Positions 1 through 64,000 of a stretch of 64,000 nucleotides of DNA are shown one piece after another. The stretch is from the IMG/VR virus record IMGVR_UViG_3300023212_000371, positions 121,051 through 185,050 of that record; one strand, given 5' to 3'. A program made the translations under genes and the position numbers. The notes under the pieces are model-generated. The model did not search any database. It was not told where the DNA came from and saw only the letters and a program-made list of their open reading frames with translations. Every line of letters starts with the position of its first letter. The stretch's first letter is position 1. Source of the DNA: a virus.

Positions 1-11
1 CAGCCAATAAA

Positions 12-317
12 ATGCTCAAGAAGACAACCAAGCCAGTCAAAAAGACGGTAGCAAAGAAAGCTCCCGTCAAAAAGACAAGTAAAAAGGCAGTTGCAGCATC
101 AACAGTGAAGCCAGTTGCCCCTAAAGCGTCTGCTAAGCCCGCTGTGAAACGCACCTCCAAAAAAGAAGTTATTACGGCCAAACCCGTTAAGGATAATAGT
201 GGGATGGTGATTATGCGAGGCGTTGATGAACAAGAACAAATGGATACCGATGACGGTATTGATTTGACCGCTTCATTGGACGATGGCATGGTCATTTTGA
301 CTACCGACGAAGAATAA
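12..317 (+). CDS. Lys/Ala/Pro-rich basic protein with acidic tail (histone H1-like composition)
   Basis: Low-complexity KK-T/A-P-V N-terminus and D/E-rich C-terminus; composition only. Confidence 0.5.
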   Translation: MLKKTTKPVKKTVAKKAPVKKTSKKAVAASTVKPVAPKASAKPAVKRTSKKEVITAKPVKDNSGMVIMRGVDEQEQMDTDDGIDLTASLDDGMVILTTDEE

Positions 318-408
318 TCATGGGCATTTCTTATCTTACTTTTGCTGCAATTCTGATTTTTGGATTAACTTTCCTCTCGATAATCCTTTGGATTAAATCT
401 AAAGAATA

Positions 409-1029
409 ATGCAAGTCCTCAGACTTATCCAACAAAATGGACTATCTTTACCTTTTCGTTTAGGGAAGGAGTTAGGACATGGATTAGATGGACAAGTATT
501 TAAGATTGCCGATACCTTGAAACCTGCTAAGGTAGTCAAGTTATGTGCTATTTTCGAAAGTGAAGAAACTGATCTTAATATTGACTATCAACAAGTTAGT
601 CAAGTGTTGGATTGCCTTCTGCAAAAAAATCCGCTTGCTTTTGTTCGAATATTTTCTCACGCTAAACTTGGAGAATATTATCGAACCATTTATGGTAATC
701 AACAGCAAAAGTATCTTCTTCATTATTATGTGATGGAACGTCTCCAAGCTATTTCCGAAGACGAAAAGAAGGTTTTTCATACTATTCTATCTCATGAAGA
801 TCGGGGCATTGAAAAAACCTTCACTATTACAGAATTAGAAAGAACTTTGGAAGGATTGCATTCGGGGCTTGATTTCTCGATGGACAAGATGAGGAGGTTT
901 CGGTTAAACCTACATGCCGCTCCTATTATTCACAATGATCTTCACCCTCGGAATATTTTGAAGAATATAGAAGGAAACTATAAATGTATCGATATAGATT
1001 GGTGCGAATTAAAGTTTCAACCCACGTGA
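409..1029 (+). CDS. Protein kinase-like (ePK/APH fold) protein
   Basis: Gly-rich loop LGHGLDGQVF, VVK lysine, YYVMERL hinge, catalytic HNDLHPRNIL, DID in DFG position. Confidence 0.7.
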   Translation: MQVLRLIQQNGLSLPFRLGKELGHGLDGQVFKIADTLKPAKVVKLCAIFESEETDLNIDYQQVSQVLDCLLQKNPLAFVRIFSHAKLGEYYRTIYGNQQQKYLLHYYVMERLQAISEDEKKVFHTILSHEDRGIEKTFTITELERTLEGLHSGLDFSMDKMRRFRLNLHAAPIIHNDLHPRNILKNIEGNYKCIDIDWCELKFQPT

Positions 1030-1037
1030 TATAGTAG

Positions 1038-1083
1038 GTCAATAACCCATGATTAAAATCATGGGCTTGTGCGAAAGGAATCA
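1038..1083 (+). mobile_element. 46-bp solo IS200/IS605-type end hairpin
   Basis: GTCAATAACCCATGATTAAAATCATGGGCTTGTGCGAA nearly identical to the IsrB element end at 46203; followed by ATGA at 1084. Confidence 0.7.
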
Positions 1084-1374
1084 ATGACCAAAGATAAAAA
1101 TAAAGTAGATTTGACACTGTTGAAAAAGTTAGTGATTGAATTGGAGGCTTCTCTTACCACTGCGGAAGGAGTTGTTGAAACGGATCATAATGGATATTTC
1201 GTGGAAATGTCTAAAGGAGCCGGATTAGCCGCAGGAGTCATGCAAGAAGCGTCTATGTTAATTATGGATATTTACGGAGTGGTTCAATCTAAGCAGGGCG
1301 GTGTCTCTGTCAAAGAAAGTTTTTTTGGTGATTTGCTTGGAAAGTTTAAAGGCGGAATTGGAGGTTCTAATTGA
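1084..1374 (+). CDS. Hypothetical protein
   Basis: ORF; AAAGGA RBS-like motif upstream of ATG 1084 favours this start over 1069. Confidence 0.6.
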   Translation: MTKDKNKVDLTLLKKLVIELEASLTTAEGVVETDHNGYFVEMSKGAGLAAGVMQEASMLIMDIYGVVQSKQGGVSVKESFFGDLLGKFKGGIGGSN

Positions 1375-1607
1375 TGTTACCATCTGTTAAGCATTTGTTT
1401 TTGGTGATTCCTTTAATGGCTCTATTAACCTTTACTAACACGTTCATTGGGTTTGTGTGTGGTAGTTTTGTGGATATGCAATTGGAATACAGGGGCGTCA
1501 ATAAGTTTGTCGCTTTGTTTTGTAGCGTTCTGACTGTTTGTGGAGTGTATGTTTTTATGATAGGCAATCATCGAATTCGGAATTTGATTGGTTCGTTAGA
1601 CCGTTAG
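1371..1607 (+). CDS. Small membrane protein
   Basis: Two hydrophobic stretches; overlaps upstream stop. Confidence 0.5.
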   Translation: MMLPSVKHLFLVIPLMALLTFTNTFIGFVCGSFVDMQLEYRGVNKFVALFCSVLTVCGVYVFMIGNHRIRNLIGSLDR

Positions 1608-1624
1608 CTATTGGGGCAGTTAAA

Positions 1625-2197
1625 ATGAGAAAATTATTAGCACTGGCATGCTTGTTAATGGCATGTGCTGCGGACAATAAAAAGGTAATTGTTATTCCGC
1701 CGCCCACGGTAACTGAATCGCCAACTCCTCCGTCTATGACCGTAATTGAACGGGGCGAAGATTGGTCGATTGAAGTTCTTAATGGTTGGGAGAAGGTTGG
1801 GATCACTACTATTCCAACGAATTCTGCTGGAATGCAATTTGTCAATAAGGAGCAAAAAATTGGCTTAGCTGTAGTTAGAGAAGTTTTGCCTACTCATATC
1901 TCAAATGAGGAATTAGCGTTTGGATTTGAATTGTATTTGAAATCAAAGGACATTGGCATCGATGATCTTCGTAATGTTAAACTGAATGACAGATCTTTTA
2001 TTTTGATAGAATTTCATGCTATTCCCCATCAGTTTGGAGAAACAATACAAGTTCAAGCATGGATGTCGGCTGAAGATAAAGTAACTTATACTATGATATG
2101 TGGGTCTGTCATCACTAATCAACAGACACCTGAGCTTTGCAATCAGATGGTTTCCACCTTTAAAGTGGATAACAAAGATGGCATTGTTCAGCCCTGA
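1625..2197 (+). CDS. Putative lipoprotein
   Basis: MRKLLALACLLMAC lipobox-like signal at ATG 1625, Pro-rich linker. Confidence 0.55.
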   Translation: MRKLLALACLLMACAADNKKVIVIPPPTVTESPTPPSMTVIERGEDWSIEVLNGWEKVGITTIPTNSAGMQFVNKEQKIGLAVVREVLPTHISNEELAFGFELYLKSKDIGIDDLRNVKLNDRSFILIEFHAIPHQFGETIQVQAWMSAEDKVTYTMICGSVITNQQTPELCNQMVSTFKVDNKDGIVQP

Positions 2198-2208
2198 TAT
2201 TTAGAATA

Positions 2209-3039
2209 ATGGATAAAGTTCTTCTAATCGATGGACTAAATATGGTTCATCGGACTTCTCATGTTAAGTTGGACATGGATAAGACTTCGGAAGATGCCGA
2301 CAAAATTGACTATACGCCTATCTATACTTTTTTTCGTAGCCTTCGTTCCTTGATTGAATTATTTTCTCCTGACAAATGTTTTTTTGTTCTCGAAGGACAT
2401 GCCAAGTTTCGCTACGATCTTTTTGCGGATTATAAAGCTAATCGACTGATCAAACTCGGTTCCAAAACCAAAGAAGAAGTTTATGCGTATGCCGATGAGA
2501 TAGTTCGGCTCCTTCTCATGCTTCCAATTACAGTGTGTCGGGCAAGCAACTATGAAGCAGACGATGTAATCGGCAGTTTATCTGAAAATATGAAGAATGA
2601 GGAACTAACAATAGTTTCGACTGATAGTGATTATATTCAATTGCTTCAACGTGGATATCCTAAGATTAGCATCTATAATCCGATCCGAAAGGAATTCATG
2701 GAAGCACCTCCCCAAAATTATATCGCTCTCAAAAGCCTTCGAGGTGATAAATCAGACAATATACCTCGATTAGTTTCAGATAGAAAAGCCGAGTCATTTT
2801 GTGAAAATCCTGCTCTATTTAAAAAATGGATGTCAATTGAAGAGAACAGGGCAACGCTTGCTATTAATAAGCAATTGATAGAATTTGCTTCCGTTCCAAT
2901 GGAAGAAATAGAATTCAAGGAAGGGCAACGGGATTTTAAAATCCTTAAAGAAGAATTTAAAAAAATGGAATTTGAGAGCATCACTAATAACAAGTCGTGG
3001 GATAAATTTGAAATCACTTTTAATTGCCTAAGGTATTGA
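2209..3039 (+). CDS. 5'-3' exonuclease / flap endonuclease (PolA N-terminal or T4 RNase H-like)
   Basis: LLIDG, YKANR, EADD, DSD, GDKSDNIP motifs. Confidence 0.85.
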   Translation: MDKVLLIDGLNMVHRTSHVKLDMDKTSEDADKIDYTPIYTFFRSLRSLIELFSPDKCFFVLEGHAKFRYDLFADYKANRLIKLGSKTKEEVYAYADEIVRLLLMLPITVCRASNYEADDVIGSLSENMKNEELTIVSTDSDYIQLLQRGYPKISIYNPIRKEFMEAPPQNYIALKSLRGDKSDNIPRLVSDRKAESFCENPALFKKWMSIEENRATLAINKQLIEFASVPMEEIEFKEGQRDFKILKEEFKKMEFESITNNKSWDKFEITFNCLRY

Positions 3040-3040
3040 T

Positions 3041-3424
3041 ATGTTGATCTTATCGCCTTCGCCAAATTCTATCCCCGTTCCATCCAATCAAAACTTGGAA
3101 TACTTCGCTTTGACGTATGGCAAACGCGGTGTCATTATGTGTGTTCGAGATCGATCTAAGGCTCTGATGGAAGTCAAACAATTGCAACGGTGGAGCACAG
3201 AGTATAGCCCAATATCTGCTCATTGGGAAGGCTGGGGAAATGTCATCATTCCTGAAGCGGAAAGAATCCAATACTTAAGAGCTATTGAACGGGATGCCCA
3301 AGTCCATCGTGCTTATATTGATGGCGGCAACTATAATATTCCCATTGGATTAAAACGATGGGTAGAAACTTATGAGCCCGAATATCAGGAATTGGGAAAG
3401 TTGAAAGTTTTCGATTATTATTGA
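3041..3424 (+). CDS. Hypothetical protein
   Basis: ORF in operon-like run. Confidence 0.55.
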   Translation: MLILSPSPNSIPVPSNQNLEYFALTYGKRGVIMCVRDRSKALMEVKQLQRWSTEYSPISAHWEGWGNVIIPEAERIQYLRAIERDAQVHRAYIDGGNYNIPIGLKRWVETYEPEYQELGKLKVFDYY

Positions 3425-3439
3425 AAGGGAAAGTAAATC

Positions 3440-3826
3440 ATGTCTAAGGAAATCATTATGTGCTGTTTATCTTGCGAGCGAAATCAAAAAACGGGCAAGT
3501 TTTGTCAGGATTGTGGAGGTGCGCTTACCAAGAGAACGCCGCCACTGTTAGAGGAAGCATTTGCTAAGTTGGTCAAAGAAATTACTCCCAAAATCAAAGC
3601 GGAACTCGATCAAGCTAATGATCACCTTTGCAATGCTATGCATATTGCTAATCAAGAGGGCGTGCCATTTTATGATCGAGCAGACGATACAGTTTTTATT
3701 CCTGAAAGTTTCTACCTCAAACATAATGTGAGTGGAAAGATTGTGGAAAAACTTATACCTCAAATATTCGAATATGACATTGAGGGCAAGTTTGAAGGCT
3801 GGATTAGTTCAAGCGATAGGTGTTAA
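3440..3826 (+). CDS. Hypothetical protein with N-terminal Zn ribbon
   Basis: CLSC...CQDCG; RBS AAAGGGA upstream. Confidence 0.6.
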   Translation: MSKEIIMCCLSCERNQKTGKFCQDCGGALTKRTPPLLEEAFAKLVKEITPKIKAELDQANDHLCNAMHIANQEGVPFYDRADDTVFIPESFYLKHNVSGKIVEKLIPQIFEYDIEGKFEGWISSSDRC

Positions 3827-3828
3827 AC

Positions 3829-4278
3829 ATGAAGAAAAATACAATAAAAAAATCAACCAAAAGGACCACAAAAAGAAAAGTTAAGAAAACCGAACCCTTC
3901 AAATATTTTTGGGGTTCCGACAAAGACATAATTGAATTTGATCCCTCCGAAATCAAAGAAGCGGGCGTGCTTCTTTCCACCAATAACTCCGGTGGAGATT
4001 GGTGGTTAGATTACAAAGATGAAGCAGGATTAAAATCAGAAGGATGGAAAGTTAATATAGTTGATCGACTCGGACGACATGCAGCTCATGCCTTTCTTCC
4101 CAATGCTGATATTCAAAAAGCATTAATATCTTTTCGAATAGCGACCAAATATACCGGTAAAGAATTAGGATGTGGTTGTTGCGGAGTGCCATTTTCTTTT
4201 ACGCAACATGATGATAAAGGGAAGTTGGTGGAAAGTTGGAGACCATCCTATCCAAGTGAAGGAGATGACTACATATGA
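3829..4278 (+). CDS. Hypothetical protein
   Basis: ORF with basic N-terminus and CGCCG motif. Confidence 0.55.
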   Translation: MKKNTIKKSTKRTTKRKVKKTEPFKYFWGSDKDIIEFDPSEIKEAGVLLSTNNSGGDWWLDYKDEAGLKSEGWKVNIVDRLGRHAAHAFLPNADIQKALISFRIATKYTGKELGCGCCGVPFSFTQHDDKGKLVESWRPSYPSEGDDYI

Positions 4279-4739
4279 AGAAACCAGTTAAACCATCCAC
4301 TCCACAACAACCTATTAAACCACAGGAGTATCATACGGTAGTTCATAATCTAGCTCCCTTTCATTATGGTAGAGCAACATATACCTTTGAAGAGCTATCC
4401 AGTAAACTTCCTTCCAACGTTGATCCCAAGTCTTTGAAGTTTGAATCAGTTTATGTTGATGGTAATGATTACTACGGTAGTGGCGATTATTATTTTACGA
4501 TCCACTATGTCTGTCAAGAAAAAAATACTCGCTATGTTAGCGATTGTAAAAAATATGATAAAGACCTCATTAAGTATGAGAAGAAAGTAGAACAGCATAA
4601 GAAAGATTTGCTTAAATATGAAGAAGAAATGGTAGCCTTTACTGCCTGGGAAAAGGAAGATAATGCAAAGAAAGAGCTCGAAGAATTAAAGAAGTTGGAG
4701 AAACGGATTGCTCAGCTGAAGAAAAAGGTAAAGTCTTGA
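4275..4739 (+). CDS. Hypothetical coiled-coil protein
   Basis: ATGA overlap with upstream gene; K/E-rich C-terminus. Confidence 0.55.
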   Translation: MKKPVKPSTPQQPIKPQEYHTVVHNLAPFHYGRATYTFEELSSKLPSNVDPKSLKFESVYVDGNDYYGSGDYYFTIHYVCQEKNTRYVSDCKKYDKDLIKYEKKVEQHKKDLLKYEEEMVAFTAWEKEDNAKKELEELKKLEKRIAQLKKKVKS

Positions 4740-5383
4740 AATATTTTCTGGATTGTGAGTTCAATGAACGTGGATATGAACATCGGATCGAACTGATCTC
4801 GATTGCCTTGGTGCGAGAGGATGGCGAGGAATACTATGCGGTAGCTAGAGATGGTTGGGATCCTTGCCATTGCGATGGTTGGTTAATGGCTAATGTTTTG
4901 CCGTATCTCTCCAAGGATGGCAGGGTGGATGATGTATCTGATTTGATTGTCCAAATGTATTATGGCATGAAAGTAGATCCTCGTATTCCTTGGGCAAGCA
5001 GAACCTGGATTCGAAATGGTATCCTTGATTTCATTGCTCCCGATGAACATCCTGAGTTCATTGGATTTTTTTCCGATTACGACTGGGTGCTCTTTTCCCA
5101 ACTCTTCGGGCGAATGGTAGATCTTCCTCCACACTTCCCCAAGTATTGTCTCGACATCAAGCAGATGATGGTTGCCAAAGGTCTCCAAAAGAGCGATTTA
5201 CCCAAGCAAGAAGAAACACAGCATAATGCTTTGGCAGACGCTCGGCATATGAGACGAATGTATCAAGCTATTGTAGAAAAGGCGTCAATTACCATCAGCA
5301 CAAAGGCTGATGGCTTGTCCCTAATTATTGCTAATCGAGACATTAACTCCCCTGATTTACCAGATCAGGATCATAGTCGTTAG
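4736..5383 (+). CDS. DEDDh 3'-5' exo(ribo)nuclease (Rv2179c-like); C-terminus extended by an inserted element
   Basis: YFLDCEF, SDYDW, HNALADA; residues encoded after 5283 come from the element (empty site reads GAA AAG GCA TGA). Confidence 0.8.
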   Translation: MKYFLDCEFNERGYEHRIELISIALVREDGEEYYAVARDGWDPCHCDGWLMANVLPYLSKDGRVDDVSDLIVQMYYGMKVDPRIPWASRTWIRNGILDFIAPDEHPEFIGFFSDYDWVLFSQLFGRMVDLPPHFPKYCLDIKQMMVAKGLQKSDLPKQEETQHNALADARHMRRMYQAIVEKASITISTKADGLSLIIANRDINSPDLPDQDHSR

Positions 5384-5703
5384 GCTGATTGACGACAGCC
5401 TAACCTGGGTAGCATATAGCATCCAAGAAGTGTTGAGGTTCTCTAAATAGCGATCATAACCGTCTCTCTTTCCAAATAAAGGAAAGTGCCTTTAATCTCG
5501 ATCATCTCAACTGGTCTAACCTATTGTTTTTTTATTCCTCAAAGGATTGATTGAGGAAACCTGTTAACATTAACTCTTTCTGCTATAACTTAGATAGCAA
5601 AATAATATATAACCTTTATTTTAAGGTTGTCAAGAGAAAAAAGAAAGAAAAATGGCCATTCCTCCCATAGCACAAGGCTATGGGTATCTTTGCCTAAGAG
5701 ATC
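5284..5703 (-). mobile_element. ORF-less IS200/IS605 element (TnpB-type guide-RNA cassette), 420 bp
   Basis: Both terminal hairpins match the TnpB element at 50913-52133; internal minus-strand GTCAATCAGCCTA (tnpB V-N-Q-P tail motif); removal restores a GC-ATGA stop/start overlap. Confidence 0.85.
5604..5633 (-). promoter_or_regulatory. Sigma70-like promoter inside the element, firing toward its guide end
   Basis: Minus strand TTGACA-16 nt-TATATA (or 18 nt-TATATT). Confidence 0.65.
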
Positions 5704-5967
5704 ATGAAAAAGTTTATCATCCATAGAGACTCCATTATTGAAGTGGAATGCACTCAACTCATGCCCGCTGACGATCCATCCGTGGCTTGGCTTCCCAAAG
5801 AGGAATATAAAGCTAGAATTGAAGCACCATCTACCTTGTTTGAAAAAGTTAATAACAAATTAGAAAAACCAAAATGGTATAGTTTTGCTTTTTACGATAC
5901 TTTAGAACAAGCTAAAGAGGCAGCAGCCAGCGATATTCGAGTAGTGTTGGAACGTAAACAAGATTAA
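5704..5967 (+). CDS. Hypothetical protein, possibly frameshifted near its 3' end
   Basis: ORF starts at the ATGA flanking the element; coding-like sequence continues in another frame (IKHGTNFVEEDIKKQI). Confidence 0.5.
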   Translation: MKKFIIHRDSIIEVECTQLMPADDPSVAWLPKEEYKARIEAPSTLFEKVNNKLEKPKWYSFAFYDTLEQAKEAAASDIRVVLERKQD

Positions 5968-6061
5968 ACATGGTACCAACTTCGTTGAAGAAGACATTAA
6001 AAAGCAAATAAAAATTATAATATTATGTTTATGAAAATTCAAGACATAGGAGATTAAACAA

Positions 6062-6678
6062 ATGACAACACGATTTCAAGTTGGAGATTACGTTTTGCGG
6101 ATGGAAGCAGATTTTTCAAGCGGCATATTAGTGCATGGCGGTATTTATCAAATTGCCGGCGTTATTAATGATCCTCGGACTATTAAGTTGATAGGGTTTG
6201 GGGGAGTTGGGATGTCCATAGGTTTAAATTGATTAAATCTCCCTACGCTCAATCTTGTCCTTGTGGCATCCATTGGAGTCAATTACCAATGACTAAAGTC
6301 CTTGGCTTGTCGCTCATCCTACCATAAGCAGGAGGTTATTTTTTAATGGCAACAATAGGCTGATTGACAGCAGCCCTTAATAAAGTTTGGCGTTTCTAAT
6401 AGCGACCCTTTAAAAAAACCGTTTGCTTATTCGATCATAAATGATCGAGTTAAGTGCCTTCTAGGTCTCGATTCGCTAAACATAGGATAATAGCTTTCTA
6501 ACTCATCTCTTACCTCTTTCTGTTACATTTGGGTAGCAAAAGATATATAACCACCATTCTTGGAAGTTTTTTAGAAAAAGAAAGAAAAAGCAATTCCTCC
6601 CATGATTAAAATCATGGGCTTCTTTGCTAAGAAGATCGTGAATGCCCTCAACATATTCAAGAAGTAAAAGCTTTCTAA
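6062..6678 (+). pseudogene. Small phage gene interrupted by the 6278-6637 element plus a 1-nt shift in a G-run near 6200
   Basis: Removing the element gives ...SCPCGIHW-S-ECPQHIQEVKAF* in one frame. Confidence 0.6.
6278..6637 (-). mobile_element. ORF-less IS200/IS605 element (TnpB-type guide-RNA cassette), 360 bp
   Basis: End hairpins at 6278 and about 6591; interior shares ordered blocks with the 5284 element; minus strand encodes A-A-V-N-Q-P-I-V-A tnpB-tail remnant; followed by GTGA. Confidence 0.85.
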
Positions 6679-7067
6679 ATAAAGAAATAACGTAGATCTT
6701 CTATTCGGCAATCGAACTTAGGAGCAAATTCTTTAGCATCCGCTAAAGTTGGAAATAAAATATCTCCAAAGTTATGGGCATGCATCATCCCCTTTCCTTT
6801 GATATGCATCAGCCAAAGGTAATGTCCTAGTTCATGAGCCGCAGTAGTTTGAAATACAATATCAGTTTTTAACCGATTTGGGATAAGGAATAATTCTCGG
6901 ACATTATTAGCTCGATATAAACATAGTCCCAGCACTTTGGTTTTGTAGTAGCCGTCCCATTTGACTACTTCAGGATGTTCAGGGTAGGCTCGAGTTATTA
7001 GTCCATCTTTTCCAAAAGTATTGCGATTAGTATTTGTTAAATCAAAGTAAATATCAATTTTAAACAT
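6675..7067 (-). CDS. Matrixin-like zinc metalloprotease domain protein
   Basis: AAHELGHYLWLMH (HExxHxxxxxH) followed by Met-turn-like GMM. Confidence 0.65.
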   Translation of the reverse strand: MFKIDIYFDLTNTNRNTFGKDGLITRAYPEHPEVVKWDGYYKTKVLGLCLYRANNVRELFLIPNRLKTDIVFQTTAAHELGHYLWLMHIKGKGMMHAHNFGDILFPTLADAKEFAPKFDCRIEDLRYFFI

Positions 7068-7085
7068 CCCATTAGTGAAATGTTC

Positions 7086-7280
7086 CTATATTCTGGCTGC
7101 TTGCCAAATTAGTTGTCGTTCCCCGAAAGTGAAATTGATGTCCGCATGAAGTGTTTCTAAGTAGGTATATGGTAGAGAATAATCAGGCTGATGGAATAAA
7201 AACTTAGGCGGGAGTAATCGAATGCCTGAACGATATAAGAAATAGTAGATGTTAGCTACGAGTTTCCGGAGCCATTTCAT
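7086..7280 (-). CDS. Hypothetical protein
   Basis: Short ORF co-oriented with neighbours. Confidence 0.4.
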   Translation of the reverse strand: MKWLRKLVANIYYFLYRSGIRLLPPKFLFHQPDYSLPYTYLETLHADINFTFGERQLIWQAARI

Positions 7281-7581
7281 TAAACTATACCAAATTAATC
7301 AATTGCGATGAATATATACATCATTGGAACGCCACAAACAGGACGTTCTACATTGGCAATTACGATCTGTGATTAAATAGTGGGCGCTCCTATAAAGAAA
7401 GTCCTGAAGAAACTTCAATCAGGAAGTTCATCGAACATTGCATCGACTAATTGATCGAATACTTTCTTGGAATAATCTTCTATGTCAGCCTCATTCTGAT
7501 CTTCTGCTGCTAACTTTTTGATTAAAGTATTTTGTTTGGTTTCCAAAATAAGTTGTTGAAGTTTTTGTTTTCTAGGTTTGT

Positions 7582-8862
7582 TCATTGTTCAAATTTCCTT
7601 TCAATAAGTTGGGCAATCAAAATTAATATTTCTGCAACGCCTCGCACCATCTTTGGAATAGATCTAACTTCTGTCCTTAACTCATTAAGTGGGGCTCGAA
7701 CCTCTATCGGTATTGCTGGTAACTCAAGCCAACCTGTTTCATCTAATTGTTTGAGTTTATCTCTTAAAGCATAGAGATTAATCAGTTCTGTGAAAAAACT
7801 TTTATAGTGATTTCGGATAGCCTGATCTTCTTTTTTGATAGCAGCTTCTAGCGCTGATTTATTGGAGTGGGAAGGGGACGCTCTCATTAACTGTTTGGCT
7901 GCATTGGTTGCATCTATTATCGGTTGTAATTCCGCGGGCGGATTTTTCTTGATTGATTTTTGTTTATCGCTTTTAAGGCTTGCTAATCGTTGAGTTAAAT
8001 GAATAATATAACTAGATAAAGTACTTTGAGCTTTCTCTTCTCTAAGTTTCTTGGCTCTTTCTATAACTACACTCATTCGTTTTTCTTCTCTGGCAGTCGG
8101 ATCTTCAGTGCCCCTTTCCTTTTCTGTTCTCCCATACCAACTCTTTTGACGACTTCGAGATTTAATACGATACTCTTCTCTACGAACTGGATCCTCCATA
8201 ATCATTCGATAATTGTGTCGAGATGTCTCGATTAGTCTTTGATATTCGGGACTGTTTTTGGCGAACTTTCGGAGCCATTTGATTTGGTCAAGATATTTGC
8301 TTCGAGCCCGGAGCAATTGTTCAATTTTATCTCCCGTGAAATGAAGTTTGGTATCTCCACGATCTATTGCGTCTTGATTAAGATCTTTGGCAATCTCTAA
8401 TTTTTTTAAAGCGCTAACGTCAATATCGCCCACAGCGGATTGAAAACGATCGTTAGCGTCTTCTACCATATTAGCCAAGAGTTCTCGGAATTTAACCGGA
8501 TCAAATTCTTCATCAAATCCTTGTTCGGGGGACACATTCAAATATTCATTACTCTGAATGCGCTCGTACCTGGTTTCCAAAGTATTGACGAGATCCCCCA
8601 AATTTTGCATACCTTCTTCGGAAAGGCTTTCGATACTAATTTTCAACGCTTCAACCAACTCTTTATAGCCTGATAAGAAAGTTTCAAATTGCTCAAAAAG
8701 TTCTTCATCCCGAATGTCGTATTGTTCGGCTTTTGCCAATAGTTCTTGTTGTGTGGCGGCAAAGCGAACAATCTGGTAATCCCAGTGAGCATCTGCACTA
8801 AAATTAGTAATAATTGTGCATAATTGTGCAATTTTGTCAAGTTCGTAAGTAATCGTTTGCAT
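7582..8862 (-). CDS. Large helical hypothetical protein, paralog of 10876-11463
   Basis: Long ORF; shares RQKSWYGR...STL segment with RQRKWYER...NTL of 10876-11463. Confidence 0.7.
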   Translation of the reverse strand: MQTITYELDKIAQLCTIITNFSADAHWDYQIVRFAATQQELLAKAEQYDIRDEELFEQFETFLSGYKELVEALKISIESLSEEGMQNLGDLVNTLETRYERIQSNEYLNVSPEQGFDEEFDPVKFRELLANMVEDANDRFQSAVGDIDVSALKKLEIAKDLNQDAIDRGDTKLHFTGDKIEQLLRARSKYLDQIKWLRKFAKNSPEYQRLIETSRHNYRMIMEDPVRREEYRIKSRSRQKSWYGRTEKERGTEDPTAREEKRMSVVIERAKKLREEKAQSTLSSYIIHLTQRLASLKSDKQKSIKKNPPAELQPIIDATNAAKQLMRASPSHSNKSALEAAIKKEDQAIRNHYKSFFTELINLYALRDKLKQLDETGWLELPAIPIEVRAPLNELRTEVRSIPKMVRGVAEILILIAQLIERKFEQ

Positions 8863-8882
8863 TACATGTTATATCTCAAATT

Positions 8883-9995
8883 ATGGCTATTAGATTAAGT
8901 AATACAACCATTGATCAAAAATTATATGGTTATAGCATTCGACGCCTTGATGATTGTAGCAACGCTAAAATAACTGATAAAGTAATGTGGTCGTGTTTAA
9001 ATTGCGGACATGCATGGAAAACAACTATACGCAAAATTGTGTGGAAAGAAACGGGTTGTCCCCAATGCGCCGGTAATATTAAATTATCTAATGCAATAAT
9101 TGATCAAAGATTAATTAATAGAGACATTCGAAGAATTGGTGATTATGTTAATGCTAATAGTAAGATTGAATGGCAATGTTTAAATTGTAAATATATGTGG
9201 ATCACAACACCCAGAAGTGTTGTGGATCTTAAAACTGGATGTCCATTTTGTGCAGGCAATTTACGATTAACAAATCAAATAATTGATCAGAAATTAATTG
9301 GGCGGAATATCCAAAGAATTGAAAATTATAATGGCGCTCATTTAAAAATACTTTGGAATTGCATGACTTGTAATTATGAGTGGAGCGCAACACCTGGCCA
9401 CATTCTTAATGGTGGTCGTGGGTGTCCTCGATGTGCTAATAATATTCGCTTGACCAACGAAATAATAGATCAAAGATTGATTAATAGGTCAATCAAGAGG
9501 ATCGGCGAATATTATAACTCCTGCACCAAAATTGACTGGCAATGTTTGACATGTATGCATCGCTGGAAAGCGTTGCCACCTAATGTTGTTAGTCTCGAAA
9601 AGGGATGTCCAAAATGTAGTACCATAGGTATCAATGAAGCGTTAATGATCAGTATTTTTCATCAATATAATTTAGAATTTGAACCCCATTATTCTATTAG
9701 AAATATAGATAATGTAGAGCGCAATCTTATTTTTGATACCTATTTCCCTCTAATAAAATTGGCCATTGAATATAATGGAAAACAACATTATATTCCAACA
9801 GGGTTTTTCAATAGTGATAATCCTGAAGAAGAGTTTAAAAAACAGCAAGAAAGAGATGAATATAAAAGATTATTCTGTAAGAGAAATTCAATCCAATTAA
9901 TAGAAATTGATGGTAGAAAATTCTACAATGAAAGACTCAAAAAGTATCTAATATATGATGTGGTGCCCATGATAAAGGAAATGGGTATTAAATGA
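8883..9995 (+). CDS. Zn-ribbon repeat protein with C-terminal PD-(D/E)xK-like endonuclease (putative homing endonuclease)
   Basis: Four W-x-C-xx-C...GCP-x-C repeats; FDTYFPLIKLAIEYNGKQH. Confidence 0.75.
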   Translation: MAIRLSNTTIDQKLYGYSIRRLDDCSNAKITDKVMWSCLNCGHAWKTTIRKIVWKETGCPQCAGNIKLSNAIIDQRLINRDIRRIGDYVNANSKIEWQCLNCKYMWITTPRSVVDLKTGCPFCAGNLRLTNQIIDQKLIGRNIQRIENYNGAHLKILWNCMTCNYEWSATPGHILNGGRGCPRCANNIRLTNEIIDQRLINRSIKRIGEYYNSCTKIDWQCLTCMHRWKALPPNVVSLEKGCPKCSTIGINEALMISIFHQYNLEFEPHYSIRNIDNVERNLIFDTYFPLIKLAIEYNGKQHYIPTGFFNSDNPEEEFKKQQERDEYKRLFCKRNSIQLIEIDGRKFYNERLKKYLIYDVVPMIKEMGIK

Positions 9996-10879
9996 GCATC
10001 AAACCACCATTCCCTTACTTTGGTTCAAAACGACAAGTTGCCGACACAATTTGGCAGGGTTTGGGACAGATTTCCAACTATGTAGAACCCTTTGCAGGAA
10101 GTTTAGCGGTCTTATTGGCCAATTCATCAATTCCCAAAATCGAAACTGTTAATGACAAAAATTGCTTTGTCTCTAATTTCTGGCGAGCTGTCTCTAATAA
10201 TCCCGACACTATTATTCAGTATGCTGATTACCCTATTCATGAAGATACTTTGCATGCTCGCCATCAATGGTTAGTTTCTTCTGCAACAGATGAGTTCCGC
10301 AAAAAGATGAATTCAGATCCTAACTATTATGATGCCAAAATCGCAGGATATTGGATATGGGGTATGGGAGCCTCTATTGGTAATAATTGGCTTAACACAA
10401 AAGGATTAAAAGCTACTCCATTATTATCTTCAGCTGGTGGCGGTATTCATGGTCTTACATACAATATTAGGGAACAATTCAATATACTTCAAAAACGATT
10501 GCGGCGGGTCAGAGTATGTTGCGGCGATTGGAAGAAAATTTTAACGCCATCTATTACTTATTCTAATAAGGGGCTAGCATCCAAAGATATTACAGCGGTC
10601 TTTTTAGACCCACCATATATTCAACTGGGTCGCGACCAAGTCTATCAAGAGGATAATGACGTCTTCAAGAATGTAGTGAATTGGGCTATTGAGAATGGCG
10701 ATAATCCTCGAATGAGAATTGCTGTTTGTGGATATGAAGGAGATCATGGCTTCCCCAATACTTGGCGAGAGTATGCTTGGAAAGCAAATGGTGGAATGGG
10801 TAATCTAGGAAACGATCGTGGCAAGGATAATGCTAATAGAGAAAAAATATGGTTTAGTTCTAATTGTCTCGAAGTTTAA
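9992..10879 (+). CDS. DNA adenine methyltransferase (D12/Dam class)
   Basis: PFPYFGSK, YVEPFAG, FLDPPY. Confidence 0.85.
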   Translation: MSIKPPFPYFGSKRQVADTIWQGLGQISNYVEPFAGSLAVLLANSSIPKIETVNDKNCFVSNFWRAVSNNPDTIIQYADYPIHEDTLHARHQWLVSSATDEFRKKMNSDPNYYDAKIAGYWIWGMGASIGNNWLNTKGLKATPLLSSAGGGIHGLTYNIREQFNILQKRLRRVRVCCGDWKKILTPSITYSNKGLASKDITAVFLDPPYIQLGRDQVYQEDNDVFKNVVNWAIENGDNPRMRIAVCGYEGDHGFPNTWREYAWKANGGMGNLGNDRGKDNANREKIWFSSNCLEV

Positions 10880-11463
10880 TGTTCGTATTGAATAATTACT
10901 TCTTCTAATTTCTGACCTATGTGATCTAATGTATTGGCAATGGCTTTTTGCCCGCCCTCTTTAGTTTCTTGTTGTAGATTTACAATTTCAGCAATCATCT
11001 CTGTTAATAGGACGATGGGATTGGGGGCGCCCCACAAAAGTTGTTTAATACTTTTTCGCAAATTATAGAGACGAGGCACTATTCTTTCAAAACTTGATAA
11101 TTTGGTCGGATCAATGTTCCTACTAAGATTGGTTTTAGTATCAGCAATCTGTTGTCGAAGTTTTACAGATAATCCTTCCAATGTATTCGAGCGCATCTGT
11201 TGTTTTTTCTGCTCCCATTTCTTCTCTTCAAGTTGTTGTAGTTTTTCAGGATCCACGCGCTCATACCATTTACGCTGACGTTCTTTCAATCCTTCGCGGT
11301 GTTTTTCCATTGCTTCAGGATTTGTTTTACGAATCTCTTGTTCAATGAGGTAGCGTTCTTTTCTTTTGGCAGGATCTTCCACCAATCCAAGATCCAATGC
11401 TTCGTTCTCAAAATCAGTAGCGAGCCTCAATAGATAATCAACGTACCCCATAAGAACATACAA
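10876..11463 (-). CDS. Hypothetical helical protein, paralog of 7582-8862
   Basis: ORF; shared RQxxWYxR motif; N-terminal LLRLATDFE. Confidence 0.65.
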   Translation of the reverse strand: MYVLMGYVDYLLRLATDFENEALDLGLVEDPAKRKERYLIEQEIRKTNPEAMEKHREGLKERQRKWYERVDPEKLQQLEEKKWEQKKQQMRSNTLEGLSVKLRQQIADTKTNLSRNIDPTKLSSFERIVPRLYNLRKSIKQLLWGAPNPIVLLTEMIAEIVNLQQETKEGGQKAIANTLDHIGQKLEEVIIQYEH

Positions 11464-11492
11464 TTTTATTCACGAGCACCAAAGGAAGCTAT

Positions 11493-12674
11493 ATGCAAGT
11501 CATTTACTACGATGATAATATGCCATACAAATTTAGTAAAAGTCTATTTCTAGCCGGCCCTTCACTTCGCGCTGGACAAGAAGGCACTTCGTGGCGCAAA
11601 GATGCCCTTCAAATTTTACAGGACATTGGATACGACGGAATTGTATTTTGTCCTGAGACTCGCGATGGTGTTTTTGATGAAAACGTAGATCATGAGAAAA
11701 TCATTGGTTGGGAAGATCAGTATCTCAATATTGCTGATGTTATTGTTTTTTGGGTGCCAAGAGATCTTTCTTTTGATAAGAATGGCACGCTTAAATTACC
11801 GGGTTTAACTACTAACGTAGAATTTGGGCGTTACGAAAATTCTGGCAAAATCGTTTTTGGTGCTCCCGAAGATGCAGAAAAGGTTTCTTATCTAAAGCAT
11901 TATGCAGAAAAATATAGCGTGCCTGTCTGTTCTACTCTCACAGAAACACTGGAAGTTGCTTTGAAAAGAATTGGTGAGGGAGCAGAACGGTCTCTCGGAG
12001 AACGTTATATTCCCCTTCATCTTTGGAATAATTCTTCCTTTCAAGACTGGTATCAATCCCAGACAAAAGCAGGTAATCGTTTAGAAACTGCTCAACTTCT
12101 TTATACTTTCCGTCCAAACCATAAAGATATATTTCTTTGGATATTGAAAGTAAATGTTTGGATCAATTCCGAGCAACGTTTTAAAAGCAACGAATTTGTC
12201 CTATCAAGAAGTGATATTAGTTCTGTTTTGATGTGGAAGCCTCACGAAGATTTAATGCAATCCGAAATTGTTTTGGTGCGAGAGTTCCGATCTCCTGCTG
12301 TTACGGAGGACGGGTTTATCCATGAACTTCCCTCGGGTTCTTCTCGAAAAGATATGGAACCAAAGGAGAATGCTCTTCATGAAATTCAAGAAGAAACGGG
12401 AATTGTTATTGATCAAAGCCGCCTTCAATTTCATGAAGCTCGACAATTAGCTGGGACTCTTTCCGCTCATAAGTCGCATCTCTATTCTGTGAAATTAACC
12501 GAAGAAGAAATAAGTTGGCTCAAATCTCAAAAGAACGTTTCTCGAGGTGTTGAAAAAGATAGTGAAAAAACGTGGATTGAAGTGATGGAGTTGCGCGATA
12601 TTTTGAAAAATGAGTTCGTGGATTGGAGCAATTTGGGAGAAATTTTGTCGGTAGTATTTGCCCTAAGAAATTAA
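11493..12674 (+). CDS. Nucleoside 2-deoxyribosyltransferase-like domain fused to NUDIX hydrolase
   Basis: N-terminal FLAGPS...SWR...WE...VFW...TNVEFG; C-terminal Nudix box PSGS...E...ALHEIQEETG. Confidence 0.75.
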   Translation: MQVIYYDDNMPYKFSKSLFLAGPSLRAGQEGTSWRKDALQILQDIGYDGIVFCPETRDGVFDENVDHEKIIGWEDQYLNIADVIVFWVPRDLSFDKNGTLKLPGLTTNVEFGRYENSGKIVFGAPEDAEKVSYLKHYAEKYSVPVCSTLTETLEVALKRIGEGAERSLGERYIPLHLWNNSSFQDWYQSQTKAGNRLETAQLLYTFRPNHKDIFLWILKVNVWINSEQRFKSNEFVLSRSDISSVLMWKPHEDLMQSEIVLVREFRSPAVTEDGFIHELPSGSSRKDMEPKENALHEIQEETGIVIDQSRLQFHEARQLAGTLSAHKSHLYSVKLTEEEISWLKSQKNVSRGVEKDSEKTWIEVMELRDILKNEFVDWSNLGEILSVVFALRN

Positions 12675-13007
12675 ATGTTTAAATCTCAAGATTATATATA
12701 TTTGGGGTATGATTCAAAAACAGATCAATTTCGATACGAAACCACTATCGTGGATGATGATTTTACTGAAATAGTTATCGCTGCCGCCTCCGCTGATGCT
12801 ATAAGAGCCGTTGTACGAGCCGCTGTCTTGATCGATGTTTATTCTCGAAGAAATCTCAACGTAGCTGGTAACTTAGCGTTATTAATGCAATACGTAGAAA
12901 ATAAGTTATGGATGGATATTAAACAGCAAATTGAAGAGTATCAGAAATTTGTTCCCGCATATCCAAAATACCATGACCAAGTGATGGACTATCTAATATT
13001 TATGTGA
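12675..13007 (+). CDS. ~110-aa multicopy family protein, copy 1
   Basis: MF...VDDDFxE-[variable]-LIDVYSRRNLNVAGNL...YHDQVMDYLIFM. Confidence 0.8.
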   Translation: MFKSQDYIYLGYDSKTDQFRYETTIVDDDFTEIVIAAASADAIRAVVRAAVLIDVYSRRNLNVAGNLALLMQYVENKLWMDIKQQIEEYQKFVPAYPKYHDQVMDYLIFM

Positions 13008-13237
13008 GGATCATAAACGCATTTTTCAGCATCTTGATATGCTGGACGATGACAATCTAATTGGCACTGAAAGAAAGTTTTTATTTAAGTGTGAAGATTG
13101 TGAAATGATTGTAAGTGCATCCTTTTCTACTGAAGAAGATTTTATAAAGATTGCTGAAAATTTATTAGATCTTACATGCCAATGTGAAGGAATTATGAAA
13201 GTTTTACGAGATTAATTATTAAAAAATTGAGGTAAAT

Positions 13238-13954
13238 ATGAAAGGCGCCATTTACGTTTCTAAATCAGAGAACGCAAAAATTGCAGGCTCCAATCCCATT
13301 GATTGCACTTATGTTTCTATTAAACGAAGTTGCCCCGACACTTGCTCACTACGAGATAATAAAACGTGTTATGCGGAAAATGGGCATGTGGGTTTTACCG
13401 TTCAAAAGTTAGATCATCGGGCTCGTGGATTGTCAGCATTGCAAGTAGCTAGGGCGGAAGCCAAAGCCATTGATGATGCTTATAAAGGGAAAGAATTTCC
13501 TAAAGGCAGAAATTTGCGCCTTCATGTTTCGGGAGATAGTCGCACCATTAAAGGTACTAGATTGCTTAACAAAGCTATTCAACGCTGGAAACAGCGCGGT
13601 GGCGGTAGTTGTTGGTCCTATACTCATGCTTGGAAACGGGTACCGAGAATAGAATGGAAAGATGTCAGTATCTTGGCTTCCATCGAACGAGTAGAAGAAG
13701 CATTGGAAGCCCGAAAACAAGGATACGCTCCCGCTTTAGTAGTGCCAGAACATATTAGTGATAAGTCCTATAAACTGCCCAATTCAGAAATCAAATGGAT
13801 ACCTTGCGTAGCACAAACAAGAAACATACCATGTTCTGATTGTAAATTATGTTTTAATGCAGATAGGTTGTTTGAGGGTGGATTTGGAATTACATTTGCG
13901 GTGCATGGGGCAAGAAAAAATTCTTTGAAAAGACATTTACAGGTTCTTCAATGA
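13238..13954 (+). CDS. Cys-rich phage protein, possibly Fe-S or Zn binding
   Basis: CPDTC...CYA, RLHVSGD, WSYTHAW, C...CSDCKLC. Confidence 0.6.
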   Translation: MKGAIYVSKSENAKIAGSNPIDCTYVSIKRSCPDTCSLRDNKTCYAENGHVGFTVQKLDHRARGLSALQVARAEAKAIDDAYKGKEFPKGRNLRLHVSGDSRTIKGTRLLNKAIQRWKQRGGGSCWSYTHAWKRVPRIEWKDVSILASIERVEEALEARKQGYAPALVVPEHISDKSYKLPNSEIKWIPCVAQTRNIPCSDCKLCFNADRLFEGGFGITFAVHGARKNSLKRHLQVLQ

Positions 13955-14072
13955 GATGTATATTAATGATGATTATGTGTTCTGGATGTTATACGTTTAG
14001 TTATAGCGAGAACCGATGTGTTCGTTCAGGCTATTATGAAATGAGTGATGGCAAAATGGTTCCTATGTATCG

Positions 14073-14336
14073 ATGCACTTCAACAGGCGATATATGACTA
14101 TCATTCAGTGGCAAGTTTGTATTTCTGATTGGAGTCTGGATGCCAAGCATTATACGAAACCGATCCCAGACACTGGAAAGATTGATCATCGAACTGTTCG
14201 GGCAAAAACATTCGATACAGAACGAGAAGCTATTAAATATGCAGAGAAATATCTAAAAGATCGAGAAGACATTGAATGGTTAGCTAGTTTAGAGGTTAAG
14301 AAATGCACGACGGAAATAATCAAAAAATTGAAATAA
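14073..14336 (+). CDS. Hypothetical protein
   Basis: ORF. Confidence 0.45.
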   Translation: MHFNRRYMTIIQWQVCISDWSLDAKHYTKPIPDTGKIDHRTVRAKTFDTEREAIKYAEKYLKDREDIEWLASLEVKKCTTEIIKKLK

Positions 14337-15685
14337 ATATAAGAACTAAAGAAGAACGAAATAGCCTACGAGAAGATATGTTTTTAGAACGTAACGGCAT
14401 GCGTGGCGCTCCTAAAATGGAACTTGCGCTTAGTAATGCTCTTGATCTTCTTGACGAGAAGGACAAGAAAATCGCAGCTTCGAATTTCAAATTAGCTCAT
14501 CTCGAAAGTGTATTGCGGGCAATTAGTCAGTGGGATATGATCAATCCGCCGAACCCAGATACATTGGCAGACGGCACATGGTTGCGGTCACTCATTGATG
14601 AAGCGTCCAATGTTCTCAGTGATAATGCTGATGAAATCGCCGCTTTGAAAGAAGATCTAGCCGATGATGTTGCATACGAGAGGCGCATTAGTGAGTTGTC
14701 GGATGCTCTTTTGCGAAAAACTTTGAAAGAAAAATGGAATCTTCTTTGGGGCCCGGAACTAGAAGATCTAGGAGCGGTTTTCGATCGTTTGCACGTCCGT
14801 ATCGCTAAGCTCGAAGCTGATCTCAAAACAAAAGCAGATGAGATTGCAGCCCATGATGGCTTGTGTGACGCTATAGGCGCACAACCGTATCTTTTGGCGC
14901 GCATCAAGCAGCTCGAAAGTGTATTGGAAAAGGCGGACGTCATCCGTGATTTAGTGCTCGAAGCTGCACCCTTGACGTGGGCAGTTGGCACGCAGTTCGA
15001 AGAACATGCGTATTGTTGGGAGAAAGAAATCACGAGCGCTAACGAAGCATATGACCAAGTCCGCGCCTTCGAGCGGAAGACTACGGAGGGGCACACAGGG
15101 AATCCTAAGGCGGTCACTAGGAAAGAACCTGAGTCTGTTCCATCACCGTACATGGAACCCTCTCGTCCGGCAGAGGCTCCATCAGAGCCGGGCTCCCTTC
15201 GGGGAAAGAATGTGTGCCCGACATGTAGTCGCACCATCGGCAGTATCGGACACCTTTATAGCGAATGTGAACGGGACTTCGAGCGCGCAGAGGGACAAGA
15301 CGGCGAGATCAAGGCGGGGCAGCAAGAGCCCGAGTCCGTTCCACAAAGATCCCTCTCGCCACGCAATACGCACGATTTCCTCGCACGCATCGTTTGGGAC
15401 AAAAGTGAGCAGGAATGGCAGCTCTACGCTTTTCGAGATAGCGGCGATTACGCATGGTTGTCCCCAGACGAAGATCACCAAGAAATTATATGCATATTTT
15501 CGACCAGCGCAGGACACACTTCGTACAAAAAGTTTTCGGATGCATTGAAGGCGGTGCGTGATTGGATTTTTTCAAGAGACCGATGCGTTGATCATGCAGC
15601 CGCCGGAAAAGTATCATCAGCCGATAATCGTACTAGCATTGCCGTTGAGGGTCATGGAGATGAATGGAAATATACGGGCGATTAA
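14303..15685 (+). CDS. Coiled-coil hypothetical protein in a GC-rich segment
   Basis: Long ORF with heptad-like N-half and duplicated EPESVP motif; start uncertain. Confidence 0.6.
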   Translation: MHDGNNQKIEINIRTKEERNSLREDMFLERNGMRGAPKMELALSNALDLLDEKDKKIAASNFKLAHLESVLRAISQWDMINPPNPDTLADGTWLRSLIDEASNVLSDNADEIAALKEDLADDVAYERRISELSDALLRKTLKEKWNLLWGPELEDLGAVFDRLHVRIAKLEADLKTKADEIAAHDGLCDAIGAQPYLLARIKQLESVLEKADVIRDLVLEAAPLTWAVGTQFEEHAYCWEKEITSANEAYDQVRAFERKTTEGHTGNPKAVTRKEPESVPSPYMEPSRPAEAPSEPGSLRGKNVCPTCSRTIGSIGHLYSECERDFERAEGQDGEIKAGQQEPESVPQRSLSPRNTHDFLARIVWDKSEQEWQLYAFRDSGDYAWLSPDEDHQEIICIFSTSAGHTSYKKFSDALKAVRDWIFSRDRCVDHAAAGKVSSADNRTSIAVEGHGDEWKYTGD

Positions 15686-15707
15686 TTTTACAGAATAAAG
15701 GTGCAAT

Positions 15708-16166
15708 ATGACAGATACATCAATTTGTGAGTATCCATTAAATACCGGTGACGATGGATTTAGCATCGATGGAGTAATGTGTGGCCAACCAGCAACATGG
15801 ATTTCGTGCATTCCATTTTCGAACACGCCCACTTGTGATGCACATAAGTGTCGATGCAGAAAACCTATTGATATACAGTCAAATAGAAATAATACAGAAC
15901 CGGAAAAATCTCAACAGCTTGTCGATGCATTTTCAAAAAAGTATCCCGCGCTAGGCGAATCCATTGCGATTATTCTTCATTTTGCTCGCGAACAAACGAT
16001 TGAGGAATGTGCCAAAATTTGCGACACGAAAGAGGCAGAGGAGTGCAATCTTATTAATTATCATGGATCGGTTGCGCTAGACGCTCAGGGCATAGAGCAT
16101 CGGACAGCATCGAATTGTGCAGGATCTCTTGCTCGTCAAATCCGTGCGCTAAAGAATAGTAAATGA
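15708..16166 (+). CDS. Hypothetical protein
   Basis: ORF with ATGA overlap to next gene. Confidence 0.55.
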   Translation: MTDTSICEYPLNTGDDGFSIDGVMCGQPATWISCIPFSNTPTCDAHKCRCRKPIDIQSNRNNTEPEKSQQLVDAFSKKYPALGESIAIILHFAREQTIEECAKICDTKEAEECNLINYHGSVALDAQGIEHRTASNCAGSLARQIRALKNSK

Positions 16167-16402
16167 TATGGTTTGTTTATATTCTCAAATGCGCCGATAA
16201 TTCTTATTATTGCGGAATTACTAATGACCTTGACAAACGTCTCAAAGCGCATAATAATGGAACTGCCAGCAAATATACACGAGGCAGATTGCCCGTTAAA
16301 TTTGTTAAAATTTGGGCAGTAACAAACAAATCTGCCGCCCTGAAATTAGAAGCCAAAATTAAAAAGTTGCCCAAGAATAAAAAACTTTCTTTTATCATCT
16401 GA
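16163..16402 (+). CDS. Small GIY-YIG nuclease (UPF0213-like)
   Basis: WFVYILKCADNSYYCGITNDLDKRLKAHN...SKYTRGR. Confidence 0.85.
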   Translation: MIWFVYILKCADNSYYCGITNDLDKRLKAHNNGTASKYTRGRLPVKFVKIWAVTNKSAALKLEAKIKKLPKNKKLSFII

Positions 16403-16441
16403 TATAGAGAACCTATCAACACAACCAAAAGGAAAATTAAC

Positions 16442-17122
16442 ATGAATGACAATCTAACAGCAATTGCAGTAATTCTCGATCAATCGGGCTCTATGGGCAG
16501 CGTTTGCACCGACACTATCGGTGGCTTTAATAACTTTTTAACAGAACAGAAAAAGTTAGACGGGAAAGCCTTTCTTACATTATGCACTTTTTCCGATACT
16601 TATCAGTTGGTGCATAATTATGTTCCATTGAATGATGTTCCCGAATTAACTACAGAAACGTATAGTCCGAGTGGATGGACAGCGCTTTTGGATGCGGTAG
16701 GAGCAACCGTAAATAGTCTCAAAAAGAAAATTGCTTCTATGCAAGAAGCAGATCAGCCAAAGAAGGTTGTTTTCGTGATTTTGACCGACGGACAAGAAAA
16801 TGCGAGTGTCGAATACAAGCGTGCTCAGATCAAGAGTATGTTGGAAGAACAACAAAGTAAGCATAATTGGCAAATAATTTTTCTTGGCGCAAATTTTGAT
16901 AGTTTCGCAGAAGGGGCAAGTATTGGTGTTGCGGGTAGTAGTTTTAATTATACCTCCAATTCCCGTGGAACTCAAAGAACTTACAGCGCCATTTCCGATT
17001 CAATCGGAGCTTATCGTTTTTCCAAATCAGCTTCTATGGATATGAATGCTTTTGCGGATTTGGACAAGGATAATCTGGCAGGAGCATCTATGATTATTCC
17101 GAAGGGCAAAGATACTAAATGA
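16442..17122 (+). CDS. von Willebrand factor A domain protein
   Basis: MIDAS DQSGSM, TALLDA, ILTDGQEN. Confidence 0.85.
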   Translation: MNDNLTAIAVILDQSGSMGSVCTDTIGGFNNFLTEQKKLDGKAFLTLCTFSDTYQLVHNYVPLNDVPELTTETYSPSGWTALLDAVGATVNSLKKKIASMQEADQPKKVVFVILTDGQENASVEYKRAQIKSMLEEQQSKHNWQIIFLGANFDSFAEGASIGVAGSSFNYTSNSRGTQRTYSAISDSIGAYRFSKSASMDMNAFADLDKDNLAGASMIIPKGKDTK

Positions 17123-17565
17123 GGATTATTAAAACTGTTAATAAAGCAGTTGAAGAAACTGATAATATATTTTGTAACAAATGTGGTAAATCTTGCTATA
17201 GCGAGGTTGCTTATGGTGGATTGATTGGAGCCAAAGTGAAAGGTGGATATTGTTCTAAATTCATCGGAGACGGCGACAATTATCAATTCGACATTTGCGA
17301 AAAATGTTTTAAAGAATATGCTGACACTTTTGTTATACCAGCAAAGGTAGGTAATTTTTATTTTCCCGAAGAAGCAGAACAAGCTCAAAAAGATGTGCAA
17401 GCTTCTCTCAATCAACTCAAAAATGCTCTTCAAGAGACGGCAGAAACCATTAAAGATCGTTTGGGAATTAATGAGGGATTTGTTAAGTTTGACGACAGCT
17501 TGGAAAATAATAAAGAAAAAGTTAAACAGATAGTGATGGGTTGGTTGGAAAAGGACAAGAAATAA
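17119..17565 (+). CDS. Hypothetical Zn-finger protein
   Basis: CNKCG...CEKC; ATGA overlap. Confidence 0.55.
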   Translation: MRIIKTVNKAVEETDNIFCNKCGKSCYSEVAYGGLIGAKVKGGYCSKFIGDGDNYQFDICEKCFKEYADTFVIPAKVGNFYFPEEAEQAQKDVQASLNQLKNALQETAETIKDRLGINEGFVKFDDSLENNKEKVKQIVMGWLEKDKK

Positions 17566-17570
17566 AAATC

Positions 17571-17888
17571 ATGATTTCTTCTTTAATTGAAGGTATTAAA
17601 TTCAATATCAAAAAATATGATTATATTTTGATTTTTCAAGCCACCACCCCGGTGATGGGTTTCGATGAGGAAAAGAAGACTCAATATAAATATGATCTGG
17701 TAATGTCAGATTTAACTTTGTATGCCAGCACTTCTCAAATGCAAATGGAAACGGCTCTGTGTCATTGGGGGCGAGCCTATGTCAGCGAAGACGGTGTTAA
17801 AGTATTGATTGGGGTAATTCGAGATCATTTCAAGAATTTGCCAATAAAAGATTTGGCGGATGTAACGAAGACAGTAATTAGTAATTGA
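17571..17888 (+). CDS. Hypothetical protein
   Basis: ORF; ATG 17571 preferred. Confidence 0.5.
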   Translation: MISSLIEGIKFNIKKYDYILIFQATTPVMGFDEEKKTQYKYDLVMSDLTLYASTSQMQMETALCHWGRAYVSEDGVKVLIGVIRDHFKNLPIKDLADVTKTVISN

Positions 17889-17968
17889 CAAGTGGTGAAG
17901 TGTGGATATGAAAGGTGTGGGTCTAGTACTAGTCCCCGGTAGTTTTAGTTAGAAGAACATCGTCAATT

Positions 17969-17988
17969 ATTGCTCAGTTCGCTGAGAC
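17969..17988. repeat. Dispersed 20-bp hairpin, copy 1
   Basis: ATTGCTCAG-TTCG-CTGAGAC. Confidence 0.8.
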
Positions 17989-18063
17989 TCTGCTGGACTT
18001 GGGTATTCTATGATACAGTAGAATTTTTTTATTGGGGGTGGGTACTATTATAGATCGCGTAAT

Positions 18064-18402
18064 ATGTTTCGATCTTGCAGTATTACATCCAGATCTAACA
18101 TACCTGTAATTAGTCAAGAGAGACCGAATTATGAGTATGAAGTTACTATCGTGGATGATGATTTTTTTGAAACCAAAACTGTTTTTGCCAACGTCGCTAC
18201 TGAGGCAGCCGCCATCGCATTGATCGATATTTACTCTCAAAAAAATCTCAACGTAGCTGGCAATCTAGCGTTGTTGATGCGATATGTAGAACATAATTTT
18301 CCAGCGTTAGATATTAACTTGCAAATCAGGGCATACCAAAATAATATTCCTGAATATTCAAAATACCATGATCAAGTAATGGGTTATCTGGTGTTTTTAT
18401 GA
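18064..18402 (+). CDS. ~110-aa multicopy family protein, copy 2
   Basis: Conserved DDDF, LIDIYSQKNLNVAGNL, YHDQVMGYLVFL. Confidence 0.8.
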   Translation: MFRSCSITSRSNIPVISQERPNYEYEVTIVDDDFFETKTVFANVATEAAAIALIDIYSQKNLNVAGNLALLMRYVEHNFPALDINLQIRAYQNNIPEYSKYHDQVMGYLVFL

Positions 18403-18426
18403 AAGTTATTAGATATTAGTAAAAAA

Positions 18427-18756
18427 ATGTTTCGATCTTTTAATTATAAATACTTTGGATATAACGGTGAAAAACTTCATCGATATCAAGTTATCATTGT
18501 GGATGATGATTTTATTGAAACTGCCACCGTGTTTGCCGTCGCTCCCGGAAGCATCGCCACTGAAGCCGCTGCCCTGATCGATATTTATTCTCGAAGAAAT
18601 CTTAATGTGGCTAGTAACTTGGCACTGTTGATGCAATATACAGAACATGTATGTCCATGGATAGATATTAAGTGGCAAATCGAGTGTTATCAAAAAGAAA
18701 TTCCTGAATACCAGAAATACCACGATCAAATAATGGATTATTTAATATTTTTGTGA
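18427..18756 (+). CDS. ~110-aa multicopy family protein, copy 3
   Basis: Conserved DDDF, LIDIYSRRNLNVASNL, YHDQIMDYLIFL. Confidence 0.8.
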   Translation: MFRSFNYKYFGYNGEKLHRYQVIIVDDDFIETATVFAVAPGSIATEAAALIDIYSRRNLNVASNLALLMQYTEHVCPWIDIKWQIECYQKEIPEYQKYHDQIMDYLIFL

Positions 18757-18778
18757 AGCGCGATATGGCAAACAAGCC

Positions 18779-18807
18779 TTGACAGTTTTCTTGTTGGGTG
18801 TTATATA
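18779..18807 (+). promoter_or_regulatory. Sigma70-like promoter
   Basis: TTGACA-17 nt-TATATA, 22 nt upstream of ATG 18830. Confidence 0.7.
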
Positions 18808-18829
18808 GATGTTCATGAGGGCAAGATAA

Positions 18830-19219
18830 ATGCCGTTTGATAACAATTTTTATTATCCACATTATGATCCTAGAGTTCGTGTTTCTAGTTTCGCTGATAA
18901 CCAAGATGTAGATCTTATTGTTGGGAAAATGCTCCGGCAATTGTTACCATTTGACGGTCAGCAATTAAATGATAAAACAGTTCTAGCCATGCAAAGTATT
19001 GTTGAGCAGTCGGTTTATGACATTTCTCGTCTTGGTGGAAACGGTGATTACGTTCGTGGCGTTGCTGATAAACTATCTTTTAACGGACGTCCAATAAGTT
19101 ATTGGCTTTCATATCTTGGTGTTGATATTCGGCGTGTTTATAACTCTCCAATCCAAGAATCCCCAGAGGATACTTATTGCTTGAAGTGCGATAAGGAGTG
19201 TCCTTGCGAGTGTAAGTAA
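18830..19219 (+). CDS. Hypothetical protein
   Basis: ORF with promoter and GAGG RBS; C-terminal CLKC...CPC. Confidence 0.6.
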   Translation: MPFDNNFYYPHYDPRVRVSSFADNQDVDLIVGKMLRQLLPFDGQQLNDKTVLAMQSIVEQSVYDISRLGGNGDYVRGVADKLSFNGRPISYWLSYLGVDIRRVYNSPIQESPEDTYCLKCDKECPCECK

Positions 19220-19276
19220 AGAAAAATTAAATTGTCTCAAATTATTTTAGAATAACATCATTTAAGGGAAATTGAA

Positions 19277-20773
19277 ATGAGTTTAACCATCGAAGTTTTA
19301 CCATCCAATAAAATATTTTCTGAGTTAGAAAACAATACTACCAGTTTCTTCCATCTATTATCAGAACTTGTTGATAACTCAATTGCTGCTATGGTGGATG
19401 GGTTATGCAGCATCTCTATAGAGATTGTTGCAGATTGGTCGAGCAAAAAGAAATTTTATGAGACAGGACAAATTATTGTTCATGATGATGCTGGCGGTAT
19501 CTCTAGATCGGAAATCGGACAAGCTATTTCACCAGCAGCAAACGCTTGTAAAAACCCAAATTCTCTTAATAGGCATGGTATAGGCGGTAAAATAACTATT
19601 ATGTCTGTAGGCACTAAATTAGACGAGAAATCGGGATTTTTAACAGGAGTTGAAATTACCACAAAAACAAAGTCGGACGACCAGATTACCAAAATTGATC
19701 AGATTGGATTTGGAAAAATCCCTTACTCTACTATCAATGATAATAACATTTTTCCTAAAGGACATGGAACAAGAATTACAATCAAAAATTTAAAACCGAT
19801 CGTTTATTGTAGAAAATCGGATTATACACAAATCATAATTCCATTATTGGGACATAGGTATCAACTTTATTTGAATGGCTCCTTAAACAAGAAGGTAAAA
19901 ATAACCCTCAAACTATTGGATATGGATAGTAACCCAATTGTAAATGCGAAGGGCAATCTCCAAGTATTCGAAATTGTTCCGATAACACCGGTTTTTCAAG
20001 GCGGCTCACCTATTTTAGATACGGTTTTGCACCCTAACAAAGACAACAAAAAAGGTTGGAGAGCACATATGAGATTTGGGTGGAGTCCAAGCAAAGAGGC
20101 ATTGGCCGAAATTGGAACTGATAAAGATCAATGTAGATTATTTGTCAAAAAGAATTCTCCATATTATATCGACAATCGAAAAATAGATCTTATTACGAAT
20201 GGTGTGGTAATTTGTCAGGTTGGATATGATTGGTTATCACCATTTAAAGGAGAAGAAACCATTGAAAGAGATTGGCGCGGTAACAGCCCAAGGCTAATTA
20301 TTACTCTTGAAAATGGTTTCCAAACCACCATCACAAAAGATGCTTTCGTTGATGATGATAATTTAAAAACACTCAAGAAAATAGTTCTTGAGCGTATTAA
20401 GAAATATGCCAATACTGATAAAAGTAGGATAAAAGAAAGCGAAGAAGAGACAAAGAATAGAGTAGAGGCTATGTTGTTGGAGACCTGTGAAAATGTTAAA
20501 AGAGAGCCCACCATCGGAAGTTATGGGCTTAGGGCTGATTTTTCACTAAAAAAGAAAGGGGCACCTCAAATCTGGGAATGTAAAATACAACAAGCTAGCG
20601 TTTCAGATGTAATACAACTAGTAGGATATCTAAAGCTTGATGGCTGTTTAAATGGCAAATTGATAGCGCCAGATTTTAGCGACAATGCCAGAAACCTTGT
20701 GAAAGATTGCTCAGACATTTTCGGAGTAAACGTAGAATTAACTTCCTATAAAGATCTCGGACTTCAACTATAA
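19277..20773 (+). CDS. GHKL (HSP90/MutL-like) ATPase fused to C-terminal NucS-like PD-(D/E)xK nuclease
   Basis: ELVDNSIAA, DDAGG, HGIGGK, GTRITI; C-terminal ADF...WECK...VIQLVGY...GKLIAPDF. Confidence 0.75.
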   Translation: MSLTIEVLPSNKIFSELENNTTSFFHLLSELVDNSIAAMVDGLCSISIEIVADWSSKKKFYETGQIIVHDDAGGISRSEIGQAISPAANACKNPNSLNRHGIGGKITIMSVGTKLDEKSGFLTGVEITTKTKSDDQITKIDQIGFGKIPYSTINDNNIFPKGHGTRITIKNLKPIVYCRKSDYTQIIIPLLGHRYQLYLNGSLNKKVKITLKLLDMDSNPIVNAKGNLQVFEIVPITPVFQGGSPILDTVLHPNKDNKKGWRAHMRFGWSPSKEALAEIGTDKDQCRLFVKKNSPYYIDNRKIDLITNGVVICQVGYDWLSPFKGEETIERDWRGNSPRLIITLENGFQTTITKDAFVDDDNLKTLKKIVLERIKKYANTDKSRIKESEEETKNRVEAMLLETCENVKREPTIGSYGLRADFSLKKKGAPQIWECKIQQASVSDVIQLVGYLKLDGCLNGKLIAPDFSDNARNLVKDCSDIFGVNVELTSYKDLGLQL

Positions 20774-20777
20774 TAAA

Positions 20778-22658
20778 ATGAAATTTTATCATCTTCTTTT
20801 CTTCTTCCTCACCAGTTGCGGAGCCCTCACCCTCTTCTCTCCCGTTCCTGCTCCCATCCAGCCTCGCCCTATCCAATATCTTTCGGGCTCCTCTTTTCAT
20901 CCCGAAATTACCAATGGGCTTTCTAACGAAGACCGCGGCACTTACTATCACTTTGATGAAGGGATTCAGTGGCTTCCCACTGATGTTATGCTTTCATTGA
21001 AACGTCCCTCTTCTAACGTGTTTAAGGTAATGGATGAATTACTGTTAGCTAAGCCAGAACGTTTTGGTCTTCTCCCCAATTACATTGATGTGCTTTATCC
21101 TAACCAACTTAATCCACAAGCGGACATCCCTTTAGGAATTACTATTTCCACCAACACCGATTATGTTCCTATGTCCGGAATATCATGCAGCTCATGTCAT
21201 ACTACCATTATTTCTAATTCCGAAGGACATTTCTTCTTAGTTGATGGGGCTCCTTCTCGTTTTGCGGTAGATCGTTTCGTGGCGGAAATGGTCAAATCTT
21301 TGGCGGCTACTTTGGCTAATCCAGTAGAATTTGAAGCCTTTTATGAGCGCTTTAAAGCTCGTCTTCATTTTGGAATGGGGGAAAGTTATGATCGATTAAT
21401 ATTGCTCAGTTCGCTGAGACTCAAAGATCATCCTGACCTTAAGGCTCTAGCTCCAGTAGTAGAAAAAGCCTTTAATACCAATGATTGTCAAGAATTGCAA
21501 ACCAAACTTTCTACTATTTCTAATCCCATTACCTATCGTTTTCAGCGTTTTACAACCCTTGATTCTGCCTATCCAACTTATGCTATGCTTGGCAATCAAC
21601 AGGGAATGTATTTCTATTTGGTCAAGCGTTTCATCTTCTTGTTGGAACAAACGAAATATGGAACGGCTGACAAAGATTCTTTGGTGGCAGAAAGTGGATT
21701 GGGGCGAGCTAACCCATGGAGTGTAGCAAAGAAACTCATCTCCGATAAATATTTCCATCTCAAAAACGCAGTCCATGTAGAAGGTGGGCCAGTAAGCACT
21801 CCCTATATGTGGGATTATGATCGCCAAACTTGGGTCTTTTGGAGCGGAACCACTAACTCTATGCTGGAACGCAATTTGGCTCAATGCACTACTCTTTTGA
21901 CCGATTTTAATGAGAAAACTTACGAGACCACCTGCTCCGTCAAGAAACTTCAGGACATTTCTTATTATGCTCAAAAAATTCAAGCTCCCAAGTGGCCCGA
22001 AGCAATTTTAGGCAGCATCGATACCGATAAAGCTAATAAGGGCAAAATCATCTTTCAGGATAAATGTTTAAATTGCCATGATCCCAAAGCTTCTTATACT
22101 CTCACCGGAACCGCTTCTTATACCTATATAAGTGTTGGAACTGATCCTAACTATATTCAAGGACAACTGGAATTAATTAATAAGAAAGATATTTTTACTG
22201 GTATGATTGCACCATGGATTAATCATGTAAAGGAAGTAGCCGCCCTTCAAATAGAAGGTTTAATTTATATAGATTTGTTAAATTATGAGAATGGAAGATT
22301 GCCAGCTACATGGCGCAGTCCAGAGTTGAATCGAATCGAAGCGAAACCACTTGCTGGTGTCTGGGCTACTGCACCTTATCTTCATAATGGAAGCGTGCCC
22401 ACTATTTGGGATTTATTGCAACCAGTGGATCAGCGCCCCCATCGATTTCATATTGGCGGGTTTGTTTATGATACCAAAAAGCTTGGATATATTGGAGATG
22501 AGAATTTGCCGGATGGATTTGAGTTCGAGGTAAATTGTTTGCATTGTCAAGGGAATAGCAATCAAGGACATGAATTTGGTACCGAGCTAAGTTCGGAAGA
22601 TAAATGGAACTTGATTGAATTTCTCAAGTCCTATAATAATGAGACAACATTTAAATGA
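20778..22658 (+). CDS. RoxA-like di-heme c-type cytochrome, probable lipoprotein
   Basis: Two CxxCH (CSSCH, CLNCH); KPLAGVWATAPYLHNGSVPT; GNSNQGHEFG; LTSC lipobox-like signal. Confidence 0.8.
   Translation: MKFYHLLFFFLTSCGALTLFSPVPAPIQPRPIQYLSGSSFHPEITNGLSNEDRGTYYHFDEGIQWLPTDVMLSLKRPSSNVFKVMDELLLAKPERFGLLPNYIDVLYPNQLNPQADIPLGITISTNTDYVPMSGISCSSCHTTIISNSEGHFFLVDGAPSRFAVDRFVAEMVKSLAATLANPVEFEAFYERFKARLHFGMGESYDRLILLSSLRLKDHPDLKALAPVVEKAFNTNDCQELQTKLSTISNPITYRFQRFTTLDSAYPTYAMLGNQQGMYFYLVKRFIFLLEQTKYGTADKDSLVAESGLGRANPWSVAKKLISDKYFHLKNAVHVEGGPVSTPYMWDYDRQTWVFWSGTTNSMLERNLAQCTTLLTDFNEKTYETTCSVKKLQDISYYAQKIQAPKWPEAILGSIDTDKANKGKIIFQDKCLNCHDPKASYTLTGTASYTYISVGTDPNYIQGQLELINKKDIFTGMIAPWINHVKEVAALQIEGLIYIDLLNYENGRLPATWRSPELNRIEAKPLAGVWATAPYLHNGSVPTIWDLLQPVDQRPHRFHIGGFVYDTKKLGYIGDENLPDGFEFEVNCLHCQGNSNQGHEFGTELSSEDKWNLIEFLKSYNNETTFK
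21401..21420. repeat. Dispersed 20-bp hairpin, copy 2 (inside the cytochrome CDS)
   Basis: Identical to copy 1. Confidence 0.8.
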
Positions 22659-22876
22659 ATTTCTGCGATTTTTGTCCTTGTGAATCTTGTAAGTTTGGAG
22701 ACAAACATCTCTCGCACGCCCAAACAGATGATGGTAAATGGATCTGCGACGTATGCTGGCGTTATGAAATTTGTATGGAAACCAAGATGGCATTACTTGG
22801 AAAACATGATGGGCCTTGTGATAATTTGGATTGTGAGCACCGACCTAAATTGATAACAGAATGGAAAAAATTATGA
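22655..22876 (+). CDS. Small Cys-rich protein
   Basis: CDFCPCESC...CDVC...C; ATGA overlap. Confidence 0.55.
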   Translation: MNFCDFCPCESCKFGDKHLSHAQTDDGKWICDVCWRYEICMETKMALLGKHDGPCDNLDCEHRPKLITEWKKL

Positions 22877-23079
22877 TTAAATCATCGAAACAGATTACTC
22901 CAGAAATAATTGAATCTTATATTGCTGAAATGGAATTAGAAGTGAAACGTAGAAAAAAATTGAGTTCTTCTTGGAAAAAAGGTAAACCGCCTATGATTTT
23001 CGATGGCAATGACTTAGCTATTAATACTTATGAAGAAATGATTAGAGTTCTTAAGACGCTGATTGATAATAAGACATGA
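22861..23079 (+). CDS. Hypothetical protein
   Basis: ORF. Confidence 0.45.
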   Translation: MEKIMIKSSKQITPEIIESYIAEMELEVKRRKKLSSSWKKGKPPMIFDGNDLAINTYEEMIRVLKTLIDNKT

Positions 23080-23097
23080 AGCGATTTAGGAATTGGA

Positions 23098-23535
23098 ATG
23101 TTTGATATTGAACAAATCATCGATAAATTAAATATCGCTAAAGAGGATACTCCTGAGCAAAGAGAAGCAAAAATTGAAGCCGTCCTTGGCGTTTCTATTG
23201 AGAAGATGAGGCAAGCCTTGGAAAAGAAAATCCAAGAGCAAGCTGATAAGTTAGTGCCTGATTTGATTAATGTGGCGCCATATGGAGATTATGGCAACCT
23301 AATAGAAGACAGTGATAAAATTATTGGGTTTCTCAAAGAAGAGGCGTCCCAAGCTAAAAACTGGAAAATTACTGCCATTACTCTAGATGGAGGGGAACGT
23401 CTTGGAGAAAGTGATGGTTTCGGATTTAGTTTTGTCAATACTGCGGTAGATGAAGGAGATCTTTTATACGGACGTGTATTTGTGGGAGGCGGCGGGGAAA
23501 TTAGACATGTGATGGTATATGTGGATGATATATAA
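23098..23535 (+). CDS. Hypothetical protein
   Basis: ORF with AGGA RBS. Confidence 0.6.
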   Translation: MFDIEQIIDKLNIAKEDTPEQREAKIEAVLGVSIEKMRQALEKKIQEQADKLVPDLINVAPYGDYGNLIEDSDKIIGFLKEEASQAKNWKITAITLDGGERLGESDGFGFSFVNTAVDEGDLLYGRVFVGGGGEIRHVMVYVDDI

Positions 23536-23538
23536 GAT

Positions 23539-23817
23539 TTGGAAGGAAGATTCATGAAATTTATCGAGTTAAAGTTCGAACGACATCCACTGGGCATAGA
23601 CGGTGTTCAAGCACGCGTGACGTTTGCCAATGGCTATGGCGCCTCCGTCATTAAGTACCCGTATTCATATGGTGCCGAAGAAGGGTTGTATGAACTCGCG
23701 GTTTTCGGCAAGGACGGACAACTTACCTACGACACGCCGATCACTGATGACGTGATTGGGTATCTCACGCCGGAAGAAGTTGAGGAACTTCTCGATCGAA
23801 TCGAGGACTTATCATGA
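23539..23817 (+). CDS. Hypothetical phage protein (locally GC-rich)
   Basis: FANGYGASVI...SYG...GLYELAV; true start probably ATG 23554. Confidence 0.6.
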   Translation: MEGRFMKFIELKFERHPLGIDGVQARVTFANGYGASVIKYPYSYGAEEGLYELAVFGKDGQLTYDTPITDDVIGYLTPEEVEELLDRIEDLS

Positions 23818-24851
23818 AATCTATTCATTATTTAGTGCTTGGCTTATTGTTGCTGATTGGGTGTCCCGGAGAAGTTGTTAATCCTGATGGCGGTAGCTTG
23901 GGCGATGCTATGGATGTAGTAGATGCGGGAATGGAAGCAGATGCATCTGGAGATAGTCAGGTGAAAGATGTGATAAGTGAAGGGGACGGAGGATTGAATT
24001 TTGATTTCTGGTCTTGTGGCAACGAGCCCATTTCATATCACGATGGCCCGGTCATGGTTGAACCAATTAAAATTTTTGTATTATGGTATGGCAATTGGAT
24101 TAATAACAATAAAACGGTGCCAATTGTCGAACAATTTATCATTGACCTTAATGGAAGTCCGTGGTTTAGCACCACTTCTACCTACTATGAAACTCTTCCT
24201 ATAGATATGATTGCTCCTGCTCAGGGCGTTATGGGACGTGCCTATGCTACCAACAATTTGATTTTAACCAAAAGTGTTTTTATTAGCAGCGCCACTCATG
24301 GAAACAATCTTTCAATGTCAGATGTGTTCGCTATTGTTACAGATGCAATTAATGACCAATCTGTTCCAAATGATCCTACAGCGGCGTATTTAGTTTTGAC
24401 TAGTTCTGATATTAACCAATATGATGGATTTGAGAGCGCCTGTCAAGCATATTGTGGTTTTCATAACCATAAAATTTACAACGCTGTAGATGTCAAATTT
24501 GCATGGATTGGAGATCCTGCTCGTTGCTTAGATGTATGTTCAGCAAAATCCAAATATGACCTTTATGGTATTTCTCATTCGCCGAACTTTGATTGGAGTG
24601 CAGACGCTATGGTTTCTGTGATTGCGCATGAACTGACAGAAATAATTACAGACTATGCTTACGATACAGCTCCAGCATGGACAGATAGATATGGATGGGA
24701 AAATGCAGATAAAGGCGCATGGACATTTGGACAAGTCTATAAAACTGATAGCGGATCAGTTGCTAATGTTCATTTAGGTGATCGAGATTATCTACTTCAA
24801 CAGAATTGGACATTGTTTGATGGCGGGCAAGGATGTGCATTGCATCCATAG
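23814..24851 (+). CDS. Phosphate-induced protein 1 (Phi-1/EXORDIUM-like) domain lipoprotein
   Basis: LLLIGC lipobox; YHDGPVM...VLWYG; YCGFH; IAHELTEIITD; ENADK; YLLQQNW. Confidence 0.7.
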   Translation: MKSIHYLVLGLLLLIGCPGEVVNPDGGSLGDAMDVVDAGMEADASGDSQVKDVISEGDGGLNFDFWSCGNEPISYHDGPVMVEPIKIFVLWYGNWINNNKTVPIVEQFIIDLNGSPWFSTTSTYYETLPIDMIAPAQGVMGRAYATNNLILTKSVFISSATHGNNLSMSDVFAIVTDAINDQSVPNDPTAAYLVLTSSDINQYDGFESACQAYCGFHNHKIYNAVDVKFAWIGDPARCLDVCSAKSKYDLYGISHSPNFDWSADAMVSVIAHELTEIITDYAYDTAPAWTDRYGWENADKGAWTFGQVYKTDSGSVANVHLGDRDYLLQQNWTLFDGGQGCALHP

Positions 24852-24925
24852 AATTATGCAAATGAACAAATGCACGTCGTATCCAAATGAAGAATTCTGA
24901 TATTGGCATATCATTTTTAGCCCAA

Positions 24926-26065
24926 TTACAATTCAATACAACAAGGAACAACATTATTTATAATATGTTTTTGATTATTATCAAATCTATCTAATCCGTT
25001 ATAATGGTATATACTATGGTTATTTTTATACCTTTTAACGATATTGGAATTAATTGCAGGTTTTCCGCAATACCAACAATCTAATTGCGAGAGCATGTAA
25101 AATTGTTCTACAGTTAAATCTCCATCATTGTATCCAACAGATATAAATATACGATTAGCTAACGTTATTAATGGATGCCGCTTTCTAATCGGACAATATG
25201 GACATCGTTGGCCGCAAGATCTAGTTGCGCCTTCTTTGAGATGCCCTAAACCCTTAATGCAGGGGCTGCCACAATCACATATGCAATTTACCCATGTTTT
25301 CTTGTTTTTCCTAAAAGTAGAAAGCACTGTCAAACTGCCATATTTATTTGAAACATCGTTAATATTAGGTGATATCTTTGTTGGAATGGTAATACCTTGA
25401 TTTTCAGCGTATTGTAATAATTGGGCAGTTTTAGGACATGCATTAGATTTCTTTTTACAAAAATTATTTACTTGAATAATCCATTGAATAAATTCTTCCT
25501 GACTTTTTTCAGCTTTTGCTCGATTGCAATTAATGCAGGCAGATACAACGTTATCTAAATTATGTGGCTTGAAACTATTTATCCTATCTAAACCATTGTA
25601 TATAAACATTCCATTTTCGATGGAGAATTGAGATGATGTCTCAGCGCTTGGGGTTGAAAATGAATTCCATTTATTGGAAGGTGATTTACCACAGTAAAAA
25701 CAATTTTGTTGAGATAGTAGATAAAACATCTCAAAAGTTAAATTTCCGTCTTGATAATTTGTTCTGAAAATTGTTTTAGCGGATGTAATAATAGGATCTT
25801 GTTTTCTACTGGTGCTGAATTGGCACCCGCGCCCGCAAGAACCAATTCTTGCAAGTTTCCAATCCCCGAGGCGCACAATTTTATCAATACCGCATGCACA
25901 CCGAATCTTAATTGCACTTATTTTATGTCCTCTGTTGTCATAAAGAATATGTTCTGTCTCTACGATTTCGCAGCTTTTGTATTTTTCTCCAACAGAACCC
26001 AATAATTCCATATTCAATGATATATCACATATTAAAGGCATAAAACAACATATTATCAACAACAA
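24926..26065 (-). CDS. Duplicated-domain HNH-type homing endonuclease, frameshifted near C-terminus
   Basis: Two CxYCG...YNGLDR...NVV..C..CN units; the second continues as CNWAKND in the 24763-24954 frame after a 1-nt shift near 24931. Confidence 0.7.
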   Translation of the reverse strand: MLLIICCFMPLICDISLNMELLGSVGEKYKSCEIVETEHILYDNRGHKISAIKIRCACGIDKIVRLGDWKLARIGSCGRGCQFSTSRKQDPIITSAKTIFRTNYQDGNLTFEMFYLLSQQNCFYCGKSPSNKWNSFSTPSAETSSQFSIENGMFIYNGLDRINSFKPHNLDNVVSACINCNRAKAEKSQEEFIQWIIQVNNFCKKKSNACPKTAQLLQYAENQGITIPTKISPNINDVSNKYGSLTVLSTFRKNKKTWVNCICDCGSPCIKGLGHLKEGATRSCGQRCPYCPIRKRHPLITLANRIFISVGYNDGDLTVEQFYMLSQLDCWYCGKPAINSNIVKRYKNNHSIYHYNGLDRFDNNQKHIINNVVPCCIEL

Positions 26066-26089
26066 GGGAGTTTAGTTCATTTAGAAGAA

Positions 26090-26250
26090 CGCGACAATAG
26101 CATTGTCGATGTGCTGGGAGCGTAGCCCAGAACTTCCACTAACTCGCGCTTATCTCACTTGTTGAGGTAAGTAGATCGAGTAAAAATTATGGCAATTGAT
26201 TGCTCGGTACGCCGAGACCGCCACTAGTAGAACACAGACTGGTGGCACTG
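26090..26250. ncRNA. Candidate structured RNA (chain of hairpins)
   Basis: CGACAAT/ATTGTCG, CTGGG/CCCAG, CTTATCTCA/TGAGGTAAG, CTCGG/CCGAG, GCCACTAGT/ACTGGTGGC; no family recognised. Confidence 0.3.
26199..26218. repeat. Dispersed 20-bp hairpin, copy 3
   Basis: ATTGCTCGG-TACG-CCGAGAC (compensatory change). Confidence 0.8.
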
Positions 26251-26289
26251 CCGAACACTTGATATAGTTGTACTATAGAGAGGAAACTA

Positions 26290-26568
26290 ATGCAACAACT
26301 TAGAATTATCATGGAAGCCAACGAGAACGGACTATTGACTGCTGCAAATACTAACGTCTATTTGGATGATGAGCGGATTGGACTTATTCAAGACATCAAA
26401 ATTCATGCAGATGTTTTCAAATCATCTCCTCAAGTAGAAATTACCTTTCCTATAATTTTACCGGATAATCACCCCTTAAACGATCAGGTAGCTTATTATA
26501 CTGGAGCACTTTCTGTTTTTCCCAATGTTTTGGTAATGGTTAAAGCGAATGAAGATATTCGCCCATAG
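26290..26568 (+). CDS. Hypothetical protein
   Basis: ORF with GAGGA RBS. Confidence 0.6.
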   Translation: MQQLRIIMEANENGLLTAANTNVYLDDERIGLIQDIKIHADVFKSSPQVEITFPIILPDNHPLNDQVAYYTGALSVFPNVLVMVKANEDIRP

Positions 26569-26658
26569 GAATGTATGAATTAGTGAATCGACATTTCCAT
26601 GCAGATTATTGCCGAGTAGGGAAGCATCCACAGAAATGCAATCATGCACTAGAATTAT

Positions 26659-26678
26659 ATTGCTCAGTATGCTGAGGC
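26659..26678. repeat. Dispersed 20-bp hairpin, copy 4
   Basis: ATTGCTCAG-TATG-CTGAGGC. Confidence 0.7.
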
Positions 26679-26719
26679 GTGCCTCCTGAGTAAATATAGC
26701 AACACGGAAGACAATAAAG

Positions 26720-27055
26720 ATGTTTAAATCCTATAGCTGGAAATATCTGGATTATGACTCAAAAACAGATCAATGGCGATACGAAATCACTATCATGGAT
26801 GTTGATTTTACTGAACCCGTTGCCGCCTCGGCCATCACAGCTGACTGGACCATCAACGACATCGCCGACGCCCTGATCGATATTTACTCTCGAAGAAATC
26901 TCAATGTGGCTGGCAATTTAGTATTGTTTATGCAATATGTAGAAAATAAATGGCCATGGCGAGATATTAAACGGCAAATTAAATGGTATCAGAAATACGT
27001 TCCCGGATATCAAAAATATCATGATCAAGTAATGGACTATCTAATATTTATGTGA
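26720..27055 (+). CDS. ~110-aa multicopy family protein, copy 4
   Basis: Family motifs. Confidence 0.8.
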   Translation: MFKSYSWKYLDYDSKTDQWRYEITIMDVDFTEPVAASAITADWTINDIADALIDIYSRRNLNVAGNLVLFMQYVENKWPWRDIKRQIKWYQKYVPGYQKYHDQVMDYLIFM

Positions 27056-27067
27056 TAAAGAAGAAAA

Positions 27068-27415
27068 ATGTTTAGATTTTATGATTGGAAATGTTTTGAA
27101 TCTATTTATGAAACAGAAAAATCGCAATATGAAATTACTATCGTGGATGATGATTTTATTGAAATCGAAATGATCAGCGTGGGCTTAAGAGGCAATGGTT
27201 CTCTCACCGATATCATCGCCACTTTTCACGCTATAATCAATACTTATTCTCGAAGAAATCTCAATGTAGCTGGAAACCTAGTTTTGTTGATGCAGTTTAT
27301 AGAACATAAATGGCCATCTATGGATATTAAATGGCAAATTGAGATTTGCCAGCAATTCATTTCAGAGTATCGGGAATACCATGATCAAGTAATGGATTAT
27401 TTAATATTTTGGTGA
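27068..27415 (+). CDS. ~110-aa multicopy family protein, copy 5
   Basis: Family motifs; longest variable segment (23 codons). Confidence 0.8.
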   Translation: MFRFYDWKCFESIYETEKSQYEITIVDDDFIEIEMISVGLRGNGSLTDIIATFHAIINTYSRRNLNVAGNLVLLMQFIEHKWPSMDIKWQIEICQQFISEYREYHDQVMDYLIFW

Positions 27416-27425
27416 TAAAGAAGAA

Positions 27426-27459
27426 AAAGATGTTTAAATCCTATAGCTGGAAATATCTG
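27426..27459 (+). repeat. 34-nt exact duplicate of 26716-26749 (5' stub of a family copy)
   Basis: AAAGATGTTTAAATCCTATAGCTGGAAATATCTG at both sites. Confidence 0.85.
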
Positions 27460-27493
27460 AGTTATACTTAAAAAACGTTCAGCCTCTATACAA

Positions 27494-28093
27494 ATGATGG
27501 AAAGAAAGACTCTTAATCTTGGCGGGATCGTTGATTATGATCCTAATTTTTTGTCTCAAGAAGTAGCTGATGGACTGTTTGTTGCCTTACTTAAAGCTGT
27601 AAATTGGGAGCAGCATTACTATACAAACTACAAAACGGGCGCCAAACTTCCAGTTCCGCGCCACACAGCTTGGTATGCTGATAGTCCCAAAATGGCATAT
27701 TCTTATTCCGGGATCACTGAAAAAGTTCAGCCATGGCTTCCATCTCTTCTCGATCTTAGATCCCAGATAGAAAACATTACAGGAGCTACCTACAATAGTG
27801 TTCTTCTTAACTTATATCGTAATGGTCGAGACAGTGTTGGGATGCACGCTGACAATGAAAAGGAATTGGGTATTGATGCTAATATTGCTTCGGTATCATT
27901 GGGCGTTACTCGTCTTTTCCAAATGCGCCAAATAGATGGTGCTGATTATGAACAATATCTTCTAACCCATGGCTCTTTATTAATCATGAGCGGCACCACT
28001 CAACATCATTTTAAACATAGTGTTCCCAAAGATCCAAACGTTACCGAACCACGGATTAATCTAACATTTAGAAAGTTCTTAAATGACTCCTAA
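27494..28093 (+). CDS. alkB: AlkB-like 2OG-Fe(II) dioxygenase (ALKBH2/3 type)
   Basis: PRHTAWY, NSVLLNLYRNGRDSVGMHADNE, SVSLG, HSVPK, RINLTFR. Confidence 0.9.
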   Translation: MMERKTLNLGGIVDYDPNFLSQEVADGLFVALLKAVNWEQHYYTNYKTGAKLPVPRHTAWYADSPKMAYSYSGITEKVQPWLPSLLDLRSQIENITGATYNSVLLNLYRNGRDSVGMHADNEKELGIDANIASVSLGVTRLFQMRQIDGADYEQYLLTHGSLLIMSGTTQHHFKHSVPKDPNVTEPRINLTFRKFLNDS

Positions 28094-28526
28094 TCAACTC
28101 TATCAACGCACACCCATTCATACCGAAACCTTTCTCAGTATCCTCAAAGCTAATTGGCACCACTACAATCATATTCCTGAAATTCATGGCGATCTTCCTC
28201 CGGCTGATCCCAACAAAAAAATAGAGGTTCGCTACTACAAAGACTTTCATTTCGATATGCGTCGCTATTGGGCATTAGCCTCGGTTTGGTTCGAGGGTAA
28301 GCCAGTAATGGTTATTCAAAATGCAGGACGAGAAGGCGATGATCATTCCAAACGTTTTATTACCGACAAGGGTCAATATCAGCTGATGATTGAATATTTA
28401 GCTACCCTTCAAAAATCGGACGAATTTATTTCTGAACCAGATTTAGTTTCTCCTAATGAAGAAGTTAAAAATCTAACCAGTTTTTATGGCAATGAGTTGG
28501 ATGGAATATTTGATTATCATCGCTAA
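28083..28526 (+). CDS. Hypothetical protein
   Basis: ORF. Confidence 0.6.
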   Translation: MTPNQLYQRTPIHTETFLSILKANWHHYNHIPEIHGDLPPADPNKKIEVRYYKDFHFDMRRYWALASVWFEGKPVMVIQNAGREGDDHSKRFITDKGQYQLMIEYLATLQKSDEFISEPDLVSPNEEVKNLTSFYGNELDGIFDYHR

Positions 28527-28587
28527 ATTGAGTTATGTCATTTTGGCACCCAAGACTTTCAACAAATTATAATTGAAGGAAAAATAG

Positions 28588-29037
28588 ATGGCTTCCGCAA
28601 AACACGCTAATAAATTGCTCAACACATATTTGGAGAACCAAGATTATGAGGAATCTTGGGCTCTAATCCGATCCGTCATTCAAAATGATAACGACATCAA
28701 TGCCAAATATGATCTATTGTGTCTCTTGATGAATGGCAACACTATGGAACTTATCATAGACAATTTGCAAAGGCAGCTATGTCATATTTATCTTTCCGAT
28801 AAGAACATCGAAGCCTATCTTGACAAGGCAGTTCAATTTAATCCTTTGTTGGGATATGTGAGCATTGAAGCTAGATCCCGGCGCGACATGAAAAATGAAA
28901 GCTCTTTGTGTATTGGTATTCCCGTTACTCGAAAGAGTGATATTGATAAGCAATGTGAGGAGGCGGAGCGGATTATGACTACTGTGAAGGAAGTCTTAAC
29001 TATGATGTTGGTAGAAAGTAGAACAATTCCTGTATGA
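28588..29037 (+). CDS. Hypothetical protein
   Basis: ORF with GAAGGA RBS. Confidence 0.6.
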   Translation: MASAKHANKLLNTYLENQDYEESWALIRSVIQNDNDINAKYDLLCLLMNGNTMELIIDNLQRQLCHIYLSDKNIEAYLDKAVQFNPLLGYVSIEARSRRDMKNESSLCIGIPVTRKSDIDKQCEEAERIMTTVKEVLTMMLVESRTIPV

Positions 29038-29195
29038 TTATTAAACGAAATTTATTGCTCCGTGCCAAACCAGAAAATCTTAAAAGATTGGCAAAATGGC
29101 TTGGAATTGAGGATAAGGAACTAACCCATCAACAATTGGTTCATTTTGTTGATAAGAAGATTAATAAAGGACAGTATTTCTTTGACATATGTTGA

Positions 29196-30260
29196 TTAGT
29201 CTAATCCGAGGGCTTTCATTTTTTTTCTTAATGTACCAATCGTCGTCCCTAGCAATTTGGCCATTTCTTTACAGTTAGATGTTTTCGACATTTCTTTTAA
29301 CACTTCTTTGTTTGGCAAAAATACTCTTTGTTTTTTTGAAACCTGTTCATATAATCCATTTAATTTTAATCTCTTGGTAATGGCGTCTGCACTTATTCCA
29401 GTAATTTGAGAAACTCGCCTAATATTGCTTTTATTAATCATATTTACTAAATCAACATTGGACGGCCAAGTAATGATGGTTCCTTTACGTGGTTTGAAAT
29501 ATTCGCCTCTACCACTTTGGTATTTTGGGTTCGTATTGACATATGCTATAATGTCATCAGATATTTTCTTTTTGCGTGGCAAAAAAAGAGTCGCTTCTGG
29601 GTAATAGCACCATTTCAAAAATTTTTGACATTCTGTTCCAGAAATCGTCACAGTATATTGATCATGTTTCGGAATAATCATTCCACCGCCATTTTTAAGG
29701 GTTGTTATTTTCATTTTCTTGACAGATTTTGTGTAAAAATTACTTCTAAACCCCAGTCTTTGTAAGCAAAGCGCTATGCTTACGATGAAATTTTTGCTGG
29801 CACCAACAATATAACAGGAGGGGTATTTGTTTCTATTACGCTTATATAATCCTAACGATCCATCTCCGTCAATGCACCCTCGAATAAAATCTGGTAAATA
29901 TTGTTCTGGGACATTTGGAAATTCAATAGTAAGAGTTTTGTTAATGATGCACCCTTTTGATATTAACCATTCTGATATGCGTTTATCACATAATCGTAAT
30001 CTGAAATATTCAGGTCGATTTTTAGATGTTGATTGCACAGATAATTGTGGGCTTATCACGTCTCTAATTTTTTCTAACCAATCTTTATCGCACGAATTAA
30101 TTTGGTTTGCTATACTGACACCATTTTTAAAAACACAACCATCTGTAAAATAAACACCAAGCAAGTAATATGAAATAGCGTCTTCATTAAAGAATGCCGA
30201 ATAGTTATGAGAATACTTTTGTCGATAAGATTTTTTGATATGTTCCATATAAAGATGCAT
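29196..30260 (-). CDS. LAGLIDADG homing endonuclease with C-terminal HTH
   Basis: YLLGVYFTDG and FIRGCIDGDGSL. Confidence 0.85.
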   Translation of the reverse strand: MHLYMEHIKKSYRQKYSHNYSAFFNEDAISYYLLGVYFTDGCVFKNGVSIANQINSCDKDWLEKIRDVISPQLSVQSTSKNRPEYFRLRLCDKRISEWLISKGCIINKTLTIEFPNVPEQYLPDFIRGCIDGDGSLGLYKRNRNKYPSCYIVGASKNFIVSIALCLQRLGFRSNFYTKSVKKMKITTLKNGGGMIIPKHDQYTVTISGTECQKFLKWCYYPEATLFLPRKKKISDDIIAYVNTNPKYQSGRGEYFKPRKGTIITWPSNVDLVNMINKSNIRRVSQITGISADAITKRLKLNGLYEQVSKKQRVFLPNKEVLKEMSKTSNCKEMAKLLGTTIGTLRKKMKALGLD

Positions 30261-30271
30261 ATCTATGCATA

Positions 30272-30835
30272 ATGTGGATGGAAAAATACGCGATTTTGTT
30301 TAAAAAAATTGCTCAATTTGAGGCATTAGCCAAAAATTATGCTGACAATTTTCGTGTCTGGGGCCCTTATTCTAAATCTAATGGAAGACAAATAGTTGTT
30401 GTTATTGATCAGAACGGAAATCGTCGGACTGTCAGTTATCCAAAATGGCTCTTAGAATGTCATCTTGGCAAACCTTTAGGGGACTTAACAGTAGATCATT
30501 TGGATTTTGACTTTACTAACAATGATATTAATAATTTACGCGTAATAGATCGGGCAACTCACTCCGCCGATGACAGTCGAAGGGTTCGGCTCATTAAATT
30601 AAAATGTGCTTGGTGCAAAAAAGAATTCGAGCGTTCTCCTCGCCTTTTACGAGACAAATCCAAAAAAGGCAAACGTGGTGGATTTTGTTCTCGCTCCTGT
30701 GCGGCTAAATATAGTCGTGCCCTTCAACTCGGCAAAATTGACAAACTTCCCGTCCAGCCCTACGTGGAAAGCGAATATTATCGAAGAAAAAATGTTCAAG
30801 CTTTCCTCGATTATTTGATCGCCAAATACGCTTAA
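30272..30835 (+). CDS. HNH endonuclease with Zn-finger tail
   Basis: VDHLDFDFTNNDINNL...H; CAWC...FCSRSC. Confidence 0.75.
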   Translation: MWMEKYAILFKKIAQFEALAKNYADNFRVWGPYSKSNGRQIVVVIDQNGNRRTVSYPKWLLECHLGKPLGDLTVDHLDFDFTNNDINNLRVIDRATHSADDSRRVRLIKLKCAWCKKEFERSPRLLRDKSKKGKRGGFCSRSCAAKYSRALQLGKIDKLPVQPYVESEYYRRKNVQAFLDYLIAKYA

Positions 30836-30849
30836 TTTTCTTTTGTCCC

Positions 30850-30877
30850 TTGACATCTTTATTCAAAGACTTATACT
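30850..30877 (+). promoter_or_regulatory. Sigma70-like promoter
   Basis: TTGACA-16 nt-TATACT upstream of 30931. Confidence 0.6.
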
Positions 30878-30930
30878 TCAAACTTAATTCGAGGCAATTA
30901 CGTCTCACAATCCAAACGGAGTTCAATTAA

Positions 30931-31254
30931 ATGACAACTATTAATACGTCAAACGACAATAATACCAATGATAACAACGACATTCAGAACATGATCCAAA
31001 CGGCTCAAAAAGTCTGGGATGCCACCAACGAAATCGTCAGCAACATGGATGACAAGGATCATATTTCCCTTCAAGTTCTAGCTAGCAAAGTTAGCAAAGC
31101 AGTTTCTATGGAGCCCAAGACGGTTTTTGGTTTTGTGGATCATTTCGTCCGCAATTCTACCACGGCTTTTATTTCCCCCGGTAAGTCCGGCGGTGTTCGT
31201 AAAGGTGCAAGACCAGTTAAGGTGGTTAAGCCCGCTAAGAAATCCACGAAGTAA
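30931..31254 (+). CDS. Hypothetical small basic, possibly DNA-binding protein
   Basis: ORF; basic tail. Confidence 0.55.
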   Translation: MTTINTSNDNNTNDNNDIQNMIQTAQKVWDATNEIVSNMDDKDHISLQVLASKVSKAVSMEPKTVFGFVDHFVRNSTTAFISPGKSGGVRKGARPVKVVKPAKKSTK

Positions 31255-31390
31255 ATCTTAACTCTTCGATATAGAGTTTGAAGCAGTTTAACAAGCCCCT
31301 TACGGGGAAGGTTTTCTGAGGATTTTTCCTTTCTCTCACGAGAGAATAAAGTCCTTGTTTTTCTATGAACAATTCCTCAAAAGGAGAATT

Positions 31391-31436
31391 CAATTCTTCC
31401 CACGGCTAAAGTCGTGGTCTCTTCGAACCATTTTTC
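31391..31436 (+). mobile_element. 46-bp solo IS200/IS605 end hairpin (IsrB-type right end)
   Basis: CAATTCTTCCCACGGCTAAAGTCGTGGTCTCTTCGAACCATTTTTC matches 47517-47562; followed by ATGA start codon. Confidence 0.75.
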
Positions 31437-31763
31437 ATGAGTAATCGAGAAATTCTGTCCAAACTTCTTAAGAATTGGGCGCAGGATCATGATGTTAATT
31501 ATAAAATTGCTGATCCTGATCCCACAGAAGAGGGCTTAAAAAAGACTGGCGGTTATCTAACTTGGGTTATTCGAAATGGACATATCAATCTGGATTTAGT
31601 GTCTCTTTTGGATAGGTTAGAAATTTTTCTAATTAATCGAGAAAAACACGCTTCTACAGCCGGATTGTTTTGCCAGAAATGTGGAACTTATTGTCCTTTG
31701 TCTGCGCCTAATCAGGAAGATGGTGGTTTTGTCTGTTATTCTTGCCGACATCGACCTTACTAA
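31437..31763 (+). CDS. Hypothetical protein with C-terminal Zn ribbon
   Basis: CQKCG...CYSC. Confidence 0.6.
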   Translation: MSNREILSKLLKNWAQDHDVNYKIADPDPTEEGLKKTGGYLTWVIRNGHINLDLVSLLDRLEIFLINREKHASTAGLFCQKCGTYCPLSAPNQEDGGFVCYSCRHRPY

Positions 31764-31791
31764 TTTTACCTCTTTTGCACTTGTCAAACAC

Positions 31792-32205
31792 ATGAAAATT
31801 CTCAAACAGCGCTATAGAACTGACTGTGTTCCTACCTGTATTGCCATGATTACCGATGTTTCTCATCGGAAAGCCATGGAGGCTACTCACCCATTTCATT
31901 TCAAAGGTATGGATTGGCGCACTGATGATCATGAAGCTGTCCATGCTTTGAAGAGGTTAGGCTGGAGAGCCAAAACCAGTTTGATCACTTTGCTCACCAA
32001 AATTAAACGCCCTGCTTTGATTATGGTGGAAGGCAAAGTTAGTTTTCGAATAAGTGGAACGCTTTTTGATAGTGAAGACCATTGTTTTGCTTGGAATCCG
32101 AAGACTCGAGAACTAATTGATCCGTCCTTTGGAATAGGGATAGATCGAAGATCCTTTCGGGCGTTCAAAGGGCAAGTAGCTATTGAGATTAGTCCTCGCC
32201 ATTAA
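31792..32205 (+). CDS. Peptidase C39-like protein
   Basis: Q...DCVPTCIAMI and HCFAW...IDP. Confidence 0.6.
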   Translation: MKILKQRYRTDCVPTCIAMITDVSHRKAMEATHPFHFKGMDWRTDDHEAVHALKRLGWRAKTSLITLLTKIKRPALIMVEGKVSFRISGTLFDSEDHCFAWNPKTRELIDPSFGIGIDRRSFRAFKGQVAIEISPRH

Positions 32206-32232
32206 AAAATTTTTTGTTTTCTGGTCGAAAGT

Positions 32233-32796
32233 TTGGCTAAACTATTACTCAAATTCCATCAAGATATAGTGGTTGAAAAATTAGAAGTCGAGAAGAGATA
32301 TTTAGTAGAGTTGCCATCTTCTTGGAGAGACTTAGCATCTATGTTTGATGGCTTGGTGGATGTAAAAAGGATTAAGCAGATTTATCTTCGTCCTGATAGT
32401 AGCGGAATATCTTCAAGAATAAGAAAAACAGTCCAAGGTTTGTTGGGCAAGATTCAAATCGTATATCATGCCAATCAAAAAGAATTCGTGGAAGCTGGAG
32501 TGCATAAAGAAACGGAACACCAAATTTCCAAAGAAGAATATGAAAAAGCACTAGAAAAAAGGCATCCCGATAAAGTAGTGATTGAAAAGACACGTTTTGT
32601 CTTTAATTATCATGATCAGTGTTTTGAACTAGATTTATTCAAAGGAGCATTGGGCGGATTGGCGATTTTGGAGCTGGAGTTATCCGATCAAAATCAGAAA
32701 GTAGAATTGCCGCCTTTCTTGAAGGTAATTGAAGAAATAACAGAGGATCGCAGATTTAGTAACTTTCAATTAGCCACTAAGGAGCTGCACAAATGA
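32233..32796 (+). CDS. CYTH domain (triphosphate tunnel) protein
   Basis: EVEKRYLV, IKQIYL, RIRK, KTRFVF, FELDLF, ILELEL. Confidence 0.85.
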   Translation: MAKLLLKFHQDIVVEKLEVEKRYLVELPSSWRDLASMFDGLVDVKRIKQIYLRPDSSGISSRIRKTVQGLLGKIQIVYHANQKEFVEAGVHKETEHQISKEEYEKALEKRHPDKVVIEKTRFVFNYHDQCFELDLFKGALGGLAILELELSDQNQKVELPPFLKVIEEITEDRRFSNFQLATKELHK

Positions 32797-32861
32797 ATTG
32801 TCGTCCAAAAGAAGTCAAGCGCCCGGTCAAGGGTTGCCAATAATCCAATATAAAGACTATT

Positions 32862-32889
32862 GTCAATTACCAATGACTAAAGTCCTTGG
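32862..32889 (+). mobile_element. Truncated IS200/IS605 end hairpin abutting tRNA-Ser
   Basis: 28 nt identical to 6278-6305. Confidence 0.75.
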
Positions 32890-32977
32890 AAACTGAACCG
32901 GTCAAGGATCGGCTCCCGCTGGAAACGGGCTGGTACCCGTCATAGGGTATGGGATGCAAGCTCTCCGGTTTCCGCCA
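32888..32977 (+). tRNA. tRNA-Ser(GGA)
   Basis: GGAAACT/GGTTTCC acceptor, G discriminator, CCA; CCCG-CTGGAAA-CGGG anticodon arm; long variable arm; T-loop TGCAAGC atypical. Confidence 0.8.
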
Positions 32978-32992
32978 ACGTTGCACTTTAAG

Positions 32993-33038
32993 GTCAATTA
33001 CCCATGATTAAAATTATGGGCTTCCTTGCTTAGAGATC
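32993..33038 (+). mobile_element. 46-bp solo hairpin with left-end 5' part and right-end 3' part
   Basis: GTCAATTACCCATGATTAAAATTATGGGCTTCCTTGCTTAGAGATC followed by ATGA. Confidence 0.75.
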
Positions 33039-33128
33039 ATGATCTTTCAATAATTTCGCATTACATCAAATATAATATTCGAGAGGTGCCCCACTAAACT
33101 AATATTCCCTCTAACTATTTACTTTGAT

Positions 33129-33473
33129 GTGGAGATCGCTATGGGCACGCCAAAATTGAAAGACCCAAATTTTTCGTTCGATGAGGAAGAACTTGATGTC
33201 CCGCTTGACATTCAAGATATTATTACCGTGTGTCGAGAATATAGCAAATTAGGATGGCATCTTCAGCGCCAAATAGAGGCAATATTAGAATTTGGAAATG
33301 TGGAAGAAGCTATTAAAATGGGACAGGTTAAAAAAGAAGCTCTGCCCCACATTAAGGAGTTTTTAATGGTAATATCTAATACGCACTATTTCGGTGATGC
33401 TGCTTATCAGGCTCATGATTGTATTTTTTTGATCGAACGATATCAGGATAACCAAATATCAAGCCTCAACTAA
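33129..33473 (+). CDS. Hypothetical protein
   Basis: ORF. Confidence 0.6.
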   Translation: MEIAMGTPKLKDPNFSFDEEELDVPLDIQDIITVCREYSKLGWHLQRQIEAILEFGNVEEAIKMGQVKKEALPHIKEFLMVISNTHYFGDAAYQAHDCIFLIERYQDNQISSLN

Positions 33474-33977
33474 ATGATTTTTATTTACATTCTTCTTACT
33501 TTTGCCTCTGCTTTTTTTCTAACTACTTTGTTTGGGTATTTGGCGCATTGGATTATGCATAAACGTTGGTCTGGAAGGTTATATCAAGCCCATTATACAC
33601 ATCACCAAGTCTTATATCCTCCTGAGGATATGTATTCCGATAAATATCGAGAAGCTGGGATTGATGATAGCGGCAAATTATTTATTTTGCTTTTCCTTCC
33701 TATTATTCTGGTCATTTTGGCGTTTGGGTGGTTCAAAGTGATACCTCTATGGGCAGCTATTCTAACAGTGATAGAGATGGGATTGATTGGATATTTGCAT
33801 GATTTTTGGCACGAAAAGTTTCATTTATCTAATACTTGGTGGAAGAAATTTAAGTGGTTTCAACATCTAACTCAACTTCATTATATACATCATATTGAAA
33901 CTTCAAAAAATCTGGGGATATTTAATTTTTGGTGGGATAGAGTGTTTAAAAGTTATCACGGAAAATTTGATGAGTAA
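33474..33977 (+). CDS. Fatty-acid hydroxylase / sterol desaturase family membrane enzyme
   Basis: His boxes HWIMH, HYTHH, HDFWH, HYIHH; NLGI...WWDRVF; TM helices. Confidence 0.85.
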   Translation: MIFIYILLTFASAFFLTTLFGYLAHWIMHKRWSGRLYQAHYTHHQVLYPPEDMYSDKYREAGIDDSGKLFILLFLPIILVILAFGWFKVIPLWAAILTVIEMGLIGYLHDFWHEKFHLSNTWWKKFKWFQHLTQLHYIHHIETSKNLGIFNFWWDRVFKSYHGKFDE

Positions 33978-33989
33978 GGAGTATAAGTA

Positions 33990-34337
33990 ATGGCAACGTT
34001 AATCCTCGCAGACCTATGCATCAATTGCGGAGCGTGTTTTGGCCCTGAAGTATGTCCTAACGATGCAATTACGGATGGCTCTGATGTTGGAATAGATGCC
34101 TTCTATATTCACCCAAACAAATGTGATGAGTGTGTGGGGTTTTATTCTTTTGCTAATTGCCAAACTTATTGTCCCGTAGAAGGCTGTATCATTCCCGATC
34201 CCAACATCGTTGAAGACGAAGATACTCTTATTCAACGAGCTTTGTCTTTACATCCCAATAATGAAGAACTGAAAACCCGATTTGATAGTGGCGACTTTCC
34301 ATCTTTGAAACGCAAACTCCCCATCGTTAAAAATTAA
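33990..34337 (+). CDS. 4Fe-4S dicluster ferredoxin (YfhL-like)
   Basis: CINCGAC...CP and CDECVG...CQTYCPV. Confidence 0.85.
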   Translation: MATLILADLCINCGACFGPEVCPNDAITDGSDVGIDAFYIHPNKCDECVGFYSFANCQTYCPVEGCIIPDPNIVEDEDTLIQRALSLHPNNEELKTRFDSGDFPSLKRKLPIVKN

Positions 34338-35363
34338 TTACTGTGGCGTCCAAGCATTGGTCGATGAATTGAATAACCAAGTATCGTTGTAATCTTCATC
34401 ATCTTTGATTCCGCCGAACAATACCGTTCGAGCCGAAAAGACATCATATGCCATTTGAGCATAGGCTCTTCGCAGAGGCACAGTTCCTGATGGAAGAATT
34501 TGCGTCCAAGTATTATTTGTAGGATTGAATACCCAAGTTTCTGCGTTATATCCTTGGGCAGTGATTCCTCCAAACAGAATGAATAAGTTATTCCCGCTAT
34601 CATACACCATGTTTGCCCCATATCTTCCGCTGGGCACCGAACTCGATAACCCCAAATTGACACCAAGCCAAAAAGTTCCGTCAAACTGCCAAGTATCTGT
34701 CAAAAGTTCCGTTGGACCAGCACCGCCAAAAAGCAAAGTGATCGATGGGCTGCTAGCTTGAGCATGGTGCAATCTTTTGCTAGGAGCATTGGGTGGGTTC
34801 AACAAAGTCCAAGTGTTATTAGAGTGAGTCCAAGCCCACGTGCCAGCAGTATAAGTGTTATTGGTTTGTCCGCCAAATAAGATCGCCTTCCCTATTCCAG
34901 ACTGGTAAGATAGTTTAGCTGACTTTCGACTAACAGGATTAACAATAGCTCCTGTTCCATTATTAACCAGGCTCCAAGTTCCAGTAAAAGACCAAGTGTC
35001 TTGCAATGGATTTAGTTCAGCATTAGCTCCACCGAACAAAATGAGACTAGTTCCATCAAAAGACATAGAGCCATCGAACCTTCCCGATGGACCAACAATT
35101 TCATTTAATAGCACCCAGACAGAACCGTTCCAAAACCAACTGTCATTCAAAACACCATCGTTGGTGTTGTTTGTGGTTTTTCCTCCGAAAAGAACTGTTC
35201 CGATTCCCGGAAGATAGTCCATCATCCCTTGCCAACGAGGCGGAGGAGAAAAACTAAGTCCAATTCCGGGGAAAAGATCTAACCCAGATCCACTTGGGCC
35301 ACCACCGGGAGGTGCGGGCGAATAAATTCCGGGTGGGAAGGTGAAGAAAAAAAGAAACATCAC
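34338..35363 (-). CDS. Kelch/galactose-oxidase-type beta-propeller protein
   Basis: Repeated LFGG...DTW...W; start uncertain. Confidence 0.75.
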   Translation of the reverse strand: MMFLFFFTFPPGIYSPAPPGGGPSGSGLDLFPGIGLSFSPPPRWQGMMDYLPGIGTVLFGGKTTNNTNDGVLNDSWFWNGSVWVLLNEIVGPSGRFDGSMSFDGTSLILFGGANAELNPLQDTWSFTGTWSLVNNGTGAIVNPVSRKSAKLSYQSGIGKAILFGGQTNNTYTAGTWAWTHSNNTWTLLNPPNAPSKRLHHAQASSPSITLLFGGAGPTELLTDTWQFDGTFWLGVNLGLSSSVPSGRYGANMVYDSGNNLFILFGGITAQGYNAETWVFNPTNNTWTQILPSGTVPLRRAYAQMAYDVFSARTVLFGGIKDDEDYNDTWLFNSSTNAWTPQ

Positions 35364-35375
35364 CCTACCTAAAAA

Positions 35376-37274
35376 TTAGACACAGTCATAACCAGTTATA
35401 GTTACTGATTCAAGGGTTCCAGAAGCGCCCGCGGCTGCAAATTCTAAGGTCATGGCAGTTGCAGCGGAACCGACAATATTAAGACCGCTGATATTAAGGC
35501 TGCGAACGTCATTAGAGATAGCCGATAAATACTGGCTCCATAGAATAGTTCCGGTTCCTGTTACGCCATCACGCAAATTAACTAAAGTAGCAGCGTTGGT
35601 AGCAGTACCCGCAAAGCTAGCAGAAACGCTAGTGCAGACATGTCTAACACCTGCCGCTCCTGCTGCCTTGGTTGCAGTCGCTTGAGTAGCCGCAGATGGT
35701 GTGCTAACTACTGTCCAGTTACCAGGTAACACAGTAAGTTCTGCGCCAGTGGAACTGAAAGCTGATAAATTAGCCGCTGCACCCGATCGAGCCCGATCCA
35801 TATTGGTGCCATTGAATAACGCTGGATTTTCTGCCACGATATTAACCGCCGGCATAGCATCGGCAGTAGCAGAACGTTCAATGTAGTAGAGTTGTGATGC
35901 CGGATCATAAAGAGCTTCTTCTTCAATGCCGATACCATCTGGTAAGAAACCGTTAGTGCCGGGGCCCAGTACCGAATGTTGATCCCATTCAACTGTCGAG
36001 TTTTGAGCGTGTGAAAATTGAGTTGCAATTTGGAGTGGAACAGTTGTAGAACCAACAGTATAGGTTGCTGATACATAGTTGGTTTCTGGATTGGATCCAA
36101 CTCGATCAAGAATAACTTTCTGTCCGGGAATTAGGGTAGTTGGCGCGCTATTAAGCGTAAGAGTGGTGCTATTAGCAGCCAAAGGATTATTGGAAATAGT
36201 TCCGCTTCCCTTACCTTTAGCATTAACGTTACGGGCTCTATCGAATTGGAAACCAGAAAGCACGCTTCCATTTGCTAATGGGTTGCCATTCCATTCGTAT
36301 TCAGCCGCAATTGCAGTACCGTTGCCAGAAGCACCATCAAGTTCGCCACCTGCGGAACGTTCTAATTCGGCTAAGTTGGCATTTGTGTTAAACAAATAAG
36401 TCATTGATGCTGACAAACCAGTCAAAGCAATGTTATTACCTGCACCAGCATCGCGAGCAACGTTATAGTGAAACCAGCTAAGTGTTTCGTTGCCCGTATG
36501 GTTAGCTTTAAAGACGGCGGTAATTGAAGTGCCGCTTGGAACTGCACTGACGAAAATGTTTTCTGGATTGGTTCCACCCACCGCGACATAATCACCAATT
36601 TTTATGTTTGTCGTGGATGTAACAGTAATAGTTTGGGGCGAGTTGCCGCCGGTGATAGCGCCTTGATTGATAGTTGTGCTAAAAGGTATTGCAAATTGAG
36701 AGCTACCAGCGGTAAGACCCGAGGCTGGCTGACCGTCAAACGCCGTTGAACGTTGGCGATCATAGCCCCCTGAGTTAATACCGTTGAGATTAGAACACGG
36801 ATTAAGAATAGCTGTTGGGCCCGATACATCTAATTGAAATGCCGTGCCACTAGGGACTTGGTTATCAGCATTACGACCTTGCGTTGTGCCAACAACATTT
36901 ACACCGTCTCCAATCTTGATTGGAATTGGGTTATTATTAGCAAGAACCGCATTACCTTGCGATAATTGAACGGGAATAGGATTATTTGCTGCTAATACTG
37001 AACCACTTTGGGATAATTGACTTGGAATGGGATTGCTAGCAGATAACACTGCGTTGCTTTGAGATAGCTGAGCCGGAATAGGATTATTAGCTGCTAAAAC
37101 TGCGTTGCTTTGGGACAATTGAGCTGGAAGTGGATTGGTCGCTGTAATATCACCACCATCCGTATCCAAAGATCCAATACGAACCTTGATTACTGGAATT
37201 TTATACGCACCAATGTCCTCGGTTGCGATATTATCACCACCAGCTCCTGGATTAATCCTTGTATTATCACTCAT
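35376..37274 (-). CDS. Gly/Ala/Thr/Asn-rich putative virion structural or fibre protein
   Basis: Composition; N-terminal tandem repeats; internal duplication. Confidence 0.6.
   Translation of the reverse strand: MSDNTRINPGAGGDNIATEDIGAYKIPVIKVRIGSLDTDGGDITATNPLPAQLSQSNAVLAANNPIPAQLSQSNAVLSASNPIPSQLSQSGSVLAANNPIPVQLSQGNAVLANNNPIPIKIGDGVNVVGTTQGRNADNQVPSGTAFQLDVSGPTAILNPCSNLNGINSGGYDRQRSTAFDGQPASGLTAGSSQFAIPFSTTINQGAITGGNSPQTITVTSTTNIKIGDYVAVGGTNPENIFVSAVPSGTSITAVFKANHTGNETLSWFHYNVARDAGAGNNIALTGLSASMTYLFNTNANLAELERSAGGELDGASGNGTAIAAEYEWNGNPLANGSVLSGFQFDRARNVNAKGKGSGTISNNPLAANSTTLTLNSAPTTLIPGQKVILDRVGSNPETNYVSATYTVGSTTVPLQIATQFSHAQNSTVEWDQHSVLGPGTNGFLPDGIGIEEEALYDPASQLYYIERSATADAMPAVNIVAENPALFNGTNMDRARSGAAANLSAFSSTGAELTVLPGNWTVVSTPSAATQATATKAAGAAGVRHVCTSVSASFAGTATNAATLVNLRDGVTGTGTILWSQYLSAISNDVRSLNISGLNIVGSAATAMTLEFAAAGASGTLESVTITGYDCV
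36921..37140 (-). repeat. Four 17-aa (51-bp) tandem repeats NPIPxQLSQxxxVLxAx
   Basis: Read from translation of 35376-37274. Confidence 0.8.
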
Positions 37275-37340
37275 AATCTGTCCTTCTTGTTAGCAATTGT
37301 TTGAATTTTGCCCATATGGCAAAATGCGAATTTATGCCGA

Positions 37341-37649
37341 TTACTTAAGTCTCCCGCCCATCTGCCGATATACAAACATGGTAGTTCCATATGGCTCTTC
37401 TTGCTTTTTCCAGTAAGGCTTAACTGCCTTTTTAGCTTTTTCCCAAATGTGCTTATCCAGAACAGCAGGTGGAGGATTTAGTGGATTATCCCAATCTTTA
37501 CTCATTTTGGCAAGATAAGCCCGATCTTCTTCATTCAGCCATGTTAGTTCATCTGCTTTAACACTTTGAGGTTCATGTTGAGAATAGTGATATTCTGACA
37601 CTTTAATTAGAAACTTTTCTGCCAATTTGAATATTTTTTCAAAACTCAT
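37341..37649 (-). CDS. Hypothetical protein
   Basis: ORF. Confidence 0.6.
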   Translation of the reverse strand: MSFEKIFKLAEKFLIKVSEYHYSQHEPQSVKADELTWLNEEDRAYLAKMSKDWDNPLNPPPAVLDKHIWEKAKKAVKPYWKKQEEPYGTTMFVYRQMGGRLK

Positions 37650-37665
37650 AATTTGATGCCCAACT

Positions 37666-37986
37666 ATGGATAGTCAATTAACCTACACGTATCGCTTAAA
37701 ATCTAAGGGAAGAGATTATTACGATGTTTATTCCTTTGGAGCCAGAGTCGTGCCTTGGGATGTCCCTAAAAATCTGTTAGATGTTCATATTGCTCATTAT
37801 TCGGGAGATGGTACGAAATTAGCGATTACTAATTTTTGGGTTGATATTACTGAGGACTTAACTATCCAATGGTTGCCTTATCGAAGAGTTGCGACTGATA
37901 GTGGCTATAATTATGATACCACCAACATTCCATCTGATGTCAAAGAATTCGCAGAGAGGATAGTCAAAAATTTAGCATTCTGGTGA
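37666..37986 (+). CDS. Hypothetical protein
   Basis: ORF. Confidence 0.55.
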   Translation: MDSQLTYTYRLKSKGRDYYDVYSFGARVVPWDVPKNLLDVHIAHYSGDGTKLAITNFWVDITEDLTIQWLPYRRVATDSGYNYDTTNIPSDVKEFAERIVKNLAFW

Positions 37987-37990
37987 AAAT

Positions 37991-38590
37991 ATGAAACAAT
38001 TTATAATAGGGTCAGACGAAGTAGGTTATGGAAGTTATGCGGGGCCGATTGTTGTCTGTGCCATCAAAGCTTCTTTCGATTGGAAAATTGAAGGACTACG
38101 AGATAGCAAAAAACTTTCTCCCAAAAAACGAGAAGTTATATGTGAAAAACTTAATGCTCTTATTGTCAATCAAGAAATCAAATTTGCTTTAGCTCAACGA
38201 GACAATCTTCATATCGATCGAGTAGGAATTGCAGTCGCTTTGAAGGAATGTTATGTGGAGTGTTTCCGTCAGCTTTATGATAAGCAGTCTTCTATTATTG
38301 TGGATGGCAATTTAAAGTTTAGTGGATTGGGAATTGATGATTACGACATCAAAAGTATAATTAAAGCAGACGATAGTGTTCCTATGGTGATGGCAGCCTC
38401 TTGTTGGGCCAAGGTATATCGTGATGCGTTATTAGTAAAACTTCATGAGCAATACCCTATCTATGATTGGAAGTCGAATAAGGGGTATGGCACTCCCAAG
38501 CACAAAGCAGCCTTAGAACAATATGGAGTCTCACCGTTTCACAGAATGAGCTACGCACCTATGAAAAATATGAAGCATGTTCAAAATTAA
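37991..38590 (+). CDS. rnhB: Ribonuclease HII
   Basis: GSDEVGYGSYAGP, DSKKLS, IVDGN, KADD, AAS..AKV.RD, NKGYGT..H. Confidence 0.92.
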   Translation: MKQFIIGSDEVGYGSYAGPIVVCAIKASFDWKIEGLRDSKKLSPKKREVICEKLNALIVNQEIKFALAQRDNLHIDRVGIAVALKECYVECFRQLYDKQSSIIVDGNLKFSGLGIDDYDIKSIIKADDSVPMVMAASCWAKVYRDALLVKLHEQYPIYDWKSNKGYGTPKHKAALEQYGVSPFHRMSYAPMKNMKHVQN

Positions 38591-38978
38591 ACAACTCAAA
38601 AATTTTACTAGTAAAGAAATCGCTCAAGTAAGCCGCCTTACTAACTATGCGGAAGATGGTGGCGGTAGTTATATGCTTCAAACTCAAATTAAAAAAAGAA
38701 AAGAGCGCCCAATTACTTGTGCAGTTCTTTATTATCGATGTGAGAAAATTATTGGCTGGGCTACTGTAGAAAAAAATTGTGGCGATGTTTTGTATTGTGT
38801 TTTTGTGGCACCCGTATATCGTCGCAAAGGAATCGGTAGTAAGTTGCTTAAAAAGGCTAAAGAAATTGCCAAAATTCGGTTTCCTTTAGCATATTCGTCA
38901 CCTATAGCGTGGCCGTGGGATGATAGGGGAAGAACTTTTTATGTTAAGACTTTCAAGGATAAAATTGAATTTTGTTAG
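38577..38978 (+). CDS. GNAT acetyltransferase
   Basis: VFVAPVYRRKGIGSKLL acetyl-CoA motif. Confidence 0.8.
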   Translation: MFKIKQLKNFTSKEIAQVSRLTNYAEDGGGSYMLQTQIKKRKERPITCAVLYYRCEKIIGWATVEKNCGDVLYCVFVAPVYRRKGIGSKLLKKAKEIAKIRFPLAYSSPIAWPWDDRGRTFYVKTFKDKIEFC

Positions 38979-38988
38979 GAAATAATAG

Positions 38989-39267
38989 ATGTTGAATAAA
39001 ATAAGAAATCGAAAGTCTATTCGCAAACCATGTCCTTGCGGCGGATTATGTGAATGTCATCTGCCTATCCAAGAAAATTGGACGCCATGGCTATTTGCTT
39101 TGATACCTTTTGCGGTGCTAATACTTGTATCTTGGTGGGTTAGTACTCTTCCATCAGCGCCACATTATATCGAAGTTAACGGACAAATGTGTCAAATCCA
39201 ATTCAAACAAACCGGAATTACTAGTACTGGCATGCCAGTAGGACACGATATAGCGGTGTGTAGATGA
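38989..39267 (+). CDS. Small membrane protein
   Basis: Single TM segment. Confidence 0.55.
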   Translation: MLNKIRNRKSIRKPCPCGGLCECHLPIQENWTPWLFALIPFAVLILVSWWVSTLPSAPHYIEVNGQMCQIQFKQTGITSTGMPVGHDIAVCR

Positions 39268-40023
39268 TTAAATGAATTTGCGTCGCTTGAGAAACTTTCT
39301 GACCGCACCATGCGTGCAATTAAGTTGGCGAGCAACCTTAACTACACCAATCTTATTGATCATTTCTAATAGTTCTTTAGGTTCTGGCCAAGAAATTTTC
39401 TTTTTAGGTCGCGGATCATATTGAATGTCGGTTAAATGAGACCATGTCCTTCCTTGTAGAATGGCATAAATAGCATTAATTTTCATATCGAAATGATCCG
39501 CTATTTCTTGACGTCTCATTCCGCTTTGCGCTAATTTGACAATCTCTAAAACCTGTTCTTCAGTTAGTTTAGCCATTTTGTGTTTTGATCCGGCATCAAA
39601 ACTACTCGAAGTGCGTATATTGGTTCCTTTTAACCATGGTATGTGTCCCGCTTTGAATTCTGTTGCTGGAGAAAAATGTTTACCCTTTCTAGCTTTTGAA
39701 AGTTTCCTTTTGGTTTCCTCAGTCATGGGCGACTTGTTTCCGCCCGTCCTGATATTATAGCCTTTGATTGGGTTTCTCGTGTCCAATAAACCAATCCAGA
39801 ATTCTTCAGCAATATCCACTTCTTTCTGAGTTTGCCATGTTTCTATTGGCGTAAAGGAGAAGTTAATGATTTGATATTTTTTGAGAGCCCGACTGACAAT
39901 CAGAGGTGGATTTTTCATCCGAGCATCGCTTTTGTGGCGTTTCCAGCGATTCTTTAAATTTTCGGTTTGTCCAACGTATCGTTTGCCGTTGAGTGTATTT
40001 CGGATGACGTAGATATAATGCAT
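39268..40023 (-). CDS. GIY-YIG homing endonuclease with NUMOD3-like and HTH modules
   Basis: YIYVIRNTLNGKRYVGQT...RW..H; GYN; EETKRKLS. Confidence 0.85.
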   Translation of the reverse strand: MHYIYVIRNTLNGKRYVGQTENLKNRWKRHKSDARMKNPPLIVSRALKKYQIINFSFTPIETWQTQKEVDIAEEFWIGLLDTRNPIKGYNIRTGGNKSPMTEETKRKLSKARKGKHFSPATEFKAGHIPWLKGTNIRTSSSFDAGSKHKMAKLTEEQVLEIVKLAQSGMRRQEIADHFDMKINAIYAILQGRTWSHLTDIQYDPRPKKKISWPEPKELLEMINKIGVVKVARQLNCTHGAVRKFLKRRKFI

Positions 40024-40060
40024 ATCTACTATATATCATTACACCAATGGTTTCAACGAA

Positions 40061-40996
40061 TTACAACTGTGTCCAGTTGTTTCCGTCCCATTGCCAAGTA
40101 TCAGACAACGGATTTGTGAGGTCATTTCCGCCCATTAAGATAACTTTACCCGATCCATTAGGATCCATACTCAACTGGGCTCCGACGCGACCTGATGGGC
40201 TATTGGTTGGGGACTTTTTAGTCCAGTTGGTTCCGTCGAATATCCAAGTTTCAGGCGGACGAAGACCGAAATTATCTCGACCCCCAAACAAAACGAAGCT
40301 TTTATTGACGGTGTCATAGGTCATAGCACATTCTGCGCGAACTGATGGAGATGTGGTTGGAGAAAGCTGTGTCCATTGATTGGTAGCATCAATTTTCCAA
40401 GTATCATTCAAGAAACTGTTGCTGTTAGATCCCCCAAACATTAAAACATAGTTTAGCTGTCCGCCACCGGAAATGCCGCCCGCTATCATATGGTTGATGC
40501 GAACTGATGGTGATGTAGTTGGAGAAAGTTGTGTCCAAACAGATCCGTTCCAATTCCAAGTATCATTCAAGAAATTGAGTATATTGCTTCCACCGAACAT
40601 AATGGTTCCAGTAGCGGGGCTGTATGCCAATTCATGTTTGAAGCGTCCGAAAGGCGAACCAGAGAAAGCGCCACCCACTCTTGACCAAACGGATCCGTTC
40701 CAAGTCCATGTATCCGATAAAACTCCTGCAGTTTCACTTTGTCCCCGACCTCCAAACAAAACAATGTTAGTGCCGTCAAAAGACATACCGAAATCGAGAC
40801 GAAGCGGAAGAGGCCCGTTAGGATCGATTTGAGAAGTTGAGACTTGTGTCCAATCAGTTCCAGACCATGTGTAGGTCATATTCAAATAGTTAGCTTCACC
40901 CGGATAATTACCGGTATTCAATAACATAACTATACCGGTTTGACCTTTGTTGGTCATCGAAGAGTGGCTACATGCTAGTGGGCTATGTGCGGGCAT
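40061..40996 (-). CDS. Kelch/galactose-oxidase-type beta-propeller protein
   Basis: Repeated FGG...DTW.WNG..W units; similar to 34338-35363. Confidence 0.8.
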   Translation of the reverse strand: MPAHSPLACSHSSMTNKGQTGIVMLLNTGNYPGEANYLNMTYTWSGTDWTQVSTSQIDPNGPLPLRLDFGMSFDGTNIVLFGGRGQSETAGVLSDTWTWNGSVWSRVGGAFSGSPFGRFKHELAYSPATGTIMFGGSNILNFLNDTWNWNGSVWTQLSPTTSPSVRINHMIAGGISGGGQLNYVLMFGGSNSNSFLNDTWKIDATNQWTQLSPTTSPSVRAECAMTYDTVNKSFVLFGGRDNFGLRPPETWIFDGTNWTKKSPTNSPSGRVGAQLSMDPNGSGKVILMGGNDLTNPLSDTWQWDGNNWTQL

Positions 40997-41099
40997 TGAG
41001 TTTCTCCAAAAAAAGTGGGGACTATCGTAATCCTATACTTAATAATTGATAGATTTTAGATAGCTAAAATTAGGGATAAGATGATATTTTACAAAGTGC

Positions 41100-41175
41100 G
41101 CGTCAGTAGTTCAATTGGTAGAATATCGCGCTTCCAACGCGAGGGTTGTGGGATCGTGCCCCACTTGACGCTCCA
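41100..41175 (+). tRNA. tRNA-Gly(TCC)
   Basis: GCGTCAG/TTGACGC acceptor, T discriminator, CCA; TCGCG-CTTCCAA-CGCGA. Confidence 0.85.
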
Positions 41176-41180
41176 ATTCA

Positions 41181-41248
41181 GCGAGCATAATTCAGGAGTA
41201 GAATCCCGGTGACGGATAACGTTGGTGCAAATCCAACTGCTCGCTCTA
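41181..41248 (+). ncRNA. tRNA-like element with collapsed anticodon arm
   Basis: Perfect acceptor (GCGAGCA/TGCTCGC), D and T stems, but only 16 nt between D and T stems (CCG-GTGA-CGG). Confidence 0.65.
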
Positions 41249-41251
41249 ATG

Positions 41252-41974
41252 TTACCTTCGATACCACTCGCTTTTGACTTCTGCTTTTTTCTCTGGGCTA
41301 ACTTTCCATCCAAATATTTGCTGAATATTACCTGATTGACGAACAATCATGTATCCGCCCGGTGTCATACTGAATGGAACACTTAGCAATTGCAAGTAAT
41401 CAAACGGAGCGTCCGTGGCTTGGGCTTGCGGATTAAACCATGTTGGCAAAACGAAGTTAGAAACTAATACCAGAGTGCCGTCACCTAAATCAATAGTATA
41501 GGAATTTGCTTCCACTGGATCGCACAATTCCAGCGCGTATTCAGTGTAAGTTTGCCCATCAGCAGCTACCACTCCTGGCCCGTCTGCCCAAAAGTTAACA
41601 TAATAATCGCCAACCATTTCGCATATTTCGTGGCTCAATACAGACGAAACGCTGATGTTTTGTGGGTTAGTAGAATCATAGAGAACAACTCCTCCATTAT
41701 CTAAAACTGGTTGAGCAAAAATGAAGCCATCTACCACATCATTATCTTCGGAATGATATCCTAATGCTCCCGCTTGAGTAGTATTGTCTAAGATGCTAAC
41801 AATCCATGCGCCCGCTGGAATCAAAGTTTGATCTGCGTAAAATGTAATGGTGCCAGATTGTTGATTCCACGCCGGAAGCACATGCGAAGTAAGTTGAATT
41901 TGCACCGCTTGACACATAGAGTTTGCTTGATCATCGGAAATTAAAGTTGATTGGTTGATAACAGCGATAAGCAT
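41252..41974 (-). CDS. Hypothetical protein, possible metal-binding hydrolase
   Basis: LGYH...SHEICEM...ELCDPVE. Confidence 0.6.
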   Translation of the reverse strand: MLIAVINQSTLISDDQANSMCQAVQIQLTSHVLPAWNQQSGTITFYADQTLIPAGAWIVSILDNTTQAGALGYHSEDNDVVDGFIFAQPVLDNGGVVLYDSTNPQNISVSSVLSHEICEMVGDYYVNFWADGPGVVAADGQTYTEYALELCDPVEANSYTIDLGDGTLVLVSNFVLPTWFNPQAQATDAPFDYLQLLSVPFSMTPGGYMIVRQSGNIQQIFGWKVSPEKKAEVKSEWYRR

Positions 41975-42020
41975 ATTTGTCTCCTATTCTCGTTGAATAT
42001 AAAAAAATATGCGCAGGCTC

Positions 42021-42049
42021 TTGACAATTTTTATATTGAAGGTTAGTTT
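42021..42049 (+). promoter_or_regulatory. Sigma70-like promoter upstream of tsf
   Basis: TTGACA-17 nt-TAGTTT. Confidence 0.55.
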
Positions 42050-42052
42050 GAA

Positions 42053-42943
42053 GTGAGAAAAATCATGAATAATTCCGATCTGATTAGAAAATTAAGATAT
42101 TTGACAGCTGCGGGGATGAAGGATTGTGCCGATGCTTTAAAAGAAGCAGATGATAATCTTCAAAAAGCCATCGATATTCTCAAAATTAAAGGGAAAAATA
42201 TCGCCTCTGAACGAGAAGATAAGGCGGCGTCTGAAGGAAAAATTAAAGTTTTATCAAAAGATGATACTTTAATCGTTATGGTAGAATGCAATTGTCAAAC
42301 TGATTTCACCGCTCGAAGTCCCGAATTTGATGGTTTTGTTACATATGTTGCTCGGAAATTATTCGAGAGAATTGAAAAGAATGAAGTTTTTACCGTGGAA
42401 GATGTGGAAGAAAGACGACAAGAATTAATAATATCTACCAAAGAAAATATTGTGGTGCGTCGGTGGTGGACAGAACAAGCCTTTGCCGATAATGCTGGTG
42501 TTTTCCGTTATGTTCATAATAATGGAAAAATTGGCGTTCTTTTAACTTTGTTAGCTCCTTCGGAAACAGTAGAGAATAGCAAAGAATTTGAGCATCTAGG
42601 AGATGATTTGGCCATGCAGATAGCGGGCATGAATCCATTGGTGATTTCTCGTGACCATTTAGAGCCAGCAACCGTGGAACGACAAAAGGATATTTTTGAA
42701 AGCCAACTAATGGAGATGAAAAAGCCGCCAGCTGCTTGGGCTAAGATTATTGATGGAAAAATGAATAAATGGTATTCTGAAGTCTGTTTGTTGGATCAAG
42801 AAAGCGTTGTGACTTCAAAAACCTCAATTCAACAAGTTATAGATAAAGTAAATAAAGATATTAAAGTTGTTAATTTCATCCGCGCAGTTGTCGGGGAAGA
42901 AATTGATCAAAAAGAAAGCAACTTATCAAACGAAGTTGCTTAA
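42053..42943 (+). CDS. tsf: Translation elongation factor Ts
   Basis: IRKLRYLTAAGMKDC..AL, ASEG, VECNCQTDFTAR, YVHNNGKIGVL, LAMQIAGMNP, EVCLLDQ; start probably ATG 42065. Confidence 0.95.
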   Translation: MRKIMNNSDLIRKLRYLTAAGMKDCADALKEADDNLQKAIDILKIKGKNIASEREDKAASEGKIKVLSKDDTLIVMVECNCQTDFTARSPEFDGFVTYVARKLFERIEKNEVFTVEDVEERRQELIISTKENIVVRRWWTEQAFADNAGVFRYVHNNGKIGVLLTLLAPSETVENSKEFEHLGDDLAMQIAGMNPLVISRDHLEPATVERQKDIFESQLMEMKKPPAAWAKIIDGKMNKWYSEVCLLDQESVVTSKTSIQQVIDKVNKDIKVVNFIRAVVGEEIDQKESNLSNEVA

Positions 42944-42948
42944 ACGTT

Positions 42949-43251
42949 ATGAAAGGAAAAAATAAAATGAATACTGAACAATTAATTAATAAACTTACCA
43001 AAGCTATTTCCTTCCAATTTAAGGAAGATAAAACGGCGCCCGGACTTACCATTGCAGCTCTTAAAAAGGGATATTATTGTAGTGTGGTGCGCTATAATGG
43101 AGCCTTTGCCAAGGATAAGATTGTCTTTTGCCATGCCAAAGGAAAGACCATGGATGAGGCGCTCAAAGTGGTAGCCGCCCAATTTTTGAAATCTTCGGTG
43201 AAAAAGAATCCTGTTAAAGAATTAAACGATTTGGTCAAGACATCCAAGTAA
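42949..43251 (+). CDS. Hypothetical protein
   Basis: ORF. Confidence 0.55.
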   Translation: MKGKNKMNTEQLINKLTKAISFQFKEDKTAPGLTIAALKKGYYCSVVRYNGAFAKDKIVFCHAKGKTMDEALKVVAAQFLKSSVKKNPVKELNDLVKTSK

Positions 43252-43267
43252 TCTTATTTTCATAAAA

Positions 43268-43600
43268 ATGTTTAAATTCTTTGAATGGAAATATCTAGGT
43301 TATGATCCAAAAACAGATCAGTATCGATCCGAAATCACTATCGTGGATGATGATTTTACCGAAACCCTCGTCGCCGCCTCCCCAATCGGCGGCGAAGCCG
43401 TTGTTCCACCCGCCACCACCGCCTTAATCGATATTTATTCTCGAAGAAATCTCAATGTGGCTGGTAATCTCGTGTTGTTGATGCAAGATATAGAAAGTAA
43501 ATGGCTAGACATTAAACTACAAATCGAATATTATCAAAAATATATTCCTGAATATTCAAAATATCACGATCAAGTAATGGGTTATCTAATATTCACATGA
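43268..43600 (+). CDS. ~110-aa multicopy family protein, copy 6
   Basis: Family motifs; most C-rich variable segment (43364-43423). Confidence 0.8.
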   Translation: MFKFFEWKYLGYDPKTDQYRSEITIVDDDFTETLVAASPIGGEAVVPPATTALIDIYSRRNLNVAGNLVLLMQDIESKWLDIKLQIEYYQKYIPEYSKYHDQVMGYLIFT

Positions 43601-44112
43601 GTCTGCAAGATAAAAAACGCCTCAAGCGGATTAAAAATGACGTCATTGAGCGAGATGGAATGATTTGTTGCTACTGCGATACTGTATTGACACTCGAAAC
43701 ATTAACACTTGATCATATCGTTCCTGATAGCAAACGAGGAACTTTCAATTCCACTAATTTGACAGTTTCTTGTAAAACCTGCAATAATAATCGCGGGAAC
43801 AAGCCATTCTTTGAATATTGTAAAAAATTCAAATTTTCCGAAGATAAAATTAATAAGTATAAGCGACTGTATTTTAATAACCTTAAAATCAAAGTATTGA
43901 ATATTGCTAAGGAAGAATGTTTAAAGAGTGATTGTGCCATTCCTAAAAAATTGATTAATAAAGCTTGCCAGATTTTGAAAATCAAACCTATCTCGTTTGC
44001 AAATTATGAGAAGGAATACCCATTGAATATTGATTTTTCCACTTCATGTCGGAGACGGGAAATTAAATTTTGTTTTGAGCAATTAATAAGGATTATAGAA
44101 GTGGATACGTAG
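43597..44112 (+). CDS. HNH endonuclease (McrA-like)
   Basis: CCYC...TLDHIVPDSKRG...NLTVSCKTCNNNRG. Confidence 0.85.
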   Translation: MSLQDKKRLKRIKNDVIERDGMICCYCDTVLTLETLTLDHIVPDSKRGTFNSTNLTVSCKTCNNNRGNKPFFEYCKKFKFSEDKINKYKRLYFNNLKIKVLNIAKEECLKSDCAIPKKLINKACQILKIKPISFANYEKEYPLNIDFSTSCRRREIKFCFEQLIRIIEVDT

Positions 44113-44120
44113 GAGAGAAA

Positions 44121-44664
44121 ATGGATATTAAACCTTTAAGAGATCATGTTGTCGTAGTGAACTACCTTTGCCTAAGGGCAAAAGCTTCGCGTTTCATTGA
44201 CCTAATACTACTAGCGCCTCACCGCGTTTTTGTTTAATGTCCGACTATATTCCGTAACCAGACAGGTTTTCATTACGCTATTATGACTTGGTTTTCGTCA
44301 ATCTTAGCTTAATGTTATATATCACCATATGCGTACTTTTGTTAAAATATTTTTGAGAAAACGCATTCATCTCTCGCCTAAAGGCGAGAGTCTTCTGCTA
44401 TCAATCATGATAAAAGATGCTGCCCCCGATAAAATAGCGGGAGGATTATTATATAAGCCCGATATTGTGGAGGAAGAATTTATTACCGGAACTGTGGTGG
44501 CTATTGGTTCTGGTAAAATTGCTGCAGACGGTTCTACCGTTCATTTGGAAATATCCATTGGTGACAAGATTGTTTTCAATAGACATGCACCAGTTAAATT
44601 GAAAATCAAAGATCAAGACTATTTAGTTCTGCGCGAAGATCAGGTATTGTGCATTTTGCCATGA
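44121..44664 (+). pseudogene. groES: Co-chaperonin GroES split by a 250-bp element
   Basis: 44121-44156 MDIKPLRDHVVV joined to 44407-44664 MIKDAAPDKIAGGLLY...GTVVAIGSGK...LREDQVL gives a 97-aa GroES; AGGAG RBS upstream. Confidence 0.88.
44157..44406 (-). mobile_element. ORF-less IS200/IS605 element (TnpB-type guide-RNA cassette), 250 bp
   Basis: Minus strand ends ...TCAATGAAACGCGAAGCTTTTGCCCTTAGGCAAAGGTAGTTCAC; other end hairpin CTCTCGCCTAAAGGCGAGAG; minus-strand TTAACA-18-TATATA (44345-44316). Confidence 0.85.
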
Positions 44665-44676
44665 TATAGTTAAGTA

Positions 44677-45627
44677 ATGGAGTTTAGTATGGATTATACA
44701 TTAGATGTTGTTAGTTCTCATCCTGAGCATCAGGGTAAGACCTTTCGCAAATACATAGTAGAGGGTATTGAAACTGTGGGAGTCGCCTATGATGAAAAAT
44801 TTGAAATTCGTTTTACCAATCATACTTGGCAAAAAGTGCAAGTTAAGATCACTTTGGATGGAATCGATGTTTTAACAGGAGAGTTAGCTACTATTGAGCC
44901 TACCAAGGATATGTGGGTGGTGCAACCTTATGGAATTTTATCGATTAAAGCTTGGCCGGAAACAGATCAAGGCGGGGCAGGTTTTGTTTTTACTCATGCC
45001 GGTAATAGTGTCGCCGTTCATACTCAAAGCGATTTGACGCATCGAGGAATTATTGCAGCTGCGGTTTATGTAGAAGGACATATGGAACCGTTGAAGTTGA
45101 ACCCTTGGGTACCCTTGGGTACTTCGCCTTATGTGTTGTATACTGGGAATAAAATTACTTGGGTTGTTCCTAACACTTGGGTTGTTCCTAACACTTGGAC
45201 ATATTCTAACACTTCGACGTATCCTAACACTTTTACTATTCAAGCGCAAAATGCTGCAAGTCTTGCATTTGGTGGTTATGGTGGTGGGGGCAATTGTTCT
45301 GCCTCTTTTTCTTGCACTGCGAATGTTCCCAATCCAACTAGCACGCAGGATCAACAAAGCTTACCAGCGGTAGGTGCTGGACAATACACTGCGCAACAAA
45401 TTACTTATTCTGCTGGATTAGTCAAACCAATGTTTTCTCAGATTATTCGAGTGAGATACCTTTGGTGGTCAGATTTGGCTAACAAGCTGGTTAATCCAAC
45501 GGCAACCTCATCGCATCCATCAGGATTTCCTTCGGATACCAACGAACGAATTAATCTTGGAGCTACTCCTATAATTGGTGAGTCTGATATGGTTACACTT
45601 TATTCTCAACCTTTTACTCGTTTTTGA
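44677..45627 (+). CDS. Hypothetical protein with internal tandem repeats
   Basis: Long ORF. Confidence 0.65.
   Translation: MEFSMDYTLDVVSSHPEHQGKTFRKYIVEGIETVGVAYDEKFEIRFTNHTWQKVQVKITLDGIDVLTGELATIEPTKDMWVVQPYGILSIKAWPETDQGGAGFVFTHAGNSVAVHTQSDLTHRGIIAAAVYVEGHMEPLKLNPWVPLGTSPYVLYTGNKITWVVPNTWVVPNTWTYSNTSTYPNTFTIQAQNAASLAFGGYGGGGNCSASFSCTANVPNPTSTQDQQSLPAVGAGQYTAQQITYSAGLVKPMFSQIIRVRYLWWSDLANKLVNPTATSSHPSGFPSDTNERINLGATPIIGESDMVTLYSQPFTRF
45157..45228 (+). repeat. Four 18-bp tandem units (TWVVPN x2, TWTYSN, TSTYPN)
   Basis: ACTTGGGTTGTTCCTAAC twice plus two diverged units. Confidence 0.8.
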
Positions 45628-45655
45628 TTAATTATTTAACAAAGGAATTTTATTT

Positions 45656-45910
45656 ATGAAAAACTCAGCCACCCAAGCCAAGTTTCCATTCGAAGAAGTA
45701 GATCATGTTTTCGGAGCCCTTTTCACCGCATTTCATGTAGAAGAAAGAGAAGACCCGCACTCCCAGTTTCTGGCGCTTTGGGTGCTTTTCTTGCAATGTG
45801 CAGGATGGACAGAAGATGAATATTGGGCAGCGGTAGATGAATTGAACGACGAAGAAGCATTAGATGACGAAGAGACATTAGAGACAAACGATAAATCAAA
45901 ACAGAATTAA
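45656..45910 (+). CDS. Acidic hypothetical protein
   Basis: ORF with AAGGA RBS. Confidence 0.6.
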   Translation: MKNSATQAKFPFEEVDHVFGALFTAFHVEEREDPHSQFLALWVLFLQCAGWTEDEYWAAVDELNDEEALDDEETLETNDKSKQN

Positions 45911-45923
45911 ACACAATAGAACG

Positions 45924-46217
45924 ATGCCAATGATGCCAGAAAAGACTATAGTTTATCTTGTGATAGAAGAAGATCATGATCATATTGATGGTCATTGCCA
46001 TCATGAAATTATTGGCGGCTTTTTTACTCAGGAAGAGGCGCTGGCGAAATGTGCTGAGATGGAGCAAAAACAAAAAGCACGACATGCTTTGACTAATAAA
46101 TTAAGGCAAGCTAAGAATAGTTTTGATGAAGAAACGAATCGTTTTTTCCTGTGCCAACTGAAGAGCGAACAGATTGTTATTTCAATTTTGCCACTCAATC
46201 TTGTCAATAACCCATGA
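45924..46217 (+). CDS. Hypothetical protein; last codons supplied by the IsrB element end
   Basis: Empty site would read ...PLNL-M-I-stop. Confidence 0.55.
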   Translation: MPMMPEKTIVYLVIEEDHDHIDGHCHHEIIGGFFTQEEALAKCAEMEQKQKARHALTNKLRQAKNSFDEETNRFFLCQLKSEQIVISILPLNLVNNP

Positions 46218-46520
46218 CTAAAGTCATGGGCTTGTGCGAAGGATCCTAGTCAGATTCTTTTGATCAAGACTAAAATATTGTACTAGACAAAGAGAGAAGA
46301 AAGGTTATTTAACCAAACAATATTTCAAATAGGCAAATCAGGATCGTTATGACGAGACTGGAAAAGATATGCTACTGGATGTTTCGCTAGTCTGTAGCCG
46401 CATTTCCGCAAGGAGATGCCAATACCTTATCGATAATTGTAAGGTATTCGCTGTGTTTTGCTTATGTCGAAGCGAGTTGAACAAGGCACGTAAGTGCAAT
46501 TTTTGAGGAAATAATAGAAA
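46203..46520 (+). ncRNA. omegaRNA (HEARO-like) scaffold; guide would be the flank 5' of 46203
   Basis: GTCAATAACCC hairpin, TTGATCAAGACTAA, GGATGTTTCGCTAGTC, GTCGAAGCGAG blocks; 3' boundary approximate. Confidence 0.7.
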
Positions 46521-47562
46521 TTGGTTCCCGTTATCGATAACCACAAACAACCATTAATGCCTTGCTCTGAAAAGAGAGCACGGAGACTTATGGAGAAAGG
46601 CAGCGCTATCTCATATTGGCAGAAAGGTATCTTCTGTGTCCGTCTAACCAGAGAACCTTTTAACCGAAAGACACAACCCATTGCTCTTGGCATTGATCCA
46701 GGAAGTAAAAGAGAAGGATATACTATTGCTACTAGAAAGGCAGTAGTTCTCAATATCACAACTAATACTACAGATTGGGTCAAAGATCATATTGATACTC
46801 GAAGACAACTACGAAGAACAAGAAGAACTCGTAAAACCCCCTATCGTTCTTGTCGAGAAAATAGAGCTACTTTGAGGAAAGATCGAGTTCCTCCTTCCAC
46901 CAAAGCTAGGTGGAATGCTAAATTGCGAATGGTTAAATTTCTTCTGAAAATTATTCCTATTACCATTATCAATGTAGAAGATATTGCCGCTGCCACTAAG
47001 AAAGGGCAGGCAAAGTGGAATCTTTCTTTCTCTCCTTTAGAAGTGGGAAAGGTTTGGTTCTATCAAGAAATAGAAAACCTTGGAGTTCAGCTTCTCAAAA
47101 CCCAAGGACATCAAACTCAAGAAAAACGAGATCAACGAGGCTTTCAAAAATCATATTCCAAGCTTAATTATTCTTGGAATGCTCATAACGTAGATAGCCA
47201 TGTTCTTGCGGAGATAGCGATGGAAACAGAAATCCTTCCATATTATGGATTGTGGAAAGTGGAGTTTTTAGAGTTTCATCGAAGACAACTTCATGTTCAG
47301 AATCCAATCAAGAATAATGTTAGAAAACAATATGGCACAACTATTTCTATAGGAATGTCAAGAGGATCTGTTGTAAGATATAAAAACAAGTTTTATTATC
47401 TTGGTGGAAGTAGCAAAGGTAAAGTTTCAATTCATAGTATTATTACAGGAAAAAGAGTTAAACAATCCGTCAAAAAGAGAGATATTGACGTCTTATATAC
47501 ACAGAATAGGAGAGTTCAATTCCTCCCACGATTAAAATCGTGGGTCTTCTTGAACCATTTTC
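46203..47562 (+). mobile_element. IS200/IS605 IsrB (OMEGA) element
   Basis: Left hairpin at 46203, omegaRNA-like leader, RRXRR ORF, right hairpin 47517-47562, ATGA at 47563. Confidence 0.88.
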
Positions 47563-47597
47563 ATGATTTGAAAAATAAGGATCATATGTATGTCTAA
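46521..47597 (+). CDS. isrB: IsrB RNA-guided nickase (IscB-like, lacking HNH)
   Basis: PLMP, RuvC-I GIDPGSK, Arg-rich bridge helix RRQLRRTRR, RuvC-II EDI, RuvC-III HNVDS; no HNH insert; 358 aa. Confidence 0.82.
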   Translation: MVPVIDNHKQPLMPCSEKRARRLMEKGSAISYWQKGIFCVRLTREPFNRKTQPIALGIDPGSKREGYTIATRKAVVLNITTNTTDWVKDHIDTRRQLRRTRRTRKTPYRSCRENRATLRKDRVPPSTKARWNAKLRMVKFLLKIIPITIINVEDIAAATKKGQAKWNLSFSPLEVGKVWFYQEIENLGVQLLKTQGHQTQEKRDQRGFQKSYSKLNYSWNAHNVDSHVLAEIAMETEILPYYGLWKVEFLEFHRRQLHVQNPIKNNVRKQYGTTISIGMSRGSVVRYKNKFYYLGGSSKGKVSIHSIITGKRVKQSVKKRDIDVLYTQNRRVQFLPRLKSWVFLNHFHDLKNKDHMYV

Positions 47598-47820
47598 CTG
47601 GATTGATAGTATTAAACAAGACGGATCTTTTTGTTCTCTCATCACTTCTACTGGTGGGGCTTGCATCTATCGACTCAGCGATCGAAAGTGGAAATGGGAG
47701 GCTCGTTCCAATGCTGTTACCTTTGTGGATGACAATAGTGGTTGCGGTGTTTGTTTGCTTAAAGATGATGCTAAGCAAGAAGCAGAGGAATGGTTGAGAG
47801 CGCACGGAGAAACTTTATGA
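47590..47820 (+). CDS. Hypothetical protein
   Basis: ORF. Confidence 0.5.
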   Translation: MSNWIDSIKQDGSFCSLITSTGGACIYRLSDRKWKWEARSNAVTFVDDNSGCGVCLLKDDAKQEAEEWLRAHGETL

Positions 47821-48041
47821 TCAAAAAGACTAAGAAATATATTCTGACTATTGAGTTCGATACCAAGAAAGCTTGTGAATATTTTATGGAATACCTATGT
47901 GAGGCTGGCGAACAGGATTATTGGAAGAGCATGGAGTATGTCGAAGAAAAGGATACTAGCGACGGTATCACCGCGATCGATTTTGATTATGACTTTAAGA
48001 AGGGCAAGATAAAGACTGTTAGTGGAAGACTAGATAAATGA
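47817..48041 (+). CDS. Hypothetical protein
   Basis: ATGA overlaps on both sides. Confidence 0.55.
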   Translation: MIKKTKKYILTIEFDTKKACEYFMEYLCEAGEQDYWKSMEYVEEKDTSDGITAIDFDYDFKKGKIKTVSGRLDK

Positions 48042-49531
48042 CCTCCAAGTTTCCTCCCAAGAAACCTGAGCAATATATTTTTAAACCTGCTCCGAAACAC
48101 GAGTGGAACAAATGGCAGCAAGCCATCTTTAAAAATGTCAGTAGCGGGACTGGACATACCATTATTGAAGCTTATGCTGGTTCTGGGAAAACGACGACGA
48201 TTATTGAAAGTTTTCGATACATCCCTAGAGGCAAAAAGTCTATCGCACTCGCATTTAATAAAATTATTCAAGAGGAACTTCAAGCTCGCGCTCCCAACTT
48301 TATAGAAAAAAGAACATTTCATTCCATCGGGCTTCAATGTTTGAAACAACGGTTCGGAAACATAGAGATCGATGATAACAAAGCGTTTAATATTGTCAAA
48401 TCAATTTTAGATACGAATACTAATAATGATTTAATTGTCAATCTGTGTGATGCTATTGCGTTTTGCAAATACGGATTGTTGGATACGCCAAGTCAAATTG
48501 ATGATTTGATTGATCGGTTTGGAATTGATGTTTGTGATTTGCCGCGCTCAAGTTTTATCGAATTAGTTATTAAGGCATTGGGGGAGTGCAAAAGACAAAC
48601 CAATATAGTTGATTTTAATGATATGTGTTATCTTCCATTCGTCCTTAATCTTCCATTAGGAAGATTTCATTTAGTTTTTATCGATGAATACCAAGATCTT
48701 AACAAAAGTCAGCTGATAATGGCAAAAAAAATGTGTGACCCTAATGGTGGAAGGATTATTGCGACCGGAGATGCAAATCAAGCGCTTTATTCATGGCGAC
48801 TATCTGACACATCTGTGATGGATGAAATTAGAAAACAACCCACCACCAAGATTCTTACACTTCCTGTTTCTTATCGTTGTCCTAAAAAGATAATCGCCTT
48901 AGCTCAACATTGGGTGCCAGACATTACTTGTCCCGATACTGCCATTGAGGGTGAAGTGCATGACATTTCTCTTAATTCTCTCTACGATAAAGCGACGCCC
49001 GGTTGTTTTATTTTGAGTCGTACTAATGCTCCTCTGATCAAGATTTGCATGAATTTTATCAGGCTTGAAATTAAAGCTAATATTCGTGGAAGGGATGTTG
49101 GAAAATCTCTTACCTATCTCATTCGCAAATCTAAAAAAAAGAAGATGGATGCTTTTCTTAAATGGTTAGAAGATTGGAAAAATGAGGAAGCTGATAAACT
49201 TCAAAAAAAGAATATCAATCCCGAAAATATTCTTGATCGATATGAATGTTTAGTTAATATTTGTGAAGAATGCAAAACATTGGATGAAGTAGTCAAAAAA
49301 GTGGAAGAGTTGTTCAACGATACCGATGAGAAGAATATCGTGATTATGAGCACAGTGCATAAGGCGAAAGGACTTGAAAGAGATGATGTTTTTGTGCTTC
49401 GATGGACTTTTCGGGAATGGTTGGATGAGAGTTTGCAGTTTGTAGAAAAGCCTAATGAAGAAATTAATATAGCATATGTCGCCGGATCGAGGACGTGCAA
49501 AAGGCTTTTTTTAGTCAATAAGTTCATCTAA
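48038..49531 (+). CDS. UvrD/Rep-like superfamily 1 helicase
   Basis: AYAGSGKTT, DEYQD, GDANQALY, SYRCP, STVHKAKGLE, YVAGSR. Confidence 0.9.
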   Translation: MTSKFPPKKPEQYIFKPAPKHEWNKWQQAIFKNVSSGTGHTIIEAYAGSGKTTTIIESFRYIPRGKKSIALAFNKIIQEELQARAPNFIEKRTFHSIGLQCLKQRFGNIEIDDNKAFNIVKSILDTNTNNDLIVNLCDAIAFCKYGLLDTPSQIDDLIDRFGIDVCDLPRSSFIELVIKALGECKRQTNIVDFNDMCYLPFVLNLPLGRFHLVFIDEYQDLNKSQLIMAKKMCDPNGGRIIATGDANQALYSWRLSDTSVMDEIRKQPTTKILTLPVSYRCPKKIIALAQHWVPDITCPDTAIEGEVHDISLNSLYDKATPGCFILSRTNAPLIKICMNFIRLEIKANIRGRDVGKSLTYLIRKSKKKKMDAFLKWLEDWKNEEADKLQKKNINPENILDRYECLVNICEECKTLDEVVKKVEELFNDTDEKNIVIMSTVHKAKGLERDDVFVLRWTFREWLDESLQFVEKPNEEINIAYVAGSRTCKRLFLVNKFI

Positions 49532-49574
49532 TTAGTCGCCCAATAAAATCGCATCTTGACGATAAGAACCAAGC

Positions 49575-50870
49575 ATGCTATTACTTCTGCTTTTCAATCC
49601 ATCGGCTACTGTTTTCAATCCTATTTCACCTCTGCCGGGGCCGGAACCGCTTCCTCCTAGCGGACCTCGGTTTAGAATGGTGGGACGAGACGAAAACTCT
49701 AGTCCCACTCACTTTCGAAGCTGGGTAGTTAATGGTCAGCCCGATTTCCCCGCCGCTCTTTACGGTGGATTGAAATCCGGCATCAATCCTTTACTAGATG
49801 TCAAAGCTTATGAAATTTTCGATCCTACTAGTCCATTTGATTTTAGCCTGCCAGATGTTCTAAATTGGAACACGACCAAACGGGTGCTTCCTGCTGTTAT
49901 TTCCAATTCTCAACTTGCCATTATGGATGGTTATGTTTGGTTATTCGGTTCTCAAAACTCTGCCAAGATTTGGCGAGCCCCTCTTAATAATCCCGCGGAT
50001 TGGACGGATACTGGGGCTACTTTACCTAAAAACATTTCCGATAGTCAGCTAGCCGTAATCGATGGCTATGTTTGGCTATTTGGAGGTTTAACGGATGGAT
50101 ACACTGGGAGCGAAACTGATGAAATATTTTCTGCGCCCATTTCCAATCCATTATCTTGGACTAATCGAGGTCATGCTCTACCCAAACCACTGTCCGCTTC
50201 TCAATTGGTGATCGTGGATGGTTACATGTATATGTTGGGCGGAAGATTGAATTCAGGCCCCTATGATGGAATTTGGCAAGCCCCGATTACTAATCCACTA
50301 ATTTGGACGGATACCGGAAAAAAACTTCCCAACAAGGTGTTCAATTCTCAAGTATGCATCACTCGTTCTGATGGATATGTTGAACTTCTGGGCGGACAAC
50401 TTGATGGATATCACTTCACTGATCTTATTTATTATGCTTCCGTTTTCAATCCAACTTCTTGGGCTGTTGCTGGAAGATTACCAGCTCAATGTGCGGGCGG
50501 ACAATTTGCCCAAATAGCCGGTAAGGGATATCTCTTCACGCCTGCCAATATTGGCGCTTCTAACACTCGTATTTTTCGGTGTGATTTCGGAACTAATCCT
50601 TTTGCTTGGGTGGATGTAGTTAATACTATTCCGGGTGAAATTTCTCAATCCCAAATAGCGATAATCGATGATAGATTATTTTTATTTGGAGGTTCGGGCA
50701 GTAGTGTGATTTTTGCTAGTGACCAAATCATCAAATATCAATTTGCCTCACCAGCCGCTTTACAGTATGGATTTATTACTCGCACTCAAGTTTTGGGTAT
50801 TGGTAATGCTAACAATTTGTTCAAAGTGCTAAGCATGCAACCTTGGAAAACCGGATATTTAGATTTTTGA
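49575..50870 (+). CDS. Kelch-like repeat protein
   Basis: Repeated SQLAxxDGYVWLFGG...I..AP..NP..W. Confidence 0.7.
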   Translation: MLLLLLFNPSATVFNPISPLPGPEPLPPSGPRFRMVGRDENSSPTHFRSWVVNGQPDFPAALYGGLKSGINPLLDVKAYEIFDPTSPFDFSLPDVLNWNTTKRVLPAVISNSQLAIMDGYVWLFGSQNSAKIWRAPLNNPADWTDTGATLPKNISDSQLAVIDGYVWLFGGLTDGYTGSETDEIFSAPISNPLSWTNRGHALPKPLSASQLVIVDGYMYMLGGRLNSGPYDGIWQAPITNPLIWTDTGKKLPNKVFNSQVCITRSDGYVELLGGQLDGYHFTDLIYYASVFNPTSWAVAGRLPAQCAGGQFAQIAGKGYLFTPANIGASNTRIFRCDFGTNPFAWVDVVNTIPGEISQSQIAIIDDRLFLFGGSGSSVIFASDQIIKYQFASPAALQYGFITRTQVLGIGNANNLFKVLSMQPWKTGYLDF

Positions 50871-50877
50871 TTTGAAC

Positions 50878-50905
50878 TTGACAATTGTATTTTAATAATT
50901 AGGAT
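50878..50905 (+). promoter_or_regulatory. Sigma70-like promoter and RBS of pth2, now separated from the gene by the TnpB element
   Basis: TTGACA-16-TAGGAT; AGGA lies 8 nt before the empty-site ATG. Confidence 0.55.
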
Positions 50906-50912
50906 TAGTAGA

Positions 50913-52133
50913 GTCAATCACCACCAACACAAGGTTGATGGCTTGCCGCTAACATTACTGTTGCGGCATATGGCTCATTGACCAGAGCCTGCTCCTTGTC
51001 TATCAAGGAGAGAAGTTCGCAAGCATTTTGCTTGCTCTGCTTTTCAAGCAGATAATTGTTTCGGATGTTGATAGCAGCGTTGAGATCTGCATTACTTTTA
51101 AATCCACACTTACCACAATTAAACAGAGATCTGTCCCGATTAACTTTCTCGGTATGTCCACAGTTAGAACATTTTTGGGAAGTATAGCGAGCATCTACTT
51201 TAACTATTTGCTTCCCAAGCTCTTCTGCTTTATATACCAAAAATTGTTCTAATTGGTAGAACGTCCAATTAGCAAGCCAACCGTTTAATACTTTTCCTTT
51301 CCTATGTTTTCTGATCCCTGTTAAATCTTCCAAAACGAACACATCATATGGCAAACTAACTAACCATTTGCTGATGATATGATTAATATTACGGCTGAAC
51401 CGCATTTCTCGTCCGGAACGCTTTTTGAGAAGCCGTTTCGCAGAGCGAGTGCCTTTTGCCATAAGTTGTCTTTTCACAAAAAGAAACTTGCGTTTCTGCT
51501 TTCTGATCTCCCATGCATTATATTGTTGTCCGTCCGACAACGAGACGACATTATATAATCCACGATCCACTCCAATAACTTTGTCTGATTGTTTAGTTGT
51601 CGGAGTAGAAGAGGTAAAAGTTAGGTTAGCCTTGAAGCAATTCTGTTGCTTGTTGAAGCCAATAGTAGCGGACTGAAACTTCCAACCACTGTATTTCTTA
51701 AAATAAGAAGGAATGCTAATAAGTTGGCGGATTCGTTTTCCGCTCCAAGAGAAGGAAAGAAGATTGCCCCGAAGAGAAACGGTATTCTTATTGTAGCGAA
51801 TAGCGGAGTAGGGTTTTTTGATAGGCTTGAATTTAAACTTAACAGCTTTAACCGCTTCCAAAGCCTGATCTCGAACGCTTTGAATAACACAGGATGGAAT
51901 GTTAGGGAACTCTTGGCGGAGTTAACGAGTTTGGAAAGCCCATTCTACGTGTCGATTGAAGATATCGGAGCAAGTTTTTAGGTAATCGAGGAAGCCGGCG
52001 GGAACTTCAATTTTGATGGGCAGAGTTCGTTGCATTCAAAACATATATGTCATTATTGATAGATGTTGAAAGAAAAAGAAAGGGGCAGCTATTCTCATAG
52101 CACAGGACTATGGATTTCGTTGCCTAAGAGATC
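50913..52133 (-). mobile_element. IS200/IS605 (IS1341-like, no tnpA) TnpB element
   Basis: Minus strand ends GCAAGCCATCAACCTTGTGTTGGTGGTGATTGAC; other end hairpin CATAGCACAGGACTATG...GCCTAAGAGATC then ATGA. Confidence 0.88.
50914..52035 (-). pseudogene. tnpB: TnpB with in-frame TAA near the N-terminus
   Basis: ATG 52035 MQRTLPIKI...WAFQTR* (TAA 51924-51922) LRQEFPN...; RuvC GVDRG, LEDL, Zn finger CSNCG...CGKCG, NADLNAAINI intact. Confidence 0.85.
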
Positions 52134-52514
52134 ATGAAAGACCAAAAACAAGACCCAATAGTTTGTTATCTTGTAGTTAGAGAAAGTTTAGGAATGACTA
52201 TGGGAAAAATGGCGGTTCAATGCTGCCATGGCATTCAATATGTATTGGAAGGATATTATGGTTGGAAATATACTGGACTTGGAACTAAAAGCGTCGAATT
52301 GGTGGATGACTGGATAAAGAGCGGACACCGTAAAGTAGTTCTTAAAGCTGATGAAAAAGAATGGAAGCAATTAGAAGAATTGTCAGAAGATCATAAAGTG
52401 GTAATAGATGCTGGCCTTACTCAACTGGAACCCGGAACATCAACGGTGATCGCATTTTTTCCGATGCGAAAGAGTCAATGTCCTAAAATTATCAAAAGAT
52501 TGCAAGTATTATGA
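52134..52514 (+). CDS. pth2: Peptidyl-tRNA hydrolase 2 (Pth2 family)
   Basis: MTMGKMAVQCCHG, KVVLK, VIDAGLTQLEPGTSTV. Confidence 0.9.
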   Translation: MKDQKQDPIVCYLVVRESLGMTMGKMAVQCCHGIQYVLEGYYGWKYTGLGTKSVELVDDWIKSGHRKVVLKADEKEWKQLEELSEDHKVVIDAGLTQLEPGTSTVIAFFPMRKSQCPKIIKRLQVL

Positions 52515-53266
52515 ATAATGATAGTTTGGGCGACCGTATGAAGTGTTTTGAGGATGCTTACAGAATTAAATTACCTATTCGTATGCCTGTAATATTGAGA
52601 GTCGATGGTTGTCATTTTCACTCTTACACTAAAGGATGTCAGCGCCCATTCGATGAGAAACTCATTGACTGCATGAATGATACCGCTATCTATTTGTGTA
52701 AAAACATCCAGGGGGCGCAACTTGCATATGTTCAATCCGATGAAATTTCTATCTTATTGAACAACTACAAAACATTAGAAACACAATCTTGGTTTGAAAA
52801 TAATCTTCAAAAAATGGCCAGCGTTTCTGCTTCAATGGCTGGAGCGATTTTTACAGCTAATTCTACTAAGATTTTTGGAGAAATCAGAATGGCAACGTTT
52901 GATGCTCGTGTTTTTGTTTTGCCCAAAGAAGAAGTCTGTAATTATCTACTTTGGCGGCAATTAGATAGTTCCCGCAACTCTGTTCAAATGGTAGCCCGCT
53001 CTCATTTTTCTCATAAACAATGTGAAAACAAAAACTGTTCTCAACTTCAAGAGAAACTTTTTCAAGAGAAAGGTATTAATTGGAATGATCTTCCTACGTG
53101 GCAGAAACGAGGACGGTGTGTTGTTAAGAAAAACAAAATGAAAGAAAGTGTTAATACCCAAACAGGAGAAAAAATAATTGCAGAACGTTCCGAATGGGTT
53201 ATTGATAATAATATTCCGCTCTTTAATCAATCCCGTGAGTATGTGGAAAAATATGTCTGTTTTTGA
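52511..53266 (+). CDS. thg1: tRNA(His) guanylyltransferase Thg1-like protein
   Basis: LGDRMK.FE, RVDGCHFH, YVQSDEIS, FDARV, WRQLD..RNS, WQKRG. Confidence 0.92.
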   Translation: MNNDSLGDRMKCFEDAYRIKLPIRMPVILRVDGCHFHSYTKGCQRPFDEKLIDCMNDTAIYLCKNIQGAQLAYVQSDEISILLNNYKTLETQSWFENNLQKMASVSASMAGAIFTANSTKIFGEIRMATFDARVFVLPKEEVCNYLLWRQLDSSRNSVQMVARSHFSHKQCENKNCSQLQEKLFQEKGINWNDLPTWQKRGRCVVKKNKMKESVNTQTGEKIIAERSEWVIDNNIPLFNQSREYVEKYVCF

Positions 53267-53342
53267 GAAATCTGTCAAAGATCTGGGATATAGGGACAAG
53301 TAAAAGAAAAAATGAACTCTAACCCTCTAACCAAAGGAACTC

Positions 53343-53825
53343 ATGATATTATCAAAACTTACTGCTTGGGTATTAGCTGCAGCATTGGTGGCGTCAGGAA
53401 ATACCACTCCAATGCCTCCCAAATTAGCCCACGGTATCAGCACGATGAGCTTATCGTTCCCAATTTTCGGTGGGACTGATGGAGCGCAACAAACCGCTGC
53501 ATTATTGGTGATTTTTGCATGGGGCGAAAGCGGTTATCAAAATCATTTAGTAGCGGATGATACTTATGGCAAGAAATCGTATGGCGCTTTTATGATCCAA
53601 GATTGTGGGCCATATTCTTGTCTGGAGATCATTTCTGATACACAGAAGAGTTCTTATATGAGCATCGTTTGGCTCGCTAGATCCATGAAATATTGTCCCG
53701 AATATCCATTCTGGTTCAGTATATATGCTAGTGGCGGATGTAATAATAGTGCTGGTAGATTTATCTCCAAAGATCGTTTGCAAAAAGCAAATAATCTAAT
53801 CAAGATAGTAAAAATAGAAGACTAA
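53343..53825 (+). CDS. Putative lytic transglycosylase-like protein
   Basis: Signal peptide; FAWGESG...SYGAFMIQ resembles SLT motifs. Confidence 0.45.
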   Translation: MILSKLTAWVLAAALVASGNTTPMPPKLAHGISTMSLSFPIFGGTDGAQQTAALLVIFAWGESGYQNHLVADDTYGKKSYGAFMIQDCGPYSCLEIISDTQKSSYMSIVWLARSMKYCPEYPFWFSIYASGGCNNSAGRFISKDRLQKANNLIKIVKIED

Positions 53826-53835
53826 AATAGTCAAT

Positions 53836-53855
53836 ATTGCTCAGTGCGCTGAGAC
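53836..53855. repeat. Dispersed 20-bp hairpin, copy 5
   Basis: ATTGCTCAG-TGCG-CTGAGAC. Confidence 0.8.
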
Positions 53856-53870
53856 GAAATAAGAGATTTA

Positions 53871-54488
53871 ATGCAAGTTATTATTAATGGAATTCAGTCC
53901 GATACTGGTCAATCTATTACCGAAGAAACTTTTAATCGTTGCAATACTTTTGCGGAAGAATCTGTTGATAGTAATGCGGATCGATATGCGCGGCGCAATC
54001 AGTTTAATATTGAAAAAATAAAACTCGATATTCGAACCGGCAAGTTGGGAGAAGAATTAGTTTATAATATATTAGTCAAACAATTCCCCAATTTAACCAA
54101 ACCAGATCATACAATTTACTCCAAAAAAGACAAGTCGTGGGCGCCTGATTTAAGCGATCCTGGTAGCGGAATTGTTATTGGAGTCAAGAGTCAAGAGATC
54201 AAATCGGAATTAGCTTATGGAAGATCTTGGGTCTTCCAATATCGAGCCGGCAAAAATTATGATAGCGACAAGGGTATCTTCGGAGAAAAAGATGACAAAC
54301 ATTATGTGGCGTTTGTTTCTATTAATTCTACCAAAAGAATCGGCGAACTGCGTGGTGTGGTGAAAGTAAATTGGTTGCATGAAAATAAGTTGTTTAAACC
54401 AATGAAGTTGCAACATTTGCAGAATAACAAAATGGCTGTTTATTATGAAGATTTGGCTAAGTATGGAAAAGCTTTGTTTCAGCTATGA
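53871..54488 (+). CDS. Hypothetical protein, possible PD-(D/E)xK nuclease
   Basis: GKLGEELV...PDL...GVKSQ; overlaps MTase start. Confidence 0.5.
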   Translation: MQVIINGIQSDTGQSITEETFNRCNTFAEESVDSNADRYARRNQFNIEKIKLDIRTGKLGEELVYNILVKQFPNLTKPDHTIYSKKDKSWAPDLSDPGSGIVIGVKSQEIKSELAYGRSWVFQYRAGKNYDSDKGIFGEKDDKHYVAFVSINSTKRIGELRGVVKVNWLHENKLFKPMKLQHLQNNKMAVYYEDLAKYGKALFQL

Positions 54489-55315
54489 TCAAAAGCCCCT
54501 TTCGATATCCCGGTTCTAAAAATAAAATGATTGTCCCAATAATGGAACATCTAATTCCATTAATAGAAAAATATAAAGTATATTGCGAGCCGTTTATTGG
54601 AGGGGGCTCTATTTTGTTAGAGATCGCAGAAAAATATCCCAAATTAGAACTTTTTGCCAATGATCGCGACGATTGGTGTTCAAGTTTTTGGCAAGTAATG
54701 TCTGATCCTGATACCACCAATCTAAATAGATTGCTCCAACTATTGGATACTCAACCTACCATCGAACATTTCTATCAACTTCGCGAAACTCCATCAAATG
54801 ATGTAATGGATTGTGCTTACCGTGCACTGTATTATAACCGCTGTTGTTTTAGTGGGATTGTGATGAAGGATGATAAAGGGATGGTCAAATCCAATCCCAT
54901 TGGGGGCAAAAATCAAAAATCCAAATGGAAAGTTGACTGTCGCTATAATGCCAAAAAGTTAAAGGAAAAAGTCATCAAATGTCATCAATTATTAGCTGGA
55001 AGAACAACAGTGGAATGCAAGGACTTTTCGGAATATGATATGTTAATCAAATCAGATTATCCTGCCTATTGCGATCCTCCATATGTGATTAAAGGCGGAA
55101 TGCTTTATTCTGAAAATATGTCACTGATAGAACATAAGCAGTTAGCTAATGTTCTGAACAAACGAAATAATTGGATTTTGTCATATGATGATTGCGATGA
55201 AGTTAGAGAAATGTATAAAAATAATCAGATAACTACTATTAGGGCCGCATATACAATAAATGGCAAGAAAGAAATGTGGAAAAATAATAACGAATTGATT
55301 ATTGAACCGATATGA
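54485..55315 (+). CDS. DNA adenine methyltransferase (Dam-like)
   Basis: SPFRYPGSK, CEPFIGGGS, YCDPPY, WILSYD. Confidence 0.9.
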   Translation: MIKSPFRYPGSKNKMIVPIMEHLIPLIEKYKVYCEPFIGGGSILLEIAEKYPKLELFANDRDDWCSSFWQVMSDPDTTNLNRLLQLLDTQPTIEHFYQLRETPSNDVMDCAYRALYYNRCCFSGIVMKDDKGMVKSNPIGGKNQKSKWKVDCRYNAKKLKEKVIKCHQLLAGRTTVECKDFSEYDMLIKSDYPAYCDPPYVIKGGMLYSENMSLIEHKQLANVLNKRNNWILSYDDCDEVREMYKNNQITTIRAAYTINGKKEMWKNNNELIIEPI

Positions 55316-56472
55316 AAAAAGAAAGGAAAAAGTTAAGCAATGAAGAGCTTTTAGAAAATATTAAACTTTATCTAAAAGTAAATAAGCCGGGCTCGTCTTG
55401 TTTAGGTGTTGAAAGACGAGCGGTTTATATAATTTACGCCACAATTAAATGTGAAAACGGCCACATTTGGACAACAAAATTTTCTCATATAAAATCGGGG
55501 CATTGGTGCGCAGCATGTTTGGGTATTGCAAAGAAAAGTCTAACAGATGTTCAAATATTTCTAGATCATAATTATAGTGGTTATGTTTGTATAAGTGATG
55601 ATTATTTTAATACACATATCGACCTCAACATAAAGTGCAATAAAGGGCATTCATTCAAAATTAGTTATAAACATTTAGTCCAAAATTCAGTTGCAGGTAA
55701 ATGTCCAATTTGTCACCATAAAAGAAGAAGACGATTGAGTATTGGGCATATCCAGAACTATCTAGACACTAATCATTGTGGTTCCAAATGCATAAAAATG
55801 TATCACAAAATCAATAATATAAAAACATATCTGTTAATAGATTGTGGTAATGGACACCAATTTGGAATTAGATCGGATGCTCTATTTTTAGGGACATGGT
55901 GTCAAAAATGTAGAAAGATTAAAAGCAAAAACGAAATTATTGCGATAATAACTGAAAGATGTTCAGAGTCCAAGTTGTTGGATGAAAATTACGTTAATGA
56001 TAGATACCTGATGTCAATTTACTGTGGTAATGGTCATCAATGGAAAATTAATGCTAATAATTTAAAAGATGGACATTGGTGTCCTAAGTGTAGTGAAAGT
56101 TTTGGCGAAACTATAACTCGTAAGTATTTTGAAGAAATTTTTGGATTTCAGTTTCCAAAGGTAAGACCAAATTGGCTCAAAAATCCTATCACTGGATATA
56201 ATTTAGAACTTGATGGATATTGTGCTGAATTAAATATAGCCTTCGAATACCAAGGAGATCAGCATTTTAAAAAAATACCCTTCTTTAAAATGACTGATGA
56301 GAGACTTATCTTGTCTCAGCAAAGAGATCAATTTAAAAGGAATTTATGTCAAAAAATGAACATATCTCTCATTGAGGTGCCACAATTAACTTATTATTTT
56401 AGAAAAGACGATCTATATAGGCTTATAATTGATGCTTGTTTGAAGTTGAATATTTCGCCAAAGAATACATAA
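55312..56472 (+). CDS. Zn-ribbon repeat protein with C-terminal endonuclease (putative homing endonuclease)
   Basis: Repeated C.NGH.W...WC..C; LELDGY...IAFEYQGDQH. Confidence 0.75.
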   Translation: MKKERKKLSNEELLENIKLYLKVNKPGSSCLGVERRAVYIIYATIKCENGHIWTTKFSHIKSGHWCAACLGIAKKSLTDVQIFLDHNYSGYVCISDDYFNTHIDLNIKCNKGHSFKISYKHLVQNSVAGKCPICHHKRRRRLSIGHIQNYLDTNHCGSKCIKMYHKINNIKTYLLIDCGNGHQFGIRSDALFLGTWCQKCRKIKSKNEIIAIITERCSESKLLDENYVNDRYLMSIYCGNGHQWKINANNLKDGHWCPKCSESFGETITRKYFEEIFGFQFPKVRPNWLKNPITGYNLELDGYCAELNIAFEYQGDQHFKKIPFFKMTDERLILSQQRDQFKRNLCQKMNISLIEVPQLTYYFRKDDLYRLIIDACLKLNISPKNT

Positions 56473-56491
56473 TTAAATTTGTTGTAGAAAT

Positions 56492-56821
56492 TTGAAGGAG
56501 CACGTAATGAAGTATTTGTTAATGTTATGTATGCTATTAAGTTTGACAAGTTGTGTGGTAGTTGGCCCCGCTGATGTTTACACAGATGAGTGTGTAGTTT
56601 TTCATGATGATCTTGGAGAGCGAGAAGTTTGTGGAGTTCGTTATTATCGAACTCCCAAAGGCGATCTCTATTATTATGATGAGCGCTTCTCTATTTGGGT
56701 CGGCCCGAGAGGGTTTTATCGGGGCGGGATTTATTATTTTGGAATCCATCCGGGCTATCGCGAATATTACGGCCCTAACTGGTATTATCCTCACGGCTAT
56801 TTCCGCTACAGAATTCGATGA
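56492..56821 (+). CDS. Putative lipoprotein with Tyr/Gly/Pro-rich tail
   Basis: LLSLTSC lipobox. Confidence 0.55.
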   Translation: MKEHVMKYLLMLCMLLSLTSCVVVGPADVYTDECVVFHDDLGEREVCGVRYYRTPKGDLYYYDERFSIWVGPRGFYRGGIYYFGIHPGYREYYGPNWYYPHGYFRYRIR

Positions 56822-57114
56822 TCTTGATCTATATTCTTGCCATTTTTGGACTTAATTTTGCTATTCGTCAAACAAGCGGGCCTTATGGAAGCATTGCTTG
56901 GCTTCGCAATAAGTTAATGTCCAATAGGCATTTAGGCGTCCTTTTTTACCAACTCTTAGAATGCTCGTTTTGTAGTGGGTTTTGGTGTGGAATTGTGATA
57001 TGCCTGCTCCAAGGAGAAATACATATTAATCAACTTATTGTGTGGGGTTTGGCAGGCGCAACTATCAGTCTTATCTTAGATGCAACATTGACCAAATTGT
57101 GGTACGAAAAATGA
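56818..57114 (+). CDS. Membrane protein (DUF1360-like)
   Basis: LLECSFCSGFW plus TM segments. Confidence 0.6.
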   Translation: MILIYILAIFGLNFAIRQTSGPYGSIAWLRNKLMSNRHLGVLFYQLLECSFCSGFWCGIVICLLQGEIHINQLIVWGLAGATISLILDATLTKLWYEK

Positions 57115-57719
57115 TCCAACAGTTTTGGGATAGGTGTTCTCTTTGTCCGGTATGTCATAACCGCCGAGTTCTTAGGGCTTCTGTTGGCCCGGATCGTTTC
57201 TTTCGAGACACTTCTTTTCAAAAAGAAGATAATGTTTTTCGGATCAAAACCTATTATAAATGGAAAGATTTGAGATATTGTATTCATTTTGATATTGATT
57301 GTTTGACCAACACATTTACCGCTTCCTTTGAGGATCAATCAGATCAGTCAATGGATGCCGCTATGAGTTTGGAAGATGAGAAATTATTCAAGAGAGTAGA
57401 TTATGCTCGACCTTATTTTTGGATTGATGGAAATTGTCATCATTGCGAAAGAACAGCCATTCATACTACCGATATCATTCTTGATATGAGAACTATGCAA
57501 CTAATACATAATGATATTGGAATCGAAAGAGAACTTATTTATGTTATGAATCAATATGAAATAATTTTGCGCCCGCTTCAAAAGGAAATGGATATTGGCA
57601 AGCTAATAGACGGTGGTATAAAAATGAGCCAATACTTAACATGTCCTTTAGTAGATATCGATTTTTCTAATCCCGAACAAGCATTAAAGCGAGTAGAAAC
57701 TTTATTAGTGTTTGGATGA
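57111..57719 (+). CDS. Hypothetical protein
   Basis: ORF with CPVC and CHHC pairs; ATGA overlap. Confidence 0.6.
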   Translation: MIQQFWDRCSLCPVCHNRRVLRASVGPDRFFRDTSFQKEDNVFRIKTYYKWKDLRYCIHFDIDCLTNTFTASFEDQSDQSMDAAMSLEDEKLFKRVDYARPYFWIDGNCHHCERTAIHTTDIILDMRTMQLIHNDIGIERELIYVMNQYEIILRPLQKEMDIGKLIDGGIKMSQYLTCPLVDIDFSNPEQALKRVETLLVFG

Positions 57720-57722
57720 GAT

Positions 57723-58055
57723 ATGTTTCGATCCTTTGACTGGAAATATCTGGATTATGATCCAACAACAAATCAATCTCGATACGAAATTATTTTTGTA
57801 GATGATGATTTTATCGAGACCACAATCGCTGCCTCCATTGCAGACTATGTCGTTGTCACCGTTTCCATCGCCCTAATCGATATTTACTCTCGAAGAAATC
57901 TCAATGTAGCTGGTAATCTAGTTTTGCTGATGCAATATATAGAAAATAAACGGTCATGGGCAGATATTAAATGGCAAATCGAGGAATACCAAAAATGCAT
58001 TCCAGAATATCAAAAATACCATGATCAAGTAATGGACTATCTAGTATTCATGTGA
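57723..58055 (+). CDS. ~110-aa multicopy family protein, copy 7
   Basis: Family motifs. Confidence 0.8.
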   Translation: MFRSFDWKYLDYDPTTNQSRYEIIFVDDDFIETTIAASIADYVVVTVSIALIDIYSRRNLNVAGNLVLLMQYIENKRSWADIKWQIEEYQKCIPEYQKYHDQVMDYLVFM

Positions 58056-58067
58056 GAAAGAAGTAAA

Positions 58068-58403
58068 ATGTTTCAATCTTTTGATTGGAGATATCTGGGT
58101 TATAATCTAAAAACAAATCAATCTCAATACGAAACTACTTTCGTAGATGATGATTTTATCGAAACAGTCGTCGTTTCCTTCATCAGCACCATCAATGACG
58201 GATCTTCCCTCGCCGCTGTTCTGATTGATATTTACTCTCAAAGAAATCTCAATGTAGCGGGCAATCTTGTGTTGTTAATGCAATATATAGAAAATAAATG
58301 GCCATGGATAGATATTAAGTGGCAAATCGAGCGTTATCAAAAAGAAGTTCCTGAATACCAGAAATACCACGATCAAGTAATGGATTATCTAATATTCATG
58401 TAG
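58068..58403 (+). CDS. ~110-aa multicopy family protein, copy 8
   Basis: Family motifs. Confidence 0.8.
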   Translation: MFQSFDWRYLGYNLKTNQSQYETTFVDDDFIETVVVSFISTINDGSSLAAVLIDIYSQRNLNVAGNLVLLMQYIENKWPWIDIKWQIERYQKEVPEYQKYHDQVMDYLIFM

Positions 58404-58413
58404 AAGTTGTTAT

Positions 58414-58433
58414 ATTGCTCGGTACGCCGAGAC
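58414..58433. repeat. Dispersed 20-bp hairpin, copy 6
   Basis: ATTGCTCGG-TACG-CCGAGAC, identical to copy 3. Confidence 0.8.
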
Positions 58434-58455
58434 GGTTAAAACAGAGGTTGATAAA

Positions 58456-59103
58456 ATGGCACTTAAAATTGTTGCAATATCTGATACGCATTCTTATCAT
58501 CGCAAGATTAGCGTGCCTGATGGTGATGTTCTAGTTTTTGCGGGCGACATAACGTGGAAAGGTGAATTAGATATTATTGCTGATTTTGTCAATTGGCTTC
58601 GAGAATTACCCCACAAACATAAGTGCGTGATATTTGGCAACCATGAATTAGGATTTCAACATGGTTTTAAACGGATTCCTGCTATCAATATGATCAAAGA
58701 GGCGGGAGCACATTATCTTGAGGATAGCGGGGTTGAAATTGAAGGGAAACTTTTTTGGGGTAGCCCATGGCAGCCATGGTTTCACGATTGGGAATGGAAT
58801 TTACCACGAGGAGAAAAATTGGCCAAAAGATGGGCTATGATACCTAAGGAAACTAACGTTTTGTTGTGCCATGGCCCTCCATTCGGCATTGGTAGTTTGG
58901 ACTTGCTAGATTCTGGCGAGAGGGTTGGTTGTGAAGAGCTGACTAAAAGAATAAAAACTCTTCCAGAATTGGAATTATTTGTGTGCGGTCATATTCATTC
59001 GGGATACTCTAAGCACATAGAAAATAATGTTACTTTTGTGAATGCTGCTAGTTGCGACGAACAGTATAATCCAATTAATCCTCCGATTATTGTGGATTTA
59101 TGA
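58456..59103 (+). CDS. Calcineurin-like metallophosphoesterase
   Basis: SDTH, AGD, GNHE, HGPP, GHIH. Confidence 0.9.
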   Translation: MALKIVAISDTHSYHRKISVPDGDVLVFAGDITWKGELDIIADFVNWLRELPHKHKCVIFGNHELGFQHGFKRIPAINMIKEAGAHYLEDSGVEIEGKLFWGSPWQPWFHDWEWNLPRGEKLAKRWAMIPKETNVLLCHGPPFGIGSLDLLDSGERVGCEELTKRIKTLPELELFVCGHIHSGYSKHIENNVTFVNAASCDEQYNPINPPIIVDL

Positions 59104-59223
59104 TTTCCAATTTTGACCAGATTTGATGGCACCAATAGTGCTCTAACTAACATTGTATATTTTGGCTATTTCTTTTTGTGTTAGATCATTATTTAATGAA
59201 CCGATTGTGATTGAGGTATAAGA

Positions 59224-59571
59224 ATGAAGAAGAAAAATTATTTTATTGTAATCAGCAAGGACATCGATGATTTCGACCCGTCAACCCTCATGCCTAATCC
59301 AATTATTGTATTAGGGGCAACTAATATGGAAGCCAAATATTTCAATGATCTGTCAGGTGAAATTTCAATTGAGGTAAATGGAGATGAAGTGTTCTTTTCT
59401 TGCAGCGGCAAAATGCATCATCAGATTGCTGGGCTTCAAAAGCAAATTGCTAAAAAAGAAAAACAATTTGCACAGCATATCAGAAGCATGAAATTGGCTC
59501 TTGGAGTTATGAAAGAGGGACTAAAAGTCGCTCGCAAAGCCATCAAGAAAAACAAAAGCAATGAACTATAA
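59224..59571 (+). CDS. Hypothetical protein
   Basis: ORF with GAGG RBS. Confidence 0.55.
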   Translation: MKKKNYFIVISKDIDDFDPSTLMPNPIIVLGATNMEAKYFNDLSGEISIEVNGDEVFFSCSGKMHHQIAGLQKQIAKKEKQFAQHIRSMKLALGVMKEGLKVARKAIKKNKSNEL

Positions 59572-59749
59572 AGAATTAGCAAGAAAATGGTTGATTGAAC
59601 ACGAGCATTATGAACACGAACATTCTTTCAACGATGATTTAGAAAGCCTTTTGACATTAATTACTACGGCAGTTGATCATTATTTTGATACTTATGAAGA
59701 AATAGCGCCGACGGAATGCAAGAATTGTAAGTGTGGAAGGTTTAAATGA
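59561..59749 (+). CDS. Hypothetical protein
   Basis: Short ORF in operon. Confidence 0.45.
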   Translation: MNYKELARKWLIEHEHYEHEHSFNDDLESLLTLITTAVDHYFDTYEEIAPTECKNCKCGRFK

Positions 59750-60108
59750 TTAAATTCAAATTATTCAGTGAATACGGCAGATCCTTCAAGGAATACTTGC
59801 CAAAGAAGTGCAAAAGATTGCCATCTCCTTTCACCCTGAAACATATCAAGCCGGGGATGTTCAATAAAACGGTGATGAAAAGATTACAATCCGCTAAAGA
59901 AAACGGTATGAAAATCGCTGTTCGGAAGTATGCTGGTTATAACCTTGTCGGCATTTTAGTAATCAACGAAGAAGATCAAAAAGAACAAAAGAAGGAACTC
60001 ACTAGCCTCAAAAGAAAATATACTCGGTTGCTGAAAGATGAGAAGGTGATAGAGTTTTTGAACATCAAAGCTAAATTGTTTATATTGACTAACGGGGCGG
60101 ATTTATAA
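59746..60108 (+). CDS. Hypothetical protein
   Basis: ORF, ATGA overlap. Confidence 0.55.
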   Translation: MIKFKLFSEYGRSFKEYLPKKCKRLPSPFTLKHIKPGMFNKTVMKRLQSAKENGMKIAVRKYAGYNLVGILVINEEDQKEQKKELTSLKRKYTRLLKDEKVIEFLNIKAKLFILTNGADL

Positions 60109-60585
60109 GTGATTTTAGCCATCACCGGTCATAGACCCTCGAAATTAGGTGGATTTTCTCTCCCCAATCCAACCTATCTCAAAGTTTGTCAAGCCTTGGA
60201 TGCCAAGTTCCGAGAACTGAAGCCAGAAAAGATTATTGTAGGAATGTCACAGGGGATCGATCAATATGCAGCTTTTGTGGCTCATAAACTTGGAATACCA
60301 TTCATTGCCGCTGTTCCATTTGTGGGACAAGAAAAGATTTGGCCCGCCGCCGCGCAAAAGACCTATCACCAACTCTTGAAGTTAGCATCGAAACAAGTGA
60401 TTGTGAGTGAGGGCGGATATTCAATAGAAAAGATGATGATTAGGAATGAATGGATGGTAGATCAGGCTGATATGATTTTAGCTTGTTTTGATAAAACTAC
60501 CAAAAATGGTGGAACATATAATTGTATCCAATATGTCATTAAAAAAAGCAAACCAATTATCTTTATAGATCCCAAAGAACTTTAA
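60109..60585 (+). CDS. SLOG superfamily protein (YspA/DUF1273-like)
   Basis: AITGHRP..LGG, GMSQGIDQ, AVPF..QE..W, RNEWMVD, GGTYNC. Confidence 0.85.
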   Translation: MILAITGHRPSKLGGFSLPNPTYLKVCQALDAKFRELKPEKIIVGMSQGIDQYAAFVAHKLGIPFIAAVPFVGQEKIWPAAAQKTYHQLLKLASKQVIVSEGGYSIEKMMIRNEWMVDQADMILACFDKTTKNGGTYNCIQYVIKKSKPIIFIDPKEL

Positions 60586-60588
60586 TAA

Positions 60589-61833
60589 ATGGAAAAAATA
60601 ATGATAACTTATAAACCTAACGATTTTCGAACATATACTAAACAAGATGTAGAAAAACTTCGAGGCTCTTTTCAAATAGAATACACTGTTGCCAAAATGG
60701 GCGCCGAAAGATTATGGTGGCTTTTTAATAATCGTCCATACATCAAAGCACTTGGGGCACTAACTGGCAATCAAGCTATGCAAATGGTCAAAGCAGGATT
60801 GGAAGCTATCTATTTGAGTGGTTGGCAAGTAGCCGCCGATAATAATACTTATGGTGGCATGTATCCAGATCAATCTATTTATCCTGTCAACAGTGTTCCT
60901 AATGTGGTCAAGAAAGTTAATAATACTTTATTTCGAGCAGATCAAATTGAACATGTTGAAGGCGGTGTCAAACGACATTGGTTAGCCCCGATTATAGCTG
61001 ATGCTGAAGCTGGTTTTGGTGGATGCTTGAATTCTTTTGAATTAGCCAAGAACATGATTGAGGCAGGGGCAGCCGGCATTCATTATGAGGATCAGTTGTC
61101 GAGTGAAAAGAAATGTGGGCATTTGTCGGGCAAAGTATTGATTCCAACATCTTCCTTCATTAAACATCTTATTGCCGCCCGATTAGCAGCAGATGTTTGT
61201 GGCACTAAAACGGTATTAGTTGCTCGAACAGATGCGGATAGTGCCCAGTTTATTACTTCGGATGCGGATGAATATGACGCTCCCTTTATTGATAAGGAAA
61301 AGCGAAGTAAAGATGGCTTCTATAAGGTGATAGGCGATCCAATAGATCGTTGCGTTGCTCGTGGTTTAGCTTATGCTCCTTATGCGGATATGTTATGGAT
61401 GGAGACGAGCACGCCTTCATTGGAACAAGCTCAAAAATTTGCTGAAGGTATCCATGCTAAATATCCTGACAAACTTCTTGCCTATAATAATTCGCCGTCT
61501 TTCAATTGGAAAAAACATCTTTCCAATAAGGAAATTGCAACATTCCAAGACGAATTGGGCAAATTAGGCTATAAGTTTCAATTTATTACGTTAGCAGGCT
61601 TCCATGCACTCAATACCAGTATGTTTGAGTTAGCAGCCGGATATAAAGAGCATGGGATGAGTGCTTATGTAGAGTTGCAAGAGAAAGAGCTTGGATTGCA
61701 GGAGCTAGGATTTAGCGCAGTGAAACATCAAAGAGAAATTGGAACCGGATATTTCGACATGGTTCGCCAAGTGATCGATGGTAATTCAGAAATGTCAGCG
61801 TTAGAACATTCGACGGAAAAGAAACAATTTTGA
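60589..61833 (+). CDS. aceA: Isocitrate lyase
   Basis: [26 protein letters not shown], catalytic [25 protein letters not shown]. Confidence 0.96.
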
Positions 61834-61845
61834 GGAGATTAAATT

Positions 61846-62127
61846 ATGGAAGAGATCGTAAAATTGATTATTGATTGTACAAAGTTGGGTAACATAGTAG
61901 ATAGCGAAAGACTTTCCATTGAGAGATCTGAAAAAGAAGGAAAGGAAATGTTTAAGGTTAAGATAAGTTATTTTGAAATCTGCAATGTAAGTTTGTATCA
62001 GGCGCTTTTGGAATTGAAAAGTAAGTTAGTATCTGAAATACAAGACAGAATACAAATGACTTTGCGAGACGCAACTGATAAACTTAATACTTATTCTAAA
62101 ATGTTGGAAGAAGCGGGTTGTCAATAA
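61846..62127 (+). CDS. Hypothetical protein
   Basis: ORF with GAGGAG RBS. Confidence 0.6.
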   Translation: MEEIVKLIIDCTKLGNIVDSERLSIERSEKEGKEMFKVKISYFEICNVSLYQALLELKSKLVSEIQDRIQMTLRDATDKLNTYSKMLEEAGCQ

Positions 62128-62144
62128 GATGATATAAACAACGC

Positions 62145-62219
62145 GGCACGGTAGCCCAATTGGCAGGAGGCGGAATATTCAAAGTATTCACAGTGTCAGT
62201 TCGAATCTGATCCGTGCTA
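62145..62219 (+). tRNA. tRNA-Leu(CAA) with short variable loop
   Basis: GGCACGG/CCGTGCT; GAATA-TTCAAAG-TATTC; GTCAG-TTCGAAT-CTGAT. Confidence 0.75.
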
Positions 62220-62224
62220 CGAAT

Positions 62225-62304
62225 GGTGTTGTGTCGTAATGCGGCCGAGCAACGTTTAGATCGTTGTGCCCGAAGGCGTGTAGGTTCGAGTTCTACCAGT
62301 ACCA
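62225..62304 (+). tRNA. tRNA-Leu(TAG)
   Basis: GGTGTTG/CAGTACC; CAACG-TTTAGAT-CGTTG; variable arm GCC-CGAA-GGC; TTCGAGT. Confidence 0.8.
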
Positions 62305-62310
62305 GTAAGA

Positions 62311-63321
62311 TTAATTCACAAAATAGAAAAATTGTATTGGATTGCCACCCTTTTTATCATAATCTTCTATTAGTCGTTTTTCTCTTTTGAGAATGCCTCT
62401 TTTGTATAGTCGTTCTATAAATTTGACACTATATTGTTCAGTCATTATTGATAAATTGTTTGCAGCAAATATAGTGTTTAATGGTAATAACAATTCTTTT
62501 GCTGGCGTTGGGCCAAATTTTTGCAGAACTTTGAGTGTTAATATTTCTTTCGCAGAGGGATGCATTCTATTTTTGAAATTAGCATCTGCCAACGGCGGCA
62601 CATCAGTATAAAATCTGGCTTCTGTTTTTCTCCAAATCTCTGATTTTCTTGCCATACTTTCTGGGAAAACATTATCAATCTCTTGGAGTAGTTTTCTTGC
62701 TGCGCTATCACATGCAACGATACGTAATTTTTCATGACCATCTTTGGCTATACCCAAATGTAGAAGGCTGAAATGTTCATTATATCGTTTAGACAACATA
62801 GTAGCCAAAAACTCAACATCTTCTGGTAAAAACCCTTCGGTGCATAATCGAAGATAAAAACGATATTTGGATGCACGTGTTTTGATGTGCCCATCATCAG
62901 CAAACCAAACTGCTAATGTTAACGGAGTTAATTCAATATTTCTTGGTACCATTTTAATGATCTTGTCTTGCCATGGTTTATACCAAATATCATAGTAATA
63001 TGTGAATACAGGAAAACGACGTGTTTTTATGCTTGCCATTTCATAAATTTTATTGTTGATTAATTTTCCATTGATAGTTGGTGCAGGACAACCTCTATGG
63101 TAAATGTCTGCGGTTATATATTCATGAAATATTTCATGTTGCCATAGTAGATAGTTAATATCTTCAGCGCTTCTTTCAATAGAAAGGCTCGCGTTAGATC
63201 GTGAATTTTCCCTTCCAGCCAAGGAACCATCCCCCAACAATAATCCAGTCATTATTTCATGTTGAATGCCTGTTAATGGATGTTTCAGGGTATTAATTTC
63301 TTCTGCTGTTAATCTTGCCAC
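62311..63321 (-). CDS. LAGLIDADG homing endonuclease
   Basis: TGLLLGDG and LAVWFADDG. Confidence 0.85.
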   Translation of the reverse strand: MARLTAEEINTLKHPLTGIQHEIMTGLLLGDGSLAGRENSRSNASLSIERSAEDINYLLWQHEIFHEYITADIYHRGCPAPTINGKLINNKIYEMASIKTRRFPVFTYYYDIWYKPWQDKIIKMVPRNIELTPLTLAVWFADDGHIKTRASKYRFYLRLCTEGFLPEDVEFLATMLSKRYNEHFSLLHLGIAKDGHEKLRIVACDSAARKLLQEIDNVFPESMARKSEIWRKTEARFYTDVPPLADANFKNRMHPSAKEILTLKVLQKFGPTPAKELLLPLNTIFAANNLSIMTEQYSVKFIERLYKRGILKREKRLIEDYDKKGGNPIQFFYFVN

Positions 63322-63349
63322 ATTCAGTTATATATCAGCTTTTCAGCAG

Positions 63350-63787
63350 TTATTTTGCATAATTGGCAATTAGCCGATCATTAATCTCAAATGAAGATTT
63401 TTTCTTTTTGGGCTCGCTGACTTCAATGCTTGGATAGTGTTTTTTGACAGCTCGCCTTACTGCCTCTTGAAGTTCACCTAATGTTCCTGAATACCATAAA
63501 GGTTTGTTCTTATGTTGGTGAGACCGCGCAATAGCATTTCTAGCTTGGTTTGCATCATTAATCGGGTAGTGATCAGCATCATCAAGCACCTTAGGACTTT
63601 CTGCCGGAAATACCACTTTCCCCCTTTGCCTTACTTTTGCTTTAGGGTCGAGTTTTCTCTTCCTTTTATCAGCCGTTTTTTCCAATTCTTCAGCGGCAGA
63701 CTTTTCAAAATCAGCGACGCGCAGCAAAAGTTGATTAACTTGGGACATCAGAAACTCCGTTTGGGGACGATATATGAAATATGCCAT
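63350..63787 (-). CDS. Hypothetical protein
   Basis: ORF; YPINDANQARNAIAR; true start probably the Met of MSQVNQ. Confidence 0.6.
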   Translation of the reverse strand: MAYFIYRPQTEFLMSQVNQLLLRVADFEKSAAEELEKTADKRKRKLDPKAKVRQRGKVVFPAESPKVLDDADHYPINDANQARNAIARSHQHKNKPLWYSGTLGELQEAVRRAVKKHYPSIEVSEPKKKKSSFEINDRLIANYAK

Positions 63788-63857
63788 TCAATTGGCATAG
63801 TTAGACAAATATGGTGATGTAAATAGGCATTCAAATCGCCTTGGAATCGCCACTTCT

Positions 63858-63927
63858 GCCCCACGTGCCGGATGCACAGCAGTGTTTTCTAAACACAGCC
63901 CGCTCCGTTCAACTCGGAGGTGGGGTG
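63858..63927 (+). tRNA. tRNA-Arg(TCT), atypical D arm
   Basis: GCCCCAC/GTGGGGT; GTGT-TTTCTAA-ACAC; CTCCG-TTCAACT-CGGAG. Confidence 0.55.
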
Positions 63928-63936
63928 CTAAACTTT

Positions 63937-64000
63937 TTTCGCGTAGTTCAATGGATTAGAACATCGGTCTACGGAACCGAAAGTTGCAGGTTCAAGTCCT
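63937..64000 (+). tRNA. tRNA-Arg(ACG), truncated by window end
   Basis: GTTC/GAAC D stem; TCGGT-CTACGGA-ACCGA; GCAGG-TTCAAGT-CCT. Confidence 0.85.

Follow-up and report, generated by a model that had tools for sequence, protein, structure and literature searches.

Two element types of Microcystis aeruginosa NIES-843, ISC1-1_MA (coding for IscB1, an IsrB) and IS605B-1_MA (TnpB-only), insert at N/ATGA (the slash marks the insertion point), begin with a 5'-GTCA terminus and share their ends while carrying their genes in opposite orientation, and their empty sites have been verified (PMC4810608). The N/ATGA target was thus already published in 2016 for exactly the element types described here, and the motif is not new. 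DtIsrB recognizes the TAM NTGA/TTGA and accepts ATGA, with R323 and Q326 reading the G and the A (PMC9581776); the premise of the original prediction that an IsrB with an NTGA 3' TAM is known is therefore documented. In the ISGst elements, TnpA and TnpB/IscB share a transposon-adjacent motif, which for the IscB of ISGst5 is TTCAT and thus complementary to ATGAA (PMC10055086). IscB genes tend to point the same way as the gene upstream of them, since transcription of the guide has to begin beyond the element (PMC10055086).

The window analysed here is a stretch of 64,000 nucleotides within a phage contig of 198.6 kb. Small IS200/IS605-type elements are present in about 20 copies in this large phage genome, and IS200/IS605 DNA makes up 5.8% of the contig. 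All eight element right ends in the window directly precede ATGA (at 1084, 5704, 31437, 33039, 44407, 47563 and 52134) or GTGA (at 6638), as had been predicted for NTGA, and a profile search of the whole contig returned exactly these eight in the window. Across the contig, the right flank of the 19 complete elements was ATGA in 16, GTGA in two and GTAA in one (base counts A16/G3, T19, G18/A1 and A19). The motif is narrower than NTGA, with C or T at the first position in 0/19, and because RTGA occurs at about 1% of positions, chance is excluded for the flank pattern (P about 1e-35). In these 19 elements no conservation was found beyond the four right-flank bases, and neither a target-site duplication nor a repeat spanning the element was detected. 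The 5' flank ahead of the left ends is unconserved, which agrees with the claim of a short fixed motif beside one end. The left ends start with GTCAAT throughout, except for GTGAAC in one family. Each complete copy has subterminal imperfect hairpins, 9 nt from the left end and 18-19 nt from the right end, without terminal inverted repeats; in the window, the right-end hairpin and its 18-19 nt tail are followed directly by the motif. The gene-strand orientation is shared by 18 of the 19 complete elements.

The ISC1 (IsrB) and IS605B (TnpB) elements have common ends, with IsrB on the gene strand and TnpB on the opposite strand, and protein-free miniatures are numerous, the smallest being 46 nt. 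Judged by these features, and as originally proposed, the elements belong to the IS200/IS605 superfamily, as an ISC1 (IsrB)/IS605B (TnpB) pair with protein-free derivatives. The elements found in the window are listed in the table.

Table. Elements and element-associated features in the window (positions are those of the window)
Feature	Position	Strand	Remarks
Mini-element, 46 nt, single hairpin	1038..1083	.	GTCAAT left end, hairpin, left-end-type tail; ATGA at 1084 starts ORF 1084-1374
Protein-free derivative of TnpB-type element, 420 nt	5284..5703	-	On ATGA stop/start overlap
Protein-free family-B element, 360 nt	6278..6637	-	GTGA flank; intergenic, between convergent genes; family B has 4 copies in the contig
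5'-truncated remnant of IsrB-type element, 157 nt	31280..31436	+	Right end only; ATGA at 31437 starts ORF 31437-31763
Orphan left-end fragment	32862..32889	.	GTCAAT and hairpin, without right junction
Mini-element, 46 nt, single hairpin	32993..33038	.	ATGA at 33039; intergenic, no ORF from that ATG
Protein-free family-D element, 250 nt	44157..44406	-	Left end GTGAAC; from second TnpB type; splits groES between codons 12 and 13
OmegaRNA scaffold of IsrB element	46203..46520	+	Putative guide: flank that ends at 46202; covariation
isrB ORF	46521..47597	+	RRXRR/PLMP domain, RuvC, no HNH; runs 35 nt past element end at 47562
Putative ATGA target/TAM of IsrB element	47563..47566	+	2 codons before stop of ORF 45924-46202+
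TnpB element	50913..52133	-	tnpB 50914-51861 on minus strand, N-terminally shortened; between pth2 ribosome-binding site and pth2 start codon at 52134

Insertion contexts were determined by in silico excision of the elements. Excision at 5284/5704 yielded the expected ATGA stop/start overlap; its TGA would terminate an exoribonuclease-like ORF from 4736, and its ATG opens ORF 5704-5967. Similarly, AGGA-N8-ATG was regained ahead of pth2 at 50913/52134, a colinear GroES was regained at 44157/44407, and the join at 46203/47563 fell at a gene end, 2 codons before a stop. The rejoined GroES was colinear with Cpn10 and with the GroES of a related phage. The continuous ORF claimed for 6278/6638 was not recovered; this site is a 25-codon open stretch without a start, lying between convergent genes. 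Each of the four ATGs said to open a downstream gene (1084, 5704, 31437 and 52134) starts an ORF, and three upstream ORFs regained a TGA stop on excision. In a related phage, the genes flanking the TnpB element (pth2 neighbourhood) are adjacent, with no TnpB between them.

As the four bases are conserved in every copy and copy alignment alone cannot set the boundary, ATGA might be read as the last four bases of the elements, the true insertion sites then having no common motif. However, removing ATGA as well would frameshift groES and delete the start codon of pth2 and others, near-identical copies vary in these bases (ATGA, GTGA, GTAA), and published empty sites of the same element type put ATGA in the target (PMC4810608), so that this reading is extremely improbable. 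ATGA was therefore assigned to the host DNA rather than to the element end, since GroES is restored, the pth2 start is needed, upstream stops are regained and near-identical family-B copies differ in the right flank (GTGA, GTAA or ATGA). The boundaries as drawn rest on these reconstructions and on distant relatives. The related phages were found through the helicase (65% amino-acid identity), a distance at which junctions cannot be compared at the nucleotide level, and three further flanking genes had no detectable homologue in them. No sequencing run containing the phage was found that could supply excision joints. No nucleotide-level empty allele was found by an exact search of viral contigs with the groES left flank or by a degenerate search of metagenome contigs with the rejoined GroES codons, and the protein adjoining the TnpB element, searched alone in viral contigs, had no relative.

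The contig contains four copies of isrB, coding for proteins of 347-371 aa, and the IsrB of the window showed an RRXRR domain (PF14239, E = 2e-38). It matches DtIsrB (8DMB) with E = 7e-32 over residues 2-281 only, and IscBs over about 115 N-terminal residues only. The features of an IsrB are present, namely an N-terminal PLMP/RRXRR domain, a split RuvC with bridge helix, no HNH insert and a length of about 350 aa, and a conserved R-x-x-Q lies about 35 residues from the C-terminus of the phage IsrBs. A search of genome contigs with IsrB alone gave no relative. The omegaRNA leader between the transposon end and isrB is conserved and 250-320 nt long, and 25 of its 41 predicted pairs keep pairing through two-sided changes among 13 copies and relatives. 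TnpB, likewise in four copies in the contig, has RuvC and a zinc-finger TNB domain (PF07282, E = 7e-25), and its predicted omegaRNA would lie at the 3' end and run into the flank. The TnpB of the window has a shortened N-terminus (315 aa vs 364-397 aa in the other copies). A single Y1_Tnp (TnpA) gene (E = 2.8e-42; contig 45433-45786) was found next to a TnpB in this contig, which is estimated to be only 46% complete. Its own element has a similar end tail and the flank GTAA, and this lone TnpA is a candidate for mobilising the other elements. Neither the elements nor the omegaRNA leader matched any Rfam family, group I introns included, whether the gathering score or a limit of E = 1 was applied. 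Splicing of an intron was accordingly rejected as an explanation of the mid-gene insertions, and these are probably disruptive.

After excision, 9-11 of the 19 insertions lie on start codons, including three ATGA stop/start overlaps, while four lie in the last codons of genes and three are mid-gene, one of them splitting groES. Damage is not always avoided, because seven of the 19 insertions fall inside ORFs and three of these are mid-gene. For the contig's second TnpB element the mid-gene call refers to a split 140-aa ORF, an open frame without its own start codon, and no homologues of its C-terminal half were found. The proposal that the motif steers insertions to gene junctions holds for its outcome: start codons were hit in 9/17 insertions vs 9.9% expected from all sense-strand RTGA sites (P = 1e-5), and ATGA overlaps in 3/17 vs 3.1% expected (P = 0.015). 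It does not hold for the motif as such, since 82% of the sense-strand ATGA sites lie inside coding sequence. Nor does the motif limit damage by itself, as had been suggested; 18% of sense-strand ATGA sites are outside genes vs a genome mean of 15%, and ATGA ranks only 60 of 512 strand-specific 4-mers for extragenic position. These site counts caution that the motif alone does not avoid genes, so that selection does most of the sorting.

Start codons constitute 42% (RTGA) to 59% (ATGA) of the non-disruptive sense-strand sites, and the motif together with purifying selection therefore explains most of the start-codon pattern. The excess beyond selection is weak (8-9/10 or 9/12 observed, P = 0.02 to 0.15). 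A pure by-product, in which start-codon landing equals motif availability times purifying selection and neither the ends nor the isrB frame are adapted to the downstream gene, is consistent with these two results and with the persistence of miniatures without isrB at start codons; we regard it as having an even chance of being correct. Selection for ATG or GTG starts was rejected as the origin of the first-position A or G: the same ATGA flanks non-start and mid-gene insertions, which indicates that the motif is intrinsic and agrees with the by-product reading.

The architecture of isrB stands against a pure by-product. Intact isrB genes lack their own stop codon and terminate on the target TGA, which produces an ATGA overlap with the gene that follows: the stop is this TGA in IsrB_1 and IsrB_2, and TA/A, overlapping the ATG, in IsrB_3. 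In the isrB of the window, the frame is shifted by the loss of 1 nt from the right-end tail, and this is the sole IsrB copy off a start codon. Among dereplicated IsrB relatives in other phage contigs (at least 57% identity), 14/14 ends were followed by ATGA and the target TGA was the isrB stop in 10/14; an ORF of at least 50 aa started at the ATG in 11 of the 12 that could be judged, and two relatives occupy ATGA overlaps. Most members of the clade have an isrB frame that closes on the target TGA or within 1-3 nt of the ATG; the stop of more distant IsrBs lies in the hairpin loop instead. The end tail of some relatives contains GGAG-like motifs 5-10 nt ahead of the host ATG. When the genome and the relatives were pooled, 14 of 16 IsrB-bearing elements lay on an ORF start (P = 0.014 against 59%). 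Since the relatives share ancestry, stopping on the TAM is one clade trait and not many independent events.

Alternatively, the clade may have evolved to live on start codons, the TAM serving as target, isrB stop and host start, with the host gene translated via isrB coupling or, in other variants, via an SD-like end. Insertions would then be near-neutral, and expression of the host gene would be tied to an intact isrB. The stop-on-TGA architecture and the long ORFs from ATG in independent contigs favour such adaptation, as do the TnpB relatives, in which TCAT precedes 5/5 and the complementary ATG opens an ORF in 3/5 (470, 251 and 85 aa), and the 58 ATGA 4-nt overlaps among about 300 genes, which are the phage's normal coupling device. 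However, the relatives do not count independently, this genome has three mid-gene insertions, no SD is present at the IsrB-type end, and the enrichment beyond selection is modest; adaptation to start codons is accordingly possible but has less than an even chance. The full specialization of the IsrB clade is doubtful: one tetranucleotide would be transposase target, TAM, isrB stop and host start, and the host gene, separated from its own ribosome-binding site, would depend for its translation entirely on termination-reinitiation from isrB, making insertions nearly neutral and imposing an addiction-like selection against isrB decay. Elements can persist at start codons without coupling, because protein-free miniatures and TnpB-type elements sit there without a long upstream ORF.

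In summary, the pattern is very probably explained by target-proximal IS200/IS605 ends, a shared target/TAM, selection and the isrB-host overlap. The motif, boundaries, gene contexts, ORF architecture and recurrence in relatives are the observations from which this account starts. The active strand would be the minus strand of the window, where an active Y1 TnpA would insert the single-stranded element 3' of TCAY; seen on the gene strand, the element accordingly lies directly 5' of RTGA, mostly ATGA, without target duplication. The same four bases would double as the TAM for both nucleases. IsrB, on the gene strand, would take its guide from the upstream flank via read-through transcription and use ATGA as 3' TAM, and TnpB, on the opposite strand, would take its guide from the same flank and use TCAT as 5' TAM; both nucleases would therefore recognize the emptied site. 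A start ATG is commonly followed by A, and the usual 4-nt overlap in this phage is ATGA. Start codons make up about 10% of all sense-strand targets and 42-59% of the non-disruptive ones, and loss of harmful insertions would then leave roughly every second copy right on a start codon. In this IsrB clade, the isrB ORF reads through the right-end hairpin and terminates on the target TGA, so that insertion at a start codon re-creates an isrB/host ATGA overlap, which plausibly keeps the downstream gene translated by termination-reinitiation.

These results show how a published N/ATGA preference plays out in a gene-dense phage, where about 6% of the contig is IS200/IS605 DNA, half of the copies are on start codons and the target supplies the stop codon of intact isrB genes. 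If the ATGA overlap couples translation, this would explain the high copy number of RNA-guided transposons in compact viral genomes at little cost, and a missing ribosome-binding site before a phage gene may signal such an insertion.

IStrons, which combine a group I intron with IS605, likewise place IS200/IS605 elements inside genes in sense orientation (PMC4227781, PMC10690162), but the phage elements have no group I intron or other Rfam match and no sign of splicing. ISGst of Geobacillus stearothermophilus has PATE-like protein-free derivatives, as in the phage (Meers et al. 2023, PMC10055086); it is bacterial and chromosomal, and no link to start codons or nuclease stops is described there. 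The phage IsrB resembles the DtIsrB-omegaRNA of Desulfovirgula thermocuniculi (PDB 8DMB; Hirano et al. 2022, PMC9581776) in belonging to the HNH-less RuvC nickase family and in its PLMP domain and upstream omegaRNA of about 300 nt. The R-x-x-Q of the phage proteins may correspond to R323/Q326 of DtIsrB, although the match covers residues 2-281 only, and the first TAM base would be A or G in the phage, judging from the flanks, vs the T preferred by DtIsrB at 60 deg C. The closest likeness in ends and target is to ISC1-1_MA and IS605B-1_MA (Kapitonov et al. 2016, PMC4810608), which have the 5'-GTCA terminus, subterminal hairpins and N/ATGA target without duplication, and in which, as in the phage, two types with common ends and target carry their genes on opposite strands. 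Their copies are mostly non-autonomous and mobilised in trans by a Y1 transposase (PMC4810608), as may also apply to the phage; start or stop codons have 0 occurrences in that paper. The phage elements differ from ISC1-1_MA in residing in a huge-phage contig, with about 20 copies, 5.8% of its DNA and many protein-free miniatures down to 46 nt.

At all eight junctions that the original prediction had placed directly 5' of NTGA, the right end of the element consisted of a hairpin and an 18-19 nt tail followed by ATGA (GTGA at 6638), and a profile built from these right ends found exactly eight matches within the window. Across the contig (the whole virus record), 19 complete elements were delimited, which occupy 5.8% of its length, together with a truncated remnant, several orphan end fragments, and one TnpA-TnpB element. 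The left ends begin with GTCAAT (GTGAAC in family D), preceded by an unconserved flank. The right flank of the 19 elements was A16/G3, T19, G18/A1, and A19, with no conservation past these positions, and a chance origin of this RTGA-type flank was excluded. The TGA-containing flank was therefore as predicted at the window junctions, whereas the true motif, with A or G as its first base, is narrower than NTGA. No target duplication was found at the 19 complete elements of the contig. The same orientation was shared by 18 of the 19 (P = 4e-5 against 0.5); the sole reversed element, 2.2 kb upstream of the window, is likewise flanked by ATGA when read on its own strand, and it is inserted in a plus-strand gene, 9 codons short of the stop.

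The ORF identified as IsrB in the window matched RRXRR (E = 2e-38) and the DtIsrB structure 8DMB (E = 7e-32), and is one of four IsrB copies in the contig. The 318 nt separating the left end from the isrB ORF form a conserved structured RNA, in which pairing was kept despite changes on both sides in 25 of 41 predicted pairs among copies and relatives; this leader fits an omegaRNA with the upstream flank as its putative guide. The contig also encodes four TnpB proteins and one Y1 TnpA, which adjoins a TnpB. Elements of the IsrB and TnpB types both have GTCAAT at one end and hairpin, tail, and RTGA at the other, and carry their genes on opposite strands. The other elements are derivatives that encode no protein and measure 46-460 nt. 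One plus-strand TnpB copy of the family-D type is probably immobilised, because its target-side hairpin is degenerate and its flank is AGGA, not ATGA.

Several comparisons show that ATGA is host sequence rather than part of the element. When the element in groES is excised, MDIKPLRDHVVV and MIKDAAPDKIAGG become contiguous. The match of the downstream piece to Cpn10 does not begin until model position 12, and a related phage has an intact GroES with which the rejoined sequence is colinear to within one residue. Similarly, the ATG at 52134 is needed for the Pfam match of pth2, and the two genes that flank this insertion are neighbours in a related phage, with no TnpB between them. Three upstream ORFs regained a TGA stop after in silico excision, and the copies of family B, a protein-free group, are near-identical, yet flanked by GTGA, GTAA, or ATGA. 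The groES element is 250 nt long, protein-free, and interrupts the gene after codon 12; translation from an in-frame ATG inside it would yield a product of 111 aa, of which the N-terminal 26 aa are foreign.

After in silico excision, the junction codon was a predicted start codon at 9 of the 19 elements, three of these being ATGA stop/start overlaps, and a probable start at two more. Four insertions lie 2-16 codons ahead of a stop, three are intergenic, and the mid-gene insertions, also three, interrupt groES, a possible ORF of 270 aa, and an ORF of 140 aa, the second half of which lacks its own start codon. The site at 6278-6637, where excision was thought to restore a continuous ORF, proved instead to be one of the intergenic ones.

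Site counts were made on the sense strand of the element-free genome. Of its 1866 RTGA sites, 1428 fall in coding sequence and 208 between genes, 185 coincide with start codons (including 58 ATGA overlaps), and 45 are stop-only. As the original prediction implied, start codons (9/17, P = 1e-5) and ATGA overlaps (3/17, P = 0.015) were hit far more often than the motif alone would give. The further proposal that the motif steers insertions to gene junctions and so limits damage was overstated. The motif barely avoids genes, since only 18% of the ATGA sites on the sense strand are noncoding, compared with 15.4% for the genome on average, and ATGA ranks 60th of 512 strand-specific 4-mers in this respect; moreover, three insertions are mid-gene. 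Start codons make up 42% (RTGA) to 59% (ATGA, strict start calls) of harmless sites, and the observed 9/12, or 8-9/10, is weakly above this share (P = 0.02-0.15). Because this excess is weak, motif identity together with purifying selection is sufficient to explain the pattern in this genome.

Three isrB ORFs outside the window have no stop inside the element. In two, the ORF crosses the right-end hairpin and stops at the TGA of the flanking ATGA, and in the third the stop is TA/A across the junction, overlapping the ATG of the next gene. The ATG that follows is in each case the start of a long ORF (1146, 252, and 2565 nt). The window isrB is not at a start codon, and a 1-nt tail deletion shifts its frame so that the ORF extends into the flank. 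Among 14 dereplicated loci of relatives with at least 57% identity, from other contigs including phage-like contigs of 394 kb and 412 kb, all end directly before ATGA and 10 use its TGA as the stop; the ATG is the first codon of an ORF of 50 aa or longer in 11 of the 12 that could be judged, and two reconstructed empty sites are ATGA overlaps. More distant IsrBs have the stop in the hairpin loop, and several still have ATGA and an ORF next to it. TCAT precedes all five TnpB relatives, and in three of them a long ORF begins at the ATG complementary to it. When IsrB-bearing elements are pooled, 14 of 16 sit at the start of an ORF (P = 0.014 against 59%); the relatives among them come from other genomes and are not independent. 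From these positions we infer an isrB stop placed on the TAM (the short motif adjoining the guide target), possibly with translational coupling to the next gene. GGAG/GAGG-like motifs occur 5-12 nt before the host ATG in the right-end tails of five relatives (L046, L053, L047, L062, and L030), as if the tail supplied a ribosome-binding site. The TnpB-type end in the phage reads TAAGAGATC directly before ATG.

The IMG/VR record (198,652 bp; 46% complete by CheckV estimate), of which the window spans bases 121051-185050, is gene-dense: ORF-based calling gave 329 genes, which take up 87% of the DNA, and 302 of them lie on the plus strand. Among its contents are tRNAs, homing endonucleases, groES, and pth2. 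The homing-endonuclease-like genes comprise two of the LAGLIDADG and two of the HNH type, so the phage hosts several selfish-element classes besides the IS200/IS605 copies. A ~110-aa ORF has eight dispersed or tandem paralogues in the window (DNA identity 60-89%) and about 12 across the contig. A ATTGCTCAG-loop-CTGAG hairpin, mostly intergenic, recurs and may be a terminator or regulatory site. Three to four 51-nt tandem repeats lie within a 632-aa ORF on the minus strand.

Coordinates of the features (window positions unless marked contig)
Feature	Coordinates	Strand	Remark
isrB ORFs without internal stop	contig 65388-66503, 111164-112210, 114719-115762		stop on flanking TGA or TA/A
Window isrB	46521-47597		
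Window TnpB ORF	50914-51861	-	
Y1 TnpA	contig 45433-45786		
Family-D-type TnpB	contig 191260-192573	+	outside window
Reversed element	contig 118466-118847		
Truncated remnant	ends at 31436		
Insertion at ATGA overlap	5284-5703		
groES	44121-44664		element 44157-44406, internal ATG 44329
Homing-endonuclease-like genes, minus strand	29196-30260, 62311-63321	-	
Homing-endonuclease-like genes, plus strand	8883-9995, 55312-56472	+	
~110-aa ORF paralogues	12675-13007, 18064-18402, 18427-18756, 26720-27055, 27068-27415, 43268-43600, 57723-58055, 58068-58403		
Recurrent hairpin	17962-17986, 21394-21418, 26652-26676, 53829-53853		also directly past family-B element at contig 120378
51-nt repeats	36920-37123	-	

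The architecture of these elements is already published. In Microcystis, ISC1-1_MA (IsrB) and IS605B-1_MA (TnpB) have a 5'-GTCA terminus, shared ends, and opposite gene orientation, and insert between N and ATGA, as verified with empty sites (Kapitonov et al. 2016, PMC4810608). The TAM of DtIsrB is NTGA/TTGA, with ATGA accepted (PMC9581776), and its R323 and Q326 read the G and A; the R-x-x-Q conserved near the C-terminus of all four phage IsrBs is reminiscent of this pair at the level of the motif. A motif common to TnpA and TnpB/IscB has been reported, with TTCAT used by one IscB, as has a sense-orientation bias of IscB genes, which arises because transcription of the guide comes from outside (Meers et al., PMC10055086). 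For the phage IsrB, the left flank and ATGA would be target and 3' TAM, and for TnpB, TCAT and the complement of the same flank would be 5' TAM and target. No mention of start-codon landing, or of a stop codon within the TAM, was found in the literature, and anything new here would be confined to the stop-on-TAM architecture and the possible coupling of translation. The mechanism originally proposed was right about the motif and the TAM, and the geometry is consistent with all three reports. The elements themselves are ordinary representatives of a family that, like its target, has already been described.

Follow-up and report, generated by a model that had tools for sequence, protein, structure and literature searches.

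Probable TnpB-type guide-RNA cassettes without a nuclease gene in a large phage genome

Results

In the window, by which we mean the whole 64,000-nt stretch of phage DNA that was analysed, three short elements with ends of the IS200/IS605 type lie on the minus strand. Two of them, c1 (5284..5703, 420 nt) and c2 (6278..6637, 360 nt), are ORF-less IS200/IS605 elements of the PATE type; the third, c3 (44157..44406, 250 nt), is likewise ORF-less and derives from a tnpB subfamily other than that of c1 and c2. The RE of each is at the low coordinate (5284 in c1), with the terminus ...TTGAC (...TTCAC in c3), and the LE is at the high coordinate (5703 in c1), adjoining TCAT or TCAC. In c1, an RE hairpin at 5293-5315 is accompanied by a subterminal LE hairpin at 5664..5684 (minus strand), the presumed TnpA recognition site. 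The corresponding hairpins of c2 are situated at 6287-6306 (RE) and 6599-6618 (LE), and c3 has an LE and RE hairpin pair of its own. An earlier note on this DNA had described both end hairpins without a nuclease gene, and this description is borne out by the three hairpin pairs and by the absence of any ORF longer than 55 aa inside c1, c2 or c3; every other feature that it reported for these elements could be located as well. TnpB coding is reduced to degenerate C-terminal codon remnants. GTCAATCAGCC, which corresponds to the VNQP codons of the TnpB C-terminus, is retained in these cassettes without an ORF, and TAGGCTGATTGAC, reported by the note as a tail motif common to c1 and c2, indeed occurs twice, at 5381-5393 (c1) and 6356-6368 (c2). 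The ends of c1 are 92% (LE) and 91% (RE) identical to those of an intact tnpB element in the same phage record (g100328-101579). Neither terminal inverted repeats nor a target-site duplication is present in c1, c2 or c3, and the two flanks of an element differ from each other.

The TCAT adjoining c1 (5704..5707, minus strand), its presumed TAM and target site, reads ATGA on the plus strand, where the two phage genes that now flank the element once overlapped by stop and start codon. The TAM of c2 is TCAC (6638..6641, minus strand). TCAT is found at the LE of c1, its sister cassette c1b, c3, the tnpB elements and the IsrB family, and the copies of the c2 family have TCAC, TCAC, TTAC and TCAC. 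Guides were assigned to c1 and c2 by position, from the TnpB rule: the predicted 16-nt guide of c1 (5268..5283, minus strand), taken from the flank 3' of the RE, runs antisense to the last part of an exoribonuclease gene, and that of c2 is located at 6262..6277 (minus strand). The sole match of each predicted guide in the 198-kb record is its own flank, as expected from the proposal that each cassette is directed against its own site; once the site is occupied, the RE end stands where the TAM would be. c3 interrupts a GroES (Cpn10) gene, of which 12 codons precede the break, and is antisense to it. The three reconstructed empty-site sequences are absent from IMG/VR, and the exoribonuclease and GroES genes at the insertions have relatives of only 38-44% identity, so that no orthologous unoccupied allele is available for comparison.

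The minus-strand TATATA boxes that had been claimed for all three elements, together with TTGACA in c1 and TTAACA in c3, are all present. In c1, TTGACA (5633-5628) and TATATA (5611-5606) form a sigma-70-like promoter (5604..5633, minus strand; TTGACA, 16-18 nt, TATATA/TATATT) that scores 11/12 in a consensus scan. The intact element g100328-101579 carries TTGACA-N17-TATATA 6 nt upstream of its tnpB ATG, and the motif is equidistant from the LE in c1, c1b and this element. Judged by that match, the promoter described in the note is the inherited tnpB promoter itself. The promoter-like pair of c3 (44316..44345, minus strand) consists of TTAACA at 44345-44340 and TATATA at 44321-44316, 18 nt apart, and is missing from the list returned by the consensus promoter scan. 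c2 has a -10-like TATATA box (6544..6549, minus strand) with no -35 element upstream; GGTTATATATCTTTTGCTA, at this box, is unchanged across 4/4 c2 copies.

A covariance model of 85 positions (CM R1) was built solely from 27 TnpB-bearing elements of other genomes, with the cassettes excluded, and contains compensatory changes in 12 of 21 pairs. It matches c1 with 50.7 bits (E = 1.3e-9, model positions 1-85 of 85) and c2 with 73.3 bits (E = 8e-15, whole model covered), and it also covers in full the additional copies c2b and c2c (73 bits each) and c1b (82 bits). All five matches are on the element strand and terminate precisely at the RE boundary; those in c1 and c2 span the RE-proximal 100-120 nt and agree with the note in its reading of these elements as TnpB-type, minus-strand guide-RNA cassettes. 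By comparison, the tnpB element at 50913..52133 in the window scores 61.5 bits. Because the model was trained on other genomes, its full-length matches argue that the omega-RNA core of c1 and c2 is complete, with stem 1, the pseudoknot partners, stem 2/3 and the RE hairpin all predicted to be in place.

The core of c1 (5284..5403, minus strand) is predicted to comprise stem 1, whose loop contains GUCAAU, a ~40-nt additional hairpin inserted between stem 1 and stem 2, stem 2 itself, the RE hairpin and the terminal AUUGAC. That of c2 (6278..6378, minus strand) is 90% identical to the 3' end of a full-length tnpB element, L006. Core lengths in the cassettes are ~85-120 nt, and the minus-strand cores are unusually stable (folding z of -4.3 for c1 and -2.9 for c2). 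Among the four c2 copies, variable columns are least frequent in the core (10%, versus 23% in the middle of the element; p = 0.008). GUCAAU in the stem-1 loop is complementary to the terminal AUUGAC, and both hexamers are invariant in all members, which leaves no covariation at the pseudoknot; its presence in c1 and c2 is suggested by these invariant complementary hexamers and by likeness to ISDra2.

In c3, CM R1 aligns to the RE hairpin alone (14.8 bits, E = 0.27). The last 113 nt of c3 share 85% identity with the 3' end of an intact 396-aa TnpB element ending at g192573, and a 26-nt internal tnpB fragment is retained. The omega-RNA of c3, assigned by homology to the 3' end of this parent element only, appears to be of a subfamily different from that of c1 and c2. 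A candidate c3 pseudoknot, GUGAG/UUCAC, was dropped; relatives of the TnpB of this subfamily keep the terminal UUCAC, and the proposed partner varies. Searches with Rfam at gathering thresholds returned only tRNAs in the whole window, and nothing credible at E <= 10 between 5200 and 6700.

Between the promoter and the core of c1 lies a middle region of ~200 nt (5404..5603, minus strand) that is homologous to the middle of c2 and is of doubtful function. The ordered blocks that the note had seen in both elements reflect true homology: the global alignment of the two middles, strongly diverged from each other, has z = 5.6 against dinucleotide shuffles, and 0/500 shuffles reach its score. The note had further described the region as hairpin-rich and proposed an undescribed RNA domain, and on these points the data are unfavourable. 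Folding z is -1.1 in c1 and -0.4 in c2, values expected by chance, and the segment is limited to the c1/c2 lineage, being absent from c1b, c3 and the full-length elements. A new functional RNA domain would fit with the homology itself, with the 30-40 nt immediately 5' of stem 1 that are invariant across the four c2 copies, and with a c2 hairpin at 6443-6460 (UCGAUCA-UUUA-UGAUCGA) that displays a C-G to U-A double change and G-U-compatible changes, these being compatible with the minus strand only; c1 has a hairpin of different sequence at the matching position. The segment is, however, available from only two lineages, with no relatives in viral and genome scans or among the metagenome matches listed: the pattern TTTTGCTAYCYAA...CAGAAAGAG recovered, among viruses, only the known L009 copy and, in genomes, chance matches. 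The pattern ATCGAGA...AAGGCACTT gave at least 172 matches in metagenome and viral collections, none of which, among the matches listed, has an omega-RNA core downstream, and these are consequently attributed to chance. Moreover, ISDra2 trims off the equivalent part of its omega-RNA, which is not needed for function (PMC10097598). We thus regard a new domain as very unlikely; a leader or spacer is the most likely identity of the segment. Decayed tnpB coding sequence was also considered as its origin and set aside, as the tblastn traces 5' of the VNQP codons are marginal and insufficient (c1b, E = 0.047; c2c, E = 0.004, the latter mostly from VNQP itself).

The 198-kb phage record, 46% complete by CheckV estimate, contains ~23 IS200/IS605-derived insertions that make up ~15 kb, or 7.5% of its length. 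Among these are intact TnpA, TnpB and IsrB-like genes, one broken tnpB, and seven TnpB-type and three IsrB-type gene-less cassettes. c2 is present at three loci of this genome (90-94% identical) and once more in another phage record, G001 (92% identical); c3 is present at two loci here and at least four in G001. The flanks differ at every c2 and c3 copy. Both cassettes are 92% identical in G001, a record whose shared genes are 77-78% identical. Terminal-only minis of 46 nt occur at 32993-33038 and 1038-1083. ORF-less cassettes of 370-440 nt that bear the same core recur in cyanobacterial genomes; a blastn search of 5200-6700 against the GenBank phage collection gave no match.

Candidate enzymes for these cassettes are encoded in the same record. 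An intact 375-aa TnpB of the c1 family (g100350-101477; OrfB_IS605 and TNB domains, TAM TCAT) is located outside the window, and an intact 396-aa TnpB, encoded at g191378-192565, belongs to the c3 subfamily. The 198-kb record yielded no TnpB of the c2 type (TAM TCAC), which another phage record alone supplied (L006; G001), so the idea that TnpB is supplied in trans gains a cognate intact protein for c1, c1b and c3 and finds none there for c2. The one intact TnpA (g45424-45816, 131 aa; Y1_Tnp, 141 bits) is also outside the window. Its own end hairpins have a UUUA-type loop, as do the similar hairpins of c2 and of the IsrB family, while the loop of c1 is CUUGUG, which makes mobilisation of c1 by this TnpA uncertain. 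Within the window, a tnpB element with ends of the c1 family has its full length (50913..52133, minus strand; omega-RNA core at 50913-50992) and is interrupted by an in-frame TAA at 51922-51924. An IsrB/IscB-like (RRXRR) element (46203..47562, minus strand) has the RE style of the cassettes and carries its gene and a HEARO-like omega-RNA (46203-46482; Rfam HEARO, 23 bits) on the plus strand. Its ORF-less derivatives at other places in the genome keep exactly this omega-RNA segment (283 nt, coinciding with 46203-46482).

Discussion

We consider it probable that c1, c2 and c3 are gene-less PATEs of tnpB elements that have kept a complete guide-RNA module and use TnpA and TnpB in trans. An internal deletion in an IS200/IS605 tnpB element removed the nuclease gene and left the LE with its TnpA hairpin beside TCAT/TCAC, the tnpB promoter region, the whole omega-RNA core and the RE boundary. 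TnpA acting in trans would excise such elements as single strands and re-insert them 3' of TCAT/TCAC. A minus-strand transcript begun at the retained promoter would extend through the scaffold into ~16 nt of flank, and a TnpB supplied in trans, which for c1 and c1b may be the 375-aa protein at g100350-101477, would bind the core and trim the non-essential 5' part. The resulting complex would cut copies of the site that lack the element (TAM plus flank), and recombination after the cut would restore or spread the insertion. The parts of the earlier interpretation that find support are the TnpB-type core, the promoter, an intact cognate TnpB and an intact TnpA in the record, and the own-flank guides; the new RNA domain is not supported. 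Several observations speak against this reading: c2 lacks a -35 element and has TAMs TCAC/TTAC versus the TCAT of the only intact TnpB of the same style in the record, the c1 core scores lower and contains the inserted hairpin, the tnpB in the window has an in-frame stop, and the hairpin loop of the one TnpA is unlike that of c1. Recent origin or cis needs of transposition may also account in part for the RE-proximal 100 nt having been kept.

Some of these observations would also suit inert, decaying MITE/PATE remnants, maybe still moved by TnpA, whose RNA is unused and whose core is intact because the deletions are recent. The absence from the 198 kb of a TnpB with the cognate TAM for c2, the divergence of the c1 core at 50.7 bits and the broken tnpB in the window all accord with such decay, as do the terminal-only minis, in which it appears to be ongoing, and IS605-type elements usually lose their core by deletion (PMC3119063). 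Yet c1 and c2 both match the model in full length despite their strongly diverged middles, and the c2 copies vary significantly less in the core than in the middle. The omega-RNA segment has in addition been retained in independent deletion lineages (c1/c2, c3 and the IsrB-type cassettes), and the guide-RNA segment kept by three TnpB-type lineages and by the IsrB-type lineage far exceeds the ~50 nt that TnpA needs per end. On balance, we judge inert remnants to be unlikely.

Co-option by the phage as cis-regulatory modules strikes us as highly improbable. Insertions coincide precisely with start codons or with ATGA junctions of stop and start, the plus-strand LE hairpins with T-rich tails were flagged as terminator-like, and the minus-strand promoter is directed at the upstream gene; possible roles would be an antisense promoter against the exoribonuclease gene, a terminator formed by the LE hairpin and T-run, or a ribosome-binding site for the downstream ATG. 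The TCAT target motif by itself nevertheless suffices to explain placement at ATGA, the same cassettes are found at unrelated loci, and c3 breaks a conserved GroES gene and looks parasitic. A further possibility, that c1 and c2 are plus-strand cassettes of the IscB/IsrB type (HEARO) whose guide precedes GTCAAT, is prompted by the RE sequence (GTCAAT plus hairpin), which is common to the IsrB elements and corresponds to the first Rfam HEARO positions in the IsrB element. It is contradicted by the strong TnpB-type model match on the minus strand, by the VNQP codon remnants and the homology of the c2 tail to the tnpB 3' end, and by the lack of any Rfam HEARO match in 5200-6700 even at E <= 10, and is for practical purposes refuted.

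The reading of c1, c2 and c3 as PATEs served in trans does not make them a new kind of element, as gene-less IS200/IS605 elements with guide RNAs are known in bacteria and archaea. Novelty was overstated in the earlier note: PATE omega-RNAs that need TnpB in trans have been described (PMC10055086), and homing into co-infecting phages has been discussed as a possibility (PMC13565253). What gives the present case its value is its setting. Phages are considered to carry insertion sequences rarely and at a cost (PMC10286775), yet this single record has ~23 insertions derived from IS200/IS605. A bolder proposal, which we think quite unlikely, is that more than 10 gene-less TnpB/IsrB guide cassettes, served by a few intact nucleases, constitute a multi-locus system of homing and marker exclusion in a lineage of very large phages. 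In a mixed infection, every unoccupied allele in a related phage would then be cut simultaneously, and the 92%-identical cassettes amid phage genes of at most 78% identity would be the trace of this process. If true, this would parallel the homing-endonuclease network of T4, with RNAs as guides. Should the guides be in use, the phage offers a natural test system for trans-acting omega-RNAs and for RNA-guided homing between co-infecting phages, so far a matter of theoretical discussion only (PMC13565253). The compact natural scaffolds (86-120 nt), matched to small TnpBs (375-396 aa), would also be useful for biochemistry.

Comparison with known systems

PATEs of IS200/IS605 are known from Haloquadratum (PMC3119063) and Geobacillus stearothermophilus (PMC10055086), and their omega-RNAs, which they frequently encode, depend on TnpB from other copies acting in trans (Meers et al., 2023, PMC10055086). 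The cassettes share with them an origin from tnpB elements by core deletion, subterminal palindromes without terminal inverted repeats or target-site duplications, the LE motif and occurrence at several unrelated loci, and the 46-nt single-hairpin minis correspond to the 52-bp 'terminal-only' PATEs. They differ in their high density within a large phage genome, in the presence of TnpB-type beside IsrB-type cassettes, and in copies that are closer in sequence to those of another phage than the genes of the two phages are to each other. Classical MITEs were rejected, the cassettes having neither terminal inverted repeats nor target-site duplications, and the cyanobacterial 'Nezha' MITE, with terminal inverted repeats and direct repeats, belongs to a different class.

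The omega-RNA of ISDra2 has a 116-nt core and a dispensable region from -231 to -117 (Nakagawa et al., 2023, PMC10097598), and the nucleotides directly preceding the guide are paired with its stem-1 loop (PMC10097598). The cassettes resemble it in a scaffold that ends at the RE, a core of about that length, a guide taken from the flank, a predicted stem-1-loop pairing and a 5' part, the c1/c2 middle, at the position of the dispensable region. They differ in sequence family and in TAM (TTGAT in ISDra2, TCAT/TCAC here); their scaffold has no overlapping tnpB ORF, and the prediction of their pseudoknot comes from the invariant complementary hexamers rather than from covariation or a structure. 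HEARO RNAs (Rfam RF02033) have the RE sequence (GTCAAT plus hairpin) in common with the cassettes, but c1, c2 and c3 are on the opposite strand and have no HEARO match. IStrons, which combine a group I intron with tnpB (PMC10690162), are likewise IS605-family elements able to sit inside genes with an omega-RNA at the 3' end. No intron family was matched by Rfam, and with c3 antisense to the interrupted GroES gene, splicing could not restore the latter. Virus-borne mini-CRISPR arrays, whose guides are acquired spacers in repeat arrays, may act against related viruses. Such arrays, which Medvedeva and colleagues reportedly described in 2019, are said to lack cas genes, so that their orphan guides depend on an effector encoded elsewhere. 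The cassettes differ from them in that each guide is fixed by the site at which the transposon inserted.

Anatomy of the gene-less cassettes

Reading of positions 4800-7200, 43900-44700 and 50800-52200 bore out the earlier note's claim of three gene-less IS200/IS605 elements, c1 (5284-5703), c2 (6278-6637) and c3 (44157-44406). On the minus strand, the elements start directly after TCAT in c1 and c3 and after TCAC in c2. The left end (LE) of c1 and c2 is composed of GATCT…, a hairpin, and GGAGGAAT, and that of c3 differs; the right end (RE) is a hairpin followed by TAATTGAC (c1 and c2) or GTAGTTCAC (c3). No ORF longer than 55 aa was found inside the cassettes, and no target duplication was found at them. 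A full tnpB element at 50913-52133 has an identical layout; because its tnpB is located on the minus strand, with a stop codon that falls within the terminal ATTGAC, the low-coordinate end is the RE and the TCAT side is the LE. Promoter-like motifs sit where they had been placed from the sequence: the c1 motif agrees with the sigma-70 consensus at 11 of 12 positions in a promoter scan, c2 has a TATATA box without a -35 element, and TTAACA-18-TATATA is seen in c3, yet is absent from the list of the consensus scan.

With c1 inserted, an Rv2179c-like 3'-5' exoribonuclease gene (4736-5383) has its stop codon displaced and now runs 33 additional codons into the element, and an 87-aa ORF downstream uses the ATG within the TAM complement (5704) as its start. 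Element c3 splits, in antisense orientation, a phage GroES (Cpn10) gene after codon 12 (MDIKPLRDHVVV before the junction and MIKDAAPD… after it; 44121-44664). A GroES homologue in a 446-kb viral contig (44% identical) is uninterrupted, and an ORF beginning within c3 (44329) shares its frame with the downstream GroES part.

A TnpB omega-RNA core on the minus strand

Many tnpB genes from cyanobacteria, Chloroflexota, Bacillota, archaea and viral contigs carry the motif GGCTG-NN-GTCAATCAGCCTA at their 3' end, where it codes for the C-terminal A-x-V-N-Q-P. Sequences running from the motif as far as the RE were aligned for 27 elements with a tnpB frame of >220 codons, all from other genomes, and RNAalifold identified three helices (stem 1, a second stem, and the RE hairpin) with compensatory changes in 12 of 21 pairs. 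Stem 1 (GGGCUG/CAGCCU) is invariant, and its 8-nt loop contains GUCAAU, complementary to the terminal (A/G)UUGAC. The architecture is identical to that of ISDra2, in which a pseudoknot forms between the stem-1 loop and nucleotides -5 to -3 (PMC10097598).

A covariance model of these homologues, a check that the earlier note had suggested, was searched against the entire phage record and matched c1 and c2 full-length on the minus strand (c1, 5284-5403, 50.7 bits, E = 1.3e-9; c2, 6278-6378, 73.3 bits, E = 8e-15). Matches likewise covering model positions 1-85 on the element strand were obtained for a second c1-family cassette, c1b (g118466-118846, g denoting whole-record positions, of which 121051-185050 make up the window; 82.0 bits), an intact element at g100328 (78.1 bits), two other c2 copies, c2b and c2c (73.3 and 73.0 bits), and the broken tnpB element (50913-50992, 61.5 bits). 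The lower score of c1 is explained by an extra ~40-nt hairpin between stem 1 and stem 2. In c3 the RE hairpin alone was matched (14.8 bits), because c3 belongs to another tnpB/omega-RNA subfamily, whose elements in Scytonema, Plectonema and Nostoc share the c3 terminus GGUCAAUGAAA…GAAGC-hairpin-GGUAGUUCAC as their conserved 3' end.

An RE of the c1/c2 style is also common to four 1.36-kb RRXRR (IscB/IsrB-like) elements (46203-47562, g65133-66499, g110843-112206 and g114403-115760; 86-88% identical), each with a 358-aa protein on the plus strand in which no HNH domain was detected, and Rfam HEARO matches 46203-46482 weakly (23 bits, from model position 1). This common RE and the HEARO match raise the possibility of plus-strand, IscB-type RNAs in c1 and c2, a reading that we rejected, since neither has a HEARO match even at E ≤ 10, both match the TnpB model on the minus strand, and the tail of c2 is homologous to the 3' end of tnpB. 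That tnpB and iscB face opposite ways with respect to the RE agrees with Meers et al. (PMC10055086). The RRXRR ORF of 46203-47562 runs through the LE to a stop at 47597, 35 nt outside the element.

The TnpB-type cassettes c1, c2 and c3 have an IsrB counterpart in gene-less cassettes of ~455 nt outside the window (g73379-73835, g75938-76386 and g99327-99787), which retain the LE (~104 nt) and exactly the RE-proximal 283 nt, coinciding with the HEARO match. A partial copy is located at 31280-31436.

The middle region of c1 and c2

The middle region, from the -10 box to stem 1, spans 205 nt in c1 and 168 nt in c2. The blocks reported as shared reflect homology of these middle regions (alignment z = 5.6), but the proposal that they may form an undescribed RNA domain was not supported. 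Their folding is ordinary (z = -1.1 for c1 and -0.4 for c2, versus -4.3 and -2.9 for the cores), and neither the middle of c1b, nor the tnpB genes of this genome, nor the full-length c2 partner in another phage record, G001, showed similarity to them. Across four c2 copies the core is the least variable part, with 10% variable columns, followed by the LE (14.5%), the middle (23%) and the promoter spacer (36%); core and middle differ at p = 0.008. One small c2 hairpin shows a C-G to U-A double change and G-U-compatible changes that fit the minus strand only; the corresponding place in c1 is taken by a different hairpin. Viral, genome and metagenome scans yielded no further relatives beyond the two lineages among the matches listed, and tblastn gave only marginal TnpB RuvC-III traces, in c1b and c2c. 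In ISDra2, the omega-RNA core is 116 nt and positions -231 to -117 are dispensable (PMC10097598); on balance, the middle segment behaves like that region, as a 5' stretch that an omega-RNA precursor can do without.

Copies, partners and phage setting

Copies were traced by BLAST within the genome and by end-motif scans. Besides c1 and c1b, the c1 family includes an intact partner at g100328-101579 (LE 92%, RE 91% identical), whose uninterrupted 375-aa TnpB has OrfB_IS605 and TNB domains and visible D/E/D and zinc-finger motifs, and the broken element 50913-52133. The otherwise well-preserved tnpB of the latter carries an in-frame TAA (51922-51924) at codon 38; its product retains RuvC and zinc-finger motifs and is 35% identical to the TnpB at g100350-101477. 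ORF-less c2 copies are present at g94032-94386 and g120029-120377 (90-94%), and the only full-length partner is in G001 (IMGVR_UViG_3300023212_000464; LE 91%, last 107 nt 90% identical, TAM TCAC), which holds an additional c2 copy (92%); no TCAC-type TnpB was found in the available half-genome (198,652 bp, 46% complete by CheckV). The c3 family comprises c3, a copy at g67650-67897 (91%), and a full-length element ending at g192573 with an intact 396-aa TnpB; c3, a clear internal-deletion product, keeps a 26-nt internal tnpB fragment and the last 113 nt of the element. The record has four TNB-domain TnpB matches and one TnpA, a Y1 transposase that is full-length at 131 aa and has the HUH and Tyr motifs, within an IS605-type element (~g44330-45960) whose end hairpins are closer to c2 and the IsrB family than to c1.

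The phage nature of the record is indicated by a strong RIIA match (E = 3e-82), several HNH homing endonucleases, a phage-type helicase, three tRNAs and the GroES gene. Protein-based selfish elements are also abundant, with free-standing HNH homing-endonuclease genes (PHROG 559/1314/374) at 8883-9995, 55312-56472, g103954-105324 and g187774-189312. IS200/IS605-derived insertions number ~23 across the record (~15 kb, 7.5%), with the top strand minus in at least 17 and plus in four, and ATGA on the gene strand (a stop/start overlap or start codon) adjoins nearly all of them. Eight ~110-aa paralogous genes (60-89% nucleotide identity), including three tandem pairs, occupy 12675-13007, 18064-18756, 26720-27415, 43268-43600 and 57723-58403; the family also occurs in G001 (77-78% identical).

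Shorter relatives include 46-nt "terminal-only" elements (1038-1083, 32993-33038, g53781 and g54750) ordered as TCAT, an LE-like start, a single hairpin and TAATTGAC, and a solitary c2-like RE at 32862. Another short-hairpin family (…TGCTCAG-NNNN-CTGAGA…; 17962, 21394, 26652 and 53829), two members of which follow a plus-strand GTCAAT and so resemble an RE when read on the minus strand, may represent additional elements of the terminal-only kind from a different IS605 subfamily.

Predicted function, spread and relation to known elements

Retention of the HEARO-matching 283 nt in the IsrB-type derivatives means that the guide-RNA segment, which is far larger than the end hairpin needed by the transposase, survived in each of four deletion lineages (c1/c2, c1b, c3 and the IsrB type). 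Genomes of Phormidesmis and Leptolyngbya also contain similar gene-less cassettes of 370-440 nt that carry the same core. A guide-RNA function, predicted from these sequences, is the best reading of the cassettes. Each predicted 16-nt guide, the flank past the RE, matches its own flank alone in the record. Where the site is occupied, the predicted guide is preceded by the RE end instead of a TAM, which is the standard logic of self-protection.

Elements c2 and c3 are shared with G001 at 92% identity, whereas the identity is 77-78% for the only phage genes alignable with G001, to which the c1/c2 neighborhood gave no alignment. The difference argues that the cassettes move between phage genomes, or by way of a shared host pool, more quickly than the phages themselves diverge. 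Searches of IMG/VR with reconstructed empty-site sequences found no empty alleles. A 2026 review lists co-infecting phages among the possible targets of non-restorative transposon homing (PMC13565253).

In their end hairpins, their insertion without target duplication, their lack of ORFs and the presence of related copies at other loci, c1, c2 and c3 correspond to PATEs (PMC3119063), and the 46-nt terminal-only elements resemble the 52-bp core-deleted PATEs of Haloquadratum. The cassettes themselves belong to an already known kind; their occurrence in a phage, and the density of such elements there, is what is unusual.

What the first reader, a model, noticed from the sequence alone, without database searches (positions are those of the whole stretch)
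12675..58403. Eight dispersed paralogs of an unknown ~110-aa protein, each with a hypervariable C-rich internal segment: candidate diversification system
Seen: copies at 12675, 18064, 18427, 26720, 27068, 43268, 57723 and 58068 share VDDDFxE and LIDIYSRRNLNVAGNL...YHDQVMDYLIF, conserved even in DNA. Between these anchors each has a different segment of 19, 16, 18, 19, 23, 20, 18 and 19 codons. That segment departs from the local AT-rich codon usage: C-ending codons are 15/20 in copy 6 (acc ctc gtc gcc gcc tcc cca atc ggc ggc gaa gcc gtt gtt cca ccc gcc acc acc gcc), 14/19 in copy 4 and 12/19 in copy 8, while the flank reads gat gat gat ttt. Known: diversity-generating retroelements (DGRs) turn AAC/AAT template codons into NNC/NNT by adenine-specific mutagenesis and can act on remote targets. 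Inference: these genes are multi-target products of a DGR-like or gene-conversion process that varies one loop or helix on a fixed scaffold, for example a host-interaction or anti-defence specificity element. Against a classical DGR: the segment is internal, varies in length, and no RT or template repeat is in this window.
Basis: partly seen in the sequence, partly recalled or inferred. Interest (0 to 1): 0.9.

Follow-up and report, generated by a model that had tools for sequence, protein, structure and literature searches.

The report
GC-rich variable loop in phage paralogs
A huge-phage genome carries at least 13 copies of an unnamed ~110-residue protein whose one variable loop is encoded by a decayed, GC-rich, alanine-codon (GCC) repeat tract; this looks like ordinary repeat slippage plus point mutation, not a retroelement-driven diversification system.

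Summary
All eight ORFs exist at the stated coordinates. The segment lengths (19, 16, 18, 19, 23, 20, 18, 19 codons) and C-ending counts (15/20, 14/19, 12/19) are exact. The 198.6-kb viral contig, about 46% complete, has 13 copies plus a 5' stub.

Third-position C in the segment is 141/234, against 46 expected from the genome's codon usage. The flanks have 12%.

The DGR reading fails:
- There is no reverse transcriptase, template-like copy or adenine-biased repeat pair.
- Segment lengths differ.
- All three codon positions depart from G-C-C with the same spectrum (retained 53/49/60%, transitions 29/31/26%; p=0.28).
- C3 loss tracks each copy's flank divergence (rho -0.74).

The family is large (914 clusters at 50% identity) and matches no Pfam or PHROG family. 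GC-rich segments occur in one clade only. There, relatives carry a perfect (GTC GCG)x~10 array, (GCC)4 and ACC/GCC runs.

AlphaFold places the segment in the strand3-helix1 connection. A 33-residue version has a low-confidence loop.

Best reading: an in-frame GC-rich simple-repeat tract in a permissive loop, changing by slippage and decaying by AT-biased mutation, on flanks that recombine among copies.

Still open: why the tract stays GC-rich (up to 82% inside 21% GC genes), and why one close pair has unrelated segments.

The parts
12675..13007 (+). family copy 1 (110 aa)
   Evidence: ORF; alignments
12771..12827 (+). variable GC-rich segment of copy 1, 19 codons
   Evidence: codon alignment columns 37-59
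18064..18402 (+). family copy 2 (112 aa)
18172..18219 (+). variable segment of copy 2, 16 codons
18427..18756 (+). family copy 3 (109 aa), in tandem with copy 2
18520..18573 (+). variable segment of copy 3, 18 codons
26720..27055 (+). family copy 4 (111 aa)
26816..26872 (+). variable segment of copy 4, 19 codons, 14 C-ending
27068..27415 (+). family copy 5 (115 aa), the most diverged copy with the most decayed segment
27164..27232 (+). variable segment of copy 5, 23 codons
27430..27471 (+). 5' stub of a further copy (MFKSYSWKYLSYT, then a stop). It follows the same purine-rich spacer as copy 5 and closely resembles the start of copy 4.
   Evidence: sequence; nhmmer hit at genome 148480-148543
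43268..43600 (+). family copy 6 (110 aa). Its stop overlaps the start of an HNH endonuclease gene.
43364..43423 (+). variable segment of copy 6, 20 codons, 15 C-ending
57723..58055 (+). family copy 7 (110 aa); the protein modelled in the first AlphaFold run
57819..57872 (+). variable segment of copy 7, 18 codons (residues 33-50: strand 3, turn, first half of helix 1)
58068..58403 (+). family copy 8 (111 aa), in tandem with copy 7
58164..58220 (+). variable segment of copy 8, 19 codons, 12 C-ending

Best explanation
The genes encode a small soluble alpha/beta protein: a beta-hairpin, a third strand and a bundle of 4-5 helices. It belongs to a large, unnamed, multi-copy family of huge phages. 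In one clade of that family, the connection between strand 3 and helix 1 acquired an in-frame, GC-rich simple-sequence tract. In this genome's lineage the tract was essentially a run of GCC (alanine) codons. Such tracts change length by replication slippage in whole codons, and they are eroded by the genome's ordinary AT-biased point mutation. The 13 copies here are old paralogs. Each carries an independently shortened, lengthened and decayed version of that tract, which gives the A > V, T, I > S, D, G composition and the surviving C at third positions. The flanks stay similar through purifying selection and patchy recombination among copies. Shown: the composition, the mutation-spectrum pattern, the clade restriction, live repeats in relatives, the structural position, and the absence of DGR parts in the DNA held. 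Inferred: slippage as the process, the GCC-run ancestor, and tolerance of the loop. Not known: what the protein does. My guess is that the loop is a partner-binding surface, so that copies differ in specificity.
For: 1. Departure from G-C-C is the same at all three codon positions: retained 53/49/60%, transition 29/31/26%, GC>TA 11/12/9%, GC>CG 6/8.5/5% (chi-square p=0.28). Codon frequencies are close to the product of the per-position frequencies, including GAC, GGC, TCC, CCC and AAC. That fits point-mutational erosion of a GCC run. Amino-acid selection would leave position 3 at genome usage. A DGR would leave position 3 fixed.
2. The fraction of C at position 3 falls as a copy's flanks diverge from the family consensus (Spearman -0.74, p=0.0036, n=13).
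3. Relatives in the same clade still carry live repeats: L036 has a GGTCGC hexamer, 9.8 copies at 96% match; L021 has (GCC)4 within a GCC/CGC tract; L004 has ACC and GCC runs. Across ten relatives, internal word repeats exceed codon-shuffled controls (p about 0.015).
4. The dominant alanine codon differs by lineage and runs against the local flank preference: GCC in G000, G001, L004 and L021; GCG/GCA in L019. This is expected if one unit was amplified.
5. GC-rich segments are confined to one clade (SH-aLRT 98). Within it they sit on short terminal branches, and copies on long branches have ordinary composition.
6. The segment lies in the strand3-helix1 connection. In a 33-residue version the middle 20 residues have pLDDT 55-66, against 91-98 elsewhere. 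Across the family this stretch ranges from about 10 to 33 residues.
7. Among the G000 paralogs the segments are no more diverged than flank synonymous sites allow: flank pS 0.29-0.7, segment identity 0.5-0.7.
Against: 1. In G000 itself there is no detectable tandem array and no excess of internal repeats (p 0.1-0.6), so slippage here is inferred from relatives and from length variation.
2. Simple decay cannot explain why the tract is still 60-82% GC, with GC3 up to 0.96, in lineages whose flanks are 21-41% GC and saturated at synonymous sites relative to each other. It needs continued re-expansion or selection.
3. L037 and L038 have flanks 89.8% identical (pS 0.116), yet their segments of 72 and 96 nt do not align better than shuffles. 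That is faster than slippage of such complex sequence would be expected to act. Mosaic flank histories in that trio (Fisher p=2e-5) offer recombination as a way out.
4. Low-complexity tracts in AT-rich genomes are usually AT-rich, so a GC-rich one is unusual.
Confidence: 0.5

Rival explanations
1. Ancient allelic loop cassettes shuffled by recombination. The segments are old, selected specificity variants of a binding loop. The conserved flanks act as recombination handles, as in the mosaic hypervariable regions of phage adhesins. Flanks therefore look younger than the loops, and no special mutational process is needed.
For: Flank histories are mosaic. In L037/L038/L040 the informative sites switch partner halfway along the 3' flank (Fisher p=2e-5). 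In G000 the similarity matrices of three flank blocks are uncorrelated (Mantel r 0.14-0.23, p 0.11-0.26) and nearest neighbours differ by block, for example a 93% identical 3' block between two copies whose other blocks are about 80% identical. Homology between copies and between phages stops at the ORF ends. L037 and L038 have near-identical flanks but unrelated segments.
Against: It does not explain the GC-rich third positions, the G-C-C phase with equal departure at all three positions, the live tandem repeats in relatives, or the decline of C3 with flank divergence. No segment is shared between any two copies: no shared words beyond composition.
Confidence: 0.2
2. The composition is selected at the nucleotide or translation level. 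Examples are a conserved cluster of codons that are rare in an AT-rich host and slow the ribosome between strand 3 and helix 1, or codons matched to phage-supplied tRNAs such as the tRNA-Ala(AGC) encoded in the window.
For: GC-rich synonymous positions persist in deeply diverged lineages with very AT-rich flanks. The window encodes an unusual tRNA-Ala with anticodon AGC, and the contig has a deaminase-like ORF. The segment is 80% T/A/P/S/L/I/V/R residues with C or T at position 3. From my own knowledge, that is the pattern read by inosine-34 tRNAs.
Against: In G000 the bias is specific to C: G-ending codons, equally rare in this genome, are only 5%. In L019 and the L036 group the preferred third base is G or mixed, so no single decoding rule fits. 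There is no RNA-structure signal (mean z +0.26 over 13 copies). C3 erodes with divergence instead of being held.
Confidence: 0.1
3. A dedicated targeted diversification mechanism acts on the segment. It could be a DGR whose RT and template lie in the unsequenced half of the genome, or an undescribed process such as site-specific cleavage with biased or error-prone resynthesis.
For: The compositional boundaries are sharp and coincide with the conserved motifs. Codons are stop-free (86% NNY in G000). One close pair has unrelated segments. HNH endonuclease genes abut copies in two phages. The contig is only 46% complete.
Against: There is no RT in about 1 Mb of five family-bearing records, one of them 95% complete. 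There is no template-like copy. Lengths differ. Position 3 varies like positions 1 and 2, and adenine is simply the rarest base, not the variable one. Strong in-frame G-N-S periodicity argues against frame-blind synthesis. A 12.3-kb locus including a GC-rich segment is 100% identical on two contigs from two differently labelled sources, an ENA assembly and a Logan run; their independence was not checked. The fold is neither C-type lectin nor Ig.
Confidence: 0.1

Closest known systems
Diversity-generating retroelement variable regions (prototype: Bordetella phage BPP-1 mtd; PMC3240598, PMC5703328)
   Same: A short hypervariable stretch on a conserved protein scaffold in a phage. There are several potential targets per genome. 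The codon make-up (NNY) cannot give stop codons.
   Different: No RT, no template repeat and no adenine-specific pattern. There is no downstream hairpin or GC-rich homing motif. The segment is internal instead of C-terminal, its length varies from 12 to 23 codons, and the third position varies as much as the first two. The fold is not C-type lectin.
Simple-sequence-repeat (slipped-strand) variable loci, including in-frame codon repeats (general knowledge; e.g. PMC7911514, PMC13317227 for SSR phase variation)
   Same: Length changes occur in whole repeat units. A short unit is dominant (GCC; GTCGCG in a relative). Live arrays exist in some members and decayed ones in others.
   Different: In this genome the arrays are fossil, with the longest pure run (GCC)3. 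The changes are in frame, so there is no on/off switching. The tract is GC-rich in an AT-rich genome, and it sits at one conserved structural site in a multi-copy family.
Polyalanine tracts encoded by imperfect GCN runs in eukaryotic transcription factors (own knowledge, not checked here)
   Same: Alanine-rich stretches are encoded by one dominant GCN codon. They expand and contract in frame and are interrupted by point mutation.
   Different: A phage protein with much stronger decay. The tract lies within or beside predicted strand and helix, not in a disordered linker.
Hypervariable loops between conserved motifs in T4-type gp38 adhesins (own knowledge, not checked here)
   Same: Conserved flanks recombine while the intervening loops differ completely between alleles.
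   Different: No link to tail fibres or host recognition is shown. This protein is a small stand-alone one present in 13 or more copies. The compositional anomaly has no counterpart there.

Membership tests
Diversity-generating retroelement (DGR) target | A reverse transcriptase gene in the same genome | tested here: not met
   RVT_1 (PF00078) gave no match in the 198.6-kb contig or in four other records carrying the family, one of them 95% complete. Caveat: the window's contig is about 46% complete.
Diversity-generating retroelement (DGR) target | A template repeat: a second, usually non-coding copy of the variable region and its 3' flank | tested here: not met
   A nucleotide profile search found only the 13 genes and a 5' stub. 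A self-BLAST screen for repeat pairs with at least 75% of mismatches at A or T of one copy found only an IS-type hairpin.
Diversity-generating retroelement (DGR) target | Variation restricted to positions that are adenine in the template; other positions, such as codon position 3 of AAC, stay fixed | tested here: not met
   All three codon positions depart from G-C-C with the same spectrum (p=0.28). Position 3 is C 60, T 26, A 9, G 5%.
Diversity-generating retroelement (DGR) target | A variable region of fixed length at the 3' end of the gene, followed by a GC-rich homing motif and a hairpin (PMC3240598) | tested here: not met
   The segment is internal (codons 33-55 of about 110) and 12-23 codons long. 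The sequence after it is AT-rich coding sequence. No conserved inverted repeat lies downstream.
Diversity-generating retroelement (DGR) target | A C-type lectin or Ig-like fold displaying the variable residues | tested here: not met
   The AlphaFold model (pLDDT 94) has three strands plus a helical bundle. No significant match was found in PDB, AFDB clusters, BFVD or the ESM Atlas; best Z is 5.4.
Simple-sequence-repeat (slippage) variable tract | A tandem array of a short unit at the variable site | tested here: inconclusive
   Not met in the window: TRF finds nothing in the segments and the longest pure run is (GCC)3. Met in clade relatives: the L036 hexamer with 9.8 copies, L021 (GCC)4, and L004 ACC/GCC runs.
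Simple-sequence-repeat (slippage) variable tract | Copies differ in length by whole units | tested here: met
   12-23 codons among the 13 copies, all in frame; 13-33 codons across the GC-rich clade.
Simple-sequence-repeat (slippage) variable tract | Internal repetition beyond what composition gives | tested here: inconclusive
   G000 segments: p 0.1-0.6. Ten relatives: p 0.015-0.04 for 5- to 7-mers.
Simple-sequence-repeat (slippage) variable tract | Length polymorphism within a population | not testable with these tools
   No sequencing run was listed for the window.
Recombining mosaic hypervariable region | Conserved flanks with discordant histories around a non-homologous core | tested here: met
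   Site patterns switch along the L037/L038/L040 flank (p=2e-5). Flank blocks in G000 have uncorrelated similarity matrices. Segments share no words beyond composition.

The most novel reading that the evidence does not exclude
The strand3-helix1 site of this phage protein family is the target of an undescribed, site-directed process that repeatedly rewrites a 40-100-nt stretch with GC-rich, in-frame, stop-free sequence. This would explain the islands of up to 82% GC inside genes of 21% GC, the sharp boundaries at conserved motifs, and a pair of copies with 90% identical flanks but unrelated segments. The family would then be a phage-encoded library of loop variants made by a mechanism other than a DGR.
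Probability: 0.12. Interest if true: 0.85.

Novelty: new variant of a known kind. Interest (0 to 1): 0.45.

Why it matters
It removes a tempting false positive: NNC-rich variable segments on a conserved scaffold are not in themselves evidence for a DGR. It also gives a simple test, which is to compare the departure spectrum at the three codon positions.

It defines a large, uncurated family of small huge-phage proteins:
- at least 914 clusters at 50% identity;
- up to 13-15 copies per genome;
- homology that stops at the ORF ends;
- a single variable loop, which is a sensible place to look for specificity in whatever these proteins bind.

The extreme and persistent GC-richness of the loop-coding tract in very AT-rich genes is unexplained. 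It is a compact, testable problem in mutation bias versus selection.

Tried and rejected
- **Family searches.** Pfam and PHROGs searches on G000 copies and ten distant members gave no family.
- **Fold searches.** PDB Foldseek, VIA-align wide, AFDB clusters, BFVD and the ESM Atlas by shape and by features gave only weak partial matches. These were beta-beta-beta-alpha of RNase H or dsRBD type, best Z 5.4, TM up to 0.53. I do not assign a fold.
- **RNA or ssDNA hairpin over the segment.** Rejected: mean z +0.26.
- **Antisense or overlapping gene.** Antisense ORFs exist over copies 2 and 3 only, so this was rejected.
- **Transmembrane helix.** Rejected on sequence: several copies have D, R, N, G or P inside the segment.
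- **Genome-wide property of alanine-rich stretches.** Rejected: RYC-dense windows are nearly exclusive to the family. Other GC-rich islands exist but are of a different kind, for example a generally GC-richer gene at 14303-15685.
- **Capture of the segment from a bacterial gene.** Two peptide-level degenerate patterns found nothing in GTDB genomes. This is a weak test.
- **Read-level variation.** No run was listed.
- **The 327-kb contig that carries the same proteins.** It was not retrievable.
- **Metagenome scans.** Scans with the close-clade alignment found nothing, and two alignments were too diverse to scan.
- **Excess of adjacent identical codons in G000.** None found (p=0.42).

Full report
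**What is there**

The window is bases 121051-185050 of a 198,652-bp IMG/VR viral contig that CheckV rates about 46% complete. It looks like part of a huge phage:
- almost all genes lie on one strand;
- it encodes tRNAs and a tmRNA;
- it encodes EF-Ts, an AlkB-type oxygenase, HNH endonucleases and a metallophosphatase.

They align end to end with 33 invariant residues. A profile search of the six-frame translation and a nucleotide profile search both find 13 full copies on the contig, all on the + strand. They also find a 14-codon 5' stub just after copy 5. Two further copies are on record on a 327-kb contig that also carries these proteins. I could not retrieve that contig.

In a codon alignment the variable stretch is columns 37-59.

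| Measure | Segment | Flanks |
|---|---|---|
| Third-position C | 141/234 (60%); 46 expected from genome codon usage for the same residues | 12% |
| Third-position T | 26% | 40% |
| GCC : GCT | 46 : 14 | 1 : 12 |
| GAC : GAT | 10 : 2 | 11 : 90 |

A six-frame scan of the whole contig for windows dense in GCC/ACC/GTC/ATC puts 6 of the top 8 windows in this family. The anomaly is therefore specific to the family and not a habit of the genome.

**Why it is not a DGR**

- RVT_1 has no match in the contig or in four other viral records that carry the family, about 1 Mb in all and one record 95% complete.
- No non-coding copy resembles a template.
- A self-comparison screen for repeat pairs whose mismatches fall on adenines of one partner found only an IS200/IS605-type end hairpin.
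- The segment is internal and 12-23 codons long. AT-rich coding sequence follows it, with no conserved inverted repeat. A DGR target needs a homing motif and a hairpin just downstream of a fixed-length variable repeat (PMC3240598).

The most telling point is the pattern of variation, measured as departure from the phase G-C-C:

| Class | Position 1 | Position 2 | Position 3 |
|---|---|---|---|
| Retained | 53% | 49% | 60% |
| Transition | 29% | 31% | 26% |
| GC>TA | 11% | 12% | 9% |
| GC>CG | 6% | 8.5% | 5% |

The three positions are homogeneous (p=0.28). A DGR acting on AAC/AAT codons would hold position 3 fixed and randomise positions 1 and 2.

**What the pattern points to**

An equal, transition-dominated, GC-to-AT spectrum at all three positions is what ordinary point mutation would do to a run of GCC codons. 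It also explains the residue ranking:
- Ala (GCC), 66;
- Val (GTC), Thr (ACC) and Ile (ATC), which are the transition neighbours, 34, 26 and 25;
- Ser, Asp, Gly and Pro, which are the transversion neighbours, 19, 12, 9 and 7.

Codon counts are close to the product of the per-position frequencies, minor codons included. Copies whose flanks have diverged more from the family consensus have lost more third-position C (Spearman -0.74, p=0.0036).

Among the G000 paralogs the flanks are old, with pS 0.29-0.7 and a mean of 0.52. The segments are 0.5-0.7 identical at best alignment, which is no more diverged than neutral sites would be. No two copies share words beyond what composition gives. In this genome the segments therefore look like independently eroded relics, not freshly made variants.

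**The wider family**

A profile search of 1.84 billion representative proteins finds 914 clusters at E<=1e-3, 356 of them at E<=1e-10. All are about 85-190 residues long, most 90-125, and none matches a Pfam or PHROG family. A 406-kb phage contig has 12 copies in tandem arrays. Across the family the same stretch is the part that varies in length and sequence, from about 10 to 33 residues.

I recovered DNA for 52 distinct members.
- GC-rich segments are confined to one well-supported clade (SH-aLRT 98).
- Outside that clade the segment is short, often ends in W-E-A, and has ordinary composition.
- Inside it the contrast can be extreme: segment GC 0.82 against flank GC 0.21 (L021), 0.77 against 0.22 (L038), and GC3 0.96 against 0.49 (L036).

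Some members of the clade hold live repeats:
- L036 carries a GGTCGC hexamer, 9.8 copies at 96% match, encoding (Val-Ala)n;
- L021 has (GCC)4;
- L004 has ACC and GCC runs.

Ten relatives together show more internal repetition than codon-shuffled controls (p about 0.015). The dominant alanine codon differs by lineage and runs against the flank's own preference: GCC in four lineages, GCG/GCA in L019. All groups keep a strong in-frame G-N-(C/G) periodicity. Within the clade, GC-rich segments sit on short terminal branches, and copies on long branches have lost the bias. Together this reads as the life cycle of an in-frame simple-sequence tract: seeded once at a tolerant site, re-expanded in some lineages and eroded in others.

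**Structure**

AlphaFold2 on a 19-sequence alignment gives pLDDT 94 and pTM 0.85. The model has strands at 2-13, 18-27 and 31-38, and helices at 43-57, 62-76 and 82-109. The segment (residues 33-50 of copy 7) covers strand 3, the turn and the first half of helix 1.

For L038, whose segment is 33 residues, an 89-sequence alignment gives the same fold. The coil at residues 41-52 falls in two ten-residue blocks (41-60) with mean pLDDT 55 and 66, against 91-98 elsewhere. No fold search gave a convincing relative, so I do not name a fold or a function. The invariant D-x-D-F and N-L motifs and the single variable loop suggest a binding module whose copies differ in specificity. That is a guess.

**What does not fit neatly**

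First, pure decay cannot keep tracts at 60-82% GC in lineages whose flanks are saturated relative to each other. Either re-expansion of GC-rich units keeps refreshing them, or something selects for the composition.

Second, L037 and L038, from one metagenome, have flanks 89.8% identical (pS 0.116). Yet their segments of 72 and 96 nt align no better than shuffles. That could mean very fast turnover. However, the same trio shows a clear switch of relationships halfway along the 3' flank (Fisher p=2e-5). In G000 the three flank blocks have uncorrelated similarity matrices, with different nearest neighbours in each block. Recombination among copies is therefore active and can make flanks look younger than the loops.

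Third, homology between copies, and between G000 and the 118-kb relative G001, begins within a few bases of the ATG and ends at the stop, with unrelated neighbours on both sides. The genes behave as cassettes. How they move is unknown.

**Other checks**

- A 12.3-kb locus that includes a GC-rich segment is 100% identical on two contigs from two differently labelled sources, an ENA assembly and a Logan run. I did not check whether they are independent samples. If they are, this argues against rapid ongoing mutation in that lineage.
- There is no RNA-structure signal over the segment.
- Two peptide-level searches for a bacterial source of a segment found nothing.
- No sequencing run was listed for the window, so the decisive read-level test could not be done.

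**Verdict**

The DGR-like mechanism does not.

The most likely account is an in-frame GC-rich simple-repeat tract in a permissive loop, changing by slippage, decaying by AT-biased mutation, and sitting between recombining flanks (confidence about 0.5). The rivals are:
- recombination-shuffled ancient loop alleles (0.2);
- nucleotide- or translation-level selection (0.1);
- a dedicated targeted mechanism, known or new (0.1).

Earlier scan notes had already called these genes cassette-like. My comparisons agree with that.

Noticed in passing
window 26066-26139: tRNA-Ala with anticodon AGC (A34). From my own knowledge this is unusual for bacteria and phages, and if A34 were deaminated to inosine it would read GCU, GCC and GCA. 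The contig also encodes tRNA-Arg(ACG) just past the window end, at genome 184987-185061.
   Followed up: partly
genome 97932-98360 (outside the window; L026:1495-1923): A 142-aa ORF with H-A-E ... P-C-x-x-C motifs. It matches the cytidine/deoxycytidylate deaminase family just under the cut-off (23.8 vs 25 bits). It could be a dCMP deaminase or a tRNA adenosine deaminase; this was not resolved.
   Followed up: partly
genome 23279-23637 (outside the window): A tmRNA gene with tag peptide ANDNNAFVQMPLAA on the phage contig (ARAGORN).
   Followed up: no
window 27430-27471: A stranded 5' stub of a family copy (13 codons, then TAA), preceded by the same purine-rich spacer that separates copies 4 and 5. 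It suggests a partly deleted tandem duplication.
   Followed up: partly
window 43597-44112: An HNH endonuclease gene whose ATG overlaps the stop of family copy 6. In an unrelated phage contig (L021) an HNH_3 gene overlaps the start of its family copy. This may be a homing-endonuclease association, or coincidence.
   Followed up: no
window 1034-1088 and genome 73375-73429: A 55-nt repeat, GTCAAT followed by a hairpin with compensatory stem changes. It is the IS200/IS605-type element end noted elsewhere in this scan, and it was the only 'A-biased' repeat pair in the DGR screen.
   Followed up: partly
L001/L002 (G001) versus the whole G000 contig: Between the 118-kb relative and this contig, the only nucleotide similarity in two 6-kb loci is the family ORF itself (73-79% identity from about 5 nt before the ATG to the stop). 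The genes are either far better conserved than their surroundings or move between phages.
   Followed up: partly
window 14303-15685: A 460-aa ORF that is GC-richer than its surroundings over most of its length (GC 0.45-0.65, GC3 up to 0.70), with a Pro/Glu/Ser-rich stretch. It may be a recent acquisition.
   Followed up: partly
window 36957-37136: A tandem repeat with a 51-nt period, 3.5 copies, 72% match (TRF score 185).
   Followed up: no
window 20778-22658 and 23814-24851: A RoxA-like di-haem cytochrome c protein and a Phi_1 (phosphate-induced protein 1) homologue on a phage contig. A Phi_1 gene also lies near the family copy in the related contig L019.
   Followed up: no
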